Source: Tolypothrix carrinoi HA7290-LM1 (GTDB lineage: Bacteria > Cyanobacteriota > Cyanobacteriia > Cyanobacteriales > Nostocaceae). From it: DNA of 64,000 nucleotides. The stretch lies in contig JAHHIK010000001.1 of assembly GCA_019358935.1 (NCBI GenBank), forward strand, positions 1-64,000, read 5' to 3'. Shown here piece by piece: positions 1-64,000 of the stretch (within the stretch, counting starts at the first letter, position 1; each line of letters opens with the position of its first letter). The notes beneath the pieces are model-generated. The model worked only from the letters and a program-made list of their open reading frames with translations, was not told the origin of the DNA and made no database searches. The position numbers and the translations under genes are program-made.

Positions 1-103
1 CCTTACTTATAGAAACCGTCGAAAAAGATTTAGTTTAAGGTTTAATCTGATTGCTGCTCTCTACAATTACGAGCTTTGTCTCCCCAAAATCAAATCTTCC
101 TGA

Positions 104-685
104 GTGACTTTTGCAAGAGGTCTATTGAAACAAAACCAAGTTTCTGAGTTTAACATCTGGATTGATCCGCTAGCAGCACAAAAGGTATTTTCCGCAGGAT
201 TACCAATATATCTAACTCCATTGGATGCGACTAACCAAATTGGGTTTAGTCGAGCAGATCAAGCAGCATGGAAAGCAACTGGTACTCCACAGAGCATTCT
301 GGCATCACAATTATTGGACTACGCTCTGACAAATATTTCTGGAAATGACCCCTTGATTCCCAACCCAGCCTGGGATTTGGTCGCAGCTATTAACCTGAGC
401 GAGCCATCATTTTGTCCGGAAACACCTCTGCACATAGAGGTGAATACGGATGGAAAACCAGAGGTCAACCAAGGTCAAACTGTTGCTATTCCTAATCTAC
501 CAGCGAATGTTAATGTTTGCTTAAATCCCAGTTTTGCTAACTTGCCATTTACGAGCGCAGAGCTATTCTCGGATAAGGCTAAACCCAAGCCTGTGCCAGA
601 AGCTAATTCAGAGCTAGGGTTGCTGGCTGCTGGTGCGGTGAGTGCTGTTTTGTTGCGAAAGCGTTCATCTAGGCAAACTGCCTAG
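104..685 (+). pseudogene. C-terminal half of a nucleoside hydrolase with PEP-CTERM-like sorting tail, 5'-truncated
   Basis: SEFNIWIDPLAA, PLDATNQ and WDLVAA motifs; VPE + hydrophobic + basic tail; in-frame stop just upstream and no N-terminal DxDxxxDD motif. Confidence 0.65.
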
Positions 686-1117
686 AAATTAATTAAATGA
701 CCTTGACAAAAAGGTTTGTATTTATGGGGAGAGGGTAATTTTTGAAGATTCAGGAGCGATCGCTCTGTGTTTGGGTTGATATATGCGATCGCTCAATACT
801 TGCAATTTGATGCAATAATAATACAAATCTTTTTAATTAAAGCTAAGAATAATTGACATAATTCTCAAAAATGGTAAAAATCCTAACTGGTGAAGAACTA
901 AACGAACTATTTTTAGAGGGTCTGCAAACTGGCACAGCAACGCTTTACAAAGACGATCGCCAAATTCTCTACAAAGGAAACAATCCACTTGCATATCTTA
1001 CATCTATGATTGGACAGTGTTACACAAGCAGATTATCGAGCGTAGCCAAATGCTTGGTTTAGGATTTATTCAGCTCTATATGATAGTATTCATTAAATTA
1101 AAAAAGACAAATCATTC

Positions 1118-1987
1118 ATGTACGTTGTTTTTGGAGTGCCGGGACAAACAGGCTCGACTGTTGCAAATACGCTGCTATTGAAAGGTATGTCCGTGCTTTG
1201 TTGTTGCTCGTGATGTAGCGAAAGTCAAGGGTTTTACGGTTCGCGGTGCCGAAGCCGTCGCCGCCGATATGTATGACGCAAATTCAATTGCCAAAGCACT
1301 TGAAGGTGCCCAAGTCGCTTATTTGATGAATCCTCCCGCCTACGACAAACCCGATATGTTTGCGGAAGCCGAAAAAATCGGAAAAAATTTGCAAGTAGCC
1401 GTGAAGCGTTCGGGCTTAAAACGGTTTGTCTTTTTATTGTCTGTTGGATCGCACTTGCCAAGTGGGACGGGAAACATTCTCACGACTCACTTACAAAGAA
1501 CAAATGATGAGTGAGACGGGCGTTTGGGTGACGTTCGTGCGTTGCGCGTGGTTTATGCAGAACTGGGCAGGTGTTGTCGCAACAGCCAAAGAACAAGGCG
1601 TATTGCCGAGTTTCTTAACGCCGCTTGAGCGTCAAATCCCGATGGTTTCCACTGCCGACATCGGGCGTGTGTGTGCAGAAGCAATGCTTGAAGATTGGAC
1701 GGGCAAACGAATTAAAGAGCTGCGCGGCGAAGATGTTTCGCCCAACGATGTAGCAGCAGCGTTTGCAACAGCGATCAGGCGCGATGTGCAAGCCGTTGAA
1801 ACTCCGCGCTCGGATTGGAAAAACAATAAGATTGCAGTTCAATTCACCAAAAAACGCTGACGCTTGGACCATCGATGATTGACGCTTTCTGTCTTCGGCT
1901 ACATGACCTTTGAAGGTGGTTCGATTGAACAAGTTAGAGGGGATGTAACGATGGTAGAAGCCGCCCATGAAATGGCTTTACGGTAAA
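1118..1987 (+). pseudogene. NmrA/NAD(P)H-binding family protein, frameshifted
   Basis: MYVVFGVPGQTGSTVA Rossmann start at 1118; the family-like sequence continues across ORFs 1269-1514 and 1426-1860 in different frames. Confidence 0.75.
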
Positions 1988-2005
1988 ATTTGACACAAAC
2001 ATTTT

Positions 2006-2362
2006 TTAGCTCGTTCTAACCTGCCTTAGAAACTCAATATTTAATTCTAGTTTCTCTCCCAGCCACAAAGAATGATCCGTATGGTCTGCCACATCATCGC
2101 CTGTATTAGGATGAATCAGAATATCCAACTTCTCATGATTAAGCATTAACCACGGAACAACCAGGCTAAATTGCTCTGGTGAAAATGCAACTTGATACAT
2201 CGCTTTTGGATGTGGTCCGATGGGCTTCTCATGCCAGCGTCCAAGCTGTACATCAAATCTAGCACCCAAAGAATCGCGTACACGCGCAGCCGCATCACGA
2301 CTTGCGGTATCGAAGTAGACATGAGCGTGAAAACTAGTAATTTCGGTGGTATCTTCTTTCAT
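2006..2362 (-). CDS. DOPA 4,5-dioxygenase family protein
   Basis: FHAHVYFD, PIGPHP and LIHPNTG...DH...WLG motifs. Confidence 0.9.
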   Translation of the reverse strand: MKEDTTEITSFHAHVYFDTASRDAAARVRDSLGARFDVQLGRWHEKPIGPHPKAMYQVAFSPEQFSLVVPWLMLNHEKLDILIHPNTGDDVADHTDHSLWLGEKLELNIEFLRQVRTS

Positions 2363-2378
2363 AGTGTTTGCAATGCTC

Positions 2379-2771
2379 CTACGTCTTAAATTGCTCGTCT
2401 ACTGGAATCTGATAGCCGTTGGCGAGGCGATTAGTCATGTTTGCGGTGGCGATAATTGCCATCACTTCTCCAAACATACCATCACTCATTCCTTTCCCAC
2501 GGGCTGCTGCCGTATGCGAGGCGATACAATACTCACAACCATTCGTCACGCTGACGGCAATGTAAATTAATTCGCGCATCAGTGGATCTATTTCCCCAGG
2601 ACTAGCCATTACTTCCTTCAGCGTTTCCCAGGTTCTTTGCAGGGTGGGGGGATGGTTGGCTAAAGCTTTCCAAAAGTTGTTAATGTAGTCTGTTTGCCGC
2701 GTGGCGCGGATATCGTCGTATACTGCACGCACTTCGTCGCTACTGTCTTCGTATTCTATCAAATTAGTCAT
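2379..2771 (-). CDS. Carboxymuconolactone decarboxylase/AhpD-family protein
   Basis: ELIYIAVSVTNGCEYCIASH CxxC motif. Confidence 0.9.
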   Translation of the reverse strand: MTNLIEYEDSSDEVRAVYDDIRATRQTDYINNFWKALANHPPTLQRTWETLKEVMASPGEIDPLMRELIYIAVSVTNGCEYCIASHTAAARGKGMSDGMFGEVMAIIATANMTNRLANGYQIPVDEQFKT

Positions 2772-2804
2772 CAGATTTTGGGTTTTAGATTCGGTAAAGT
2801 GATA

Positions 2805-3842
2805 TTAGGCGATCGCTTCCTTAATATCATCCACCAATTCATCGATCCTTGCCTGAGTTGTATTCCAAGAACACATAAACCGCACTCCTCCCACACCGAT
2901 AAATGTGTAAAACTGCCAATTCTTCTCTCTTAACCTTGTAATAACTTGTTCCGGTAACTTCACGAAAACAGCATTAACTTCTCTGTTAAACATCATTTCA
3001 ACGCCTTCTATTTTTAGCAATTGATTTTCTAAATATTCAGCACATTGATTTGCATGACGTGCATTCTTAAACCAAGCACCCGTTTCCAATAACCCAAGCC
3101 AAGGAGCGGAAATAAATCGCATTTTCGATGCAAGTTGTCCCGCTTGTTTACAACGATAGGCAAAATCTTCTGAAGTCGCTTTATTAAAGAAAATAATCGC
3201 TTCTCCTAACGCCATGCCATTTTTTGTCCCGCAAAAACACAACACATCTACCCCACTTTTCCAGCTAATTTCCGCAGGACTTTTATTCATCGCCACCACT
3301 GCATTCGCAAAACGAGCGCCATCCATATGAATCTTTAAATTATACTTTTGTGCGACTGACTTAATCGCAACTAGTTCATCAATTGAATATAAAGTTCCTA
3401 ATTCTGTCGCTTGAGTTAGACTAATTACTTTCGGTTTGGGATAGTGAATATCCGCCCGCTTATTTACAATTGCTTCTATAGCTTCCGGTGTTAACTTGCC
3501 ATTTTGCCCTTTAGCAAGTAGCAGCTTGGAACCATTAGAAGCAAATTCCGGCGCTCCACATTCATCAGTTTCGATATGGGCATTTTCATGGCAAATCACA
3601 CTATGGTATGATTGACATAAGGCAGCTAATGATAATGAATTTGCCGCAGTACCATTAAAGACAAAAAAGACTTCGCAATCAATTTCAAATAAGTCTCTAA
3701 AATAGTCTGTTGCTAACAAAGTCCATTCATCATTTCCATAAGCGGGAGCGCTACCTAGATTTGCCTTAATCATGTATTCCAATGCTTCCGGACAAATCCC
3801 AGAGTTGTTATCGCTAGCAAACTGCTCTAAATTACAATCCAT
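2805..3842 (-). CDS. ltaE: Low-specificity L-threonine aldolase
   Basis: FASDN, HMDGARFANA and GTKNG (PLP lysine) motifs. Confidence 0.88.
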   Translation of the reverse strand: MDCNLEQFASDNNSGICPEALEYMIKANLGSAPAYGNDEWTLLATDYFRDLFEIDCEVFFVFNGTAANSLSLAALCQSYHSVICHENAHIETDECGAPEFASNGSKLLLAKGQNGKLTPEAIEAIVNKRADIHYPKPKVISLTQATELGTLYSIDELVAIKSVAQKYNLKIHMDGARFANAVVAMNKSPAEISWKSGVDVLCFCGTKNGMALGEAIIFFNKATSEDFAYRCKQAGQLASKMRFISAPWLGLLETGAWFKNARHANQCAEYLENQLLKIEGVEMMFNREVNAVFVKLPEQVITRLREKNWQFYTFIGVGGVRFMCSWNTTQARIDELVDDIKEAIA

Positions 3843-4225
3843 GTGCTACTTATAGTTTTAAGCTTTCTGTAAAAGATTCTATGTTATACCATTTCACAAA
3901 AATCTTGGTACAAATCACTCCCCCTGCCTAAGAAAGCCTAAGAAAGCTTGCCAATATGTATCAGCCTTAAGGTGAAACGGTATTAGGGGGATGAAGTCTT
4001 ACCCAAATCGTGTTGAGACGTTTGTCACAAGATTTTAATAACTTATATTTATTGATATAATAAAAAAAAGTATTTGTTGTTATTATGTCAGCATAAATTG
4101 GAGTTATATGGTATTGGCGATCGCGTGCTAACCATGAAGAAAAAAGTAAATAGTCATACTAAAAGCAACAACCATCACTACTTTACGAATTAAGCGGGGT
4201 TCAAGTCTTTAGACTTCACCTGATT

Positions 4226-4949
4226 TTATACTAAGTTGTTGTTGATGTAAGCGTTTTCAGTAAACAAAGGTACGCAATCGCTAACATTAAAAGCTGCTGC
4301 TAATTCAACATCTAACTCAAAACCTTTGGCAATCAATTCTTTTCCAGAACTGCATTGTTTTAAATACGTTAATAAATCATGCTTGAATGCATGAAAAGCT
4401 ACTACAGCAGTTTCTGCTTCTGGTGATAAACTGCCATTTAAATAACTAAGAATTGCCCCAGCACCAATTAAATCTTCAAATGCTGGACGTAGGGTGTTAT
4501 CTTCCCACTTTTCACCTGCGGGAATTACTGCAATTCGAGATCCATATTTTTGAGCAAATTTTGCCACAGCTTCACTATTTCGCAAACAACCAGCGATGGT
4601 GGGAGTCTTAAGAGTCAGCAACGTCAGAGAGGAACCGTTAGGAGATGGTATAACCAGCTTAGTTCCCGCAGGAATTTTAGTTAAAGATGCAGGAGAAAGC
4701 GAATAACCGTCTTTGAATAAACGACAAGATTGATAATTCTGCTTGTACAGACTGTGCATAGTCAAGCGCAGACTCATCTCTCCATTGGTAGGGATAAATG
4801 ATTGCACCATTGTTTGTAGCAATTTCTGTTGAAGTTGAGAAAGATAGAACATCAACTAGAACAATGACATCGCTAATAGGTGCGAGTTCAGAAACTCCTT
4901 TTGCACCCCATTCGCAGCGTAGGTTAAATTCTTCTTGGTCAAAAATCAT
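4226..4949 (-). pseudogene. 2-phosphosulfolactate phosphatase (ComB-like), frameshifted
   Basis: N-terminal VDVLSFST in ORF 4677-4949; SPNGS and EDLIGAGAI in the other-frame ORF 4226-4855. Confidence 0.8.
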
Positions 4950-4959
4950 TTTTTCTAAT

Positions 4960-5265
4960 TGTGAATTTTTCTGCTATTTCTATCCGATTTCCACTACCGA
5001 TCGCGTAAAAAGAAGCGATCGCGTCCTGGTATTGGTCGTTGATCGAGAATAATTTCCACACCATACGCTTGTAAATATTTCTGAAAAGCCTGTAAATCAC
5101 TTACTAAGTAACAAATATGTCGTCTAGATACTGCATTATCCGGGTTTTTCTCAATACTAATATGAAGAGCGAATATTTCCCAGAACATACCGCACCTGAT
5201 TCGCTTTGATTGTCTCAGGTTTAGGAATTTCAGTGAGTCTCAAAACTTTGCCGTAGAAAACCTGA
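4960..5265 (-). pseudogene. VOC/glyoxalase family fragment
   Basis: HICYLV...PIPGRDRFFLRD followed by a frameshift; upstream FYGKVLRLTEIPKP in another frame. Boundaries approximate. Confidence 0.6.
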
Positions 5266-5531
5266 GCAAGTATTAGATTTTCTGAAGTTTAGATAAGCAT
5301 AAATAAGGTAAGTTTAATTTTATCTGATGAAAAACCAGGATACACCAATAGCTATTTTTTCGCGCTTTACGGATGGTCAATTGAAGAAGTCGGGAATCTG
5401 ACAACCTTTTACGCTACTCATTTTTATAATATACAAGAAATTGATAGACATACCGTTGTATAATACCTAGAGACAGAAAAATCCTAACTGTTTGCAAAGA
5501 TGACCAACACAGCGACAGTAAAGTAAAGAAT

Positions 5532-6512
5532 ATGAAATACGTTAATCTTGGCAAAACCGGACTGAAAGTATCGCGCCTGTCTCTTGGTACAATGACTTAT
5601 GGCTCTCGCAAATGGCGAGAATGGATACTAGAAGAAGAAGAAAGTCGCCCATTTATCAAACTTGCTTTGGAGTTGGGGATTAATTTCTTTGATACCGCTG
5701 ATGTTTACTCTTTGGGTGTTAGTGAAGAAATATTAGGGCGATCGCTCAAAGATTTTGCTAAAAGAGATCAAGTCATCATTGCTACCAAAGTTTACAGCCA
5801 AATGGGTGATGGTCCCAATGATCGCGGACTATCTCGCAAACATATTTTTGATAGCATTGATGCCTCATTACAACGACTACAGACAGATTACGTAGATTTG
5901 TACCAAATTCACCGTTGGGACAACTCTACACCGATTGAGGAAACTCTAGAAGCACTGCATGATGTCATCAAATCGGGTAAGGTACGTTACATTGGTGCAT
6001 CGAGTATGTACGCATGGCAGTTTGCCAAAGCCCTTTACACAGCAGACAAACACGGCTGGACGCGCTTTGTTTGCATGCAAAATCACTACAACCTAGTTTA
6101 TCGGGAAGAAGAACGAGAAGTAATACCCTTATCTCGCGCTGAGGGAATTGGGATAATTCCTTGGAGTCCCCTTGCACGAGGCTTTTTAGCTGGAAATCGG
6201 CAAAAGCAAAGCTACGGTGAGACTCTACGGGCGAAAACCGATGATTTTGCCCATAATCTTTACTATCAAGAGTCAGATTTTCAAATAGTCGATCGCGTTG
6301 TAGACTTAGCTAAACAACGTTCAGTTACTCCAACACAGATTGCTCTAGCTTGGCTGTTGCACCAACCGGGTGTAACCGCTCCCATCATTGGTGCTAGCAA
6401 GATAGAACATCTCAAAGATGCAGTAGAGGCTGTAGATTTGGAACTTTCTTCAGACGAGCGGAAGTTGCTTGAGGAACCTTACAAACCTCACCCCATCTTA
6501 GGGCATCGCTAG
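5532..6512 (+). CDS. Aldo/keto reductase
   Basis: FFDTADVY, ATKV, DLYQIHRWD and PWSPLARG motifs. Confidence 0.95.
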   Translation: MKYVNLGKTGLKVSRLSLGTMTYGSRKWREWILEEEESRPFIKLALELGINFFDTADVYSLGVSEEILGRSLKDFAKRDQVIIATKVYSQMGDGPNDRGLSRKHIFDSIDASLQRLQTDYVDLYQIHRWDNSTPIEETLEALHDVIKSGKVRYIGASSMYAWQFAKALYTADKHGWTRFVCMQNHYNLVYREEEREVIPLSRAEGIGIIPWSPLARGFLAGNRQKQSYGETLRAKTDDFAHNLYYQESDFQIVDRVVDLAKQRSVTPTQIALAWLLHQPGVTAPIIGASKIEHLKDAVEAVDLELSSDERKLLEEPYKPHPILGHR

Positions 6513-6793
6513 AACATGAGTAATTTGTAGTGAGATAAAAACATTTGTAGTGCGATGGGCGAACGCGAGTGCGTCTCAAAGAGAAGCCCCTGAGGAGGCG
6601 ATCGCATAACTTGAGTAGTTTGTGGCATTGTTTCAATTAATGCCCGTAGCACCTTGTTCACAGACTCTGGTGTGGTGAAGACTTGAGCAACATCTTCATC
6701 TAGTACAACAACCGTCATTTTCCGCTTTCCACTTTTGCCAGCAAAGCGATTGGGTTTTGCCGAATGGTAATCCAAGTGGTATTCAGGCAACAT
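6509..6793 (-). CDS. BrnA-like antitoxin, possibly degenerate
   Basis: MLPEYHLDY..AKPNRFA...VVLDEDVAQVF..ESVNKVLRALI; lies downstream of a BrnT-like gene. Confidence 0.6.
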   Translation of the reverse strand: MLPEYHLDYHSAKPNRFAGKSGKRKMTVVVLDEDVAQVFTTPESVNKVLRALIETMPQTTQVMRSPPQGLLFETHSRSPIALQMFLSHYKLLMF

Positions 6794-6823
6794 TTCATCG
6801 TTTGAGGAAGGGAGATTTATCGT

Positions 6824-7100
6824 TCATGCGTTTTGTTCATAGTCTTCACGTTCCCTTCGAGTGGCTAAACGGGCACTGATGATACGGATTCAGCGGTTGA
6901 CGTTCAGTAAAACAGACCAGCAGCAACCGATTACTTTGAGAATGACCAATAATAATTTCTCGTTGCTCGTCAATCGAATGAGCTTCATCATCAAAAATAA
7001 GTGCTAGCGGATTGTCAAAGACAGTTTTGGCATCTTCAAAGCTAACACCGTGCTTTTTGAGGTTAGTTGCTGCTTTGGTTTCATCCCACTCAAACTTGAT
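6824..7100 (-). pseudogene. BrnT family toxin, frameshifted
   Basis: KFEWDETKAATNLKKHGVSFEDA translated manually; the IRIISARLATRRE tail is in another frame. Confidence 0.75.
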
Positions 7101-7172
7101 GTACTAATCATATCTGATTCGGTGCGATCGCATGTGATGAAAAGCAACAAATTTAAACTAAACCTGTTGTTC

Positions 7173-7469
7173 TTATTCCATTGACGTAAGATGAATCTCT
7201 ACTCGTTTATTGAGGGCACTAGCAATTTTTTGTAGCATTGAAAGAGAATGTCCTTCATAATCAGCATCTTCGAGTCTGGCAATGACAGGTTGTTTTGTAC
7301 CTATTAAATCAGCAAGTTCCTTTTGTGTTAATCCTGCTTTTATTCTTGCTTCATAAATAAGTTGCGCTACTTCTGCATTTATGGAAGCTACTGCTACCAT
7401 CTCCTGAATTTCCGGGTCATTGTGATTCATTTTGTCGATGATTTTTATAGCATCGTTAGTTTTCGCCAT
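7173..7469 (-). CDS. HigA-like XRE HTH antitoxin
   Basis: ARIKAGLTQKELADLIGTKQPVIARLE helix-turn-helix. Confidence 0.85.
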   Translation of the reverse strand: MAKTNDAIKIIDKMNHNDPEIQEMVAVASINAEVAQLIYEARIKAGLTQKELADLIGTKQPVIARLEDADYEGHSLSMLQKIASALNKRVEIHLTSME

Positions 7470-7855
7470 TTTCTTCTTCCTCTATGTAGATATGAGCGTC
7501 TGGATTTTCTACAAACAATTTTCTTCGCTAAGAGTGCCCGTTCAATATCAATATTTGGTACTGCTGATTCTTCTTTAGTAATAGCATGGGCAATAATTGC
7601 GATGTTTTGCCCATGAAAAAAGTATAAAATGCGATATTGTACGCGAATATGCTTTGCTCGCAGTTCGTAAATATCATCCCGTAGATAATCTGCTGCTGGA
7701 CGACGAAGTTCGTAACCATTCGCTGCAAGTAGTTTGATTTTAGCAACACAGTTAGCGTATCCTTTCCGGTTTTCCTTTAGAAGTTGTTTGAGCCATTCCA
7801 GAACGGGAACTTCTCCATCCTCATCTTTGTAGAAAATAATTTGTGTTTCTGGCAC
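7445..7855 (-). CDS. RelE/HigB (Gp49-like) toxin, possible C-terminal frameshift
   Basis: LRRPAADYLRDDIYELRAK...YRILYFF; toxin-first arrangement with the HTH gene. Confidence 0.8.
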   Translation of the reverse strand: MPETQIIFYKDEDGEVPVLEWLKQLLKENRKGYANCVAKIKLLAANGYELRRPAADYLRDDIYELRAKHIRVQYRILYFFHGQNIAIIAHAITKEESAVPNIDIERALLAKKIVCRKSRRSYLHRGRRKWRKLTML

Positions 7856-8185
7856 TGCACCGCCTCAAATATATCAATATTGTTATATTAGGTCAAGGTT
7901 GCAGCTAACTTAAATCGCATTACATGAGTTGGGAGGAAGTGCGATCGCGAAGTGACTCTGAAAGAGTATCGCTCTTTTCCTCCGAAGTACTAAAGGGGAA
8001 TTTCCAGCGATGAGATGCGGTGTTAAAACTTTTGGGTGTTGGGTTTTGCTTTACTCTATCCAGCCTAAAGTCTGGCTTACATTAATCCAACTAGTTGCTA
8101 CAATGTACTTATTTTACGTGAATATATTGTTAAACATAGCTAAACTACTTGTACTCACGTAGCAATTGTGTTGGAAAGTTGATTT

Positions 8186-9544
8186 ATGGAAATTAGAAAA
8201 AAGCTTGACGATCTGATTGATTCACTTAACGCTATTCACCCATTATCTTTAGACAGTGAAAATTTTGAGTATCTTGATGATAAATCAGATTATGAATTTG
8301 GTTGTGACTTAGGCAAGCGCTTAGGTGATGAGGAGTATCTACCAACGTTAGAGCAAGCAATTAAGATTTATAATACTGGACGTATTAGTAAATTAAGTGC
8401 CGATATGGAAACATTGATCTATGTCTGTACAAATACTTTACAAGAAAGTACCCCTGGGGTTAATTTTTCAGTGAAGAGTTTCGAGATTCATGTTCGTGTA
8501 TCTGCACGTATAGCTGCTTATTATGCTGTCATCCAACTATATTTACGTCACCCTAGCATAACTTCAGAGAAAATCATAGCGAAGCTTGGACAAGAATTCT
8601 ATGATTCACTGATGAAAGCTATTGGAAGTGCTTTAAGTTTAAAATACGTTCAACAATACATCCATGCCTGGAATATCCTAAATTGGATTGAAGAGACAGC
8701 AAAAAAAGTCGAAGATAAAGTCAGTTTTTCTGTACTTAAGGATGCAAATAAAATTAATCGCATAATTGATATTGCCAAGTGTGAGCAATTTGAAATTAAA
8801 GCAGCACTTGCTATCGCAGGAAAATACGAAAAAGAATTTAAGACTTTGGGAGAATTGCAATATACCATTGATACCATTAATGCTGAGATTGCACAGGCTG
8901 AGAAAGACTATAACCTTAATAAAGCCGCAGAACTGAAGTATGGTAAATTAACTGATTTACAAAGAAGATTGGTGATTTATGGGGATGAATTAAAAATTAA
9001 AGTTACTCAATATCTTACTGAATTCGCTTTAAAACAGACTCATGATTTGCAGTATTCGGAATGTTTGATAAATATAAAGAAAACAGAGGGTTTAGAAAGT
9101 GTAAATGAGCTAGAAAAAGCTAAAAATAAGAAATCAGAGCTTATACTTCCTAATATCGAGTCAGTGGGAGCTCCAAAATCTGAAGCTCAAAAGAAAATTT
9201 TACAACCGGAAAATATGTTTATAGATTTACAGCAGTATCTTTCAGGCTTGTGCGATGTTCCTTTAGACAAGATCACGCTTGAATCGACAGTATTTTTAGG
9301 AGACTCTCCTAGTTTTAAACCTATCAGTTCAGGCTCTTGGGGTAGTTTATCTTCCAGTGAATATTCGGAAAGATATGATGCTCCTGATAATTCATTAGGA
9401 ATGGATATTTTAGATGGGGCAGAACTGATGATATTTATTAATGAGGAATTTGATATTGATATTCCTTCTGGCGATTACGACAAAATCGTAACGATAGAAG
9501 AGCTTATAAATATAATTCTTAAGCTTCGATGCGATGGCAATTAA
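8186..9544 (+). CDS. Hypothetical protein with a ClpB M-domain-like segment and a C-terminal ACP-like domain
   Basis: EIAQAEKDYNLNKAAELKYGKL and LGMDILDGAELMIFINEEFDIDIP segments. Confidence 0.6.
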   Translation: MEIRKKLDDLIDSLNAIHPLSLDSENFEYLDDKSDYEFGCDLGKRLGDEEYLPTLEQAIKIYNTGRISKLSADMETLIYVCTNTLQESTPGVNFSVKSFEIHVRVSARIAAYYAVIQLYLRHPSITSEKIIAKLGQEFYDSLMKAIGSALSLKYVQQYIHAWNILNWIEETAKKVEDKVSFSVLKDANKINRIIDIAKCEQFEIKAALAIAGKYEKEFKTLGELQYTIDTINAEIAQAEKDYNLNKAAELKYGKLTDLQRRLVIYGDELKIKVTQYLTEFALKQTHDLQYSECLINIKKTEGLESVNELEKAKNKKSELILPNIESVGAPKSEAQKKILQPENMFIDLQQYLSGLCDVPLDKITLESTVFLGDSPSFKPISSGSWGSLSSSEYSERYDAPDNSLGMDILDGAELMIFINEEFDIDIPSGDYDKIVTIEELINIILKLRCDGN

Positions 9545-9619
9545 TATTTTATTAAATTTTTAAGTTACGTTGAACTAAGTCAAACCTTAAAGTCAATATT
9601 ATCATCGTACATTGACTCC

Positions 9620-10021
9620 AATGATTTACTCATAATGAGTCCACATACTTAAGACTTTCACTACCCTTTCTTCTTCAAGCACTTCATATACAACTAGCAA
9701 GTAAACGGTAAAACCATTCCTTGCATTCTCTAGCTTCTCCTCTATTGCTAGGTGATGAGACTAAACCCAATACCCCTGTATCTAGAAAAACAATCATTCT
9801 TGAGAGTAAATTTTCTGTCCTGGCAATCGTTCATTATCAACTATTTTTTTGAAATAATCAAAATATTTTTCTCTTTGAATTGACTCTTATTCTGAGATTT
9901 CTTCTTTTATCCATCTGCTTAACATTTCCATAGCAGCGTGATTTTTTTGTAATTGTTCTTCTGGTGTGTGTCCCATATGCGGCAAAAATGGTGTCAAATA
10001 ATGCTTACCTGTTACTGTCAT
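9620..10021 (-). pseudogene. Decayed antitoxin plus PIN-domain toxin pair
   Basis: The upstream small gene has an internal stop at 9887; the downstream MIVFLDTGVLGLVSSP... is truncated by stops. Confidence 0.6.
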
Positions 10022-10139
10022 AGTTTCTCCTAAAAATAAACTTTTCTGAGGGCTTAAACATATACAGTGTATTTTCATTGCGTAGGTTGGCGTGGCGTTT
10101 GACGTAAGGAAACCCAACAATATCTTCTCCAACAATTTG

Positions 10140-10418
10140 TTAGGCGGTTTTCTTATCCCCACCACTTTCAATATGACGACGTAAAACCGAATTAATCAGG
10201 GTTTTATATTCTCGACTGTGCGCTTGAAACCAAGCCATCACATCTGGGTCAAGCTGCACTAGATTTTTTGCTTGAGCAGCCGGAACCCTTAACACAGCCT
10301 TATCAAAAAATTCGTCTATCAAGGGTGGAATATCAGAATAGTCAATATCATCATCTGACATTGACTTCTTAGCTTCCCAATTAGTACGAGAGGTATTCCT
10401 CAAATTGTTGTCGCTCAT
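10140..10418 (-). CDS. BrnA antitoxin family protein
   Basis: DIDYSDIPPL and LDPDVMAWF...YKTLINSVLR motifs. Confidence 0.85.
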   Translation of the reverse strand: MSDNNLRNTSRTNWEAKKSMSDDDIDYSDIPPLIDEFFDKAVLRVPAAQAKNLVQLDPDVMAWFQAHSREYKTLINSVLRRHIESGGDKKTA

Positions 10419-10420
10419 AT

Positions 10421-10663
10421 TTATTTGCTCTTCGTGCGCTCGTTAATTCGGATGACATCACCCTGTCGTTCTGTCCAAATAACCACTGCTACACCGTTTC
10501 TTAAAAAGCCGATTCCGATCCAACGGTCTTCACCATAGTCAAAACGATTATCTAGCGAAATCAACATTGAACCGTCAAACATTGTGGGAACATCCGCGAA
10601 ATCAATTTTATGTTTACGAATATTTTCGAGGTTTTTCGCTTCGTCCCACTCAAACTGCATCAA
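10421..10663 (-). CDS. BrnT family toxin, C-terminus appears shortened
   Basis: FEWDEAKNLENIRKHKIDFAD and DYGEDRWIGIG; lacks the usual ISARKA motif. Confidence 0.8.
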   Translation of the reverse strand: MMQFEWDEAKNLENIRKHKIDFADVPTMFDGSMLISLDNRFDYGEDRWIGIGFLRNGVAVVIWTERQGDVIRINERTKSK

Positions 10664-10780
10664 GGTTAAGCAATGCCAATCAGGCTACTAGTTTATTATC
10701 GCGCATTCAGAACCCCAAAACAATCTTACAACTTCCATTGGTTGTAGGTTGGGTTAAACGACATTGAAACCTAAAACTAA

Positions 10781-12076
10781 CTACTCATACTCATGCAATG
10801 CCCCTAACTTCCCAATCCCTGACCATATCGAAGCCACGGCAATTACTACCAAAATCGTCCCGATTCCCCCACCAACAACGGCAACCACCGGACCAAATAA
10901 AGCCGCAGCCAAACCAGACTCAAAACCCCCCAACTCATTCGATGCACTAATAAACACACCATTAATCGCCGCAACTCGACCGCGTAAATAGTCGGGAGTG
11001 CGAATTTGCACCAGTGTCTGGCGAATCACAACGCTAATATTATCTAGTGCGCCACTTAACGCTAGCATCAGCAGTGACAGCCAAAACCAACGCGATAAGC
11101 CAAAGATAATCGTCACCACGCCAAAGCCTATAACTGATAAAAGTAGAGCTTTTCCGGCTTTGCGTAGGGGGGGCGAATGTACCAAAATTAACGCCATAAT
11201 CAACGCACCAATTGAGGGTGCTGCTTGTAGATATCCCAGTTCTATCGGTCCTACCCGCAAAATATCTTTAGCAAAAATGGGTAGTAAGGCTGTCGCACCC
11301 CCAAACAATACGGCAAACAAATCTAAGGTAATAGCTGCGAGAATTAACTGATTCTGCCAGACAAATTTAGCACCAGCAGATAATGCTTTGATGGAAAGTG
11401 GTTCTTTGGAAAGAATTGTTTTCGGCTTTTTAATCAAAGTTACGGAAACGAAAGACAAAAAGGTAATAAAAGCTGCAATTATATATACTCCCGTTGCACT
11501 TCCTTCATATGCGTTCGCGTAGCGTGCGTTCAACGCAATCGCATATCCTCCTATAGCTGGTCCCATTACTGAGGCAAGTTGAAAGCTGCTACTATTCCAA
11601 GTGGCTGCATTCGTAAACAAACTATTAGGTATCAACTGCCACAGAAGAGAATCGCTAGCAGGCTTGTTAAATGCTCTAGCAGCACCTGTTACCAACAAAC
11701 AAGCATACACCAAGTAAATTGGTGCTTGGGTATAGGAAGCTACTGCCAACCCCAGCGAAGATAAACACGATAGCAGCACTGTTATCATCATGATGCGTTT
11801 GCGATCGCATTTATCTGCCAGATGTCCGGCAATCAATGTTAGCGCGAAAATTGGTAACACTTGTACCAAACCGACACCCCCCAAAACCATTGCTGAACCA
11901 GTGCGATCGTACAGTTCCCAACCGACTGCAATATTTCTAATTTGAAACCCTGTAAACAGCAGTACCCGTCCAATAACAAATAGTCGATAGTCACGAATTC
12001 TCAACGCTGCAAAGGCATCTTGTTTTACAGCCTCAGCTTTAAGGTGCTTTTTTAACTGACGATCGCTCGAAGACAT
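10781..12076 (-). CDS. MFS transporter (drug/H+ antiporter-like)
   Basis: About 12 hydrophobic segments; GHLADKCDRKR motif A; TPDYLRGRV. Confidence 0.9.
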   Translation of the reverse strand: MSSSDRQLKKHLKAEAVKQDAFAALRIRDYRLFVIGRVLLFTGFQIRNIAVGWELYDRTGSAMVLGGVGLVQVLPIFALTLIAGHLADKCDRKRIMMITVLLSCLSSLGLAVASYTQAPIYLVYACLLVTGAARAFNKPASDSLLWQLIPNSLFTNAATWNSSSFQLASVMGPAIGGYAIALNARYANAYEGSATGVYIIAAFITFLSFVSVTLIKKPKTILSKEPLSIKALSAGAKFVWQNQLILAAITLDLFAVLFGGATALLPIFAKDILRVGPIELGYLQAAPSIGALIMALILVHSPPLRKAGKALLLSVIGFGVVTIIFGLSRWFWLSLLMLALSGALDNISVVIRQTLVQIRTPDYLRGRVAAINGVFISASNELGGFESGLAAALFGPVVAVVGGGIGTILVVIAVASIWSGIGKLGALHEYE

Positions 12077-12503
12077 GTTTAAGTAGAGTCAACCCTTCTT
12101 CAATATGTGCAATTTCTTCTGCTGTCAGACTTTCTAGCAAGTCTGCAATGTGAGTGCGAGTTTGGGCAAGGGTTTGCTCAAGATGGTGCTTACCCTCACG
12201 AGTAAGATTGAGAACCACCCGTCGTCTTTCTTGGGGATGGTCGCTACGTTGAATAAAATTACGCTGTACTAGCCGTTCTGTAGTTGTGGATGCAGTAGCG
12301 CAAGTTACTCCTAAATGTTCCGCCAGTTCTGATAAAGACGCTCCCGGATTGCGTTTGATGAATAGCATCGACCGTAATTGCGGTATAGATAGAGACGCTA
12401 CACTATTCTCACGCATATCCGCTCGGATAAACCGCATTAATAACGGAATCGTATCCATTACTTTAACGGCACATTCTTGGGAGGGTTTACCGAGCTTCAT
12501 CAA
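12039..12503 (-). CDS. MarR family transcriptional regulator
   Basis: LSELAEHLGVT...ERLVQRNFIQR...ERRRVVLNLT. Confidence 0.92.
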   Translation of the reverse strand: MMKLGKPSQECAVKVMDTIPLLMRFIRADMRENSVASLSIPQLRSMLFIKRNPGASLSELAEHLGVTCATASTTTERLVQRNFIQRSDHPQERRRVVLNLTREGKHHLEQTLAQTRTHIADLLESLTAEEIAHIEEGLTLLKHVFERSSVKKAP

Positions 12504-12710
12504 CTGTTTTTCTCCTGATTACATTGCCACCCGTGGATAAAGTCGTCCACAGATGATAATCAAGCCCTTTTTGCGTCAATTTCGTCACCGGCAGTACATT
12601 CCTTGGTAATATATTTAGGTTATCTAATTATTAGCTTCTCATATATTCTCCGAAAGTCAAGAGCCTATTTTTTGTACAATGAGGGATAAATAAAATACCG
12701 TCTTGAAATC

Positions 12711-13442
12711 ATGCAAGAGTATTACAAAGAAGACCTGGCGTTTATTCATGATGCCGGTTTCTATGACTATGCTCTCAAGTCTGCTCCTGGCATATTGTCC
12801 ATTCTTGCTCAAAACAAGATACAATCCGGATTGGTAGTAGACTTAGGTTGTGGAAGCGGATTATCGGCGCAAGAGTTCGTTTTAGCTGACTACCAAGTCC
12901 TTGGAATTGATATCTCACAGTCGCTGATTGCGATCGCACGAACAAGAGTGCCAAGTGCAGAGTTTCACGTTTGCTCATTGTTCAAGGCTGATATTCCGCA
13001 GTGCAATGCGGTTACGTCAATCGGTGAATGTCTTAACTATCTGTTCGATCCAGATAGCTTACGCTCTTCGCTAATTCATCTCTTCCATCGCATATATAGT
13101 GCCTTGACTCCTGGAGGTGTATTCATCTTCGACATTGCAGAACCAGGACAGGTCACACAAGAACAGAATCGCGGATTTACTGAAGGAAAAGATTGGCTGG
13201 TACTCGTCGAGAAGCAGGAAAATCGAGAGCAAGAAAGGTTAACCCGTCGGATTATCAGCTTTAGAAAGGTGGGAGAACACTACAGACGGGATGACGAAGT
13301 ACACCACCTGCGGTTATACAAAGCGACAGATATTGCCAGAGAACTTGGTCAAGTCGGCTTTCAAGTTCAGACGATGCGTAGTTATGGTCAATATTCTCTG
13401 CCAAAAGCTCATGCAGCATTCATTGCACGCAAACCAGAATAA
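12711..13442 (+). CDS. Class I SAM-dependent methyltransferase
   Basis: VVDLGCGSG motif I; LTPGGVFIFD. Confidence 0.9.
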   Translation: MQEYYKEDLAFIHDAGFYDYALKSAPGILSILAQNKIQSGLVVDLGCGSGLSAQEFVLADYQVLGIDISQSLIAIARTRVPSAEFHVCSLFKADIPQCNAVTSIGECLNYLFDPDSLRSSLIHLFHRIYSALTPGGVFIFDIAEPGQVTQEQNRGFTEGKDWLVLVEKQENREQERLTRRIISFRKVGEHYRRDDEVHHLRLYKATDIARELGQVGFQVQTMRSYGQYSLPKAHAAFIARKPE

Positions 13443-13612
13443 TGCCTCCCCATTGCGGTCAAATCGATTCACATCCCGAATCCACTCATCAGCTAAACGC
13501 GATTTGAGCCGGGAAATCTGTGTTTATGCTTTCGGCGATCGTATCGGCAAAATAGTCTGATGAGAAGTTGTGAAGCTTTCAGATTGATATATCGAAAGTC
13601 AATAGCGTTAAG

Positions 13613-13733
13613 AAGGGTGTGGGGTTGCATGGTTAGGGTGTAGTTCGATTGAGTTATTTAAAATGATTTGATTAGTTTTTAAAATATTTCTTCCCTTCCC
13701 TTCCCTACACCCCACACCCTAAACCTGCAACCC
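13613..13733. repeat. Inverted pair of GGGTGT(A/G)G-type heptamer repeats (MITE/STRR-like)
   Basis: aagggtgtggggttgca...gggtgtag faces ctacaccccacaccctaaacctgcaaccct; a similar pair lies at ~28134-28318. Confidence 0.55.
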
Positions 13734-14052
13734 TAGTTTGGTCATATCAATTCTTTTCAATGTCAAAACGGATAGTTAAGTTATTCATCAATTTTATTTA
13801 TCGTTTTAAAAATAAATAATATTTGCTGTTATTAAGTAAAAACGAATAATATTGATTTCAAATAAAGCCAAGGTATTTTGCAGCAAAAAATCACTTCTTT
13901 CATTGAAGCGCGATCGCCTCCCATATTTCTGAACGGGATTTATCTGCTGATACTAGGCAAAACAAGCAAAACAATCTCAATCATGTGCCCTCACCTGAAA
14001 AAACGGGGAGGGACTAGGACGAACACACATTAAATCATTAAGAGCAACAAAT

Positions 14053-14724
14053 ATGAGTTGGTTAATTGGTACTTTACTTATCGGGATTTCTGCTGCTTTT
14101 GCGACTACCTTTGATGATAATTTATATTTGACGGCTTTCTTTGGTAAAGTGAATCGTTCGTTTCGTCCCAAGCATGTTATTGTCGGTGAATTTGTGGGAT
14201 TTACTGCCTTAGTATTTGCTAGTCTCCCTGGTTTCTTAGGTGGTTTAGTTCTTCCAGAAGCGTGGATTGGATTGCTAGGTTTGCTTCCAGTGGCAATTGG
14301 TATCAGTCATCTCATGAGTCGAGAAACTGAGGGAGAAGTAGTGCAAGATGTGTCACTTAACTTAAATGCTGACAAACCTCAGCGTCAGAAAAAATCGCTA
14401 TTTGCAATTTTACGCGATCGCCAAACTTACCGCGTCTCTGCTGTCACCATTGCCAATGGGGGAAACAATATTGGAATCTATGTGCCATTATTTGCCAGTA
14501 GTAATCTTCCCAGTTTAAGCGTAATTTTATGTGTTTGCTATTTTACGGTTGGATTGTGGTGTTTTATGTCTTACCACATGACTCGTAATCCTCTCATGGC
14601 TCCGGTTCTAACCCGCTATGGTCGTAAAATCTTTCCCTTCGTATTAATCTGGTTGGGACTCTCTATCTTGATGAAAAGTGGAACCTTTCAACTTATACCT
14701 AGTTTTTCAACGCTTTATAATTAA
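14053..14724 (+). CDS. Cadmium resistance transporter (CadD family)
   Basis: FATTFDDNLYL and VTIANGGNNIGIYVPLFA motifs. Confidence 0.88.
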   Translation: MSWLIGTLLIGISAAFATTFDDNLYLTAFFGKVNRSFRPKHVIVGEFVGFTALVFASLPGFLGGLVLPEAWIGLLGLLPVAIGISHLMSRETEGEVVQDVSLNLNADKPQRQKKSLFAILRDRQTYRVSAVTIANGGNNIGIYVPLFASSNLPSLSVILCVCYFTVGLWCFMSYHMTRNPLMAPVLTRYGRKIFPFVLIWLGLSILMKSGTFQLIPSFSTLYN

Positions 14725-15273
14725 GCACGCTTGAGCGATACTCCTTCATAAGTCGCACTCTCTAAAACTTCTATTTAAGCAACTATAAAGAGCAAGTATC
14801 TGTGCCTGTTCCCTCACTCACGCATAGCGCTATTGTTGACCATAAATAATCTATTAGTCCGTTACACCAACAATGCTTGGCTTACCAATTTTGGTGAATC
14901 TTTCTCTCTTTCTCTTTCTCTGCGTCGCGCCAAACGATGACCATTCGTAAGGCTAACTCGTTTTATTAACAATTTAGGAATGAGCGCAAAAAAACGGCGT
15001 AGTCTTTAATTTACGAGTGCGATAATTCATCAATTATCGCTACAGAAGATATGTTTTGCGCTCATTCCTGCAATTGTTGAGAAAAGTAGCAAGCTGGGGA
15101 TTCACAAACAATAGACACTCATTGACAGCCTTCTCCTTCAAAGACGCGAAGCGCGAACATCCGAAAATGTCGTGGGGTATCGAGGATCTAGTAAACAAGG
15201 CTGTCCATTTTTGTCCACGTTCATTCCAAGGGAGGAATAACCCATCTGCTACTTGCAACCGGGAGAAGAAACA

Positions 15274-15846
15274 TTACGGGCGATCGCCTGCGTGAGCTAC
15301 TTCTTTTGTGACAGGAGAAATATCGATCGCTTTTACCAAATCCTGCACAACCTCCTGTAACCTCTGCTCAATTTCTGCATCTAGCTGGATACTCCCATCA
15401 GGTTGTATTTGAATTTGCTTATCTACAGTGTAAATAGTGCTAAGTATGTGCCTAGCTCCTAATTCTGACAGCACAGGTTTCAAAGCATATTCTATAGACA
15501 ATAAATGAGCGATTGTCCCACCTGTGGCAAGTGGGAGTATGACTTTTCCTGCTAAGGCTTTCTGCGGTAACAAATCCAAAAAGGCTTTTAGAACACCTGT
15601 GTATGCAGCTTTGTAAATTGGTGTCGCAATAATCACACCCGAAGCTTTTTCTAATAAAGCTTTCGGTTTTTCCAAGGCAGGACTATTGTAACGCCCAAAT
15701 ACTAAATCTTCAGCAGGGATATCACGCGCCAAAATGATATCTACCGTGAAACCTTGTTGTGAGAGGATTTTGCTAGCGTACTCTACTAAGCTATAGCTTC
15801 GGGAAGGATGGGAAGGACTGCCTGCAATTCCTAAAATATGAGCCAT
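15274..15846 (-). CDS. ssuE: NADPH-dependent FMN reductase
   Basis: IAGSPSHPSRS, ATPIYKAAYTGVLKAFLDLLPQ and GGTIAHLL motifs. Confidence 0.9.
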   Translation of the reverse strand: MAHILGIAGSPSHPSRSYSLVEYASKILSQQGFTVDIILARDIPAEDLVFGRYNSPALEKPKALLEKASGVIIATPIYKAAYTGVLKAFLDLLPQKALAGKVILPLATGGTIAHLLSIEYALKPVLSELGARHILSTIYTVDKQIQIQPDGSIQLDAEIEQRLQEVVQDLVKAIDISPVTKEVAHAGDRP

Positions 15847-15875
15847 TTTGTCAAATCCTAGTAATAATTTCTCAG

Positions 15876-16115
15876 TTAATCTACGGTAGCTGCGGTTTTT
15901 TGTTTTACTTGTTGTTCGCTTAATTCCCGATTGGCAACTATCTCGCCAAACGGACTAGTCAGCTATAATTCTACAACAGGTATATTTTCCAACGGTAAAC
16001 GCCCAAAGAGTAATTCGGCGATGCGGTAGGCTTCTTCTAGATGCGGATAGCCAGAAAAGATGAAAGTCTCAATTCCCAAGTCTGCATATTGTAACATTCT
16101 TTGGGCAACGCCAGT
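15876..16115 (-). pseudogene. ssuD: 3' remnant of alkanesulfonate monooxygenase
   Basis: Manual translation gives [28 protein letters not shown] with an internal stop; directly upstream of ssuE. Confidence 0.75.
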
Positions 16116-16138
16116 CGATGTATAACTTTTGCGAACTA

Positions 16139-16555
16139 CTACTCTTGCAAGTCTTCAATTTCCAAGGCGACAGATAGATTTCTGTATGCCTTTACTTCAA
16201 TTGCATTTCCGCTCGGGTCGCTTAATAGCATCTTCGCTTGCTCTGCGTCGGTACCCACACCAGAAACATTTGGCTTTACTTTGAACTGAACCCTCATTTC
16301 ATCAAGACGATTTGCAAGAGCCTCCCAATCATGCCACGCCAAAACCGCGCCGAAGTGACGCACCCCATGTTCTCTCATCGGTAAAACCTCAGAAGGTCGT
16401 TCGTGCAAAGTAATCTGAGCTTCAAAGAGAAATATGTCGAGCCACTTGTCACGGACACGACCGACTTTTGCACCAAAGGTGGTAACATAAAAGTTTTTGG
16501 ACTCTTCGAGGTCTCGGACGCTTAAGGCAAGATGAAAGATTGGGCGAAACATCAT
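16139..16555 (-). CDS. VOC/glyoxalase family protein
   Basis: [23 protein letters not shown] and [10 protein letters not shown] motifs. Confidence 0.88.
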
Positions 16556-17142
16556 GAGAGTTCTTTTTGATCGAAGGGCTTGAGGACTTCTAATAAACTA
16601 CCACGCCGAGATAGCGGCTTGCATGGCAATGCTGCTTGCGATCGCATCTTCTACAAAGTCAAAACCACGAATTAACAAAGTTGTCACCCCAACTTCATAG
16701 TAATCAAGCTCCTGCCACCACAGACGTTGTGTAGCGATTGTACTAAGATGAAAATGCCTTGCTGAATGCTCTGCGTGAGGGTTGGATAGAGAAGTGCATT
16801 TAGACACATTTTAAACCAAACCACTACCGACAGAAAGTCCCTTTTGGTCTTTGCCTAATGCATTTATAACACCTCATTGTTCAGCACTTACACCACAACT
16901 TCGCAGCCGGATTGTGAAGTTATTCCTCGACAATTTGACAAGTTATCAAAGAGGAGAAAAACTACGCAATATTGTGGACAAAAATGTAGGTTACTAATGC
17001 AAGAAGATTGTTTCGCACTGTTCTGGTCATTCTCCCAAATCTATCGTCAGCGATCGCTTGCACTTTTTCTCGATAATTTAACACGCTACCACCACGGAAA
17101 AAATATGCGAAATGTCGTGGATAAAAATACTGGTTACTAATA

Positions 17143-17923
17143 ATGACTATCTACAATTCCATTGGCAAAGTCTACTCGATCTTCGCGTCTTCCCGATCTG
17201 AGGATTGTAAATTCTCTAATTGATTTACTCAACCTACCAAAGAAAAGTATTATTGCTGATATTGGTGCTGGTACTGGAGGTTATAGTCGAGCGATTGCCG
17301 AACGTGGATATTCAGTTTACGCTGTCGAACCTTCATCGGTAATGCGTTCTCAATCTGTCGAACATGCACAGGTAAAATATTTTGCTGGTTATGCAGAAGA
17401 TATTCCTTTAGCAAATGCATCTGTCGATGGAGTGATTTGTACTTTAGCAATGCATCATTTCTCTAACTTACACAAGGCAATTAGAGAAATGCATCGAATT
17501 ACCAAAAAAGGAGCATTAGTTTTTCTGACATTTGACCCTCGACTTTGTGAAAAGCTTTGGATAGCTGACTATTTTCCTTTATATCGTGACTATGATTTTC
17601 GTGTTTTTCCACCGATAAATGATGTTGTTGAACTAATTCAAAATCATACTCAAAGAAGCGTTGAAATTTATCCTTTGAAACTTCCCCATGACTTAACAGA
17701 TATGTTTGCTGCATCTGGATGGAGACGACCAGAAATATATCTCAATCCAGAAGTTCGTGCGAATATATCAGCTTTGGCTTTAGCTAGTGCAGATGAAGTT
17801 GAAAAGGGAGTTATCAGACTTAAAGAAGATTTGGAAACTGGAAAATGGAATGCGAAATATGGAGAAATCAGAAATTTATCAGAAATTGATGTCGGTTATC
17901 GCTTTTTGTGTGCGAGAATCTGA
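17143..17923 (+). CDS. Class I SAM-dependent methyltransferase, probable frameshift near the start
   Basis: ADIGAGTG motif. The natural-looking start MTIYNSIGK at 17143 is out of frame with ORF 17162-17923. Confidence 0.8.
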
Positions 17924-18531
17924 TGAAGTGTGAAGCGTTTTGTCATCATAGTAGGTTTTGCGATGACCTGCTATGGAGAAATTGTTTCAGGTGGGGTTGG
18001 TCTAAATTTAAACCAAGTTCTTGCGCTTTGAGTTTGATTTCCTCTGGTGTCAGTTTTTGTTGGCTAGCTGTGGCAATTAAAGCGATATTGTGGCTTAATT
18101 GTTGATAATTTAACAACTAAAATACGTTGATTGTTTAATAACTTTTCCCCAAACAAAACACCACTAATACTATGATTTTCTAGGTGTTTGTATTTAGTTA
18201 AATCTAACTATATTCAAATGTATAGGATTTTCATGGGTATTGAAAATGATTACACCAATTGATTTTCAGCAAGTCTTTATTACTAATCTCGCACCGATTC
18301 ATAAACTTAGTTTTAGAAGTTTATACAAATTAAATAACCTCAAAATTATCACTGCGAACAGAAACTTTTCGCCAAGCTAATAACCTTAATAATGGCGAAC
18401 AAGTCAATTTATGGACTCCGAACAGAAACCCCCACATCAAGAAACAATTCCCGAACTCGTGGCACGTCTGGTAATTGCCTTTGAGAAAAAGCAGGCAGCT
18501 AAAAAAGAAAGCAAGCAATCAAAATATTTGC

Positions 18532-20091
18532 TTAAGTCTGATGCCGATACTTGATATTTGATACCCTCATACCATCTACCTTAATTTCTCGCACGCACTC
18601 CGAGAGTAACCGTTTCTTATCGGTGTATGAGTCAATCGAATCCCAAAACTCAGGGTTTGCAAATGCTTTAATAATGCGATCGCGTGAAATTGTCCATTCA
18701 GTCTGAATGTTAGCCAAGCTAGCTATTTTCAGCAAGATGTCTTCTTTGATTTGAGCGATCGCTTTCTCAATACTGATATTTTTACCGGGTATCCGCTCCA
18801 ATTGGGCTAGTTGTTGCTTAAGAGTAATTAACTCTAATGGTTCTTCCACTTTAACGACACCAATACCAATTATACTTAGGCGTTCTGCTTCCACAGTAAG
18901 CATCTTGATAACCTGCTTTTCCAGTTCGACGCTGGAAATCATGGTTTTATTAGCACAAGTACCATTATTACGGTAGTACAAACACTGAAAATAACTGATA
19001 TTCTTTTGAGATTTTTTTAAATATTGAGTACCATTGATAGTCATTTTTGAACCGCAATGAGCGCAATAAACTAGTCCAGAAAATATCTTGCTCTCTGCCG
19101 TATCATCGGTTGCCCAGCGATTGTGTTTATTTTTAGCTAAAATACTTAGTATCTTGTCACGTTGCTCAATACTAATTATTCCTTCATGGGTTCCCCAATG
19201 AATATTTAGCTCATGACGCGGTTTACTGTACTTTTTACCAGGTGCGGTCTTGTCAATCACCGTACCCCCAGCAATTACCGGATTTGTTAACCAAGCTGAC
19301 AAGCCAGAACTACTCAAAAATAATCCATTGGATGTGGCACTACCAGTCTTTGACCATAACCTGCTATTAATATCGTCCTCTTCGTTAACTATATTTACTC
19401 GGTCTGGTTGAGCATTTCTTGGTTGAATTCTCCACACCCCAAACAAACCATTCATCTTTTTGGTAGCCGAACGAATAGAGCCACATTCAAAAAACGCCTC
19501 AACCCTCATCTTTGCTACATCAACCGCAGTTAATTCCCTCAAATCATCCAACAAACAAACTAGAGGAGTTGTATCAAATTCGTAATGGTCGTAGTTGTCA
19601 CCACCAACTTTAAAGCCAAATGGCGGTCTGTAGCTGGGTTTTTTGTTCTTCTTTCTTGTCTCCAAATCTTTACGCACTCGCAACGATAACATTTTTACTT
19701 CGTGCTTGGCAATTAAAACCCGCACATCTGCTGAAAACTCTCCTCCCACCGAATCTAAATCAATCGCATCATCTAAAGCTTCAAGTTTAATTTTCTTTGC
19801 CTTGCAAACTTCGACTAGCTGATAAAATAGCACAATAGAAGCGGATATGCGATCGAGCCGAGTAAATATTAATGTCTGTATTTGTCCTGGGTTACTGGAT
19901 TCAATGTATTTTATTAACTGATTTATTCCTTTGCGCTTATCATTGGTACGCTTGCCAACGTCGTAAAAAATCTTGTTTGCCCCAACAGCGCGTAAACGCA
20001 TCAACTGTTTTTCTAGTGCGCGGTTATCAATAGCCTGCTCTTCACTACTAACCCTACCGTATCCCAATTTCATAAGTTCCCAGAAAATCAT
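18532..20091 (-). CDS. Large serine recombinase (XisF-like excisase); start may be 20073
   Basis: GYGRVSS catalytic Ser motif, TRLDR, zinc ribbon FSGLVYCAHCG...C...C and coiled coil; abuts the nifH 3' fragment. Confidence 0.92.
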   Translation of the reverse strand: MIFWELMKLGYGRVSSEEQAIDNRALEKQLMRLRAVGANKIFYDVGKRTNDKRKGINQLIKYIESSNPGQIQTLIFTRLDRISASIVLFYQLVEVCKAKKIKLEALDDAIDLDSVGGEFSADVRVLIAKHEVKMLSLRVRKDLETRKKNKKPSYRPPFGFKVGGDNYDHYEFDTTPLVCLLDDLRELTAVDVAKMRVEAFFECGSIRSATKKMNGLFGVWRIQPRNAQPDRVNIVNEEDDINSRLWSKTGSATSNGLFLSSSGLSAWLTNPVIAGGTVIDKTAPGKKYSKPRHELNIHWGTHEGIISIEQRDKILSILAKNKHNRWATDDTAESKIFSGLVYCAHCGSKMTINGTQYLKKSQKNISYFQCLYYRNNGTCANKTMISSVELEKQVIKMLTVEAERLSIIGIGVVKVEEPLELITLKQQLAQLERIPGKNISIEKAIAQIKEDILLKIASLANIQTEWTISRDRIIKAFANPEFWDSIDSYTDKKRLLSECVREIKVDGMRVSNIKYRHQT

Positions 20092-20112
20092 CCTGTTGTG
20101 ATTAAGAGTAGC

Positions 20113-20238
20113 ACCATTCCTACTCCAATTGAAATGGACGAACTAGAAGCATTGTTGATCGAATTCGGTATTCTCGAAAGCGACGAAGAAGCAGAAAAGC
20201 TGATTGCCGCAGAAAACGCTGCTAAAGCAACTGCATAA
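20113..20238 (+). CDS. nifH: Nitrogenase iron protein, 3' fragment (41 codons)
   Basis: Manual translation TIPTPIEMDELEALLIEFGILESDEEAEKL...ATA* matches the NifH C-terminus; lies directly upstream of nifD. Confidence 0.93.
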   Translation, partial: TIPTPIEMDELEALLIEFGILESDEEAEKLIAAENAAKATA

Positions 20239-20361
20239 TTACCCAGCAAAAGGAAAAAGGAAAGAATCTCATCTCTGACCTTTTCCCTTTCGTTTCCCCC
20301 AACCCCAGAGGGGACGACAAGTCCCCTATTACCAGATCCTAAAGAGCAACTGAGGCAGAAT

Positions 20362-21727
20362 ATGACACCTCCAGAAAACAACAACAACATCGTCGAAGAA
20401 AGAAAAGAACTAATTAAAGAAGTTCTCGATGCTTACCCCGACAAAGCCAAGAAAAAACGGGAAAAGCACTTAAACGTATTTGAAGAAGGCAAAGCTGACT
20501 GCGGCGTTAAGTCTAACATCAAATCTCTTCCTGGTGTAATGACCGCTCGTGGTTGTGCTTATGCAGGTTCTAAGGGTGTGGTCTGGGGTCCAATCAAAGA
20601 CATGATCCACATCAGCCACGGTCCTGTGGGTTGTGGTTACTGGTCTTGGTCTGGTCGTCGTAACTACTATATCGGCACCACTGGTGTAGACACCTTTGGT
20701 ACGATGCACTTCACCTCCGACTTCCAAGAAAGAGATATCGTTTTCGGTGGTGACAAAAAACTCGTCAAGCTAATCCAAGAACTTGACGAACTCTTCCCCC
20801 TCAACCGTGGTGTTTCCATTCAATCTGAATGTCCCATCGGTCTAATTGGGGATGACATCGAAGCAGTAGCTCGGAAAACATCAAAAGAGATTGACAAGCC
20901 TGTAGTTCCTGTACGTTGCGAAGGCTTCCGGGGTGTTTCTCAGTCTTTGGGACACCACATCGCTAACGACATGGTTCGTGACTGGGTGTTCACCAGATCC
21001 GACAAAGAAAGAAAAGAAGGCAAACAGCAGTTTGAGGGTACTCCCTACGATGTAGCCATTATTGGTGACTATAACATCGGTGGTGATGCTTGGGCTAGCC
21101 GCATCCTTCTAGAAGAAATCGGCTTGCGCGTAGTTGCTCAGTGGTCGGGTGATGGCACCATCAATGAAATGATGATGACACCGAACGTGAAGATGAATTT
21201 GATTCACTGCTACCGTTCGATGAACTACATCAGCCGTCACATGGAAGAAGCTTACGGTATTCCCTGGTTGGAATACAACTTCTTTGGTCCTACCAAGATT
21301 GCTGAATCCTTACGGGAAATCGCTTCTAAATTTGACGAGACAATCCAAGCAAACGCTGAGAAGGTAATTGCTAAATATCAGCCTACAATGGATGCGATTT
21401 TAGCAAAATATCGCCCACGTTTGGAAGGCAAGACTGTCGCCATGATGGTTGGTGGTCTGCGTCCCCGTCACGTTGTACCCGCATTCCAAGATTTGGGTAT
21501 GAGAATGATTGGTACAGGTTATGAGTTTGCTCACAACGACGATTACAAACGTACCACTCACTACATCGAAAACGGCACCATCGTTTATGACGACGTTACC
21601 GCTTATGAGTTTGAAGAGTTTGTGAAAGCACTCAAACCCGACCTCATCGCTTCTGGTGTGAAAGAGAAGTACGTTTTCCAAAAGATGGGTCTTCCTTTCC
21701 GTCAAATGCACTCTTGGGATTACTCCG
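20362..21727 (+). CDS. nifD: Nitrogenase MoFe protein alpha chain, 5' part
   Basis: RGCAYAG, HGPVGC, HCYRS and [10 protein letters not shown] motifs; similarity ends at GGATTACTCCG. Confidence 0.98.
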
Positions 21728-22044
21728 AGCTTGGCGATGCCTTCGGCAATGCTACGCAAACGCTCCTACAATTGGTGGTAAAGCAAGCTTTTGATTGCGA
21801 TGGAATAAAAAAGAGTCGATTTCTAGCCTAAATGTAAGTTGTACGCTCTCCTATAAAAATATCTCTTTGTAAGTTATAAGCATAGAAGTCTTATTCTGTC
21901 CAGTTTTTTCGATGAAATTAAATCTGCGTTGGCGAGAAACTGTAAATTAAAAAACTTTTTTTAATGATGTTTTATTAGACTAAATATATATATAGCGTGG
22001 GAGTGCGATCGCCTTCTACATTGCCCCAAGACAAATCTATAAAA

Positions 22045-25000
22045 TTAGCTCTTGATTTGTTGTAGTTGTTTGATTGTTTCTATTAACAAACGAACTTGAA
22101 CAGGTTTGTTACGAAACCAGTCTGTTGACCAAATCCGGTGAATTTTCCAACCTAGCCTTTCAAGCACCTGTTGTCTGAGGCGATCGCGATCTCTTGCAGT
22201 AGGTGAACTATGGTAAGATGCACCATCACACTCAATCCCTAGTAAAAACTCACCAGGGTGATTATTATTGACTACACCAAGGTCAATCCGATATCCTGAA
22301 CATCCAACTTGGGTGCGGATAGTGTATCCCTGCTTGACTAAGGCATGATAAACATCTTCTTCAAATGGCGAGTCAAAGTGAAGTGCATCTGTGTAGGAGT
22401 TGCCTTGCAGTCGTTCTCCACCACTCGCTGCATATTCCAGGTAATCACGCAATAATCTTACACCTTTGCTTTGGGCGCGTGTTATATCGATGTCACCAGC
22501 CTGTATGGAAGAAACTAGTGTAATTTTGCTTTTTGCCCGCGTGACAGCTACATTCAGCCGTCGTTCTCCACCTTGGCGATTTAAAGGACCAAAGTTGAGA
22601 GAAAGCTTGCCTTGATCGTCACGAGCATAGCCTACACTGAGTATAATTGCATCTCGCTCGTCACCTTGAACGTTTTCCAGCGCTTTGAGAAAAAACTGCG
22701 GTGAGTTATCGCTGCAAAATGTCTCCACATTGGGATATTCTTTTGCCAAAATCTGAATTTGCTCCTGAATAGCATCGGCTTGAGCCTCGCTAAAAGCAAT
22801 TATACCAAGGGATTGTTCGGGAAACCGTTGAAAATGCTCCAACGCCAACACAGCAACGACTTGAGCCTCGCGTCGATTATCTCTGCGTTTACCGCGATCG
22901 TAAACGCCATCAGGAACATGCTTAAACCATACTCCCAAATCTGGATTTTGAACTGGGTTTGGAAATGTAATTAACTTAGAGTCGTAAAAATGACGGTTGG
23001 AGAAAGCAATCAAACGCTCATCTTGACTGCGGTAATGCCATTTCAGCGTGCTGACAAACATAAAATTTGAACATTCATCCAAAACGCTTTCATAGCTTGC
23101 ATCATCTTCATCATCGATATCTTCTTCACTGTCTCCGGTTGAAAAGAATGATGTGGGAGGAAGTTGCTTATTGTCGCCTATTACAATAACTTGATTAGAA
23201 CGGATAATCGAAGGAACAACATCTTCAGTGCGAAGCTGAGAAGCTTCATCGAAAATGAGAACATCAAAATGAACTACATCCGGATTAATATATTGACTAA
23301 CAGAAAGTGGACTCATCATCCAGCAGGGCTTTAAGGCTTTGACGAGATTTGGTATTCCTTTTTGTGTGTCGCTGAGGAGTTTACGGATAGGCAAATGTTG
23401 TCTTTTCTTAGTCGCTTCTCTTTTCAACTTTGGCAACTCAGCTTGAGCGACTGAAGTCTTTTCCCAGTTTTGCCAGCGTTGCACATGAAATTGTTTTAAA
23501 CGTTCTCTGGCAGCATCTAATTGATTATAATCGAGTTGAGAAAACTCCTTGATTTGTCGTTCGTGTACATCAACGTTAAAATTCTTTAACTCAGGTTTTT
23601 TAGCCAGAATAGCATCAAGGCATATTTGATAAATTCGCTTTTCTAGAACTGGAAACCACTGTTTTGGTTCAATTTGGTTGTCAAGCAAAGTATCCAAGAA
23701 CTTATTAGTTCCGAGGTTTTCGAGTTTCTGGTAAGTTTCTTTATAGGTCAGCCATTCTTGGAAATAAGGCAGTTCAGATTGAGCCAAGTTTAGAAAGCTT
23801 TCTAGTTCGACAAAACTAATTTGGTTACGAGGTAAGTAAGAATCTGTGATATCACTTTCATCAAAGTGCAATAACAGAAACTCTAGCCCTTGCCTGATTT
23901 TGTTATGAGTCAATTCAAGTTTCTTAACTAATTCAGCCAAATTGCGCCGCTCAGAGGGAGAATTTATAATATGCTGAACCCAATCAGCACCAAGCGAATA
24001 CTTTTGTAAGCCAGTCAACCAACTCAAAGCTTGTTCAATTGTTCTTAACTCTGCTTCACTAGAAACTTCCGGGTTAAATAAAGATCCAAAAACCTGACGA
24101 GGCTGGTAGTCAATATGACGTAGCCTATTTCGTACAGACTCAATAGGATTAGGTTTATTGTCGCGCAAAGCATCTAAGAAATCTTGGACTCCTAAACTTT
24201 CTAGTTGTCCATAGATTTCTTTGTATGTCAACCATTTACGAAAGTCGGGTAAGTTGGATTGAGCTATGTTTAAAAAAGTTGCCAGTTCGGTAAATAAAAT
24301 TTGATTGTGAGGCAGATATTGCCCAATAATATCATTTTCATTAAAGTATAAAAGTAAAAAATCGATTCCCTGCTTAATATCTTCAGAAAGGCATTCAACT
24401 TTCTTAACTGATTCAGCTAGTTCCCGTCGCTTGGAGGGAGAATCAATAATGCGCTGCACCCAATCAGCACCAAGCGAATACTGTTGTAAGCCAGTCAACC
24501 AACTCAAAGCTTGTTCAATTGTTCTTAACTCTGCTTCACTAGAAACTTCTGGGTTAAATAAAGATCCAAAAACCTGACGCGCTGGGTAATTGCTTTGATA
24601 TAGCTCGTTTCGCGCAGCTTGTATTTGAACGGCTTGTGCCAAATCACGTTTTAATTCGTTGTGGGAAATCTGCCCCTTTTTAGTGCTTAGTTTCTTCAAA
24701 AGCTTGACATCACGTCTGTATCTGGGATTAAAAACTCTAATCAACCAAAAGCGACTATATTTTTGATATCTATTAGCTAGAGCAGGTAATTCTGATGAGA
24801 ATAATTCTGGATGATATTTTTGTTTTAAAAGCGGCTCAGTTTCTTCCAGTAATTTCACATCTGTTTTCAACTTAGTGAAAGCGTCCTGAGCAGTTGAAAT
24901 ATCCGCTACAGTCCAATTATCGGGTAAATTATCTGGAGCTTTTAATATATGTTGAAGAGCAGGATAGAAAGCTTCTACAGTCTCCAAATTCAATAAAGGC

Positions 25001-26970
25001 TGAATTTGGAGAATCATTTGAAGCTGTTGGCTAGCTGTCTGAATCAAAGAAATCGCTTGTTGGAATTTCTCAATTTTGTTATTTATTTCTAATTCCAGCG
25101 TCTGGGAGCAAGACTTTAAATTACTTTGTGACCAAATAGTTGTTTTTTCTCCTTTTAAAAATGGTAGAAAGGAAGAAAGTTGACTCAGTAAATTTTGCGC
25201 TGATTGCGAAAGCTGATTTTTTTCAATCTCTTGAACATCTGCTTTCAACTTTGTGAAGGCATTTTGAGCAGTTGATATATCTACTCCAGTCCAGTTTTCT
25301 GGCTGATTGGATGGAGCTTTTAGTATGTAGGCTAGGGCTGAATAACAAGTCTCTAGAGACTCTAGATTCAATAAAGTTTGAACTTGTATCCCTGATAATT
25401 CTTGATTAATCTTTTGGCTTGAAAAAAATGCTTGCTGAAACTCTTCTATTTTCTCCCTTATTTCTAATTCCATCTCATAAGAATAAGAATCTAGAGAACT
25501 TTTTGCCCAAATAGTTGTTTTCTCTCCCTTAAAGAAAGACAAAAAGTTTGCTAATTGATTTAATAAATCTTTTGCTTCTTGTAATCTGCTTGGATTCCAT
25601 TGGCTGAAGTTAGAAAATATAACATTAATGTTGGGAACTCCTTCGCGTTCTTTTCTCAAAAGCTCGCCAAATATCTCGAATGGTGATTTATCTAGAGGCT
25701 TCTCTTTAGCGTGTAAACTTGTGAGATATGAATTTAGCGATTGACGAGTAGAAACTAGCCGCTCAAAGAAAATATGGTGATTTGGGACACTAGATATTTG
25801 TGAAAGATAATCAATGGTTTTCGATAAATTATTTACAAGTACCCGTTTATCTGTTGTACCACTGTGGTGGAGATTGAGACATATGTGGTCTAAACTACAT
25901 TCAGCCATGCGCTTATATACAACACTTAATGCAGTCTCTTTTTCTGCAACTAATAAAACTGATTTACCATTGCCAACCAGTTCAGCAATCATATTAACAA
26001 TAGTTTGACTTTTGCCTGTTCCGGGTGGACCTTGAACAACAAAGCTAGAACCAGCCTTCGCTGCTTCAATTACTACTTGCTGGCTGGAGTCAGCATCAAG
26101 AATTTGAAATATTCGTTCAGGTTTAACTTGTGAATCTAGAGCAGATGCGGGTAGCGGTTCTCTATAATTAGATTGATAAGTAGTTAAATCACCACTAATT
26201 GCTTGCAAAATTGGGTGGTCAAAAATTCGAGCTTCATTTTCGATAATGTCCCGAACCATTGCAGCCTTTGCATAGGAAAATAGGGAGAGAAATACATTTT
26301 CTTTAATTTGCCATGTCTGTTGTTGTGCTAATAGTTGCCTAATCTCAGCAATAATTTCCTTATAAGTTAGTGTTTGTATAGCTTCTCCCTCTGGAAGCTC
26401 AGTCCCAAAGGTTTGTTTTAACTTTTGTGCCAAAGTTGGATTTAATACAACATCTTCCTCTAAGACAGATATTTTATAAACATCTCGTCTAGGTTCTTTA
26501 ATTAACTCTACAGTAACCAAAATTAGTGGCGAGAGCAAGGCATCGTCTGGCTTATCCTTGTCGTACCAAGTCAAGGTTCCAAGCGCCAGAAACAAACTGT
26601 TTACCCCTCGTTCTTCAAATGATCGTCGTGCCTCAAGGCGCAATTTATTCAGCCGTTTCAGTTGCTCGTTGCCTATTTGACGAGTTATTAATTCAAGAGG
26701 ATTTATTTGTGCTGGTAATGCTTTAGTTTTTCTCGACTGAATAATATCTTGATGTTCGCTATTAACGATTTTAAAATGAAGCGATTTTTTTTCTTCTGTC
26801 AGGTTTTTGAAGAGAACATCTAGTTCCTCTGTGAGAATTTCTAATATTCGAGGACTATCTTGGCGAAACTTGATGAGAGGATTTCGTCGTCCCAAGTCAG
26901 CGAGTCCAGCTTTCCACTTTGCGATTTTTTGAGCAAGGTTTTGTTGAGAGCCTGAAGCTGACTGTCGCAT
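22045..26970 (-). CDS. DUF4011 + SF1 (UPF1-like) helicase + C-terminal Vsr/PD-(D/E)xK-like nuclease (Hhe-like defence protein)
   Basis: LADLGRRNPLI N-terminus; QGPPGTGKSQT; FDEASQ; VQGDERD; RRLNVAVTRAK; FDSPFEEDV...IECDGASYH...LGW. Confidence 0.85.
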   Translation of the reverse strand: MRQSASGSQQNLAQKIAKWKAGLADLGRRNPLIKFRQDSPRILEILTEELDVLFKNLTEEKKSLHFKIVNSEHQDIIQSRKTKALPAQINPLELITRQIGNEQLKRLNKLRLEARRSFEERGVNSLFLALGTLTWYDKDKPDDALLSPLILVTVELIKEPRRDVYKISVLEEDVVLNPTLAQKLKQTFGTELPEGEAIQTLTYKEIIAEIRQLLAQQQTWQIKENVFLSLFSYAKAAMVRDIIENEARIFDHPILQAISGDLTTYQSNYREPLPASALDSQVKPERIFQILDADSSQQVVIEAAKAGSSFVVQGPPGTGKSQTIVNMIAELVGNGKSVLLVAEKETALSVVYKRMAECSLDHICLNLHHSGTTDKRVLVNNLSKTIDYLSQISSVPNHHIFFERLVSTRQSLNSYLTSLHAKEKPLDKSPFEIFGELLRKEREGVPNINVIFSNFSQWNPSRLQEAKDLLNQLANFLSFFKGEKTTIWAKSSLDSYSYEMELEIREKIEEFQQAFFSSQKINQELSGIQVQTLLNLESLETCYSALAYILKAPSNQPENWTGVDISTAQNAFTKLKADVQEIEKNQLSQSAQNLLSQLSSFLPFLKGEKTTIWSQSNLKSCSQTLELEINNKIEKFQQAISLIQTASQQLQMILQIQPLLNLETVEAFYPALQHILKAPDNLPDNWTVADISTAQDAFTKLKTDVKLLEETEPLLKQKYHPELFSSELPALANRYQKYSRFWLIRVFNPRYRRDVKLLKKLSTKKGQISHNELKRDLAQAVQIQAARNELYQSNYPARQVFGSLFNPEVSSEAELRTIEQALSWLTGLQQYSLGADWVQRIIDSPSKRRELAESVKKVECLSEDIKQGIDFLLLYFNENDIIGQYLPHNQILFTELATFLNIAQSNLPDFRKWLTYKEIYGQLESLGVQDFLDALRDNKPNPIESVRNRLRHIDYQPRQVFGSLFNPEVSSEAELRTIEQALSWLTGLQKYSLGADWVQHIINSPSERRNLAELVKKLELTHNKIRQGLEFLLLHFDESDITDSYLPRNQISFVELESFLNLAQSELPYFQEWLTYKETYQKLENLGTNKFLDTLLDNQIEPKQWFPVLEKRIYQICLDAILAKKPELKNFNVDVHERQIKEFSQLDYNQLDAARERLKQFHVQRWQNWEKTSVAQAELPKLKREATKKRQHLPIRKLLSDTQKGIPNLVKALKPCWMMSPLSVSQYINPDVVHFDVLIFDEASQLRTEDVVPSIIRSNQVIVIGDNKQLPPTSFFSTGDSEEDIDDEDDASYESVLDECSNFMFVSTLKWHYRSQDERLIAFSNRHFYDSKLITFPNPVQNPDLGVWFKHVPDGVYDRGKRRDNRREAQVVAVLALEHFQRFPEQSLGIIAFSEAQADAIQEQIQILAKEYPNVETFCSDNSPQFFLKALENVQGDERDAIILSVGYARDDQGKLSLNFGPLNRQGGERRLNVAVTRAKSKITLVSSIQAGDIDITRAQSKGVRLLRDYLEYAASGGERLQGNSYTDALHFDSPFEEDVYHALVKQGYTIRTQVGCSGYRIDLGVVNNNHPGEFLLGIECDGASYHSSPTARDRDRLRQQVLERLGWKIHRIWSTDWFRNKPVQVRLLIETIKQLQQIKS

Positions 26971-27210
26971 ACTCGCCTTTCTCGTAAATAGACCTACTAT
27001 CCAATATTATACTAGCCTTTTCCTGTGTAAGCAGTTGCCCGCGAGCTGCTCTGTCAACCACTGGAGGTGTTAAACAGAAATTTTCTGGATATTATCGCTC
27101 CAACTCGACAATATTTAGAGATTGTGTGTGATATGCAGTGTTGGCTCGCTTGCACTAGCTCACTCTTTTGAATGTTAGCCTAAGAACAACCTGTAAGCCA
27201 ACTGAGTTCT

Positions 27211-27357
27211 ATGACCATACAGATTAGCATTGAACTTTCAGGTGATGTTTTTTCAGCACTTTGCAGTAAACCAGAAACGTTTGTTCAGGAAATCGCTTTG
27301 ATGTTTCACCCTTTCAAGTGACTCCCGAAGAATTAGCGATTGTGTTGAAAGCGTGAC
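27211..27357 (+). pseudogene. UPF0175-like small protein remnant with internal deletion
   Basis: MTIQISIELSGDVFSAL...PETFVQEI joined to VSPFQVTPEEL. Confidence 0.45.
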
Positions 27358-27465
27358 TAGACGATGGGTTAAATCAAAACCATCGAATTCACGTTTGATA
27401 GATGCGATCGCGCAAAGCGCAGTGCTAAAGGCGATCGCATTTGTAAAAACAAAGTGTTACACAAA

Positions 27466-28065
27466 TTAACTACTGAATTGCTGAACAATTGCCTGCACAA
27501 TTGCTAAAATGGCTCCTACGTTATCCAAGTAATATCTTTGCTTATCAAGCAAAGCCACTTTTTGCGAAAGTTTAAGAAACTGCCATATTTCTCCTGTTGT
27601 CACACATCCATACACCGGTATTTCTGCTTGTCCAGATGAACGATTAAATAAATCCGCCGCCACCATTTGCGCGATGCACTGTCCTAACCCAGCTTCAACA
27701 TCATTTTTTTTCGCTTCCACAACAGTGAGAATTGGCGATCGCAACGGTGGTAAAGGTGGAGCTATTGCTAAAATAAAATCACATTCCCCAATCAAGCCCT
27801 GTGCAGGATCAACGTCAAGTCTTTGTCCAGAAAAAATAGCCAAGCTATCTTGGCTGAGATCGCGACAGGCTAGTAAAATCGGTACAATAATAAACTCGCT
27901 GCGAGCCTTTTCACTAATCAGAGCTAATTGGGTTCGCTTTCCTAAAGTTTCATTTAACCACGAAGGAATAGAAAGAGGTACAAGCTTGGGAAACAGATCG
28001 GCTTCTTGGGTGGTGATTCCCAAAACAGCCGCAGCTTTTTCTAGAGTAAAGTCGCTGTACGCCAT
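27466..28065 (-). CDS. PD-(D/E)xK restriction-endonuclease-like protein, paralogue 1
   Basis: SEKARSE, GECDF, VEAKK, GQCIAQM and TTGEIWQFL motifs. Confidence 0.7.
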   Translation of the reverse strand: MAYSDFTLEKAAAVLGITTQEADLFPKLVPLSIPSWLNETLGKRTQLALISEKARSEFIIVPILLACRDLSQDSLAIFSGQRLDVDPAQGLIGECDFILAIAPPLPPLRSPILTVVEAKKNDVEAGLGQCIAQMVAADLFNRSSGQAEIPVYGCVTTGEIWQFLKLSQKVALLDKQRYYLDNVGAILAIVQAIVQQFSS

Positions 28066-28636
28066 AGTTTTGCACTGCTTTTCTGAGTATGACGTTTTCA
28101 ATAAAAGGGAATTGCTTCTATTTTACAAAAAGCAGGGTGTGGGGTGCGGGGTGTGGGGTGTGGGGGATGGAGAGAAAACTTTAGTTCTGGGTTTAAGCGA
28201 GCGTAAAAAAAGATGTCCTTACGAGACACGCAGTGCGATGAAATGAGCGCGTCCTTATTTCAATCCCACGTTTTTAAGCGTGGGTCCCTACACCCTACAC
28301 CCTAAACCTGCAACCCTTCTGAACCCTGTTGTAGAGTTGTCCAGAGATTTGGTGTGAAATGCTTCCAAAGTAGTCCGTCGTAGCGATGTCTACTTTAAGG
28401 GACTATTCGGCTTGCCCCAACTCGACAACAACAGAGAGATTGTGTGTCAGATGCAACGCCATGAGTAAACCCGAAAGCGCGATGCCTCCGGCGGGCTGCG
28501 CCAACGCCTTAACTCGACAACAAACGACTGTATATTTAGGGATGGTGTCAGGTGCGATTCACCCCCAAAAAGCAGAGCAGTTCGTTTAAATCATTCTAAA
28601 CTAATAACAGCAACCACAGCAAAAAATAATTAGGTA

Positions 28637-29242
28637 ATGCAAATGGCTTATAGTGACTTTACCTTGAGTAAGTTTAAAAAAAAATTCAATATTCATATTG
28701 ATGAACAAATTGATTTATTTACCAACATTGAACCTATAGAAATAAGCGATCGCCTAACAACTACTTTAGAAGAAACTACCGATTTAGCCTTGGCGATTAA
28801 TACAGAAAAAGCTCGCTCCGAAATGATTATTACGCCGATTTTGTTGGAGGTAAGGCGTAAGGCTAATTATCAGATTAGTTTATTTTCCGGGACAGATTTT
28901 AATGTTGATGCCGAGAAGGGATTAAATGGTTATTGTGATTTTGTTATCAGTCGCTCTAAGGAACAGTTAACAATTAATGCACCTGTAATGATTATTGTCG
29001 AGGCAAAAAATGAAAACATTAAAGGTGGATTAGGTCAATGTATGGCGGCAATGTTGGCAGCGCAGATATTTAACCAACAGGAGGAAAATGAAATTACAAC
29101 TATTTATGGAGCGGTGACGACAGGAGATATTTGGAAATTTTTGAAGCTGGAAGGTGCTGATTTGTTTGTTGATTTGAATAATTATTATATTAAAGAATTA
29201 AATAAAATTTTAGGTATTTTATATCAAGGAATCCAAGGTTAA
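28637..29242 (+). CDS. PD-(D/E)xK restriction-endonuclease-like protein, paralogue 2
   Basis: TEKARSE, GYCDF, VEAKN and TTGDIWKFL motifs. Confidence 0.7.
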
Positions 29243-29308
29243 AATCACACATAGGCAGATATTGCCTCAAGCTATACTGAATGTATACTTGTAGAATAAT
29301 TAGCAATT

Positions 29309-29911
29309 ATGCCTTATAGTCAGTTTACGAATATTAGTAAAGTTAAAGAAGCTTTCGGGTTAAAAACACAGGAAGGTGGACGATTTATTCCTGCCACTGA
29401 CAATATCGAAGCATCTGCTACACTGACGGCATATCTTGAAGAAAGTCTACCACTTGCTTCTTTAGCAAGTGAAAAAGCACGTTCAGAAGGAATTATTTAC
29501 CCCGTATTATTGGAAGTAAGACGGATATTAAATCGACAAATTAGCTTATTTTCCGGGGAAGATTTTACCGTTGATGAGGCAGTTGGACTTAATGGAATGT
29601 GTGATTTTCTTTTAAGTCGATCGCCTGAAGTGTTAGAAATTGAAGCACCTGCAATTATAATTGTGGAGGCAAAAAAAGCTGATTTAAGAACTGGGTTTGG
29701 ACAATGTATTGCAGAAATGGTTGCAGCACAAAGATTCAACGCCGCAAAAAATCGTCCAATTACGGTAATATATGGTTCGATTAGTAATGGTACACAATGG
29801 CGATTCCTGAAGCTGGAGGAAAATACTGTCACTATCGACTTGACGGATTATCCCCTCCCACCTGTGGAACAAATTCTAGGAATTTTAGTCTGGATGGTTC
29901 AAAACGGTTGA
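29309..29911 (+). CDS. PD-(D/E)xK restriction-endonuclease-like protein, paralogue 3
   Basis: SEKARSE, GMCDF, VEAKK and SNGTQWRFL motifs. Confidence 0.7.
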   Translation: MPYSQFTNISKVKEAFGLKTQEGGRFIPATDNIEASATLTAYLEESLPLASLASEKARSEGIIYPVLLEVRRILNRQISLFSGEDFTVDEAVGLNGMCDFLLSRSPEVLEIEAPAIIIVEAKKADLRTGFGQCIAEMVAAQRFNAAKNRPITVIYGSISNGTQWRFLKLEENTVTIDLTDYPLPPVEQILGILVWMVQNG

Positions 29912-29976
29912 TAAGTTATGCACAAGAAGTAGCCGGTCGCAGACATCGCTTGAACTCCACAAACTGCCACTGCAAT

Positions 29977-30548
29977 TTAGGGATTATATATGAAGTCAAG
30001 CGTAGACGATTTACTCGGCTTGTCGTCAGACATCGCCTCTAGTTCAGGAATATGTTCAGTTTCGTAGTTTTCAATTAATACACCGATAACTTCCATTAGA
30101 GACGCGAGGGGATGGCTTTCATCTTCACCAACTTGATCGATCAGGCGATCGAGGATCTCAACAAGTGCGATCGTATTCCTCTTGGGTGTGAGGAACAAAG
30201 ACGTTTTCGGCAATCGATGACCAAGCAGTGATGGTTTGATCGAGGTTGAAACTTTGCATTATTCTTTCCACTTTCCTTCATCATATTCTGGATGCGTTAA
30301 CGAGCGCCCGGATGTAGATTTTTTGGCGGTTGTAGTGAATTGCGGCAATCAGTCGAACTTTGTTACCACCAATATTAAATACAGTCAATTTACCGACTTG
30401 ATCTGCGGATGGAAACATTTCACGCAGTTCGACAAATGAGGCAAAATCCGGAGTGCTTCACTAATTGATACCACTGAGTCAGAGCATTCGTTGTATCTGG
30501 ATGGAGTTTGGCAAATTCATTCAGCCGTTTGCGAGTAATCACATGCAT
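29977..30548 (-). pseudogene. HigB-HigA toxin-antitoxin pair, both frameshifted
   Basis: MHVITRKRL...VFNIGGNKVRLIAAIHY spans 30548-30259 (290 nt, not a multiple of 3); the antitoxin MQSFNLDQ...LDRLIDQVGEDESHPLASLM is split between frames. Confidence 0.75.
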
Positions 30549-30755
30549 GTGAAAACCCCTGATATCTTAATAATTCTGTCATCCAACTCACCTTTCATTG
30601 CTAATCTTATATTTTAATATATAGCAATTTTAAATCTACACTTGACAAAAAAGCTACTGTGTGTATGTATAATTGTGGGTGAAGTGGACAAGAAGTAGCC
30701 CGTTGCAGACATCCCACTGTCATGTCTACATGAATTATCTGTACTACCTTGTGGT

Positions 30756-31334
30756 TCAGTCTGGAAAAGCCAAACCAGTCATTGGATCGCGGATATACAG
30801 TCCCAGTGTGAGACTACGCATCACTTCATCCCAAACAGGTATTAGCTGTTCTGCCTGATCTGCCCAATAATCGAATGTAATCAAGCACTGAACATTTGAC
30901 CCCAAACCAATGCAAGTCCGGGAAAAAGCTTCCCGTGGTTCTTCCTGGGTGTCGATAAACTTAATTTCCGTCCAGACAATTTTAGCAGTTTGGCGCTTGA
31001 CGGTAAAGATTTCTCCCTTCTCAATAGGGTTACGACTGTCATCTTCCATCACTTTCCTCAAAGTTGATTTTAGGGGAAATTGGCTCCAGTCGTTGGGTGG
31101 CAAGCGATTGAAAGATACTTCCAGACAGCAATCATCTAGTGGTGGTTTTTTATCGAGAAACTTGAATGATTTTTCTTGTGGCTCCAAAACCCAATTTTGG
31201 GGTACATTGAAGCGAACAGATCCTCGGTCTAGCACAAAAATCTTGTAGCCTGATGGAGATTCCCAACGATGGTCGGGTTTTAGTTCAAGCGTTTCTTTAA
31301 TCCACTGGAGATTGCTTTTTTTACGCTTTGCCAT
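30756..31334 (-). CDS. Hypothetical protein
   Basis: 192-aa ORF from MAKRKKSN with protein-like composition; no family recognised. Confidence 0.7.
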   Translation of the reverse strand: MAKRKKSNLQWIKETLELKPDHRWESPSGYKIFVLDRGSVRFNVPQNWVLEPQEKSFKFLDKKPPLDDCCLEVSFNRLPPNDWSQFPLKSTLRKVMEDDSRNPIEKGEIFTVKRQTAKIVWTEIKFIDTQEEPREAFSRTCIGLGSNVQCLITFDYWADQAEQLIPVWDEVMRSLTLGLYIRDPMTGLAFPD

Positions 31335-31519
31335 AGTGTTTTTGCTTTCTCGGTGAGGAGTGCGATCGCCTCGGTTGGGTCGAGCGGCGATCGCGAACTT
31401 CGTTAATAATATCAAATCGGTAGGGTGTGTTGTCACTCAGAGCAACGCACCGTACTCTAGGGATGCGATCGTACTGGTTAGTGCAGCGCAAAAATATGGA
31501 TCAAGTCGATTCTAATAAG

Positions 31520-31750
31520 CAAAATGCCTTTTGACTTACTCAAAATGCCTTTTGACTTACTCATTTTGGTGTTTTCCGCAAGCAAAATGCCTTTTGACTT
31601 ACTCAAAATGCCTTTTGACTTACTCATTTTGGTGTTTTCCGCAAGCAAAATGCCTTTTGACTTACTCATTTTGGTGTTTTCCGCAAGCAAAATGCCTTTT
31701 GACTTTCTCAAAATGCCTTTTGACTTTCTCATTTCAGTAGTTCGCGCATT
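31520..31750. repeat. 21-bp-period tandem array of two alternating units
   Basis: A=caaaatgccttttgacttact, B=cattttggtgttttccgcaag; order A A B A A B A B A' A' plus one degenerate unit. Confidence 0.92.
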
Positions 31751-31874
31751 CATGACAAATATCGCGCATGTAGCAAAAGCCATTGCAGATTTGCCGAAAT
31801 TCTCTGAAGCCGATCAATACGGAACTTTTTTAAGGTAAAGAATATTAACCGTACTCTATTACAAGGTGTATATC

Positions 31875-32303
31875 ATGGCTCGTAGAAAAAGAACCTCCAT
31901 AGTCTTAGAAAAAGCAGTGCGTCGTGCGGCTGGCATAAACTCAATTGATCCGAATTTAAATTTAGGCAATGGACTCACCTTACCTGCCTTCTCAACCCTA
32001 ATCGAGACGATGCGAACTAGAGAAAATGCATATAACAGTGCCCTTTCCAGCTTGGATAAATTGTACCGTGAAATGCTCCAAACAGAAAGCGAGTTGGCAG
32101 ATATGACAGAACACATGCTAATGGCAGTTGCGACTCGATATGGCAAAAGCAGTGTAGAGTACGGCATGGCAGGAGGAGTTCCTAAAAATCAGCGCCGCAA
32201 GGGACTGCGAGGCGAGACTCCCATCGCAAGTTCACAGCAACCGTCATTAGTTGCCAGTGCGGACGGCAACGGCAATGGAAACAAAGCAACAGCGACAACT
32301 TAG
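31875..32303 (+). CDS. Hypothetical small helical protein
   Basis: 142-aa ORF MARRKRTSIVLEKA...SIDPNLNLGNGLTL...YGKSSVEYGMAGG. Confidence 0.75.
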   Translation: MARRKRTSIVLEKAVRRAAGINSIDPNLNLGNGLTLPAFSTLIETMRTRENAYNSALSSLDKLYREMLQTESELADMTEHMLMAVATRYGKSSVEYGMAGGVPKNQRRKGLRGETPIASSQQPSLVASADGNGNGNKATATT

Positions 32304-32400
32304 TAGGGTGCGTTGTCGCTCGCGCAACGCACCACACCACACCACACCACACCACATCAATCATGGGCATCCTAAATACAACTACCATCCCCTCACACCC

Positions 32401-32952
32401 ATGCCCAACTACCGCAGACCCCATATTGCCGGTGGTACTTACTTCATTACCCAAGTTACCTACCAACGACAACCCTGGCTTTGCTCCAATATCGGACGCA
32501 CTGCTCTACGCGCTGCCCTTGTGCATGTCCGACAGAATTACCCTTTCTCGATTGATGCCTTTGTTCTACTGCCCGATCACTTTCACACCCTATGGACTCT
32601 ACCTGAAGGAGATAGTAATTTCTCGATGCGAATGCTTTTAATCAAACGCTTTGTGACCAAATACTACGGGCATCAACTAGGACTTAATGTCGCTATCTCC
32701 CGTTCGCGGGAAAAGCGAAAAGAAAGAAACTTATGGCAACGCCGTTTCTGGGAGCATCTGATTCGAGATGATGTTGATTTTGCTAATCATTGCGATTACA
32801 TTCACTATAATCCTGTGCGGCATAAACTTTGTGAATCACCGCAGCAATGGACTTTTTCAAGTATTCATCGTTTTATTCAGCAGGAAATTTACCCGTTAGA
32901 TTGGGGTGGGGGTGGTGGGGTTGAGCTGCCGTCGGATATTTGGGATGTTTGA
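32401..32952 (+). CDS. REP-associated tyrosine transposase (RAYT, Y1 HUH)
   Basis: MPNYRR..GGTYFIT, LPDHFHTLW (HUH), WQRRFWEHLIRD and YIHYNPVRH motifs; flanked by inverted REPs. Confidence 0.92.
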   Translation: MPNYRRPHIAGGTYFITQVTYQRQPWLCSNIGRTALRAALVHVRQNYPFSIDAFVLLPDHFHTLWTLPEGDSNFSMRMLLIKRFVTKYYGHQLGLNVAISRSREKRKERNLWQRRFWEHLIRDDVDFANHCDYIHYNPVRHKLCESPQQWTFSSIHRFIQQEIYPLDWGGGGGVELPSDIWDV

Positions 32953-33124
32953 GATTGTGGTGCGTTGCGAAGAGCGACAACACACCCTACATTAGGGATG
33001 CGATCGCACAATTACAAAGCTGATAATAGAGGATAACCCAGTTATCATAAATTAATAATGAGTTTGATTTATCTTTCAAAAATTATGCAAAATAATTACA
33101 TTTTTATTTATAGGAGAATTTTTA

Positions 33125-33658
33125 ATGATTGAAGTCAAAGTTTACGTAGGAAAAGATTACGATTTTAGATTTTATGATGGTCGTGGTGATCGCGATGACT
33201 ACTATTGCTTTGATGCTCTCATTTTAGAGCCTGTTAAAATTTCTGGAAAAGACAATCCGATTGCTTATCCAGGCAAGAAACATACCTTTGACTTTGACCA
33301 CTACAATTGTCTTAATACCGATTCAAACATAAAGCAAGTTGTTCGAGATGTACTGTTCCCTAAATATCTTGGAGGTTCAAAGGCAAATTGTATATTGCTT
33401 ATAGAAGTTAAAGAACTTAAGGGGTACGACCTCTTACAAGCAATCAAAAGTGTACAATATATGGATGATGCTCCAATTACTAAAATTGAGCCATTTGTTG
33501 TAAAGAAGCGTAAAGATAAACAATATAATGATTCAAATATACAGATCTACAGCCGTCATTCTTCTGTTTCTAGGATTGGTATGACAGACGTACAAAAAAT
33601 GGAACTGGCTGAAGATATTTACGGCATTCCCGACCCACGCTTACTGTCCGAAGATTGA
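33125..33658 (+). CDS. Hypothetical protein
   Basis: AT-rich 177-aa ORF with upstream AGGAG; no family recognised. Confidence 0.65.
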   Translation: MIEVKVYVGKDYDFRFYDGRGDRDDYYCFDALILEPVKISGKDNPIAYPGKKHTFDFDHYNCLNTDSNIKQVVRDVLFPKYLGGSKANCILLIEVKELKGYDLLQAIKSVQYMDDAPITKIEPFVVKKRKDKQYNDSNIQIYSRHSSVSRIGMTDVQKMELAEDIYGIPDPRLLSED

Positions 33659-34076
33659 ACACTTATCTGTTAAGAAAATACATTTAATTGCCTAGTAAAC
33701 AGAAGAAGTAGGGTGTGTTGTCGCTCTTCGCAACGCACCACATCAATTTTATTAGCAAATTCAACTCAGCTTATAAACCAATTCCATCTTCAACTTATCA
33801 ATCTCAAGCTGCTTAAGTATTTGGTTTGTGAGTTTCTATTGCCATACATTTTTAATGTAGATTTCTATCGAAAATAGCTATTCCTAATCTTCGTATTTCG
33901 AGCCATCAATACGGCTGAAGAAAGCGGGTGTTGTGGGTGACAAGAGTAAGGTCATTGAAGAAGGCGATCGCAGCAATTAACAAATCATTGGATATTTGGG
34001 ATGTTTGAGATCGTGGTGCGTTGCGAAGAGCGACAACACACCCTACTCTAGGGATGCGATCGCGCTAAAACAGTCC

Positions 34077-34356
34077 TTATTTATAAACATCTCCTCTCAT
34101 GCCAATGGTGTAAATTTCAATTTCACCCGAATCAATATTAACTGTAAAGATAATTCTGGTTTTACCAATACGCAGTCTATAAAATCCTTCCCAATCTCCC
34201 TTCATTTTTTTAATGTCAAGGTCTGTGAAGGGAATAATCCCCTGTTATTCAACAACAATCAGGAGTTGGTTGAGTTGAAGAATGAATTTTAGCAGTATCT
34301 TCAATATTTGCCTTTTCTAAAAACTTAATCGCATTTTTACGGAATTTGATTGCCAT
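34077..34356 (-). pseudogene. RelE/ParE toxin, frameshifted
   Basis: MAIKFRKNAIKFL start and KKMKGDWEGFYRLRIGKTRIIF...RGDVYK end are in different frames (280 nt). Confidence 0.75.
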
Positions 34357-34546
34357 ATCTGACCCACTCTGTCATATCAACTGATTCCTCTTCTTCATAG
34401 TCTGATGGTGAACCAAAGATTTCATTCAGTTCTGCTTGTTCTTCATCACTCACATAGGGTATAAGAACTTGACACAACATTCGCTCTTCTCGCAAAACTT
34501 CCCGTATGCTCTCTTTAATTAATGCTTTAAGTTCATGAATTTCCAT
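34337..34546 (-). CDS. Putative antitoxin
   Basis: Small acidic ORF overlapping the start of the RelE/ParE gene. Confidence 0.65.
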   Translation of the reverse strand: MEIHELKALIKESIREVLREERMLCQVLIPYVSDEEQAELNEIFGSPSDYEEEESVDMTEWVRYGNQIP

Positions 34547-34619
34547 TAGTCTTTTTCTTGAGAATACAAAAAATATACTATTTACAAGCTGCTCCTATTT
34601 AAAGCATATATCAAAAATC

Positions 34620-34715
34620 CTGATGCGATTAATAATTGCCGCTATAATTTCCACACTAGTTATTGCTGATATAACGCTTGACTAATGCGCTACTGTCTAG
34701 AAAATAAACTGCCAT
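34620..34715 (-). pseudogene. VapC/PIN toxin remnant
   Basis: MAVYFLDSSALVKRYI followed by an early stop. Confidence 0.7.
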
Positions 34716-34979
34716 CTAACTGCGTTCCTCAATGATAGTTTCAGAAACAGGCTTTCCCTCAACATAAATTAGTCGTCGCTCAGTAATTGGATCGTAAGAA
34801 GTATGCTTGATCTGTTTTACTAAGCCAGAAGAAATCAGAGCTTGGTGAAATTTTGCTTGCTTCACAGTTTCTTCTTTATCAGCAAGATACTTTTTAATTG
34901 TCTGGTTAAGCTGCTGAAGCTCTTCTAATTCAAGTGTTTCAAGCTGCTTAAGTATTTGGTTTAGGGTTTCTAATGCCAT
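34716..34979 (-). CDS. Putative antitoxin partner of the PIN toxin
   Basis: C-terminal GKPVSETIIEER motif; abuts the PIN remnant. Confidence 0.65.
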   Translation of the reverse strand: MALETLNQILKQLETLELEELQQLNQTIKKYLADKEETVKQAKFHQALISSGLVKQIKHTSYDPITERRLIYVEGKPVSETIIEERS

Positions 34980-35053
34980 ACTTTTTAAATGATAATTTAT
35001 TATCGACAAATCATAGCATATCAGATAAAATTGGTATTATTTATTTAGCAAAG

Positions 35054-36472
35054 TTAACTTCGCTTATAAACCAACTCTATTTTCAACTTCTCAATCTCCA
35101 ACTTCAACTTTTCATTCTCCATCCTCAACTTAGCATTCTCCTCCCTCATCAACTCAACTTCATCCCTCTTACTCAAAGCTTGATTAATCGCCAACTTCCG
35201 CATATCTAGCGAGAACCAACGCTGATAAGTTTGAGTGTGAACTTGCACGCTATGTCCTAAATTATCTGCTGCTGCTTTAATTGGTATTCCCAAAATATGC
35301 GCCCTAATTGCCCATGCATGACGTAAATCATACGGCTTAAAATCTAATCCGATTTTCCGAAACCACCAACTAACTCGTTGTGTTAATGCCGTTATCTCTG
35401 CGTGATTACTTTTATCTTTTTTACTAACTGTTGTTGCCAGCATTTCTAAATATTTAGGATTTCTTAAATCAAAGTCTGCAATCCATTCTTTATGTAACGG
35501 TAACGCTTGTCTTTCCCCAGTTTTACACTCTTTATGTACCTTCCATGTCATGTCTGCATTTTCTTGACTTAACCACCATTCGATGTCAGGATTAATAAAA
35601 AGCTCTCGCGGACGTAAACCAAAAGTTGCTAACATTCCATAAGTCCATCGCCAAAGTTGCCAACTATCTTTCACATCTGGATTAACTTGATTACCTCTGT
35701 TATTCAGATAATTTGCAAACTTGATAATTCCGGCGGATATTTCCACATCGCTGGGTATATTCCGGGAATTATTTTCAGGCATTTTAGAATATTTAGATAA
35801 ATCTATTTCGATTTTGAATGTTATGCAAAACGCCGATATAGCCCTCATGGCATTATATCTAGCCCATTCTTTATCGATTTTATCAATTGAATTTATCAGA
35901 TTTTCCGAAGTTGCCAAATCTTTAGCATTAGTGAATCGCTTGGTTCGAGAAAAGTAATAAAAAAAAGTATGTTCGCTTTTTGTCGTGCGTTTATGAGTTT
36001 TGAAATACTCCTCTTCAAATTGTTCGAGTAACTCTCCTATTGTTTTAAGGTCTTTTTTATTTGCCTCATTACCTAAATATTTATCATTCCATTCAAAGGT
36101 ATGCCTTGCAATTAACTTTCCTAATTCATAAGATTCTTCCTCAGCCGTTTTTAATCCATCCAAGTTAGCGGGAATATTTAAGCTAATATTATATTGTTTT
36201 CTTCCAGTGCCGTTTGTGTCTTTATCTCCCGGTTTAATTGGTAACGTCGCTCGTAATTGCAGACTTCCATTAGACTCCCTAATTGTAACCTTTGCCTTTG
36301 CAGACTTCAAACGTTGATTAACTTTTTCTAACTCTAATAGTACTTTTGTTCTCATATACTCTCTTTGCTGCTGTGCTTGCTGACTTGAGCCAAGAAAACT
36401 GCCGTCGGTAGATGAAACTGGCTGCAAGTCTGCAAAAGCTTGTTGATATTTGTCAAAATCCTGGTTATGCAT
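35054..36472 (-). CDS. xisA: nifD element excisase, tyrosine recombinase
   Basis: 472 aa; DKYQQAFADL..SSTDGSFLGSS N-terminus; GLRPRE, YDLRHAWAIR and LGHS...HTQTY catalytic motifs. Confidence 0.97.
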   Translation of the reverse strand: MHNQDFDKYQQAFADLQPVSSTDGSFLGSSQQAQQQREYMRTKVLLELEKVNQRLKSAKAKVTIRESNGSLQLRATLPIKPGDKDTNGTGRKQYNISLNIPANLDGLKTAEEESYELGKLIARHTFEWNDKYLGNEANKKDLKTIGELLEQFEEEYFKTHKRTTKSEHTFFYYFSRTKRFTNAKDLATSENLINSIDKIDKEWARYNAMRAISAFCITFKIEIDLSKYSKMPENNSRNIPSDVEISAGIIKFANYLNNRGNQVNPDVKDSWQLWRWTYGMLATFGLRPRELFINPDIEWWLSQENADMTWKVHKECKTGERQALPLHKEWIADFDLRNPKYLEMLATTVSKKDKSNHAEITALTQRVSWWFRKIGLDFKPYDLRHAWAIRAHILGIPIKAAADNLGHSVQVHTQTYQRWFSLDMRKLAINQALSKRDEVELMREENAKLRMENEKLKLEIEKLKIELVYKRS

Positions 36473-36511
36473 TGCGGTATTTTTAGCCTATATTTAGCCT
36501 AAAAATAAATG

Positions 36512-36558
36512 TGTAATCAGCGAACAATGTTTAAAACTGACACTGCTTGCTGTAAACA
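36512..36558. promoter_or_regulatory. Three tandem TG(T/C)-N9-ACA boxes upstream of xisA (candidate NtcA sites)
   Basis: Boxes at 36512-36526, 36528-36542 and 36544-36558 with 16-bp period. NtcA is known to bind TGT-N9/10-ACA sites upstream of xisA in Anabaena. Confidence 0.65.
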
Positions 36559-36601
36559 TTAGGCTATTTTCAGCTATTAAATCATAAAAAGGATTACTCC
36601 G

Positions 36602-36741
36602 GTCCTTATCACGGTTATGATGGCTTCGCTATCTTCGCTCGCGACATGGATCTAGCACTGAACAGCCCAACCTGGGGATTAATCGGCGCTCCCTGGAACA
36701 AAAAAGCAGAAGCTAAAACAGAAGCTAAGGCGATCGCCTAA
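36602..36741 (+). CDS. nifD: Nitrogenase MoFe protein alpha chain, 3' part
   Basis: Manual translation [32 protein letters not shown]...KAIA*. Confidence 0.97.
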
Positions 36742-36967
36742 AAAAATCGCAAACAAAGGGATAGCCTGGGGCTAAAACCCCAGGAGAAAGTTGGGAATAC
36801 AAAATTCGTCGAGGATGCGCTTTGATCGGAGGAAACCTCCGCTCAAACTTTCCGCAAAATTCAAAATTCAAAGTTCTGAATTTTGCATTCTGAGTTTTGA
36901 ATCATATTCCCGCTTTCCATCCCTCCCTTGCCACACGTAACGACTACAGCAGCTTGGAGAACTAGAA

Positions 36968-38248
36968 ATGCCTCAGAATCCGGAAAATATTCAAGATCAC
37001 GTCGAACTATTCCACCAACCGGAATACCAACAGTTATTTGAAAACAAAAAGCAATTTGAAAACGGACACAGCCCCGAAGAAGTTGCCCGTGTTGCAGAAT
37101 GGACGAAGGGTTGGGAGTATCGTGAAAAGAACTTCGCCCGTGAAGCATTGACCGTCAACCCCGCTAAAGGTTGCCAACCATTGGGTGCAATCTTCGCTGC
37201 TGTTGGTTTTGAAGGCACTCTACCTTTTGTCCAAGGTTCTCAAGGTTGCGTAGCTTACTTCCGCACCCACTTAACCCGTCACTACAAAGAACCGTTTTCT
37301 GGCGTATCTTCTTCGATGACAGAAGACGCAGCGGTGTTTGGTGGACTGCAAAACATGATTGATGGGTTGGCAAACTCCTACCAACTCTACAAGCCAAAGA
37401 TGATTGCTGTCTGCACCACCTGTATGGCAGAAGTTATCGGTGATGACTTGCAAGCTTTCATCAACAACTCCAAGAATGCAGGTTCAGTTCCTCAAGATTT
37501 CCCAGTACCCTACGCTCACACTCCTAGCTTTGTTGGTTCCCACATCACTGGTTATGATAACATGATGAAGGGTATTCTTTCTAACTTGACCGCAGGTCAT
37601 AAGAAAGAAACCAGCAATGGCAAAATCAACTTTATTCCTGGCTTTGATACCTACGTTGGTAACAACCGGGAAATCAAGCGGATGTGTGAATTGATGGGCA
37701 TCGATTACACAATCTTGGCAGATAACAGCGATTATCTGGATTCACCCAACACAGGTGAATTTGATATGTACCCAGGTGGTACTCCGTTGGAAGATGCAGC
37801 AGATTCGATTAATGGTAAAGCCACAATCGCTCTGCAAGCACACTCTACCATCAAAACCCGCGAGTACATCGAAAAAGAATGGAAGCAACCAACTGTTGTT
37901 TCTCGTCCTTGGGGTATCAAGGGTACTGATGAGTTCTTGATGAAACTCAGCGAACTGACTGGTAAACCCATTCCCAAAGAACTAGAAATCGAACGCGGTC
38001 GCGCAGTTGATGCGATGACTGACTCCCATTCATGGCTGCACGGCAAGCGCTTCGCTATGTATGGCGATCCCGATCTAGTTTACAGCGTAGTCGGCTTCAT
38101 GCTAGAAATGGGTGCTGAACCCGTGCATATCCTTGTCCACAACAGCAATGAAAACTTTGAGAAAGAACTCAAAGAGTTGCTAGCTTCTAGCCCCAATGGT
38201 AAGAGTGCTACTCTGTGGGCTGGTAAAGATTTGTGGCACATGCGTTCT
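36968..38248 (+). CDS. nifK: Nitrogenase MoFe protein beta chain, 5' part (427 codons), interrupted
   Basis: NPAKGCQPLG, GSQGCVAYFR and TTCMAEVIGDD motifs. Similarity stops after GKDLWHMRS; the C-terminal ~85 aa are absent from the window. Confidence 0.96.
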
Positions 38249-38268
38249 AAGATGTGTTTGCTATCAGG

Positions 38269-39477
38269 TTAATTAAATAATGTAGTAGTGTGAACATATC
38301 GCAGAATTTCATCCACCGCTCGCTTTGCTCCTCCAGCAGCACGACAAGCGTCACCCAGACGATCGCTGTTTGCGACAAAAGAGCGATCGCCTAGAATTTG
38401 CTGCGCTGTCTTTTGCAAACGTTCCGCTGTCACATCTTCTGGTAAAATCATAATTCCCGCACCCTGCTCCTCAATGCGGTGTGAAATAATCTCCTGCTCA
38501 TAAGTTTGGGGAACTGCAATCATCGGCACCGAGTACCAGACAGCCTCCCGCGCTCCCCCTCCCGCACCGTGCATAATAAACAAACTAGCACGCTCTAATA
38601 TCTTTAGTTGGGGAACAGTACCCGTAGGTCGAATTATAAAGTTTTCTGGGATATCTCCCAAAAGCGCAGCATCCATTCCCGGACTCAACAGCATTATCAC
38701 CTGAGCATCAATGCTGCCAAAAGCCTGAATGCAGCTTTGATAAAATGCCAAACCTGGATCGTGAATGTTGCCAAATGAAATCAGGATTACCTTATCTTTT
38801 TGTAATTGCTCCATTGGAAAATCATATTCCATCGCCCGCACCGGATTGCACGGACCGACAAAATGAAACCGCTCATCGAATTTATCGCTATAAGGCTGAA
38901 GTTCTGGCGGTAAATAACAAATATTTAGAGGTTCGATATTAGTAAATGTATCAATAAATTTAATCGGGGACAAGCCGTAAGTTTCTCGTAGCTCTCGTTG
39001 ATGTTGACGATAGTGCTTCATGCTGCCTGCTGCCTCCTTTAACAATCGGGGAAGTTTCTTTCTTAGTCTGGGACATTCATAGAAACTTTCTGGAGTGAAA
39101 GCAGCGGTAGCGATGGAATTGACAGCGGGAATATTCAGCAACTGCGCTACTAATCTTCCCCAAAGACACAGCGAGTCGTGAATGATGTAATCTGGCTTTT
39201 CCTCACGGACTGATTCTAAAAGTGCCGGCAGCATCTTAAGAGCGCACCAAGTTAACGAGGGTACTAGAGACATTTCGTTTTCCGCTGGTGGTGCTGTCTG
39301 AGGATTTAGCGGAGGATAACAACGAAAAGAAGCTCCAAACGTCTCGATTTCTTTCTGAAAACGGTCAACTTCGTAGTAAATTACCTCTTCACCTCTTTTA
39401 ATTAGCTCTGCCATTAATCCAAAAGTGGGGATGATGTGTCCGGCAGCGGAAACGTTCATGAATATAATACGACTCAT
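38269..39477 (-). CDS. MGT-family (GT1) glycosyltransferase, HasQ-like
   Basis: AAGHIIPT, ISFGN, VPQLKILERASLFIMHG and VPMIAVPQTYEQ motifs. Confidence 0.88.
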   Translation of the reverse strand: MSRIIFMNVSAAGHIIPTFGLMAELIKRGEEVIYYEVDRFQKEIETFGASFRCYPPLNPQTAPPAENEMSLVPSLTWCALKMLPALLESVREEKPDYIIHDSLCLWGRLVAQLLNIPAVNSIATAAFTPESFYECPRLRKKLPRLLKEAAGSMKHYRQHQRELRETYGLSPIKFIDTFTNIEPLNICYLPPELQPYSDKFDERFHFVGPCNPVRAMEYDFPMEQLQKDKVILISFGNIHDPGLAFYQSCIQAFGSIDAQVIMLLSPGMDAALLGDIPENFIIRPTGTVPQLKILERASLFIMHGAGGGAREAVWYSVPMIAVPQTYEQEIISHRIEEQGAGIMILPEDVTAERLQKTAQQILGDRSFVANSDRLGDACRAAGGAKRAVDEILRYVHTTTLFN

Positions 39478-39494
39478 AGAAAAATAACCTGATT

Positions 39495-39615
39495 TGGGAA
39501 TGGGGGAATGGGGAATGGGGAATGGGGAATGGGGAATGGGGAATGGGTAATGGGTAATGGGGAATGGGGAATGGGGAATGGGTAATGGGGAGTGGGGAAT
39601 GGGGTAATGGGGATT
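39495..39615. repeat. STRR heptamer tandem repeat (GGG(G/T)AAT)n
   Basis: Long run of gggaatg/ggtaatg units between the glycosyltransferase and ABC genes. Confidence 0.9.
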
Positions 39616-39627
39616 ATTTGTTATAAA

Positions 39628-41295
39628 TTAGGAAGATACTGCTAACGAAACAGAGATAATAAGCTGATGAAATTTCTTAAGATTGGGGCGATGACCTACA
39701 CTAACAAAGGTTGTCCCTGTCTCTAATAAAAGACGATAAAGATTTTCTTCGTTGTTGACATCTAAAGCGCTCGTTGCCTCGTCTAAAATGGCATATTTTG
39801 GTTTTGTCACTAGTATCCGGGCAAAAGCCAGCCTTTGTTGTTCTCCTAAAGAAAGAACGTAACTCCAATCTTTTTCTACCTCAAAACCACCGAATCGTTC
39901 TGCTAAGTTTGACAGATTTACCCTGTGGAGAATTTGACGAAGTTCTTCATCACTCACATCAACTTTGGCGTTAGGATAAATTAACTGATCGCGTAGAGTG
40001 CCTAAAATCATGTATGGACGCTGCGGTAAAAATAGCATTTCTTCTAATTCCGGACGAAAAATTACACCTGTTCCCGAATTCCACAAACCAGCTAAGGCAC
40101 GCAACAGAGAAGTTTTACCACTACCACTTTCTCCCATAATTAGTAATCCTTGTCCTGGTTGCAGTTCTACCGAGAGATTTTTAAATAAAGTCTTTTGATA
40201 ATTAGGAGTTTCTAAAGTCAGGTTTTCAACTGCTAAACGGTTGTCTTTTACTATATCAATTTTTTTATTAGCTGTTTCTTTTCTTGGCTGTTTGAGATAT
40301 TCATAAAATACGTATAGACGGTCAATTGAAGCCGCAAATTTAGTGAATATTTCAAACTGATACATTATCAAATTCACAGAAAAAGCGACGCTTCCAAACG
40401 CTCCCATAGCTTCTGTCACTTTTCCCACTTCGACTTTACCTATAAGAATCTGGTTTCCGAGAATCAATGCTGGTAATATTAAGGTAAGATTGCCAAATGG
40501 ATATTTAAATACATTTAAATACAACTCTGACCATAAGATTAATCGTTTAAAGTTATTAAATACTTCATTGAATAGAAGTTTAATTTTGTTGGCTTCCTGA
40601 AAGGTTCCGTTATAGAAGGCAATAGACTCGGCATTTTCTCGAATGCGAACTAAACCAAAGCGAAAATCAGCTTCTTTTCTCAGTTGATTTAAATGTAGTT
40701 GAGTTAATTTTCTGCCGTAAAAGCCAATAGTGATAGAGTAAGCTAATATTGAATAAATTAATAAAGCAAAAACTAGATTTATGGAAATATTCCAGAGAAT
40801 GAAGCTAAAAGCAATTACTACAAAAATAGATTCAATAATATTTACAAAAAACTGAATGGATTGCTGGCAAAAACTGGCGACATTTTCGGCAATACGTTGG
40901 TCTGGGTTGTCAATTTCTTGGTTAAAGTTGCTTAACTCATAAAAAGCGCGATCGCTAAAATATTGATTCAAGAAGCGATCGGTCAACCAGCGACGCCAAT
41001 AAATCCCTATTGTCTCTCGCAGATAGCCATAGCCAGAATTAAGGAAACCAGAAATGATTATCCCTCCTAATGCAATTACTACACCTTGCCAGAATCGATT
41101 GCTATCACGGGCAGAAAGGGCAGAAATTAACTCTCCCTGTATGGTATTTAAGAACACCTTGACTTGAGTGTTGGCTAATAATAACACTCCGAGAAGCACA
41201 AGTAGAGCATTAGCACCTTTTTTTTCATTACCTAGCCAATAAAGTTTAGCGATCGCCCAAAACCGCTTGACCACCGTCAAGTTGAATCGATTCAT
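39628..41295 (-). CDS. ABC exporter, fused permease/ATPase (HasA/McyH-like)
   Basis: DNPDQRI, EADFRFGLVRIRENAESIAFY, GESGSGKT, LSLGEQQR and LDEATSALD motifs. Confidence 0.92.
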   Translation of the reverse strand: MNRFNLTVVKRFWAIAKLYWLGNEKKGANALLVLLGVLLLANTQVKVFLNTIQGELISALSARDSNRFWQGVVIALGGIIISGFLNSGYGYLRETIGIYWRRWLTDRFLNQYFSDRAFYELSNFNQEIDNPDQRIAENVASFCQQSIQFFVNIIESIFVVIAFSFILWNISINLVFALLIYSILAYSITIGFYGRKLTQLHLNQLRKEADFRFGLVRIRENAESIAFYNGTFQEANKIKLLFNEVFNNFKRLILWSELYLNVFKYPFGNLTLILPALILGNQILIGKVEVGKVTEAMGAFGSVAFSVNLIMYQFEIFTKFAASIDRLYVFYEYLKQPRKETANKKIDIVKDNRLAVENLTLETPNYQKTLFKNLSVELQPGQGLLIMGESGSGKTSLLRALAGLWNSGTGVIFRPELEEMLFLPQRPYMILGTLRDQLIYPNAKVDVSDEELRQILHRVNLSNLAERFGGFEVEKDWSYVLSLGEQQRLAFARILVTKPKYAILDEATSALDVNNEENLYRLLLETGTTFVSVGHRPNLKKFHQLIISVSLAVSS

Positions 41296-41582
41296 TTGTA
41301 TAATTTATATATGTTTTTAATGATGAAGACTTCCAAAAAGCAAGGGTTCGCTTGTGGATTTTAATACTATACCCTATAGTCACTTGGCTATAATTAATCG
41401 CGGTCAAAGTCAAAATCTCGGCTTTGATGCTGTGTAGTGTTGATTACCAAGTTTTTTCTGATTGGGTGCGACACAAGCGATCGCTTACAGAAAATAATGT
41501 TGTAATATTATGTCGGGTTGAACAACTATAAATAAATATAACAGCCGATTGTCGCTTAAATTAGAAATTTATACATAATAAA

Positions 41583-42866
41583 ATGCGTATTTTCACATTA
41601 ATTTGGTTGGGACAACTAGTTTCTCTGATTGGCACCTGGATGGCTGTATTTGCTCTGGATATCTGGGTTTTTCAGAAAACAGGCTCCGCTACCCAGTTCG
41701 CTTTAGTTACCTTGACTTCTACGGTACCACCGATCCTCATTTCGCCATTAGCAGGCACATTAGTGGATCGTTGGGATCGGCGCTGGACAATGATTATTAG
41801 TCATTTGTGTAATGGGCTGTCTACCCTAACTATTCTGGCGTTAGTAATTACCGGTCAACTAGAAATTTGGCACATCTACCTGAGAAATGTCTTCATTTCA
41901 ATTTTCGGTGCTTTTCATTCGCCTGCTTATAAAGCTTCGATCACATCCTTGGTTCCGAAAGAGGATTTAGCCCGCGTCAACGGTATGGTTCAACTTTCAA
42001 TGGGCATTCAGCAAATCATCTCACCTTTACTAGCAGGTATTTTGCTGAGTCTTATCCAGCTTAAAGGTATTCTCTTTATCGATTTAGCAGCTTTACTGGT
42101 TGCCCTTGTGCCCCTTGTGTTAGTGCCATTCCCGCAAATTAGTCAGCCTGCTGATGAGAACCAAGAGCCTTTATCAATTTTGCGAGAAATAGGCTACGGC
42201 TGGACTTATTTGACTGAGCATTCTGGATTACTAAGGTTTTTGATTGTCTTCACCATTTACCAATTCTTGATCGGGTTTGTTGGTGTACTGATGTATCCCT
42301 TAATTCTTTCTTTGACTACCCCAGCTAGCTTGGGACAAATTGCATTCGTTGGCGGTATTGGTACTCTCGTGGGTGCTTTGGTGATGAGCACTCAGAAAAA
42401 TAGTTGGAAAAACTTGATAGTCCCAATACTTAGCGCCATGTCCTTAAGTGGGCTGTGGATTGCCCTTGCTGGTTTGCGTCCCTCTATTATACAGATTGCG
42501 ATCGCAACTTTACTTTTCTTCGTGACTGCTCCTTTCATTAACGGCTCAGTGCAGGTTATTTTTCAGACACAAGTTGCCGAGCGGGTACAGGGAAGAGTCT
42601 TTGCTTTAACCGGAGCGATATCGGGGATTGCTATACCGCTAGCTGCACTTGTTGCTGGTCCTTTGGCTGACCGTGTTTTTGAGCCACTAATGGCATTTGA
42701 TGGACCTTGGTCTAGAAACATTATTGGTCAGGTGATTGGTTCTGGACCAGGTCGCGGCATCGGACTGCTATTTGCGATCGTCGGGTGTTTTATAATGGTT
42801 GCAGCACTTATTGCCTATCAATACCCTGGCATCAGAGAATTAGAAGAAAATTTACCTGATGCGTGA
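41583..42866 (+). CDS. MFS transporter (HasK/HasZ-like)
   Basis: GTLVDRWDRR, QGRVFA and GPGRGIGL motifs. Confidence 0.9.
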   Translation: MRIFTLIWLGQLVSLIGTWMAVFALDIWVFQKTGSATQFALVTLTSTVPPILISPLAGTLVDRWDRRWTMIISHLCNGLSTLTILALVITGQLEIWHIYLRNVFISIFGAFHSPAYKASITSLVPKEDLARVNGMVQLSMGIQQIISPLLAGILLSLIQLKGILFIDLAALLVALVPLVLVPFPQISQPADENQEPLSILREIGYGWTYLTEHSGLLRFLIVFTIYQFLIGFVGVLMYPLILSLTTPASLGQIAFVGGIGTLVGALVMSTQKNSWKNLIVPILSAMSLSGLWIALAGLRPSIIQIAIATLLFFVTAPFINGSVQVIFQTQVAERVQGRVFALTGAISGIAIPLAALVAGPLADRVFEPLMAFDGPWSRNIIGQVIGSGPGRGIGLLFAIVGCFIMVAALIAYQYPGIRELEENLPDA

Positions 42867-42932
42867 ATCTTCATTACAACAAAGTGCCCCTAATTTAAAA
42901 ATGATAGAGGCAAGTCTCATTGCTTCTACTTT

Positions 42933-44969
42933 TTAGCTTTTATCATCCCGTAAAAGTCGCCCTAAGACAAATGTGAATGGTGCAAGTCGAACTCGCATAC
43001 CATCTTCCACAAGATGGAATGCTCCACCCGATGTCGCGATCAGCAGATCAACTCCGGAGAACTCACCATACAAATTAGGAATCTTTAAAGCCTGCTCAAA
43101 TACTGGTCTAGGTCCAAGGTTCATAGCAATGAAGAGCGGCTGATCGACAGCCATACTATGAATAAGTACACACCAAAGACCATTTTTTCTAGAGAATAAT
43201 AAAGTGCGGGTTCCACTTTGAATTAGTTGGTTTTGAAACCTAATTTCCGCAAGCTGTTGAATCAGTATGAAGGTTGGGTGGTTTTTGTTATAGGGTTGGA
43301 AAGATTTTCGGTTAATCGGACCAAACTGCCAAACACACGCAGGGTTCTCAAACATGTCCTCCCGCACGTAGCAATCATGACCAATCCATTCTCCTGTATC
43401 CTCTCGTTGATGCATCCCTAAAGCACCAGAAAACTCTTGCTCGGTTCCTTGATAGATAGAAGGTATTTGAGGTCCAAGAATCAAGCAGGCAAGAGCAAAG
43501 TGCAGATAGACTTTAGCATCGTCTTGGCTTGGTATGCGACTTAAGAACTCATGGAATATTCTAGTTGTGTCTTGGTTTTCGAGGAACATAATATTGTTCC
43601 TCCAACCAGCATAATATGAGTGTGATGGAGCCAGAAAACCACAAAAATAATCTGCCAAACCCCCTAACCAACTTTGATCTGCAAGAGAGTACTTGACGGC
43701 GGTATAATAAGTTGGGTAGTCTATCATATTCGAGAATTTGGCATCATTGTAGGCAATTAATTCTTCGTGAGTGCTTCCAGCGTGTTCGGCTATTTGCAGA
43801 AACTGCTTTTTCCCAAGATAGGTGGTATATCTTGATATCTCTTCAACGCAAGGCTTCCAGAAGTCAACACCAACGTGACGTGCGGAATCGTATCGAAAGC
43901 CATCAATGTCCGTTTCCGCAATCCAGTATTTGAGATGGTTAATTAGCAACTCGCGGACGTAGCTTGTCTCTGTTCGCCAATCTTCCAAGAAGCCAAACAG
44001 TCTTTGATTCACCATATCAGTGTATTCCGGACCGTGGAAGAGTGATGTGTTACGTGCTTCTACGGGAAAAGGCATGACTGTAGTATCATCACCTTGCAAG
44101 TATTTAAATTCCCCTCCAGTCGGACCACCATACTGTTCCCAGTTAATACTATCTGTGATATGATTGTTGACAACATCTAAAATAACAGCGATATCAGCTT
44201 CATGAGCTTTCGCGACAAGCTCGCGCAGACACATAAGTGTACCCAGACGTGGATCGACCATCAATAGGTGAATTGGATGATAGCCATGATAGCCGTCAGC
44301 AGCGTTGACATACACGGGGCTGAGGATAATTGCTCTTATTCCCAATGACTTCAGGTATTGTATCTGCTCAGTAACGCCACGAATTGTCCCACCGTGGCTT
44401 GCATATGGGTCAGAAGGATTATACCTGACTGCGCCTATATCGGTGCGATCGCTGTTATCACTTCGGGCAAATCTATCGATGATTATAGAGTAAAACAGAC
44501 GTGCGTCCCAATCCGGGGGGCTGGATGTCATTTCAACCTGTGGTATTGGTCCATACAGAGGTTGGTTGTTAACAAACCCAAGAAACACTGATTGAATTTC
44601 AGCCATTGACCGAGGTGATGTATCGCAGACAAGAAGAAAACGCGATCGCACACTTGTATGCTCCGAACCTAACATATCAACATAACCCAGGCTATATCGA
44701 TATCCACCCCCGCTACTGATAGGTGGTAGGGTGAGTGAAAACATTTTGAACCCATTTTCGATAATGCCTTCAGTATGTGCCGTAATTCGACCTGAATCGC
44801 AATATCCTTGTCCATCATTCAACTCATAAGCTATTTGCCCAAAATCTGGATCTTTTGATAAGCTAATACCAAACTTGATGCAGATTTTCTCATCACTCCT
44901 AAACACCCAAGTAAATGGTGCAATGTTCGGTTCAAGATGTACTTCACAGTATTCTTCAAAATAGCGCAT
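42933..44969 (-). CDS. GH13 alpha-amylase-family protein (HasB-like)
   Basis: IDRFA, YHGYHP, LDVVNNH, DGFRYDSARH and FLENQD motifs. Confidence 0.88.
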   Translation of the reverse strand: MRYFEEYCEVHLEPNIAPFTWVFRSDEKICIKFGISLSKDPDFGQIAYELNDGQGYCDSGRITAHTEGIIENGFKMFSLTLPPISSGGGYRYSLGYVDMLGSEHTSVRSRFLLVCDTSPRSMAEIQSVFLGFVNNQPLYGPIPQVEMTSSPPDWDARLFYSIIIDRFARSDNSDRTDIGAVRYNPSDPYASHGGTIRGVTEQIQYLKSLGIRAIILSPVYVNAADGYHGYHPIHLLMVDPRLGTLMCLRELVAKAHEADIAVILDVVNNHITDSINWEQYGGPTGGEFKYLQGDDTTVMPFPVEARNTSLFHGPEYTDMVNQRLFGFLEDWRTETSYVRELLINHLKYWIAETDIDGFRYDSARHVGVDFWKPCVEEISRYTTYLGKKQFLQIAEHAGSTHEELIAYNDAKFSNMIDYPTYYTAVKYSLADQSWLGGLADYFCGFLAPSHSYYAGWRNNIMFLENQDTTRIFHEFLSRIPSQDDAKVYLHFALACLILGPQIPSIYQGTEQEFSGALGMHQREDTGEWIGHDCYVREDMFENPACVWQFGPINRKSFQPYNKNHPTFILIQQLAEIRFQNQLIQSGTRTLLFSRKNGLWCVLIHSMAVDQPLFIAMNLGPRPVFEQALKIPNLYGEFSGVDLLIATSGGAFHLVEDGMRVRLAPFTFVLGRLLRDDKS

Positions 44970-46417
44970 ATGTTTTTTCTCCCAATAAACAAAGAAAATC
45001 AGTTGATAATCAGGTTATGGTGATGGAATTAGCGATTTATGAATCACAATTCATTTGTAGTGATTTTACTAATAGAGGGAAGCAATAGCAAGAGATTAAA
45101 TTGTATTTAAGTCGAAAACGATGAAAAAAAGTTACAAAAAACCAGGGCTATTTCATTTTCAAATGTCACTTTTTATGGTAGGGAGTTAATTATCCCAAAA
45201 TGGGCATTTTTAAGGGGTGGTTTCGATTGTTAAATTTTTGCTTTTCACGAATATTTTCGGTAAACCCACGCCTAAAAATATAATGAAATAGCCCTGTACA
45301 AAATACGCTTTAGTACTTAAGCTTATCCGCAACAATAAACCGATTCTACGTTATGCTGAGTAAATTACATGCTGTGGCAGCATTCGCGACAGTAAATAAC
45401 TAAAGCGTTCACAAAATTTCAACGCCAATTACATCAAGGAGAACCGAATGACTACCGGAGCTACCATAATACCTGTTGAGCAGATCATGCGAGATGCGAC
45501 AAATTTAGCGGAGCAAGAATATACTGAGGTTACACCCGCCGCAGAATTACCAAAACAATCCAATGTCTTAGGGTCAGCTCCGCAAATCCTACATAAGTTA
45601 GGAGAAAACATCCTAAAATGGACAATACCCGAAGAGCTATCTGTAGTTGAGAACTCCCTCTCACTAATGCCCCTGGCTCAGAGACTTTTTCTCTGGTCTT
45701 TCGTCTACGGTATTGGACCCAAACGCTATTTGGAAATAGGAACAGATGCTGGCGGATCAGCTATGATCGTCAAAAGTGCGATCGTAGCCCTGGGGTTGGA
45801 CGATTTTCGTGGCGTTTGCATCGATCCTGAATTTAAGCTGGTTCAAACAACGCGCGACTATTTGGGTGAACAATTTACCTACATCGAACAGAAGAATTCG
45901 CCGGAGGCAATGATTGAAGCGGCTCGGCTGGCAGGACCTTTCGACTTAATTCTGGTTGATGGAGACCATACCTACGATCATGCCCTGATTGATATTATGC
46001 TCGCTATACCTTATCTTAGTCGCGGTGGGTACATTTTGATTGACGATGCTGCCCACGCCCAAGTTCGTGATGCCATCAGCTATGTAATTGAGAATTGCCG
46101 ATTGATTGACTGTGGTTTTATGTGTCGTCACACAATATTATACGAAGTATCGATCCCATCTGGTGTATGGCAAGGAGAAAATATGCGTACAGGAGGGCTA
46201 TATCTGCTGCGTAAGCCATTGTAATTCAAGGTGGGGTGCTTTTAGGCGATCGCGCTTCAGCACCCTTGATTTAAATCAAGAACTAATTAATTTATCAGTT
46301 TCTCAGCTTCATAATCCAAGGTATTAGCAGATTTTCTCATCACTCCTAAACACCCAAGTAAATGGTGCAATGTTCGGTTCAAGATGTACTTCACAGTATT
46401 CCTCAAAGTAGCGCATA
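44880..46417. repeat. 91-bp direct repeat of the GH13 gene 5' end
   Basis: 44880-44970 versus 46327-46417, two mismatches. Confidence 0.92.
45448..46224 (+). CDS. Class I SAM methyltransferase (Methyltransf_24-like)
   Basis: YLEIGTDAGGS, FDLILVDGDHTY and GGYILIDD motifs. Confidence 0.85.
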   Translation: MTTGATIIPVEQIMRDATNLAEQEYTEVTPAAELPKQSNVLGSAPQILHKLGENILKWTIPEELSVVENSLSLMPLAQRLFLWSFVYGIGPKRYLEIGTDAGGSAMIVKSAIVALGLDDFRGVCIDPEFKLVQTTRDYLGEQFTYIEQKNSPEAMIEAARLAGPFDLILVDGDHTYDHALIDIMLAIPYLSRGGYILIDDAAHAQVRDAISYVIENCRLIDCGFMCRHTILYEVSIPSGVWQGENMRTGGLYLLRKPL

Positions 46418-46453
46418 AAGTGGTTCTACAAATAATTGAAAATATAATACCAA

Positions 46454-46700
46454 TGGGGAAAAGGGGAAAGGGGAAAAGGGGAAAGGGGAGGCAGTGCGGT
46501 CTTGGTGTCGGACCTGCGTGGAGCATCTGCCTATGATTGGGAAAAGGGAAAAGGGAAAAGGGGAAAGAATTATTACCAATGACGGCAGGTGCTTCAACGC
46601 TCTTAACCCGCGCAACCCACAGCCAAACCTATGCCCCATGCCCAATGCCCCATGCCCCATGCCCCATGCCCAATTCCCCATGCCCAATTACCCATTATCA
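46454..46700. repeat. STRR heptamer runs (GGGGAAA)n and (TGCCCCA)n
   Basis: Runs at about 46454-46490, 46539-46566 and 46631-46700. Confidence 0.85.
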
Positions 46701-46701
46701 A

Positions 46702-48090
46702 TTACCCCTTTTTAAAGGGTGTCAACTCAGGTGGGGGGATCTGATCCGAATCGTATTGCGTCAGATTTTCCCTACCAGCAGCCAACAATTCCTCATCAAA
46801 TTGCTGATAGGAAAAATAATAGTAGAAGCCGATTGATATGAGTAAAAATAGCAGCCCTTCTAGAATCATCAAAAAACCAATTCCACGCCCTGGACCCGTT
46901 CCAATCAATTTTCCAACAGTGCTAGCAAGCACCCCCTCATCGGATAGCATAGGTTCCAAGATTCTGTCAGTTAGTGGGCTGGCACTGATATTACCAAAAG
47001 CCAACCCCAAGCCTGTCACAGCGTAGAACAATGAGAGAACACGTCCCTGAACGTTTGGGTGTACGCTATTTTGCCAAATTGTATTATTAGTACTTAGAAT
47101 AATGGGTAAGGTTAAAAACGAGAGAAAAATGCCACAGGCTATTAAGGGGATAGAGGGTTTTATTCCAGCGATTACTATACCTATCCCATTCAATGCCGAA
47201 AATATAAACAGAGCAGAGATATATTTTGTCCCTCCTCCCCAGATACTCATAAAGGTGCTACCAACAATCATTCCAGCCCCAGCAATTGACATTATAGTCC
47301 CATATGTCGCAGCATCCGAAAAGGATAATATCAGCGGATTAATCAAGACGGTGGTTATCCCATTCACAAAAAAATAAATTGTCATGAATGCCAGTAGGGT
47401 TAGCAAAACAGGGCGAGATGAAATGTTTTCCCAGCCGTAAATAATGTCATTGATGATACTAGTAATTCCCTCACCCGATGTTGTGCTCTTTTCTGGCTGA
47501 GGAATCTGAATAAATAGTAGCGTTAACACTGCAATCATATTGGTAGATAAATCAATCAGCAGCAAACCCTGAAGTTGTATAGTGGCGATGAGTACACCTG
47601 CCAAGACTGGTGCAGCAAGCTGTCCTACCGCTGTGCTAAACTGAATTAAGCCATTGGCTCTCCCCATCTGATTCCTCTTAACCATCATGGGTAAAGCAGC
47701 TGACTTTGCAGTCATTTGAAAAGAACCGCACAATGAGGTTAAAAATGCAGAGATATAGGTATGCCAGAGTTGCAGATTATGAGATTGTAGCAATAAGACG
47801 AGTGTTATTGTGACAAAAGCCACAATTATATTATTGAAAATAATTATCCATTTTCGATTCCACCGATCTACTAATGCACCAACGAAGGGGGTGATTAATA
47901 CACCAGGTAAGGTTGTAAAAAATAGAACCAGGCTTACTTGTGTAACGGCGTGACTGTTCTGATAGACCCAGATACTTAAACCAAATCCTGTCAAGCGGGT
48001 TCCGACTTCAGCCGGAGACTGCCCAAGCCAGAAGATAATAAAGCTACGGAATTCACGAATTAGTTCAAGTACTTGACTTAGATATTTCAT
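46702..48090 (-). CDS. MFS transporter (HasK/HasZ-like)
   Basis: GALVDRWNRK, QGRVLS and GPGRGIG motifs; paralogue of 41583-42866. Confidence 0.9.
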   Translation of the reverse strand: MKYLSQVLELIREFRSFIIFWLGQSPAEVGTRLTGFGLSIWVYQNSHAVTQVSLVLFFTTLPGVLITPFVGALVDRWNRKWIIIFNNIIVAFVTITLVLLLQSHNLQLWHTYISAFLTSLCGSFQMTAKSAALPMMVKRNQMGRANGLIQFSTAVGQLAAPVLAGVLIATIQLQGLLLIDLSTNMIAVLTLLFIQIPQPEKSTTSGEGITSIINDIIYGWENISSRPVLLTLLAFMTIYFFVNGITTVLINPLILSFSDAATYGTIMSIAGAGMIVGSTFMSIWGGGTKYISALFIFSALNGIGIVIAGIKPSIPLIACGIFLSFLTLPIILSTNNTIWQNSVHPNVQGRVLSLFYAVTGLGLAFGNISASPLTDRILEPMLSDEGVLASTVGKLIGTGPGRGIGFLMILEGLLFLLISIGFYYYFSYQQFDEELLAAGRENLTQYDSDQIPPPELTPFKKG

Positions 48091-48167
48091 AATTCAGTTG
48101 AATAATTGGTGAGAATATTAAAAGTGGAGGTAAATAATAAATATTCAGTTTGGCATGTTTATAAATG

Positions 48168-49022
48168 TTATACAACTCCTAATTTTAAAGCTCTCTTCAT
48201 AATAGCGGGTATTTGTGCTGCCAATCGCCTACCTGGAAAAGTAAAAAATTGGCTTATAGGTGGCTTAGACCAGAAATTTACAGAAATATTTAGCTTGTTA
48301 TTTGAATTTTCCAGCGAGTATACTTGATGCCACCAAAAAACAGGAATAAATAAAATTTCACCTGCTTCGATAACACACTCCAAATATTTAGCTTTGGGAA
48401 AGTTGGGAAATTTATCAAAATCAAGTTTATCGATATTAATTTGGCTCATGTGCGGGATTTTTGAATTAGCGGGGAAAGGATATAGTGAAGAAGTTTGTTG
48501 GGGATTAAATAGTAAAAAACGTTTTCGACCGCTAACTTGAGCAAATAAGTTATCCATTGCATCGTAATGCAGCGGGGAAATGTTGCCCCCAGAACCAATC
48601 CAAATGGTCGGATCGGTCAAGAGCTTTTTATCGAAATATTCTGGTAACTCAATATCCGAAAATATCTCTGGAAAATTTGCGGGAATTGACTGTTGTTGGA
48701 GATAATAGTAATTATCGGTTGACTTCTCTTTTTGCAGCAGGTTGATGAACTCGATGAAGTTCATTTTTTGTCTCAATTTGGCAAACCCATTTTCTTGATT
48801 GCCGGTGAAGAGACTGTTTTGGGAAACACTAATATCAACTTGTGTATTGCCGATGACGGTGTTAAGATAATCCGCTGTCCACAAAGAGAGCGCATTCCAA
48901 CTCTTCATTGCCCCAGTGATAATGACGGGTTTTCTCGGAGAGAGAAAGTTTTGAAATACTTCTCTCGTCGGTTGTTCAATCCGTTCAATTTGGCTGACTG
49001 CGGTTAAGTCATTTTTTAGCAT
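48168..49022 (-). CDS. JmjC/cupin-8 Fe(II)/2-oxoglutarate hydroxylase
   Basis: PLHYD...NLFAQVSGRKRF...GEILFIPVFWWHQV...SVNFW with the HxD...H triad. Confidence 0.9.
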   Translation of the reverse strand: MLKNDLTAVSQIERIEQPTREVFQNFLSPRKPVIITGAMKSWNALSLWTADYLNTVIGNTQVDISVSQNSLFTGNQENGFAKLRQKMNFIEFINLLQKEKSTDNYYYLQQQSIPANFPEIFSDIELPEYFDKKLLTDPTIWIGSGGNISPLHYDAMDNLFAQVSGRKRFLLFNPQQTSSLYPFPANSKIPHMSQINIDKLDFDKFPNFPKAKYLECVIEAGEILFIPVFWWHQVYSLENSNNKLNISVNFWSKPPISQFFTFPGRRLAAQIPAIMKRALKLGVV

Positions 49023-49145
49023 GAAAAATTTTTGTTGGAATTAGTCAGATTCAGTTTATAATACGCTTAGTAAATTCGTAATGAATTAAACGCACTCGTT
49101 TCGCAGAGTTTCACTACGAATATGGTGAAATGTAGTTAGTTACTG

Positions 49146-50210
49146 CTATTTTTGATTGAGTGTGAATTTATCTGACCAGGCAGCAACAATTTCTGAAAAT
49201 ATTGATTCTAATGGTTTGGTGATAGACCAATTAGGATAATGCTTTTTGATTTTACGTAAATCACTATAATAACATATATGATCTCCTTCCCGATTTGTTT
49301 CTATATACTCATACACCATTTTTTTGTTAGTTAATGATGCAACGATATCAAAAGCTTCTAATATCGAACAGGTATTTTCTTGTCCACCTCCTAAATTATA
49401 AACTTCACAACTGCGGGGTGCGGCTAGAAATTCCTCGATAAAGCGGGCAACATCATAAGAGTGAATATTGTCCCGCACTTGTTTGCCTTTGTAACCAAAC
49501 ACTTTATAAGTGCGACCTTCTAAATTACATTTGACTAAGTAGCTGAGAAATCCGTGCAGTTCAACACCAGCATGATTTGGACCTGTCAAACATCCTCCGC
49601 GCAAACAGCAGGTTTTTAGCCCAAAATAGCGACCGTATTCTTGAACCATAATATCGGCAGCAACTTTAGAAGCACCGAAAAGAGAATGTTTTGATTGGTC
49701 GATGCGACACGATTCGGGGATACCGTGCTTATAGGCAGGATCGGCATAATCCCAACGAGTTTTTAATTCTGTCATCGGAATTTCATTAGGTACATCTCCA
49801 TACACTTTGTTGGTAGACATATGCACAAACGGAGCTTTTGGGGCAAATTGGCGAGTTGCTTCTAAAAGATTCAGCGTCCCTACAGCATTGATATCAAAAT
49901 CATCAAAGGGAATCGCTGCCGCAAGGTCGTGGCTGGGTTGTGCTGCTGTATGCACGATCGCATCAGGTCTAAGGCTGTCTATTAAGTCTAGTATGCCCGG
50001 GCGATCGCGTACATCTATCTCGTGATGGACAAAACCTTTAATTTGAGTTTCTAAGCGTTTTTGTTGAGAGCGAGTATCTCCTTGAGAGCCAAAGAATATT
50101 GCTCTTTGATTATTATCAATGCCGTGAATTGCCCAACCTTGATTGGCAAAATATAGGCAAACTTCGGAACCTATTAATCCTGACGATCCAGTTACAAGTA
50201 ATTTCTTCAT
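49146..50210 (-). CDS. NAD-dependent sugar epimerase/dehydratase (HasP-like)
   Basis: [23 protein letters not shown] and FGASK motifs; 1 bp downstream of the NRPS stop. Confidence 0.9.
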
Positions 50211-50211
50211 C

Positions 50212-53200
50212 TTATTTGCGCTTTTCTTGAAGCAATCTGGCTTTTTCTTCTGGTGTCATCTGTTTTAAGCGTAAAAATGCTTTGGCTATCTTAAGGGTGC
50301 GTCCTTCTAAAGTTTCTCGCGTCACTAGAAGTTGTGCCATTTTCTCAATCGTTACGGTATCAAAAAGTTCCCGTAATGCTAGGTCGATGGAAAATACTTT
50401 TCTAATTCGAGCATGAACTTGGGCAGCTAAAAGTGAGTGTCCCCCAAGTTCAAAAAAGTTGTTTGTTACTCCCACTCTTTCGACTGGCAAAAGTTCCTGC
50501 CAAATATAAGTTAATGCTTCTTCAATCGGATTTCTCGGCGCTGTATAATCAAGGTCGTTTTGTTGAGATGGTGCAGGCAATGCACGCCGATCTATTTTAT
50601 TATTGAGTGTCAGAGGCATGGCATCAAGAAATACCCAAGCGGACGGCAGCATATAATCGGGAAGTTTTGTTAACATATATGAACCAAGAGCTTCTAAAGT
50701 GGGTTTTTCGGCATCAGATTTGACTACCAAATAAGCAACGAGCTTTTTATCGACTTGAGTATCCCCAATAACTTGGACAATTGCTTGCGCGATCGCTGGA
50801 TGACTTTCGAGAACAACTTCGATTTCTCCCAGTTCGATGCGGAAACCGCGTATTTTGACTTGGTAATCGGAACGTCCCAAAAACTCGATTTCGCCATTTG
50901 GCAACCAACGCGCCAAATCTCCGGTACGATAAAGACGTTCACCTGGTTCTTTTGAAAAAGGGTGGGGAACAAATCGTTCTGCTGTCAGCGCAGCTTTTTG
51001 CCGATAACCGCGTGCTAGTCCCATTCCCCCGATAAACAACTCTCCGATAATTCCTTCGGGAACGGGATTACCAGCATTATCGAGAATATATATAGATGTG
51101 TTGGCAATTTCCCGACCGATAGAAAGTGCATCTTCTTTTTGCTTAATTTTTTTAACGGCAGACCAAATTGTAGTTTCCGTTGGTCCGTAAACATTCCACA
51201 AATCAACTTTATCGAGGAGAGACGCTGCTAACTCAACTGGCATCGCTTCCCCACCGCAGAGAGCGCAAAAAGAATTGTTTGGTTTCCAACCCGCTGTTAA
51301 AAGCAATCTCCAGGTTGTTGGAGTTGCTTGCATCACCGTTGCTTGCGATTCTTGCAACAATTGCGCTAACTTAAATCCATCCCGCGTTGTTTCTTTGTCT
51401 GCCACAACTAACATAGCACCGCTAATTAATGGCAAAAATAGCTCTAGTCCAGCAATGTCAAAAGAAAGTGTGGTGACTGCAACGAGTGTATCAGCAGCAG
51501 TAATTTGCAGTTTTTCGCGGAAACTAAGGAGGAAATTAACCACAGACTGATGCTGAATTTGTACTCCCTTGGGTCGTCCGGTGGAACCAGAGGTATAAAT
51601 AACGTAAGCTAATTGGTTATTTTCAGTGGAAATAGGCGGTGCTGTATCTGATTGTTGCGAGACTGCATCTAGTAGCAGAAGGGTTGCTGACGATTGCGTA
51701 AATTCAGCAGCGAATTTCTCTTCTGTAACAATAATGGCAGCACCGCTATCAGCAAGCATCCATTCGAGGCGATCGCGCGGAAAGCCAGGATCGAGCGGTA
51801 AATAGGCTGCACCCGCTTTCATAATACCTAAAAGCGCGATCGGCAAATCGGCGTGGCGATCGAGGCAAACTGCTATTAATGTTTCCCGTGTGACACCAAG
51901 TTGCAGTAGTGCGCGTGCCATTTGGTTGGATTTGCGTTCTAATTCCTCATAGGTTAGCCAATTCGCACCGCTCTTAACTGCTGGTGCATCAGGAGTAGAG
52001 TGTGCTTGCTGACTAAATAATTCATGTACGGTGATTTCGGGATAAGCTGTTTGCAGATAGTTTCGTTCGGCGATCGGCAAATTAATTTCACCGATAAATT
52101 GCGGTTCTTCGACAAATTTTGTCAAAATTTGCGTCAGATGTTGAATTGCCCCACCAACATTGTTTTGAGAAGCAATTTTCAGGGTTAAATCTTCTCCTGG
52201 CAAGACGTAGAGACTGACGGGATAATTATTTTTTTCTAGAGATTGCACCGAATGTATCGCTAATTCCCCAGGATTTTGCCGCAGACTTTCTTCTACCGGA
52301 TAATTCTCGTAAACCACGATGGATTCAAACAACGGTTCTCCTCTCTTAATGTCGCTCCATCCTTGAATATCTACCAAACGACTGAATGAATATTCATTGA
52401 TGGAAGAGAGGCGATCGCGCAGTGAACGCAACCATTGTTTAAAAGGCGTTGCCGAATTCAATTTCACACGCAAGGGCAAAGTGTTAATAAATAGACCCAC
52501 CATCTCTGCAAAACCCGATAATTCCGGCACACGTCCCGACACGGTGACACCGAAAACTACTTCATCAGAGTTGCTATATCGACTCAAGAGGATGCTCCAA
52601 GCGGCTTGAATCAGGGTATTTAACGTTATTTGATTTCTTTGGGCAAATGTCTTTAGTTGAGCGTAAATCTCATTGTTGAGGGTAGTTTGGCTTTGATAAT
52701 CGGACACCTCTGTTGAGGATTTTGTTAAATTTAAACTAGTGGCTGACTGCAAACCGTTCAATTCTTGCCGCCAGAAAGCTTCTGCTGAGGCAGATTCTTT
52801 TTGCTGCAACCAAGCAATAAAATCGCGGTAAACGGGTGGTTGGGGCAAATTTGGGCGCTGTTTATCAGATTGGTAAAAGGCGATCGCATCACGGAAAACT
52901 AGCGGTAAAGACCAACCATCTAAAAGTATATGATGGTGAGTCCAGAGAAATTGCCATTTCTCTTCTTGGGTTCTCACTAAAGTCATCCGCATCAATAAAG
53001 GTGTTTCTGTGGAAAAGCTTTGTTTGCGGTCTGTTTCTAACAGAATTGACCATTTTTTCGCTACTTCATCAGCATCGTACTCGCGCCAATCTTCGCAGAC
53101 AAAAGGCAAATTTACGCGGCTATGAATTCGCTGCAACGGTCGGGGTAAATCGCCCAAAACAAATGTTGCCCGCAGACTGGGATGGCGGTTTATACAGCAT

Positions 53201-56200
53201 TCCCAAGCTGTTTTAAAAGTTTCTACATCCAAAATTCCTTCAATTTCACCCGTCACCTGTTGCAAATAAAGGTCTTTTTCAGCTTCATAGTTTGCATGGA
53301 AAAGTATTCCCTCCTGAACAGGAGATAGCGGGTAAATATCTTCTACATCGGTAGTTCCTGCTAAAGCAATAGCCAATTGTTCAGAATTTAACGCTGCTAA
53401 AGGAAAATCCGCAGGTGTCCAACTGTATTCTTGCGTGCGGTTGGTTGCTAACATCTGCAAATGTCTGTAAAAGCTATCTGCCAAACTACGAATAGTTTCT
53501 TCTCGATGCAAAGCTTGACTGAAACCAAACCGTATTTGTAATTTGCCGTTAGCAATTAAACTGGTTATTTCTAGTTGGAAAGTACGCCGATTTTCTGGAT
53601 GGCGAGAGATTCCCACATCTTCAGCAGCAAGAGTAAATGCTGCTGTTTGTGAGAAATTATCATCAAATTGCCCCAGATAGTTAAAGATAATTCCTGAAGG
53701 AATTTTCGGTAAAATCGCAGATAATTCTGATTTTTGACTGAGGATTCCATAGGGTAAACCGTTGTGTGGCAAGTTGCGATACTGTTCTTTAACGCTTTCC
53801 AGATTGCCCAACAAATCGCTTGTTGTTTTCTGCAATTTGCAAGGGAAAAGAGATGTAAACCAGCCGACAGTATTACTAACGTCAATGGTAGTAAAATCAC
53901 TTTCTCGTCCGTGACTTTCTAAGGCAATTAATATCTCTGATTCACCCGTCCACTCTGTCACTACTTGTAAAAGAACTGCTAAAAGAACTTCCTGAATCCT
54001 AACTTTGCGGGTGCGCGGCAGTTCATAAAGCAGAATGTCGGTTTCATCTTTGGTGAAATTGCACTCAATTTGAGTGGCAGAACTTTCTTTGTTCTCTGCT
54101 ATAGCTTCAGGAAAATCAAGAGGAATATCTGGATTAGATATCTGTTGCGTTGTCCAGAATGCAACGTCTTTTTCCCAATCGGAATTTTCAATTAGGGTAT
54201 GTAGATGATGACTCCACTGCGGAAAACCTACATTATTAGCAGATAAAGAAATTTCCTGATTTTTTTGCAAAGCATCACAAGCTACCGCTAAATCTTTCAA
54301 AATGACGCGCCAAGAAACACCATCAACGATGAGATGATGAATAATTAGTAGTAGCTTATCGGCTGTGTTTTCCTCAGTTCGGAAATAAACAGCGCGAAAA
54401 AGAAGCCCGTTTGCTAAATTAAGTTGAGCCTGAAACTGAGTAGCGATCGCACTCAAACTTTCCGATAATTCTTGTTGGGGAATGTCAGTCAGATCAACGA
54501 TATCAAAGCTGAAAACCTTACTATCATCGCTTACTCCTGATTGCCTAATTTTTTCCTTCTCTTCCTCTGCGTCCTCTGCGTCTCTGCGGTTAGTTAAATG
54601 CTGCGTCCAGCCGTTTTCACTTTGGCAAAATCGCAGATGAAAAGCTGGGTGAATTGCGACAATATGACTTAAAGCAGCTTGAAATTCTGCCGCGCCAAAT
54701 TCCGGTTTTACATCCAAGAAAATCGCCTGATTCCAATATTCGGGATGCGCTAATTGCTGCTGGAAAAACCAATTTTGTATAGGAGTCAGCGGTATTTCAC
54801 TTCCTACAGGAATTGATAAATAATTGGGTATTGCTGCTGTTTTCACATAAGGTGCAAGCGCTTCTACTTGAGGATTGTTAAACAAATCTTGGGGAGTAAA
54901 ATAAAGTCCCAAATCCCGCGCTTTGGCAATAATTTGTAAAGAAAGGATAGAGTCTCCTCCCAATTCAAAAAAGTCATCTTTAATCCCTACACGGGATACT
55001 TGCAGTACTTCCCCCCAAAGTTGAGTAAGGATATTTTCTATTTCGTTTTGCGGAGAAATATATTCGCGAACAACAATATTTTCCTCTTCCGGAACGGGTA
55101 AAGCGTTAAGGTTAATTTTACCATTTGGTAGTAACGGCAAAGCATCGAGACTAACAAACAAAGATGGAATCATGTAATCAGGGAGAGTCTCGCGTAGTTG
55201 CGATCGCAGCAATGTTTGCCAGTTGACGGCTGGTGCTTTTAGTTCTAAGTAAGCAATCAGTCGATTCGGTTTTTCCGGAGTGGAAATTGCTTTAGTGACA
55301 GCACGAACTACCCAAGATGGCTTTTCTAATGCTGTAACAATCTCGCTTGTTTCTATGCGGAAACCGCGTATTTTTACTTGTTGATCGAAACGTCCCAAAA
55401 ACTCAATATTGCCGTTGGGTAAATAGCGAGCGCGATCGCCTGTGCGATACATCCGACTGCCTGCATTTTCCGCAAATAAATCGGGCAAAAACCTTTCTGC
55501 GGTTATACTTGGGGCATTCCAGTAACCGCGAGCTAATTGACAGCCAGCTACAAATAACTCTCCCGGTGTGCCAATGGGCACAGGTTCAAAATCGGGATTG
55601 AGGATATACAAACGAGTGTTGGTGACTGCTTTGCCAATTGGAATCGTATCAGTATTTTCGGTGCCATTGCAACGATGAAAAGCGACATCAATAGTTGTTT
55701 CCGCAGGTCCGTAAAGATTCACTAAAGGAATCGGCATTTTCTGAAAATCCCAAACTCGCTTTTTCAATGCTTCACCACCGCTGAAAACCATCCGAAGACT
55801 GAAGCATTGAGAAAATCCCGGTTCCCTTAGAAGCATTTCTAAAAGACTCGGCACCAATTGCAGCAAGGTGACATTTTCCTCCTGAATAATTTTCACCAAA
55901 TACGCTGGATCTTGATGACCTCCCGGTTTTGCCATTATTAATTTGGCTCCCACCATTAAAGGTGTCCAGAATTCCCACACCGAAGCATCAAAACTAAATG
56001 GTGTCTTTTGCAGCACAACATCGGCACTATTAACTGCAAACGTCTCTAAAAACCAAGCTTGATGCTGTGCTAAAGCTTGGTGGGAAATGGCAATTCCTTT
56101 TGGTCGTCCGGTGGAACCAGAGGTGAATATAATATAGGCGATATTTTCACTGAAAATCGGAATTTCTAAGTTTTCCGAAGATTGCAGGGCAATTTCTTCT

Positions 56201-59200
56201 CTGCAAGCATCAATGCAGAGAATTTGGGTGTCAACGTTCGCAAAATTTGGGATTTCTAAATCAGAGCGAGTCAGCAACAGACTAACTTTCGCATCTTCCA
56301 GCATAGACTGGATGCGGACAGGTGGATAATCAGGGTCAATCGGCACATAACAGCCACCCGCTTTCAGAACCGCAAGCATCGCACAAACCATATCTAGGGA
56401 ACGTTTCAAACAAATACCCACTGGCTGATTGTCAATAGCGCGATCGCCTAAAAATCGCGCCAACTGATTTGCTTTTTGGTTCAATTGGGCATATGTCCAA
56501 CTTTCTTTCTCGCAGATAACCGCAATCGAATTAGGATTGTTTGTTGCTTGTTGGGCGAAAATTTCATGTACCCATTCAGTAGGTTGCCAAGAAGATTCTT
56601 GTTGGAAGAAAATTTCTTGAATTTCTTCCTGAGTCATCAATTCTGCTGTTGGTTTTGCCTGAGGATTAGCAATCAACGCTGCACAGGCTCTTTGATAATA
56701 ATTAGCAATGTTAGCTATTTGTGTATCATCAAATTGCTGGCGGTCATAAGTAATATTAAACGAAAGATTTACCGCGTTTACTTCTTCACTGCAACTGACG
56801 GCAAAAGGAATATTTGTTTCATCTAAAGATTCGGCTTGAATTAATTCTACTTCCCGCAAATTTAACAAGCCTTGATAAACATGAAAGTGGACAAAATTAA
56901 ACGAAGTTTCATAAAGATTTTGAGACTTCTGCAAACGTTGAATTTCTGCTAAAGGAAAACGACGATTAGGCATCAATTCTTGTTCAGCAAGCCAAGTTTC
57001 GGCAATCAAGTCAACCCAAGAATTTTTTGATAATGACAAGCGCAATGGTAATGTATTTAGGAAGAGTCCTAAAACGCGATCGCTATCAGTTTCTCCCGGT
57101 CTCCCATTACTCACCAATCCGGTAACTACTTCTGTTTCCCCACAGCAAAAACCGATAACTTGCAGGTGAACCGCTAACAATAACGTTTTCAGAGGTACAC
57201 CCAACTGCTGAGATAAAGCTTTTAAATCGCCGGAAATTCTTTCTGGTAAAGTAATATCAAATTTACCCATCCTTGGCAGTGCCACTGGCATCATCACAGG
57301 CAAGCGTGGCAGTTTGGTGAAAGAAATTCCCGCCAGTTTATTTTGCCAAAATTCGCGCTGATTTTCATCATCAAGAGCCTGCTTTTCCAAAGCGATAAAT
57401 CTGGAGTATTGCAAAGCAGGTGCAGGCAGTGGTGCAGGCACACCCCTGTCAAGTAAATGAAGATACAAACCTGTTAATTCTGCCAAAAAGTTGGCTAAAC
57501 TCCATCCATCCATAATCGCATGATGCAAAGTAAAACTTGCTTGCATCACATTTTCATCAAGCAGGTGAATATGAAAACGTATCAACGGTGCTATTTTATA
57601 ATCGAAGCGATTTTCTCGTTCTTCGGCAATAAATGTTTTCAGATACTCATCTTGTTCTAATGTCGATAAAGCAGTTAAATCGTTAAAAATAATTTGTGCA
57701 GGTACATCTTTCACAACTACCTGAATCGGCTGGCTAAATTCTCCTAAATAAAATGCCGTCCGCAATACCCGATGTTTTTCAAACATCTGAGTATAAGCTT
57801 GTTCCCAAACATTCAAATCAAAAGGTACGCGAATGCGGAAACTGAAAACATCATGGTAAGTTGTAGATACTTCTGAATATTCACCATGAAAAAGCATTCC
57901 CGCTTGAAGTTGTGCCAAGGGATAGGCATCTTCAGCCCAATCAAGCAACTTGTCTCGGTCTTTTGGTGAAATTAAGGCGAAAGGTTTTTCATCAATCTTA
58001 TTGCTTTCTACTACTTCTGTTTTTGCCAGCAATGCCGCTAAATCTGACAACACAGGATGAGCAAAAATTTGCTCTAATTTTAAGTTTAATCCCAATCCTT
58101 GTGCTAAAGAACAAACTCGAATACTACGAATAGAATCGCCACCCAAAACAAAATAATTATCAAATCTTCCGACGCGATTTATCCCTAAAACTTGTTGCCA
58201 AATGTCAGCTAAAATTTCCTCAATCGGAGTAGCGGGAGCAACAAAAGCAACTTCGAGATTTTCTCGTTTAGTTTCAGGAAGGGGAAGCGCTTTGCGATCA
58301 ATTTTGCCGTTGGGTGTTAAGGGAAATCTTTCTAAATAAACAATCTGCGACGGTATCATGTAATCTGGTAAACGCTGCTGAAGATGATTTCGCAACGTTT
58401 CGATGGTTGGTTGTTTTTCACCAGTACAAACTACATAAGCAATTAACCGTTTTTGATTAGTTTCGGTGTCAGAATCCACCAAAACAATAGTTTCCTGCAC
58501 ATCAGTAAATTGGGAAATAGCGGTTTCTATTTCGCCGATTTCAATCCGGAAACCGCGAATTTTTACTTGGTAATCTATGCGTCCCAGATATTCCAAATCA
58601 CCGTTAGGAAGAAAGCGACCTAAATCGCCACTGCGATACAAACGCGATGAGGAATCTACTGAGAATTTATCCTGAACAAACTTTTCTGCCGTCAATTCTG
58701 GTCGGTTCAGATAACCACGAGTAACTCCCGCACCCCCAATATAAATTTCACCAATAACTCCTGGGGGAAGGAGATTACCATCAGGATCGACTACATAAAG
58801 TTGTAAATCGGGAATCGGTTGACCAATCAAACTGCTAGATTTTTCTATATCTTTTTTGCTAATCGGTCTGTAAGTTACATGGACTGTCGTCTCTGTGATT
58901 CCGTACATATTCACCAAGCGCGTCTGATTTTCCCCGTGACGCTCAAACCAGGGACGCAGACTTGGCAAGTTCAGCGCTTCGCCGCCAAAAATGATGTAGC
59001 GTAAAGACGTTAGATCATTTCCGCTTGCGTCGGAGTCATTCAATATTTTATCCTTAAAAACTCTGCGACCCTTTGCGTCAGCCTTTGCGCTTCTTTGCGT
59101 TTCAAAAATATATAATTCCGAACCTTTACCCGTTTCTGCGGCTAATAACTGAGCAAAAGCTGAAGGAGTTTGATTGAGGACAGTAACTTTCTCATTTTGA

Positions 59201-61314
59201 ATCAACTCAAGGAAGCTTTGCGGATCGCGGCTGATACAATAAGGAACGATAACAAGTCTCCCTCCATAAAGCAAAGCTCCCCAAATTTCCCAAACAGAAA
59301 AATCGAAAGCGAACGAATGAAAGAATGTCCAAACGTCCTGCTCGTTAAATTCAAACCAGTGCTGGGTGCTGCTAAATAAGCGAGTGACGTTGTGCTGAGT
59401 GACTAAGACTCCTTTGGGCTTGCCTGTTGAGCCGGATGTGTAGATAATATAAGCGCCAGCATCGGGATCTAAAGCTTCTAGTGTCAAAGGTGCAGTGCTT
59501 TCATGCAGATATGCTGCATCTTCCGCATCTAGACAAATTTTCGGCGTTAAGTCTGGAAGCTGGGAACTGATGGCTGTTGTGGTGAGAATTAATTTTGCTT
59601 TGCAGTCAGAAATGGTGAATTCGATGCGATCGCTAGGATAACCAGGATCGAGAGGAACATAAACACCCCCCGCCTTAACGACACCCAGCATAGCTACAAT
59701 CAATTCTGGAGAGCGATCGCAACAAATCACCACTCTTTTTTCCGCGCCAATTCCTGAAGAATGCAGATATCGGGCGATACGATTAGAACGCCGATCTAAT
59801 TCTTCATAAGTAAAACTTTCACCATCAAAAGTCAGAGCAATGCGATCGGCATATTTCCTGACAGTTTCCGCAAAAATTTCTCTAATAGTAATTGACCTAT
59901 TACCAATTCCCCATTCCCCATTACCAATTCCCAATTCCCCATTACCAATTCCCCATTCCCCATTACCAATTCCCCATTCCCCATTACCAATTAACGATAA
60001 AGACTTCAAACTTGCTTGAGCATTATTTGCCATATTAATCAACAAATGGCAAAATTGCTCTAACAGTAGTTTCATCCCCACCGCATCAAAACGACCCGCA
60101 TTGTAACTTAATTTAAAATAAATTCCATCCCCTGGAACCACCACCAAAGTCAAGGGATAATGTGTAGTTTCCAAGAAAGATGACTCCGGAACATTCAAAC
60201 CAAAATCTGCTGCTTTTAACGATTTATCAACAGGAAAATTCTCAAAAGCAAGCAAACTTTCAAACATTGGTTGTCCTCGTGGGACATCACTCCAACCTTG
60301 AATATCTGAAAGACTGGAATGTTCAAACTGACGCATTTGAGCTTGTTGCCCTTGAATCATTTGCAACCAAGAATCAAGGCTTTTTTCTCCAGATACAGAG
60401 ACGCGGAACGGCAAAGTATTGATGAAAGGACCAATCATTCCTTCCACCCCTGGTAATTCTGGGGGACGTCCCGCTACTGTAATGCCATAAACAACGTCTT
60501 CGTTGCGACTATAACGGTTGAGCAAAATAGCCCAAGCCCCTTGAATCACCGTGTTGAGAGTGACGCTACAATTGCGGGCTAATTTATGCAATAAAGCAGT
60601 ATTTTCTGGTGAGAAATCATGTTTAATTTCTCCGCTTTCAAAAGCATTATTTTGCTTTGCCTTTGGTATCATTAACAAAGGAGTGGCACTTTCAAACCCG
60701 CCCATATATTCACGCCAAAATGATTCGCCATCTTGGGGATTTTTCTGTTTAAACCAGGCGATAAAATCGCTATAAGGTCGCACATTTGGTAATGAGATTT
60801 CGGTATTTTCTTTAGCTGCTTTGTGCAACAATAAAAACTCACGCAGTAGTATGGGCCAAGACCAACCATCTAAAATAAGATGGTGGTGACTCCAGACTAA
60901 ATGCCAGCAGTCTTCGGCTAAACGAATTAAAGTTACCCGCATCAACGGGGGACGATTAAGAATAAATCCCTGCCGTCTGTCTGCTTCTAAAAATTGTTTA
61001 AGGCGGTTTTCTTGTGCCGAGTTACTCAGACCGCGCCAATCTTCTTCTATTATGTTAAATGCCAGGTTGCGAAATACTACTTGTACGGGTTCGCTTTGCC
61101 CTTTGGTGATGATGGCAGTCCGCAAAATGGTATGGCGGTCAACTAAGGTTTGCCATGCCTGCTGCACGGCAATTATAGAGACGTTGCCTTCTAAACGGCA
61201 ATGAAATTGCTCGAAATAAACACCTGATTCGGGGTCGTAAAGGGAATGGAAAAGTAAACCTTTTTGTAGAGGTGTGAGGGGAAAAATATCTTCTATTTTA
61301 TCTTTGAGGCTCAT
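50212..61314 (-). CDS. hasO: Three-module NRPS C-A(Thr)-T-C-A(Gln)-T-E-C-A(Gly)-T, HasO-like
   Basis: Manually read A-domain codes DFWNIGMVHK (Thr), DAWQFGLIDK (Gln) and DILQLGVIWK (Gly); E domain [11 protein letters not shown] motifs GGDSI, GGDSI, GGHSL. Matches Dhb-D-Gln-Gly of hassallidin. Confidence 0.85.
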
Positions 61315-61400
61315 AATAATAATCCTATATAATTTATTTAACGAACCGCAGAGTACGCAGAGTACACAGAGATAAGGGAGATGATAAATTACGCTTTTGG

Positions 61401-64000
61401 CTATGACAAATCTTCAAGTATCGAATCGAGTTCGTTTTCTGACAAATCAACTAGGTGAAAGTCGGTGGCACTGTAAAATGAGGAATTGCTAGTTGAATTT
61501 GTGAGGTATAAACGCAGGTTGTTCAGATAATTTTCTGCGAGGTTATGGATAGTTTGAGAACGATGAATATGCTGGCTGTAAGTCCAGTTTATTTGCAGGC
61601 GATCGCTTTGCACATGAGCGTTAATTGCTAATAAATGAGGTCGTTCTTGTTTGGGAAACAATCCTACTCCTGTGGGTGCATTACTCAGGCTGAAATCGCT
61701 TTTTGTTAAGCTCTCAATTTGTCCTAGATAATTGAAGCTGATGGCGGGTTGTTGTACATTGGTAAAAGTTTCATTTTGACTTAAATAACGCAGCAAACCG
61801 AAGCTGATGCCATAATGGGGAATGGCTCGCAGTTGTGTTTTAACTTCTTTGAGTAACATATCATGATGGGCATTTTCCGCAGGTTTTTTCAAGAGTATTG
61901 GATATAAGGATGTAAACCAGCCGACTGTTCTTGAGAGATCCAGTCCGCTGACAAGTTGCTCTCTGCCATGTCCTTCTAAATCGATGAGCCAATTATCTGA
62001 TTTGTAAGTGTCGGTGAGGGTTTTTAGTAATGCTGCTAACAAAATTTCTTGCACACCGGCATGGTAAGTGGCAGTTGCTTGTTTGAGCAAAGCAATGGTT
62101 TCCTCTGGGGATAATTGGGAAGATTGAATGACTGCACTTTCTACCGTATTACTTCCAGGGATAACTGGATAATCAACAGGTAATGGGGTGAGAGAAGTTG
62201 ACAGTATTTCTTGCCAAAATGATATGTCTTTTGTAATTTCTGGAGAATCAGCTAAAGTTTGCAAAGAACTAGTCCACTGTCGATAAGAGGATGTTTTTAA
62301 AGGCAAGGAAATCGGCACAAAGGCGATCGCCTGTTGGTAAGCTTGGTGTAAATCTTCAATCAGAATCCGCCAGGATACGCCGTCTACAATCAAATGATGT
62401 CCGAAGAGATACAAAATGTTTCCGTATTCCAAAAGGTTTTTGACATACAAAAGCCGCAACAATGGCGGATGAGCAAGCTGAAAAGACCCATGTTCTTCTT
62501 CCACAATTGCTGTTAAAGCTTGTTGTTGCGTTGAAGGCGGATAGTTGCTAAAGTCTTCGATTCGCAAAGAAGGACTTTCCGGAGTCCCGGTATAAAATTG
62601 CTCCCAGTTGCCCTGATTTTCGCAGAATCCCAAGCGAAAGACATCATGATGGGCAATTAAAGCGTTTAATGCAACTAAGAGCGCATCGATGTTCAACGGC
62701 TCGTTTAAACTAATTGCTACTGCTTGGTTCCAATAATGTGGATGCGGCAAATTTTGAGCAAAAAACCAATGCTGAATCGGAGCAAGGGAAACGGTTCCAG
62801 TTAACGGTTCGATAATTTCCACATCCGGCGCCCCTGCTAGTAATTTGGCTTTTGTCGCCAGTCGGGACAAAGTTTGCGCTTCAAAAATATCTCTGGGGTT
62901 AATCTCCCATCCTTTCTCGCGAGCGCGAGAAACGATTTGCAAGCTAATTATCGAGTCTCCCCCAAGCTCGAAGAAATTATCATGCAAATTGACGGTTTCC
63001 AGCCCTAGCACTTCTGCCCAGATGTTGCCTAATATCTCTTCGGTTTCATTTTTCGGTATAACTTCACTTGTTGGCAGTTCGGGTGCCAGAAGAGCTTTGC
63101 GATCAATTTTACCGTTGGGGGTGAGCAACCATTCTTTGAGCAAAACTACTGCACTCGGAACCATATAAGCAGGCAGAACTTCTGCTAAATAATCTCGTAA
63201 TTCGCTCGCAGTCGGTGGGTTTTCTTGAGGTGTTAGAGCATAAGCCACTAGTCGCTTGCGTCCGGGTACGTCTTGACGCAGCATCACCACTGCACTGTCT
63301 ATCGCTTCATGTCTGGTTAAAGCGGCTTCGATTTCCCCCAATTCGATGCGATAACCGTTAAATTTTACCTGCTCGTCTTGGCGACCGAGAAAACGGATGT
63401 TTCCTTGTAAATCGTAAACTCCGCGATCGCCTGTTTTATAAAGTCTAGCACCCGGTTCTTTGGCGAAGGGATGGGGAATAAATGCCGCAGCGGTTAAATT
63501 AGGGCGATTTAAGTAGCCGCGTGCTAAACCGATACCGCTAATATAGATTTCCCCGGTGACACCCGGAACCACTGGTTGCAGAAACGAGTCTAGCAGGTAA
63601 ATTTCCACATTGGCGATCGCTTTGCCAATACTCGGTTCACCTACTAGATCGGAACAATCGCTCAAACTCGCGCAGACAGTCGCTTCTGTCGGTCCGTAAG
63701 CGTTAAAACAAAAGCGTTCCCCTCCACCCCAGCGTCTAAGCAAATCCCCAGAAGCCGCTTCTCCAGCCACAATCAAAGTTTGCAATTTTGGTAAATTCGA
63801 CTGTTCCATAGCAGCTAAAAGCGACGGTGGAAGAGTTAAATGAGTAATTTTCCACGCGGTTAAAGCCGACCAAAGAGCAGAACTAGGCGATCGATTTGCC
63901 TTTTCTTGCAGATATAAAGTCGCACCGCTACCCAATGCCATAAAAATCTCAGAAATTGCCGCATCAAAATTCAGCGAAGCAAATTGATAAACGCGACTTT
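61401..64000 (-). CDS. hasN: NRPS 3' part ...A(Tyr)-T-E, HasN-like (5' end outside window)
   Basis: The frame is open to the window edge (QFASLNFDAAISE); code DASTIAAVCK (Tyr); GGDSI; terminal E domain. Confidence 0.82.
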   Translation of the reverse strand, partial: SRVYQFASLNFDAAISEIFMALGSGATLYLQEKANRSPSSALWSALTAWKITHLTLPPSLLAAMEQSNLPKLQTLIVAGEAASGDLLRRWGGGERFCFNAYGPTEATVCASLSDCSDLVGEPSIGKAIANVEIYLLDSFLQPVVPGVTGEIYISGIGLARGYLNRPNLTAAAFIPHPFAKEPGARLYKTGDRGVYDLQGNIRFLGRQDEQVKFNGYRIELGEIEAALTRHEAIDSAVVMLRQDVPGRKRLVAYALTPQENPPTASELRDYLAEVLPAYMVPSAVVLLKEWLLTPNGKIDRKALLAPELPTSEVIPKNETEEILGNIWAEVLGLETVNLHDNFFELGGDSIISLQIVSRAREKGWEINPRDIFEAQTLSRLATKAKLLAGAPDVEIIEPLTGTVSLAPIQHWFFAQNLPHPHYWNQAVAISLNEPLNIDALLVALNALIAHHDVFRLGFCENQGNWEQFYTGTPESPSLRIEDFSNYPPSTQQQALTAIVEEEHGSFQLAHPPLLRLLYVKNLLEYGNILYLFGHHLIVDGVSWRILIEDLHQAYQQAIAFVPISLPLKTSSYRQWTSSLQTLADSPEITKDISFWQEILSTSLTPLPVDYPVIPGSNTVESAVIQSSQLSPEETIALLKQATATYHAGVQEILLAALLKTLTDTYKSDNWLIDLEGHGREQLVSGLDLSRTVGWFTSLYPILLKKPAENAHHDMLLKEVKTQLRAIPHYGISFGLLRYLSQNETFTNVQQPAISFNYLGQIESLTKSDFSLSNAPTGVGLFPKQERPHLLAINAHVQSDRLQINWTYSQHIHRSQTIHNLAENYLNNLRLYLTNSTSNSSFYSATDFHLVDLSENELDSILEDLS

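What the first reader, a model, noticed from the sequence alone, without database searches (positions are those of the whole stretch)
18532..38272. nifH, nifD and nifK are each split, so three excisions are needed to build one nitrogenase operon
Seen: a nifH 3' stub next to a serine recombinase, a complete xisA element in nifD, and a broken nifK. At least two recombinase classes (serine and tyrosine) are involved, and about 60 of the 64 kb would be element DNA. Elements in each gene are individually known, but all three in one operon makes nitrogen fixation depend on three rearrangements (inference). The nifH stub and nifD 3' part are absent from the ORF track and would be missed by routine annotation.
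Basis: partly seen in the sequence, partly recalled or inferred. Interest (0 to 1): 0.78.

Follow-up and report, generated by a model that had tools for sequence, protein, structure and literature searches.

The report
Three excision elements split nifHDK
In this Tolypothrix-like cyanobacterium each of the three nitrogenase structural genes is broken by a DNA element that carries its own recombinase and must be cut out to rebuild the gene, an arrangement already documented in several related cyanobacteria.

Summary
nifH, nifD and nifK are each split once.

- **nifH:** the 3' stub lies at 20112-20238, beside a 519-aa XisF-family serine recombinase. The 5' part is on contig C40.
- **nifD:** a classical 14,874-bp XisA element lies between GGATTACTCCG repeats at 21717 and 36591.
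- **nifK:** a 61,075-bp element bounded by GTTCT (38244 and C1:99319) carries a second XisF-family recombinase and an intact NRPS cluster.

All three in-silico joins are in frame (298, 501 and 511 aa). No other nifD or nifK was found in the genome. nifB, fdxN, nifS, nifU, nifE, nifN, nifX and hupL are unbroken.

The arrangement is not new. Table B of Hilton et al. 2016 lists at least four genomes with nifH, nifD and nifK all interrupted. Uesaka et al. 2024 showed nine recombination events restoring nifBHDK in Calothrix NIES-4101. This scan also noted a triple nifHDK split (e1-2469045) and a XisF-type nifH element (e1-3768938) on other DNA.

Two points are modestly new. The nifH site (nt 771-781, recombinase at the 3' end) is absent from the published catalogue and was seen in 3 of 121 sampled genomes. 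The nifK element carries a whole NRPS pathway. Excision itself was not observed.

The parts
1..20111 (.). Right-hand 20.1 kb of the nifH interruption element. It continues across a contig gap to C40:1-1358. Cargo: assorted metabolic, transporter, regulator and toxin-antitoxin genes.
   Evidence: The border is defined by the repeat at 20112. Both ends are syntenic with the contiguous 21,867-bp element of sister genome G025.
18532..20091 (-). XisF-family large serine recombinase of the nifH element (519 aa; a second ATG 18 nt downstream is an alternative start).
   Evidence: Pfam Resolvase, Recombinase and Zn_ribbon_recom. NCBIfam NF041201 XisF 523.6 bits against a cut-off of 375. YGRVSSEEQ motif seen in the translation.
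20112..20122 (+). 11-bp direct repeat CACCATTCCTA (nifH nt 771-781). The second copy is at C40:1359-1369 on the minus strand.
   Evidence: The same junction sequences occur in G025 and G058.
20112..20238 (+). nifH 3' part (42 codons plus stop).
   Evidence: tblastn of an intact NifH paralogue matches residues 257-286 at the same place in G025 and 257-280 in G058.
20362..21727 (+). nifD 5' part (455 codons).
   Evidence: TIGR01282 809.7 bits, profile positions 1-434 of 466. Pfam PF00148.
21717..36590 (.). 14,874-bp nifD interruption element, counted from the first repeat copy to the base before the second.
   Evidence: GGATTACTCCG at 21717 and 36591. The join gives a 501-aa NifD.
35054..36472 (-). 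xisA, tyrosine recombinase (472 aa). Its start codon lies 118 bp inside the right border.
   Evidence: 96% identical to a protein named XisA in Tolypothrix sp. NIES-4075. 83-84% identical to proteins named excisionase A / Excisase A of Nostoc sp. PCC 7120. Weak Phage_integrase hit.
36591..36741 (+). nifD 3' part, including the second repeat copy.
36968..38248 (+). nifK 5' part, up to and including GTTCT at nt 1277-1281.
   Evidence: TIGR01286 747.4 bits, profile positions 1-429 of 516. Junction.
38244..64000 (.). Left 25.8 kb of the 61,075-bp nifK interruption element. It runs on to C1:99318. Its 517-aa XisF-family recombinase is at C1:97723-99276(-), outside the window.
   Evidence: GTTCT at 38244 and C1:99319; the join gives a 511-aa NifK. 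Cargo and recombinase Pfam hits. NF041201 516.5 bits.

Best explanation
These are three independent developmentally excised interruption elements of a heterocyst-forming cyanobacterium. On the vegetative-cell chromosome the cluster reads nifB-fdxN-nifS-nifU-nifH'-[element of at least 21.5 kb]-'nifH-nifD'-[14.9 kb]-'nifD-nifK'-[61.1 kb]-'nifK-nifE-nifN-nifX. Each element carries, at its promoter-distal end and antisense to nif, one site-specific recombinase that recombines the short direct repeats at the element's borders. The element is released as a circle and the reading frame is restored. XisA (tyrosine class) acts on GGATTACTCCG in nifD. Two XisF-family large serine recombinases, only 39% identical to each other, act in nifH and nifK. 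Their likely two-base crossovers are CA at nifH nt 771-772 and TC within GTTCT in nifK. Shown here: the anatomy, the in-frame joins, the recombinase families, conservation of the junctions in other genomes, and the lack of any other nifDK. Inferred from the published behaviour of the same families: that excision happens, and that it happens during heterocyst differentiation. The crossover positions are inferred from the dyad symmetry of the reconstructed circle junctions.
For: - Joins at the repeats give uninterrupted NifH (298 aa), NifD (501 aa) and NifK (511 aa).
- PF00148 finds no further nifD or nifK in the genome. The nine matches are the nifD 5' part, the nifK 5' and 3' parts, nifE, nifN, chlB, chlN and a nifE/N-like pair on C35.
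- nifB, fdxN, nifS and nifU on C40 are intact. nifE, nifN and nifX are intact. hupL is in one frame.
- Recombinases: XisA is 83-84% identical to PCC 7120 excisase A. Both serine recombinases exceed the XisF equivalog cut-off.
- The nifK recombinase is 74-88% identical to recombinases that sit beside a nifK 3' part in 7 other genomes.
- The nifK break at profile position 431-435 is seen in 23 of 121 sampled family genomes, G000 included. Two more are probable: G083 and G111.
- The nifH junction sequences are the same in G000, G025 (recombinase 99% identical) and G058 (78%).
- In G025 the two nifH parts lie on one contig, in the same orientation, 21,867 bp apart.
- The reconstructed attP of the nifH element is symmetric in 11 of 14 positions around CA in G000 and G025, and in 9 of 14 in G058. 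The nifK attP has perfect 9-bp inverted repeats equidistant from TC.
- Literature: the same nifD (1353-1357) and nifK (1277, GTTC/GTTCT, serine recombinase at the element's end in minus orientation) variants appear in Table B of Hilton et al. 2016. Experimental restoration of fragmented nifBHDK is described in the abstract and sections 14 and 18 of Uesaka et al. 2024.
Against: - Excision was not observed. The only run holding this DNA is kept as assembled contigs, which show the unexcised junctions alone. Such contigs drop rare forms, so this neither supports nor refutes excision.
- The two nifH parts lie on different contigs (C40 and C1), and both contig ends stop in 127-bp multi-copy repeats. 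The size, continuity and orientation of the nifH element are therefore inferred from the sister genome, whose interior cargo differs.
- Intact nifH paralogues exist on C3 and C35.
- No xisH or xisI gene lies within the elements. All the XisH (15) and XisI (17) profile matches lie elsewhere in the genome.
Confidence: 0.85

Rival explanations
1. The nif operon is a relic. The elements are fixed insertions that no longer excise, and the organism does not fix nitrogen with this cluster.
For: No direct evidence of excision. The cargo is decaying in relatives: the sister's nifK element has lost most of the NRPS genes.
Against: All six gene pieces are free of stops and frameshifts and join in frame. 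All three recombinase ORFs are intact. The rest of the nif cluster is intact. The same junctions persist in genomes whose recombinases have diverged to 78% identity, which implies selection on the sites.
Confidence: 0.04
2. Restoring nifH needs more than one simple excision, because the unassembled gap between C40 and C1 hides an inversion, a nested element or a much larger insert, as in Calothrix sp. NIES-4101.
For: The two parts are on separate contigs whose ends are multi-copy repeats. About 10 kb of the interior differs from the sister genome. Inversion-type restorations are published.
Against: In G025 the same element is contiguous, in direct orientation, and 21,867 bp long. C40 plus C1 already account for about 21.5 kb. 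The nifH 5' part is unbroken over profile positions 1-254. An insertion sequence inside the element would not affect excision.
Confidence: 0.1
3. Only the nifD and nifK excisions are strictly required for an active enzyme, because an intact nifH paralogue can supply the Fe protein.
For: The C3 copy (298 aa, stand-alone) is 92% identical to the joined NifH and the C35 copy is 89% identical.
Against: Expression of the paralogues in heterocysts is unknown. Without nifH-element excision, nifDK stay at least 21.5 kb away from the nifB-to-nifH transcription unit. The element, its recombinase and its sites are conserved.
Confidence: 0.12
4. The split genes are an assembly artefact.
For: The genome is a draft of 184 contigs.
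Against: Contigs of the probable source run cross the junctions at 20112, 21717, 36591 and 38244 at a word depth of about 520-540 with no differences. Independent assemblies G025 and G058 and runs X2 and X3 show the same junctions.
Confidence: 0.01

Closest known systems
11-kb nifD element and XisA of Nostoc (Anabaena) sp. PCC 7120 (nifD-1353 variant in Hilton et al. 2016, Table B)
   Same: Identical 11-bp repeat GGATTACTCCG. Same site (nt 1356 here, 1353 in their numbering). xisA is antisense at the element's end. Its start lies 118 bp from the border, matching the value 118 in their table row (my reading of an unlabelled column). XisA is 83-84% identical.
   Different: Length is 14.9 kb, not 11.3 kb. 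The cargo includes a 1641-aa DUF4011 / ProA/Hhe-like helicase-nuclease and a REP-associated tyrosine transposase.
nifK-1277 interruption-element variant (Hilton et al. 2016: Calothrix desertica PCC 7102, Calothrix sp. PCC 7103, Microchaete sp. PCC 7126, Rivularia sp. PCC 7116)
   Same: Repeat GTTCT at nt 1277. Serine recombinase at the element's end in minus orientation, about 42-51 bp from the border. Length of 61 kb falls within the published 29-85 kb. The recombinase is 74-88% identical to nifK-adjacent recombinases in 7 other genomes.
   Different: The cargo is an intact NRPS pathway with four synthetases and tailoring genes. This cargo is not mentioned in the sections I read, and my one literature search turned up no report of it.
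nifH-781 interruption-element variant (Hilton et al. 2016: Calothrix desertica PCC 7102 #5, Rivularia sp. PCC 7116 #3)
   Same: A XisF-family serine recombinase element in the same few codons of nifH (the T-I-P-T-P region). It lies within the +/-10 bp that the authors use to lump variants.
   Different: The repeat here is CACCATTCCTA at 771-781, not AC(T/A)CC at 781-785. The recombinase is at the element's end in minus orientation, not at its beginning in plus orientation. The best hit from Dulcicalothrix (Calothrix) desertica in the protein search is only 34% identical.
Calothrix sp. NIES-4101 nifBHDK (Uesaka et al. 2024)
   Same: Several nif structural genes are fragmented, each break has a recombinase beside the terminal repeats, and a XisA-like enzyme acts on (G)GGATTACTCCG.
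   Different: That case is far more complex: 13 parts, 7 excisions and 2 inversions, with experimental proof. Here there are three simple splits and no experiment.
fdxN element and XisF of Nostoc sp. PCC 7120
   Same: Both serine recombinases here pass the NCBIfam XisF equivalog model.
   Different: fdxN is intact in this genome. The targets are nifH and nifK. No xisH or xisI lies in the elements.

Membership tests
Heterocyst interruption (excision) elements | Interrupts the reading frame of a gene used in heterocysts | tested here: met
   nifH, nifD and nifK are each in two pieces.
Heterocyst interruption (excision) elements | Bounded by short direct repeats, one copy of which remains in the restored gene | tested here: met
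   Repeats of 11 bp, 11 bp and 5 bp.
Heterocyst interruption (excision) elements | Encodes its own site-specific recombinase next to one border | tested here: met
   18532-20091(-), 35054-36472(-) and C1:97723-99276(-).
Heterocyst interruption (excision) elements | Precise deletion restores an intact gene | tested here: met
   In-silico joins give proteins of 298, 501 and 511 aa without stops.
Heterocyst interruption (excision) elements | Excised during heterocyst differentiation | not testable with these tools
   Only assembled contigs of the source run are available, and they show the unexcised form. No RNA run is listed.
nifD-1353/1357 XisA element | Repeat (GGAT)TACTCCG at about nt 1353-1357 of nifD, with a XisA orthologue antisense at the element's end | tested here: met
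nifK-1277 variant | GTTC(T) repeat at nt 1277, serine recombinase at the end in minus orientation, and the recombinase groups with other nifK-1277 recombinases | tested here: met
nifH-781 variant | Direct repeat AC(T/A)CC at nt 781-785 | tested here: not met
   The shared block is nt 771-781. At the left junction the bases after it are ATCAC, not CTCC.
nifH-781 variant | [quoted passage not shown] | tested here: not met
   The recombinase is at the end and antisense. The 1.36 kb of element on the C40 side holds no recombinase frame.
nifH-781 variant | Recombinase groups with those of PCC 7102 #5 and PCC 7116 #3 | tested here: inconclusive
   The only D. desertica hit listed is 34% identical, and I could not tell which element it belongs to. 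Those two genomes were not identified among the unnamed handles.
XisF (NCBIfam NF041201, equivalog) | Score above the curated cut-off of 375 bits | tested here: met
   523.6 and 516.5 bits.
XisF (NCBIfam NF041201, equivalog) | Excises an element from fdxN | tested here: not met
   fdxN (C40:5603-5938) is an intact 111-aa ORF. These enzymes sit in nifH and nifK.
Large serine recombinases | Resolvase catalytic domain with the conserved serine, plus Recombinase and zinc-ribbon domains | tested here: met
   Pfam hits. YGRVSSEEQ and YARVSTEEQ seen in the translations.

The most novel reading that the evidence does not exclude
The nifH element would be an uncatalogued seventh nifH interruption variant. 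It has its own small XisF-family clade: 5 protein clusters at 78% identity or more, then a drop to 53%. It would cross over at CA (nt 771-772), 13 bp upstream of the published 781 site, and it has the opposite recombinase layout. In addition, the 61-kb nifK element would make a complete NRPS pathway of about 50 kb cell-type specific, because heterocyst development removes it from the chromosome onto a circle. Developmental excision would then regulate a secondary-metabolite pathway as well as nitrogenase.
Probability: 0.2. Interest if true: 0.45.

Novelty: new member of a known kind. Interest (0 to 1): 0.25.

Why it matters
As it stands this is a clean, fully resolved example of a known phenomenon, not a discovery. 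It is useful for annotation: routine gene calling will report nifH, nifD and nifK as truncated or pseudogenes and could score a nitrogen fixer as non-diazotrophic. PCR surveys targeting nifH can fail on such genomes.

Two side results add something. The set of nifH target sites used by XisF-family recombinases is wider than the 2016 catalogue, and these enzymes are of interest as site-specific integrases. Interruption elements can also carry whole biosynthetic pathways, and here excision in heterocysts would remove such a pathway from the chromosome.

Tried and rejected
- **Direct evidence of excision.** The one run holding this DNA (X1, probably the source) and three runs with relatives are kept as contigs. 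No contig joins 21717 to 36591 or crosses any other border in the excised form. Contigs drop rare forms, so this says nothing either way. No RNA holder is listed.
- **NtcA-type sites.** No GTAN8TAC site within about 300 bp upstream of any of the three recombinase genes. There is one GTN10AC site upstream of the nifK recombinase, against a background of 2.9 per kb. Uninformative.
- **Promoters.** The sigma-70 consensus scan of 19950-20450 and 36400-37000 found 0 promoter-like sites. Uninformative.
- **Linking C40 to C1.** No overlap between the two ends. Each ends in a 127-bp repeat shared with other contig ends: 2 other contigs for C1, and 15 contigs at 97% identity or more for C40.
- **The nifK element's halogenase in relatives.** The WelO5-like halogenase was not found with this query in 0 of 5 relatives. 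The tool warns that an empty answer shows nothing. DNA comparison then showed that the sister's nifK element keeps only fragments of the NRPS genes.
- **Naming the NRPS product.** One literature search on hassallidin-type clusters (listing only) gave no basis for a name, so I left the cluster unnamed.
- **Earlier notes by sequence.** A look-up with the nifH recombinase found no look-alike.


Full report
**Where the window lies.** The window is the first 64 kb of contig C1 (196,607 bp) of a 7.96-Mb draft genome of 184 contigs, 99.65% complete. The only close public relative of the nifH-element recombinase is a record titled Tolypothrix sp. VBCCA 56010 (99% identity, syntenic).

**Check of the observation: nifH.**
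- ORF 18532-20091(-) is a 519-aa large serine recombinase with Resolvase, Recombinase and Zn_ribbon_recom domains.
- Twenty bases beyond its start codon, on the + strand, lies an open frame without a start codon that reads the last 42 residues of NifH.
- The rest of nifH is on contig C40 (1357-2118, minus strand), covering PF00142 positions 1-254 of 271.
- That part ends ...KLTIP and then runs into unrelated sequence.

**Check of the observation: nifD and nifK.**
- The nifD 5' part is 20362-21727 and the 3' part is 36591-36741.
- The two nifD parts are separated by 14,874 bp between two exact copies of GGATTACTCCG, the only two in the window.
- xisA is 35054-36472(-).
- nifK starts at 36968 and breaks after ...DLWHMRS at 38244.
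- The nifK 3' part was found 61 kb downstream on the same contig, at C1:99319-99578, followed by nifE, nifN and nifX.

- Joining each gene at its repeat gives uninterrupted proteins: NifH 298 aa, NifD 501 aa and NifK 511 aa.
- A profile search of the whole genome for the nitrogenase component-1 fold gives nine matches. They are the nifD 5' part, the nifK 5' and 3' parts, nifE, nifN, chlB, chlN, and a nifE-like plus truncated nifN-like pair on C35. No second nifD or nifK was found.
- nifH has two further intact paralogues. One is a stand-alone gene on C3. The other is a 321-aa copy on C35 next to the nifE/N-like pair. They are 92% and 89% identical to the joined NifH.
- Upstream on C40, nifB, fdxN, nifS and nifU are intact. 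hupL lies in one frame.
- The cluster therefore needs exactly three rearrangements.

**The recombinases.**
- ORF 35054-36472 is XisA. It is 96% identical to a protein named XisA in Tolypothrix sp. NIES-4075, and 83-84% identical to proteins named excisionase A / Excisase A of Nostoc sp. PCC 7120.
- It has no NCBIfam hit, and only a sub-threshold Phage_integrase hit in Pfam.
- Both serine recombinases exceed the NCBIfam XisF equivalog cut-off of 375 bits, at 523.6 and 516.5 bits. They are only 39% identical to each other.
- fdxN, the target of the name-giving XisF, is intact here.
- XisH and XisI homologues are present (15 XisH and 17 XisI profile matches), but all of them lie elsewhere in the genome, none in the elements.

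**The nifK element.**
- Its repeat (GTTCT), position (nt 1277), recombinase class, place and orientation all match the nifK-1277 variant in Table B of Hilton, Meeks and Zehr 2016 (PMC4874684). From that paper I read the Results, the Discussion and the supplement rows for nifK, nifH and the first 30 nifD rows.
- In my sample of 121 family genomes (G000 included), 84 have a full-length nifK.
- 23 have the best match ending at profile position 431-435, as here. Two more probably do: G083 is read through a stop, and G111 covers 85-433.
- Six are split near position 150-165. Two start near position 85 (G067; G111, already counted). Three are otherwise partial (G105 at a contig start, G002, G004).
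- Two genomes have no match.
- The recombinase is 74-88% identical to recombinases lying beside a nifK 3' part in 7 of the 23 loci I examined.
- The reconstructed circle junction has perfect 9-bp inverted repeats equidistant from the TC of GTTCT. I take TC as the likely crossover dinucleotide; this is an inference.

**The nifD element.** It is the classical variant. It has the same 11-bp repeat as Nostoc sp. PCC 7120. It sits at nt 1356 (1353 in the published numbering). xisA lies antisense 118 bp inside the right border, the same figure as in the published table rows for PCC 7120 and many others. That column is unlabelled in the extract, so this is my reading of it.

**The nifH element: site and layout.**
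- The two junctions share CACCATTCCTA, nt 771-781 of nifH.
- Table B of Hilton et al. lists six nifH variants, at 92, 143-152, 257, 405-409, 428-429 and 781.
- The 781 variant has the repeat AC(T/A)CC, which corresponds to nt 781-785 here. It therefore abuts our repeat and overlaps it by one base.
[quoted passage not shown] Here it is at the end and antisense.
- The 1.36 kb of element on the C40 side holds no recombinase frame.

**The nifH element: distribution.**
- Among 121 sampled genomes, only G000, G025 (99%) and G058 (78%) have this recombinase. The next best match is 51% and carries a stop.
- Of 23 loci around the best matches, only those two carry a nifH stub.
- In the 5.8-billion-protein search, five clusters are 78% identical or more, then identity falls to 53%. 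A Dulcicalothrix desertica protein is 34% identical.
- The junction sequences are the same in all three genomes.

**The nifH element: crossover and classification.**
- The reconstructed circle junction is symmetric in 11 of 14 positions around CA (nt 771-772) in G000 and G025, and in 9 of 14 in G058.
If that is right, the two sites are distinct.
- By the published +/-10-bp lumping rule, ours would still be filed under 781.
- I therefore call it a probable new sub-variant, not a proven one.

**Continuity of the nifH element.**
- C40 and C1 both end in 127-bp multi-copy repeats, so an insertion sequence or similar repeat lies in the gap.
- In G025 the two nifH parts are on one contig, in the same orientation, with repeats 21,867 bp apart.
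- Our two pieces add up to about 21.5 kb.
- The two ends of the element are 92-98% identical between the genomes, but about 10 kb of the interior is different.
- Simple excision is thus the likely mode here, with a small residual doubt.

**How common the triple split is.**
- Table B of Hilton et al. lists nifH, nifD and nifK elements together in Calothrix desertica PCC 7102, Calothrix sp. PCC 7103, Rivularia sp. PCC 7116 and Nostoc sp. PCC 7524.
- Uesaka et al. 2024 (PMC11249958; I read the abstract and sections 14 and 18) found two or more fragmented nif genes in 19 of 29 strains. They showed by resequencing and PCR that 13 fragments of nifBHDK in Calothrix sp. NIES-4101 are restored by seven excisions and two inversions.
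- Anabaena sp. 90 has three elements in nifH and nifD spanning 122 kb (PMC3542288, passages).
- G058 in my sample has at least five elements in nifHDK: nifH in three parts, a further insert of about 8.2 kb in nifD, and the nifK element.
- This scan has already filed a triple nifHDK split in an Anabaena genome as ordinary (e1-2469045).

**Evidence on excision itself.** There is none. The probable source run and three runs with relatives are kept as contigs. They cross all junctions in the unexcised form, and no contig shows a joined form. No RNA run is listed. That excision occurs in heterocysts is inferred from the published behaviour of the same element families.

**Cargo.**
- The nifK element holds four intact NRPS genes of 3700, 3067, 2829 and 2210 aa, with about ten adenylation domains and one thioesterase.
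- It also holds a WelO5-type halogenase, an Asp/Asn beta-hydroxylase, a JmjC-like cupin, glycosyltransferases, sugar-modifying enzymes, methyltransferases, an ABC exporter and MFS transporters.
- The sister genome's nifK element keeps the left 8 kb and only fragments of the synthetase genes. The cluster is therefore older than the split between the two strains and is decaying in one of them.
- My search found no paper that reports an NRPS pathway inside an interruption element. Hilton et al. describe the cargo only as highly variable.

**Verdict.** Interest is low to moderate. Two small additions remain: the nifH site variant and the biosynthetic cargo.

Noticed in passing
window 38269-64000, continuing to C1:99318: The 61-kb nifK element carries an apparently complete NRPS pathway. 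It has four synthetases (3700, 3067, 2829 and 2210 aa), a WelO5-type halogenase, an Asp/Asn beta-hydroxylase, a JmjC-like cupin, three glycosyltransferase-type genes, a sugar epimerase/dehydratase, methyltransferases, an ABC exporter and two MFS transporters. The sister genome G025 keeps only fragments of the synthetase genes in its nifK element.
   Followed up: partly
window 22045-26970 (-): The nifD element encodes a 1641-aa protein with DUF4011, AAA_11/AAA_12 helicase and MTES_1575 nuclease domains. It scores high against the anti-phage ProA and Hhe models but below their cut-offs (1208 against 1500 bits, and 820 against 2000 bits). It is a defence-type gene riding on the excision element.
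   Followed up: no
window 27466-28101 (-), 28637-29242 (+), 29309-29911 (+): Three paralogous ORFs of about 200 aa in the nifD element have no Pfam hit. They share motifs (...KARSE...PILLE..., ...CDF...VEAK...) reminiscent of a PD-(D/E)xK nuclease core. That resemblance is my own impression, not a test.
   Followed up: no
window 31478-31838 and 32251-32952 (+): A short tandem-repeat stretch reads as repeated SKSKGILLAENTKM-type peptides on one strand. A REP-associated tyrosine transposase lies next to it (NF047646, 179 bits against a cut-off of 80). The source run shows several-fold higher contig depth at 27.7-28.4, 31.5-32.2 and 36.6-37.3 kb, which suggests multi-copy short repeats, one of them in the nifD-nifK spacer.
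   Followed up: no
G000:C35:20448-24204 (-): A third nifH-like gene (321 aa, long acidic C-terminal tail) is followed by a nifE-like gene (449 aa) and a nifN-like gene truncated after about 244 aa. A regulator and molybdate-binding-type genes lie nearby. No matching D or K genes, and no second half of the nifN-like gene, were found in the genome. This may be the remnant of a second or alternative nitrogenase cluster.
   Followed up: partly
L047 (G058:C10:1-20000): In G058 the nifD 5' part carries a further insert of about 8.2 kb near nt 230. The segment with the ORF-30756 homologue plus xisA occurs twice in tandem. Its nifH is in three parts. That genome has at least five elements in nifHDK.
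   Followed up: partly
C1:1-127 and C40:1-127: Both contig ends inside the nifH element are 127-bp repeats. C1's is shared with 2 other contig ends, and C40's with 15 at 97% identity or more. This probably marks insertion-sequence copies that broke the assembly.
   Followed up: partly
G000:C15:98193-99263 (+): A XisA paralogue (30% identity, open frame 372 aa) lies near the end of contig C15. hupL is intact in this genome, so this is not a hupL-element XisC. Whether it has a target gene is unknown.
   Followed up: no
window 7173-7855 (-) and 10140-10418 (-): The nifH element carries toxin-antitoxin-type genes: an HTH_3 / Gp49 (DUF891) pair and a BrnA-type antitoxin.
   Followed up: no

Follow-up and report, generated by a model that had tools for sequence, protein, structure and literature searches.

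What has become of nifK in this genome, and how does a biosynthetic cluster come to begin where the gene breaks off? The window analysed here, a stretch of 64,000 nucleotides from Tolypothrix carrinoi HA7290-LM1, is contig C1 1-64000 of a 184-contig draft genome and keeps the contig numbering. The original prediction, made from the sequence of this window, held that a hassallidin-type NRPS cluster is the cargo of a large element interrupting nifK. We consider it highly probable that nifK is split after codon 427 by an excisable 61,075-bp element of the "nifK 1277-1280" kind, which carries an apparently intact hassallidin-type cluster as a likely passenger.

nifK breaks off at codon 427

The ORF at 36968-38272 (+) encodes 434 amino acids and covers the Oxidored_nitro-type NifK profile of Pfam at positions 1-336 of 399 only. 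Similarity to NifK stops, as originally claimed, at codon 427 (TCT, 38246-38248), after which come seven unrelated codons and a TAA. The stop codon of an MGT glycosyltransferase gene on the minus strand (38269-38271) lies 20 bp past the break, in agreement with the roughly 20 bp first noted. From 38269 to the end of the window, all ORFs of at least 100 aa that are not nested in NRPS genes are of biosynthetic or transport type according to Pfam, and among the ORFs of the 64-kb window nifK was not found to resume, in line with the claim that more than 25 kb of biosynthetic genes follow the break. No second nifK copy was found elsewhere in the genome, and the split gene is the sole nifK.

36968-38248, plus strand: nifK 5' part, codons 1-427; Pfam DUF3364 and Oxidored_nitro; 96.7% identical to residues 1-429 of the uninterrupted NifK of G005
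38244-38248, no strand: left GTTCT core, nifK nt 1277-1281; identical 5-mer at C1 99319-99323
38249-38272, plus strand: left element arm, seven non-nifK codons and TAA; contains the inverted-repeat arm CTATCAGGT (38261-38269)

In a draft of 184 contigs, a junction of this kind might be chimeric, and a misassembly near 38250 had been named as a point to check. The identical nifK-5'/glycosyltransferase junction is nevertheless present in two species-level genomes (G001 and G009), independent runs from other studies (X4 and X5) yield Logan contigs that bridge 38248/38249, the entire element with both nifK halves stands on a single contig of G001, and the right junction described below restores the reading frame of nifK exactly. 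The left junction is genuine, and an assembly artefact, refuted as far as assemblies can show, is barely conceivable.

The 3' fragment of nifK and an XisF-family recombinase mark the right end

The original prediction expected a recombinase and a nifK 3' fragment with an LLFTEPVD-like start further to the right, and contig C1 has both of them past the end of the window.

C1 97723-99276, minus strand: XisF-family large serine recombinase, 47 bp from the nifK 3' fragment
C1 99299-99307, no strand: right inverted arm ACCTGATAG
C1 99319-99323, no strand: right GTTCT core
C1 99324-99578, plus strand: nifK 3' fragment, begins SLLFTEPVD

The whole element thus occupies C1 38249-99323 (61,075 bp), of which the part at 38249-64000 lies inside the window; a Mo-nitro_C ORF, nifE and nifN follow downstream of the 3' fragment. 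The recombinase ORF is full length, matches Pfam PF00239 (resolvase catalytic), PF07508 (recombinase) and PF13408 (zinc ribbon), and scores 516.5 bits against the NCBIfam equivalog NF041201 (recomb_XisF), for which the cut-off is 375. Its N-terminus contains YARVSTEEQ, which we take to be the serine nucleophile motif. In silico, removal of 61,075 bp at the GTTCT 5-mer common to both junctions gives a NifK of 511 aa, which aligns without gaps to the uninterrupted NifK of G005, a genome of the same genus (498/511 residues identical, 97.5%); neither nifK piece has a frameshift or an internal stop. With the recombinase and the 3' fragment on the contig and NifK restored by excision in silico, the proposal that the cluster is cargo of a large nifK element is borne out.

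The core is flanked by 9-bp inverted arms, ACCTGATAG and CTATCAGGT. The left arm is conserved in G001, G009, G002, G008 and G200, and the central TC does not vary between the cores of G000, G001, G008 and G200; core and arms are, in the genomes compared, conserved across species and genera. At the computed circle junction, 17 of 30 positions are symmetric around TC (background 7.7 ± 2.5), a symmetry reached by 0.08% of 20,000 random positions. We infer that crossover would take place at the central TC of GTTCT.

The element could instead be a fossil insertion that no longer excises, with nifK permanently broken and the Mo-nitrogenase unused. Neither a restored nifK nor a circle junction occurs in the Logan contigs of four runs, although such contigs drop rare variants and are uninformative either way on excision. 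The element also holds no RDF-like xisHI genes: none of the 15 XisH and 17 XisI matches in the genome falls within C1 38249-99323, and at least 10 xisH/xisI-type pairs lie elsewhere. We nonetheless regard permanent breakage as very unlikely, given two nifK pieces free of lesions and jointly 97.5% identical to an intact orthologue, a full-length recombinase above the XisF equivalog cut-off, and the conserved core and arms. In addition, nifH and nifD, which share the operon, are each interrupted by an element of their own whose recombinase is intact, as is usual for functional nif operons of heterocystous cyanobacteria (Hilton 2016, PMC4874684). Membership of this element family suggests that the nifK element is excised in heterocysts.

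The cargo is an apparently intact hassallidin-type cluster

The element contains 23 ORFs, 19 of them for biosynthesis or transport, and is 91% coding. The remaining has-type NRPS genes that had been expected rightwards were found at C1 61401-96071. The cargo genes are as follows; those from 70639 onwards lie beyond the window.

38269-39477, minus strand: MGT-family glycosyltransferase, first cargo gene; Pfam EryCIII-like_C/UDPGT; NCBIfam TIGR01426, 318 bits
39628-41295, minus strand: SbmA/BacA-type ABC transporter; Pfam ABC_membrane_2 and ABC_tran
41583-42866, plus strand: MFS transporter; Pfam MFS_1
42933-44969, minus strand: GH13 alpha-amylase-family protein; Pfam Alpha-amylase
45448-46224, plus strand: two-domain methyltransferase (Methyltransf_24/CmcI-like; Pfam)
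46702-48090, minus strand: second MFS transporter (Pfam)
48168-49022, minus strand: Cupin_8/JmjC-type protein, putative hydroxylase (Pfam)
49146-50210, minus strand: NAD-dependent sugar epimerase/dehydratase (Pfam)
50212-61314, minus strand: NRPS of 3700 aa, modules 5-7, C-A(Thr)-T, C-A(Gln)-T-E, C-A(Gly)-T (domain mapping and specificity codes)
61401-70604, minus strand (window holds to 64000): NRPS of 3067 aa, modules 3-4, C-A(Thr)-T-E, C-A(Tyr)-T-E (domain mapping and specificity codes)
C1 70639-71211, minus strand: Asp/Asn beta-hydroxylase
C1 71531-72295, plus strand: SDR
C1 72448-73326, minus strand: DUF4231/SLATT
C1 74339-74959, minus strand: hexapeptide acyltransferase
C1 75297-76931, minus strand: PMT_2 glycosyltransferase
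C1 77053-78141, minus strand: methyltransferase
C1 78294-86783, minus strand: NRPS of 2829 aa, modules 8-9, with methyltransferase insert and TE
C1 86820-87641, minus strand: orf273
C1 87864-88754, minus strand: WelO5-type halogenase
C1 89439-96071, plus strand: NRPS of 2210 aa, modules 1-2
C1 96108-96404, minus strand: orf98
C1 96560-97381, plus strand: DXD glycosyltransferase

In the gap at 73327-74338, a GtrA-like gene looks frame-broken; its counterpart in G006 is intact.

Domain mapping places nine modules on the four NRPSs (2+2+3+2), with E domains after modules 3, 4 and 6, a methyltransferase insert in module 8 and a terminal TE on the last NRPS. Alignment-based extraction of the specificity codes, at positions that we assume to be the diagnostic ones of the A domain, reads Thr, Thr, Thr, Tyr, Thr, Gln, Gly, Thr and Gln for modules 1 to 9. 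The predicted peptide is Thr-Thr-Thr(E)-Tyr(E)-Thr-Gln(E)-Gly-NMeThr-Gln, its fit being judged against what we presume to be the hassallidin reference sequence, and the order Tyr(E)-Thr-Gln(E)-Gly given in the original prediction was reproduced. The four NRPS genes have open reading frames of 2210-3700 codons, their C-A-T(-E) sets are complete, and the first NRPS opens with a C domain, in keeping with direct N-acylation.

Over their full length, the four NRPSs are 70.1-74.6% identical to those of the cluster on Aulosira laxa NIES-50 plasmid1 (AP018308.1), which is curated as hassallidin (PMC8600333); the SDR and the hydroxylase are 85% and 77% identical to their counterparts there. The published has layout comprises four NRPS genes, nine modules, several glycosyltransferases and an acyltransferase (PMC5834425), and the element encodes MGT, PMT_2 and DXD glycosyltransferases together with the hexapeptide acyltransferase. 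A protein database search returned generic names only, and no has-specific ones, for the element glycosyltransferase, which has close relatives in Dolichospermum (82%) and Cylindrospermopsis (74%). We conclude that this is apparently an intact hassallidin-type glycolipopeptide cluster, whose predicted product is a hassallidin-type lipopeptide. An SDR is present, and no AMP-ligase (FAAL) or free carrier protein was found among element ORFs of at least 90 aa, nor among ORFs of at least 40 aa in 6 of the 12 intergenic gaps longer than 150 bp, so that lipid initiation would depend on genes elsewhere.

The element and has clusters in related genomes

In sister genomes, the same element forms a series of 62.5, 27, 16 and 4.2 kb, and then none. 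The 62.5-kb element of G001 carries the cluster in damaged form, with NRPS residues 452-1001 missing and the cupin and epimerase genes truncated. The NRPSs are deleted from the 27-kb element of G008 and the 16-kb nifK element of G006, which keep only remnants of accessory genes (81-93% and 67-91% identical, respectively), and the element of G004 measures 4.2 kb. Damage or deletion of the cluster in all four sister elements inspected end to end (G001, G008, G006 and G004) argues for weak selection, and the present copy may be silent.

The cluster could accordingly have a has-like layout and yet be silent or incomplete, or make a markedly different lipopeptide, as a decaying relic and not a working antifungal pathway. 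The damaged or NRPS-deleted sister copies, the element's apparent lack of a FAAL or ACP and the GtrA-like gene point that way, as does the known loss of has clusters in culture, exemplified by a hasV deletion (PMC3542288). We find this unlikely, since the four NRPS genes are open and complete through to the TE, the G200 cluster holds orthologues of 17 of the 22 cargo ORFs, and the leading C domain fits direct N-acylation.

G200 belongs to another genus and holds a different has lineage inside its nifK element, 90-96.5% identical in DNA to the copy on a conjugative plasmid (the Aulosira plasmid). The has clusters of G093 and G006 stand in ordinary chromosomal sites. The G093 cluster, considered as possible nif-element cargo, was rejected: about 40 kb separate it from an intact nifB-fdxN-nifS-nifU downstream, and its flanks hold ordinary genes and no recombinase. 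G043 holds a has-like cluster of greater divergence (NRPSs 55-61%), 77-110 kb past a 5'-truncated nifH with which it shares a contig. A nifH element of over 133 kb might contain this cluster; the contig stops before such an element would end, there is no recombinase close by, and nifH also occurs in other, intact copies. The has cluster has clearly moved between replicon contexts more than once; it might also spread by integration into nifK, as originally proposed.

The position inside the element might itself be selected, excision switching the expression or copy state of the cluster between cell types, or the circle serving as a transfer intermediate. Two different has lineages in nifK elements of two genera, and the near-identity of the G200 and plasmid copies, would agree with such coupling. 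Excision would also make the DXD and MGT glycosyltransferase genes neighbours, with only the recombinase gene and the junction between them, and the two are neighbours in the G006 and G200 clusters as well, where a cupin gene stands between them. We nevertheless hold selected coupling to be rather improbable: the deletion series within the genus fits neutral hitch-hiking, as do the varied and unrelated cargoes of elements in other genera (CRISPR-Cas, transporters, miscellaneous enzymes), has clusters work in the ordinary chromosomal sites of G093 and G006, and the element has no transfer genes. Most likely, the cluster is a passenger of the element.

Proposed mechanism and significance

Our working model is as follows. 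In vegetative cells, the sole nifK would remain interrupted by the 61,075-bp element. During heterocyst differentiation, the XisF-family recombinase would pair both ends, cut the central TC of the common GTTCT core and rejoin the strands. This would leave an intact 511-codon nifK within the nifHDK-nifEN cluster and release a 61-kb circle, closed at an attP-like imperfect palindrome. The element would be inherited through vegetative cells only, because heterocysts do not divide. The four NRPSs would build acyl-Thr-Thr-D-Thr-D-Tyr-Thr(Dhb)-D-Gln-Gly-NMeThr-Gln for release by the thioesterase, accompanied by the three glycosyltransferases, the acyltransferase, hydroxylases, the WelO5-type halogenase and exporters. 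Vegetative cells would make the lipopeptide and bear no cost from the site of the element, whose cargo would be prone to the decay seen in the sister genomes.

A bolder reading, to which we attach little probability, takes the nifK element to be the carrier of an entire antibiotic pathway. Its module of recombinase plus attP would make the hassallidin cluster an integrative cassette, a gene needed only in terminal cells would offer a cost-free safe harbour, and cargo would be exchanged with conjugative plasmids. Hassallidin genetics would then differ between vegetative cells, where the genes are chromosomal, and heterocysts, where they sit on a non-replicating circle with a new gene junction. 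Antifungal production would thereby be cell-type-specific within one filament.

A literature search that left out Vestola et al. 2014 found no report linking a hassallidin or NRPS cluster with a nif-interrupting element. The kind of element and the kind of cluster are both known, and their combination is new; as nifK elements of the same site and recombinase type are already published (PMC4874684), only the cargo is new. The element bears on what the cargo of nif-interrupting elements does and where such elements come from. In this case the cargo amounts to one recognisable pathway whose product can be assayed, which makes expression from the circle in heterocysts, vegetative-only production and selection on cargo testable. 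The deletion series within one genus (from 61 kb through 4 kb to none) shows cargo decay step by step, which is rarely seen, and the near-identity of the G200 and plasmid copies ties together a plasmid, the chromosome and a developmental element as three settings of one antifungal pathway. Natural-product mining must therefore allow for clusters hidden within "broken" nif genes.

Comparison with known systems

Published nifK 1277-1280 elements, at positions 1277-1279 and 16-85 kb in size, are those of Calothrix desertica PCC 7102, Calothrix sp. PCC 7103, Microchaete sp. PCC 7126, Rivularia sp. PCC 7116 and Scytonema hofmanni UTEX 2349 (Hilton, Meeks & Zehr 2016, PMC4874684, Table B of S1 File). 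Like these five, the present element has a core starting at nifK nt 1277 (38244), a GTTC/GTTCT repeat, a size within the published range and a serine recombinase at the distal end, oriented opposite to nifK, and its removal, here in silico, restores an intact nifK. Unlike them, it carries almost solely one complete NRPS cluster. Nif-interrupting elements are described as highly variable in gene content and of unclear origin, and the main text of the same paper contains no occurrence of NRPS, nonribosomal or secondary-metabolite cargo (Hilton 2016, PMC4874684). The fdxN element of Anabaena/Nostoc sp. PCC 7120 shares the XisF equivalog score, a similar size and the interruption of a nif-operon gene, but differs in target gene and core and in that its xisF is accompanied by xisH/xisI (Hilton 2016, PMC4874684), which are absent from the nifK element.

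The cluster resembles known has clusters in its four NRPSs and nine modules, several glycosyltransferases and acyltransferase; it differs in standing in a nifK element and not in a plain chromosomal site or on a conjugative plasmid, in its rearranged gene order, and in that the element showed no lipid-loading genes of the hasG/hasH type. The has cluster of Anabaena sp. SYKE748A is reportedly the subject of Vestola et al. 2014, and that of Cylindrospermopsis raciborskii is also named as a comparison system.

A parallel in arrangement is found in Bacillus subtilis, where SPbeta in spsM and skin in sigK are reported to be large elements, each splitting a gene that only a terminally differentiated cell needs; a large serine recombinase excises them in that cell, and the germ line retains them (PMC4191935, PMC5499854). 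Excision of the nifK element would follow the same scheme. SPbeta and skin are prophages or prophage-derived elements of Firmicutes, whereas the nifK element has no phage genes. SPbeta also carries an antimicrobial locus, that of sublancin.

A split nifK and its in silico restoration

In the genome of T. carrinoi HA7290-LM1 (G000; 7.96 Mb, 184 contigs), whose 196.6-kb contig C1 begins with the 64-kb window, the ORF at 36968-38272 contains the DUF3364 (NifK N-terminal) domain and a nitrogenase component-1 domain that is matched only to profile position 336/399. Similarity to NifK ends at codon 427 (TCT, 38246-38248) and is followed by seven unrelated codons and a stop; the original prediction had described this break, and the end of a glycosyltransferase gene about 20 bp on, accurately. 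After the glycosyltransferase, the rest of the window holds transport, tailoring, and NRPS genes only. A genome-wide family search placed a brief stretch resembling the final quarter of the nitrogenase domain at ~99.3 kb of C1, directly upstream of nifE and nifN. The nifK 3' fragment (with an LLFTEPVD-like start) and the recombinase anticipated beyond the cluster thus both lie on C1, the recombinase directly before the fragment.

Features of C1 at the ends of the 61,075-bp insertion (38249-99323)
38261-38269: left 9-bp inverted arm, CTATCAGGT, just inside the element end
38269-39477, opposite strand to nifK: MGT-family glycosyltransferase, ending 20 bp past the nifK break
97723-99276, opposite to the nifK 3' fragment: XisF-family recombinase, 517 aa, with Resolvase, Recombinase, and zinc-ribbon domains
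99299-99307: right 9-bp inverted arm, ACCTGATAG, just inside the element end
99324-99578: nifK 3' fragment, 84 codons, starting S-L-L-F-T-E-P-V-D

The motif GTTCT is common to both junctions, and cutting out 61,075 bp in silico with one GTTCT kept yields a NifK of 511 aa. Its alignment to the unbroken NifK of a same-genus genome (G005) is gap-free, with 498/511 residues identical. This anatomy and the exact restoration of nifK support the view that the cluster is cargo of a large nifK element. Since tblastn found no second nifK in the genome, the Mo-nitrogenase would depend on the rejoining of nifK, and no sense-orientation read-through from nif is expected because the first cargo gene is convergent with nifK.

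A hassallidin-type cargo

The element contains 23 ORFs of at least 90 aa, is 91% coding, and has a G+C content of 41.0%, versus 41.2% for the contig. Domain mapping resolved four NRPSs:

2210 aa: C-A-T-C-A-T
3067 aa: C-A-T-E-C-A-T-E
3700 aa: C-A-T-C-A-T-E-C-A-T
2829 aa: C-A-T-C-A-T, with a methyltransferase inside the first A domain and a terminal thioesterase

The nine A domains were aligned with MAFFT, and their specificity residues were read at positions that we take to be those of the PheA rule. The codes were DFWNIGMVH (Thr) in modules 1, 2, 3, 5, and 8, DASTIAAVC (Tyr) in module 4, DAWQFGLID (Gln) in modules 6 and 9, and DILQLGVIW (Gly) in module 7. The predicted chain, Thr-Thr-Thr(E)-Tyr(E)-Thr-Gln(E)-Gly-NMeThr-Gln, is presumably the hassallidin backbone and contains the module order Tyr(E)-Thr-Gln(E)-Gly that had been read from the window. 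The published hassallidin (has) layout comprises four NRPS genes, nine modules, glycosyltransferases, and an acyltransferase (PMC5834425). A query with the C-terminal 1901 residues of the final NRPS matches plasmid1 of Aulosira laxa NIES-50, whose cluster is curated as hassallidin (PMC8600333), at 72.6% over the full length of the query; matches to the same plasmid run at 70-75% for the four NRPSs, 85% for the SDR, and 77% for the hydroxylase. Among the element ORFs, neither an acyl-AMP ligase nor a carrier protein was seen as a separate gene.

The cluster also includes a WelO5-type carrier-independent halogenase (C1 87864-88754), 80-82% identical to its counterparts in the clusters of G001, G200, and G006. 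Balticidins are chlorinated, and the presence of the halogenase suggests that the product may be chlorinated and resemble a balticidin. In a 1-kb gap at C1 73327-74338, short ORFs in more than one frame resemble pieces of a GtrA-type membrane protein, probably a pseudogene; an intact GtrA gene occupies the corresponding place in the G006 element (locus L049, 7587-8051).

Recombinase and recombination sites

The 517-aa recombinase scores 516.5 bits against the NCBI XisF equivalog model (cut-off, 375). The inverted arms are placed symmetrically about the TC within GTTCT, and at the computed circle junction 17/30 positions are symmetric around this TC, a value reached by 0.08% of 20,000 random C1 positions (mean, 7.7 +/- 2.5); the restored nifK site reached only 10/30, which is not significant. 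The cores vary slightly among G000, G001, G008, and G200, with TC constant in all four. These sites resemble an attP/attB pair as used by large serine recombinases, with what we infer to be a 2-bp crossover. By the established behavior of the family, the recombinase would excise the element in differentiating heterocysts, nifHDK would then be expressed, and the excised circle would remain in the nondividing cell.

In G002 and G008 (loci L007 and L008) and in sequencing run X2, a short extra sequence separates the conserved left arm from the glycosyltransferase stop (in X2, at window position 38272-38291); it looks like a small insertion.

Probable interruptions of other nif genes

Other nif genes of this genome also appear to be broken. 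In the region 20362-36968 of the window, an element of ~14.7 kb seems to interrupt nifD (20362-21831) close to the 3' end of the gene.

22045-26970: DUF4011/AAA_11/AAA_12/MTES_1575 helicase-nuclease, 1641 aa, in the nifD element
35054-36472, minus strand: XisA-like ORF, 472 aa, at the end of the nifD element, with a weak phage-integrase match
18532-20091, minus strand: second XisF-equivalog recombinase (523.6 bits), just upstream of nifD

Contig C40 opens with a partial nifH (1357-2118) covering only positions 1-254/271. Because of this 3'-short nifH and the XisF-type recombinase before nifD, the first 20 kb of the window probably form the end portion of a third element, one that splits nifH close to the 3' end of the gene, with MarR/MFS, methyltransferase, Cad transporter, and aldo-keto reductase genes as putative cargo. 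On contig C35 (20460-24186), another nifH-like gene adjoins two nitrogenase component-1-like genes 21-28% identical to NifK, by similarity a second, distant nitrogenase-like set.

The element in related genomes

Judged from open-frame lengths around the match, nifK is cut at the same point in 7 of 11 same-genus genomes (G000, G001, G002, G004, G006, G008, and G009) and whole in two (G003 and G005); G010 was assigned to neither group, and G007 (54% complete) had no nifK match. The 62.5-kb element of G001 retains the entire cluster (protein identity, 87-97%), with damage: residues 452-1001 are missing from its 3700-aa NRPS, and both the cupin gene and the epimerase gene are cut short. In G008 (27 kb), NRPS scraps accompany accessory genes kept at 81-93% and one divergent MFS gene (67%). 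The 16-kb element of G006 has no NRPS and keeps ABC, truncated GH13, methyltransferase, SLATT, acyltransferase, and PMT_2 genes at 86-91% and an MFS gene at 67%, and that of G004 (4.2 kb) is down to the recombinase, a DUF4231 gene, and one small unrelated gene. In G009, a broken glycosyltransferase gene adjoins the nifK 5' part and the remainder lies on other contigs. Across the genus, one and the same element is seen in a deletion series. Besides the decayed remnant in its nifK element, G006 keeps another has cluster, intact and more distant, at an ordinary site on the chromosome (contig C14, 243070-291386; L038-L040), with NRPSs 73-77% identical to those of G000 and no recombinase within 20 kb.

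In another genus, the 115.8-kb nifK element of G200 has the same arms, a recombinase 76% identical, and a complete has cluster (NRPSs, 70-73%). Unrelated cargo fills three more nifK elements, all from other genera. Two of them are those of G015 (32 kb; transporters) and G022 (19.7 kb; miscellaneous enzymes). That of G023 (44 kb; C27 188955-233234, L043-L045), with a recombinase 90% identical, carries type III CRISPR-Cas genes (RAMP proteins, Cas6, and Cas_APE2256) and DEAD-box helicases, so that here a developmental element has a defense system as its cargo. The deletion series and the unrelated cargoes lead us to favor the cluster as a passenger of the element.

Among 201 family genomes, 15 (G000 counted) have a glycosyltransferase orthologue at >=64% identity. 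It lies in or beside a nifK element in five (G000, G001, G008, G009, and G200), accompanies an uninterrupted nifK in five (G093, G210, G126, G077, and G195), lies outside a nifK element complete on one contig in two (G006 and G043), and is unplaced in three (G060, G051, and G173). A maximum likelihood tree of the 3067-aa NRPS (seven rows; midpoint root for drawing only) pairs G000 with G001 (100/100) and, apart from them, the G200 in-element copy with the Aulosira plasmid copy (100/100), joined next by the G006 chromosomal copy (100/100). The G200 element and plasmid DNA align over 38.9 kb in five blocks at 89.9-96.5%, limited to the has genes. Tree and alignment therefore place two different has lineages in nifK elements, one of them, to judge from sequence, nearly the same as a conjugative-plasmid copy; the context of the has cluster has changed at least twice.

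In G043 (C79 19543-131000; L029-L035), the nifH that stands beside nifD is missing its first ~37 codons, and a divergent has-like cluster (NRPSs, 55-61%) occupies the same contig at a distance of 77-110 kb; no nifH 5' part was found before the contig end. The arrangement may represent a nifH element of very large size that carries has-like genes.

Comparison with known elements

Sequence comparison establishes the anatomy, the exact in silico restoration of nifK, the family membership of recombinase and element, the orthology of the cargo, and the conservation of the sites. Interruption elements reach ~1 Mb (Hilton 2016, PMC4874684), so biosynthetic genes in some element are unsurprising in themselves, and both the element kind and the cluster kind are known. 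Our search found no literature linking hassallidin with nifK and, three element papers included, no description of an NRPS cluster carried by a nif element, in line with the original prediction, which was aware of none. As far as that search reached, there is no precedent for the pairing of the two, for the deletion series, or for the link to the plasmid; the novelty is that a single complete, named pathway makes up essentially the whole element, and does so recurrently.

The nifK element differs from the fdxN/XisF prototype in having no XisH or XisI matches inside (the whole genome has 15 and 17, respectively). Hilton, Meeks, and Zehr (2016, PMC4874684) catalogued 101 interruption elements, 8 of them in nifK, in two variants. 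Their Table B lists elements at nifK nt 1277-1279 in five genomes, with repeats GTTC, GTTCT, or TCTTT and a terminal serine recombinase gene in minus orientation, ranging in length from 16.0 to 84.7 kb, and a sixth at nt 1278, with repeat TAG, split over two contigs. The G000 element starts at nt 1277, and every descriptor (site, repeat, recombinase, and length) fits this published group.
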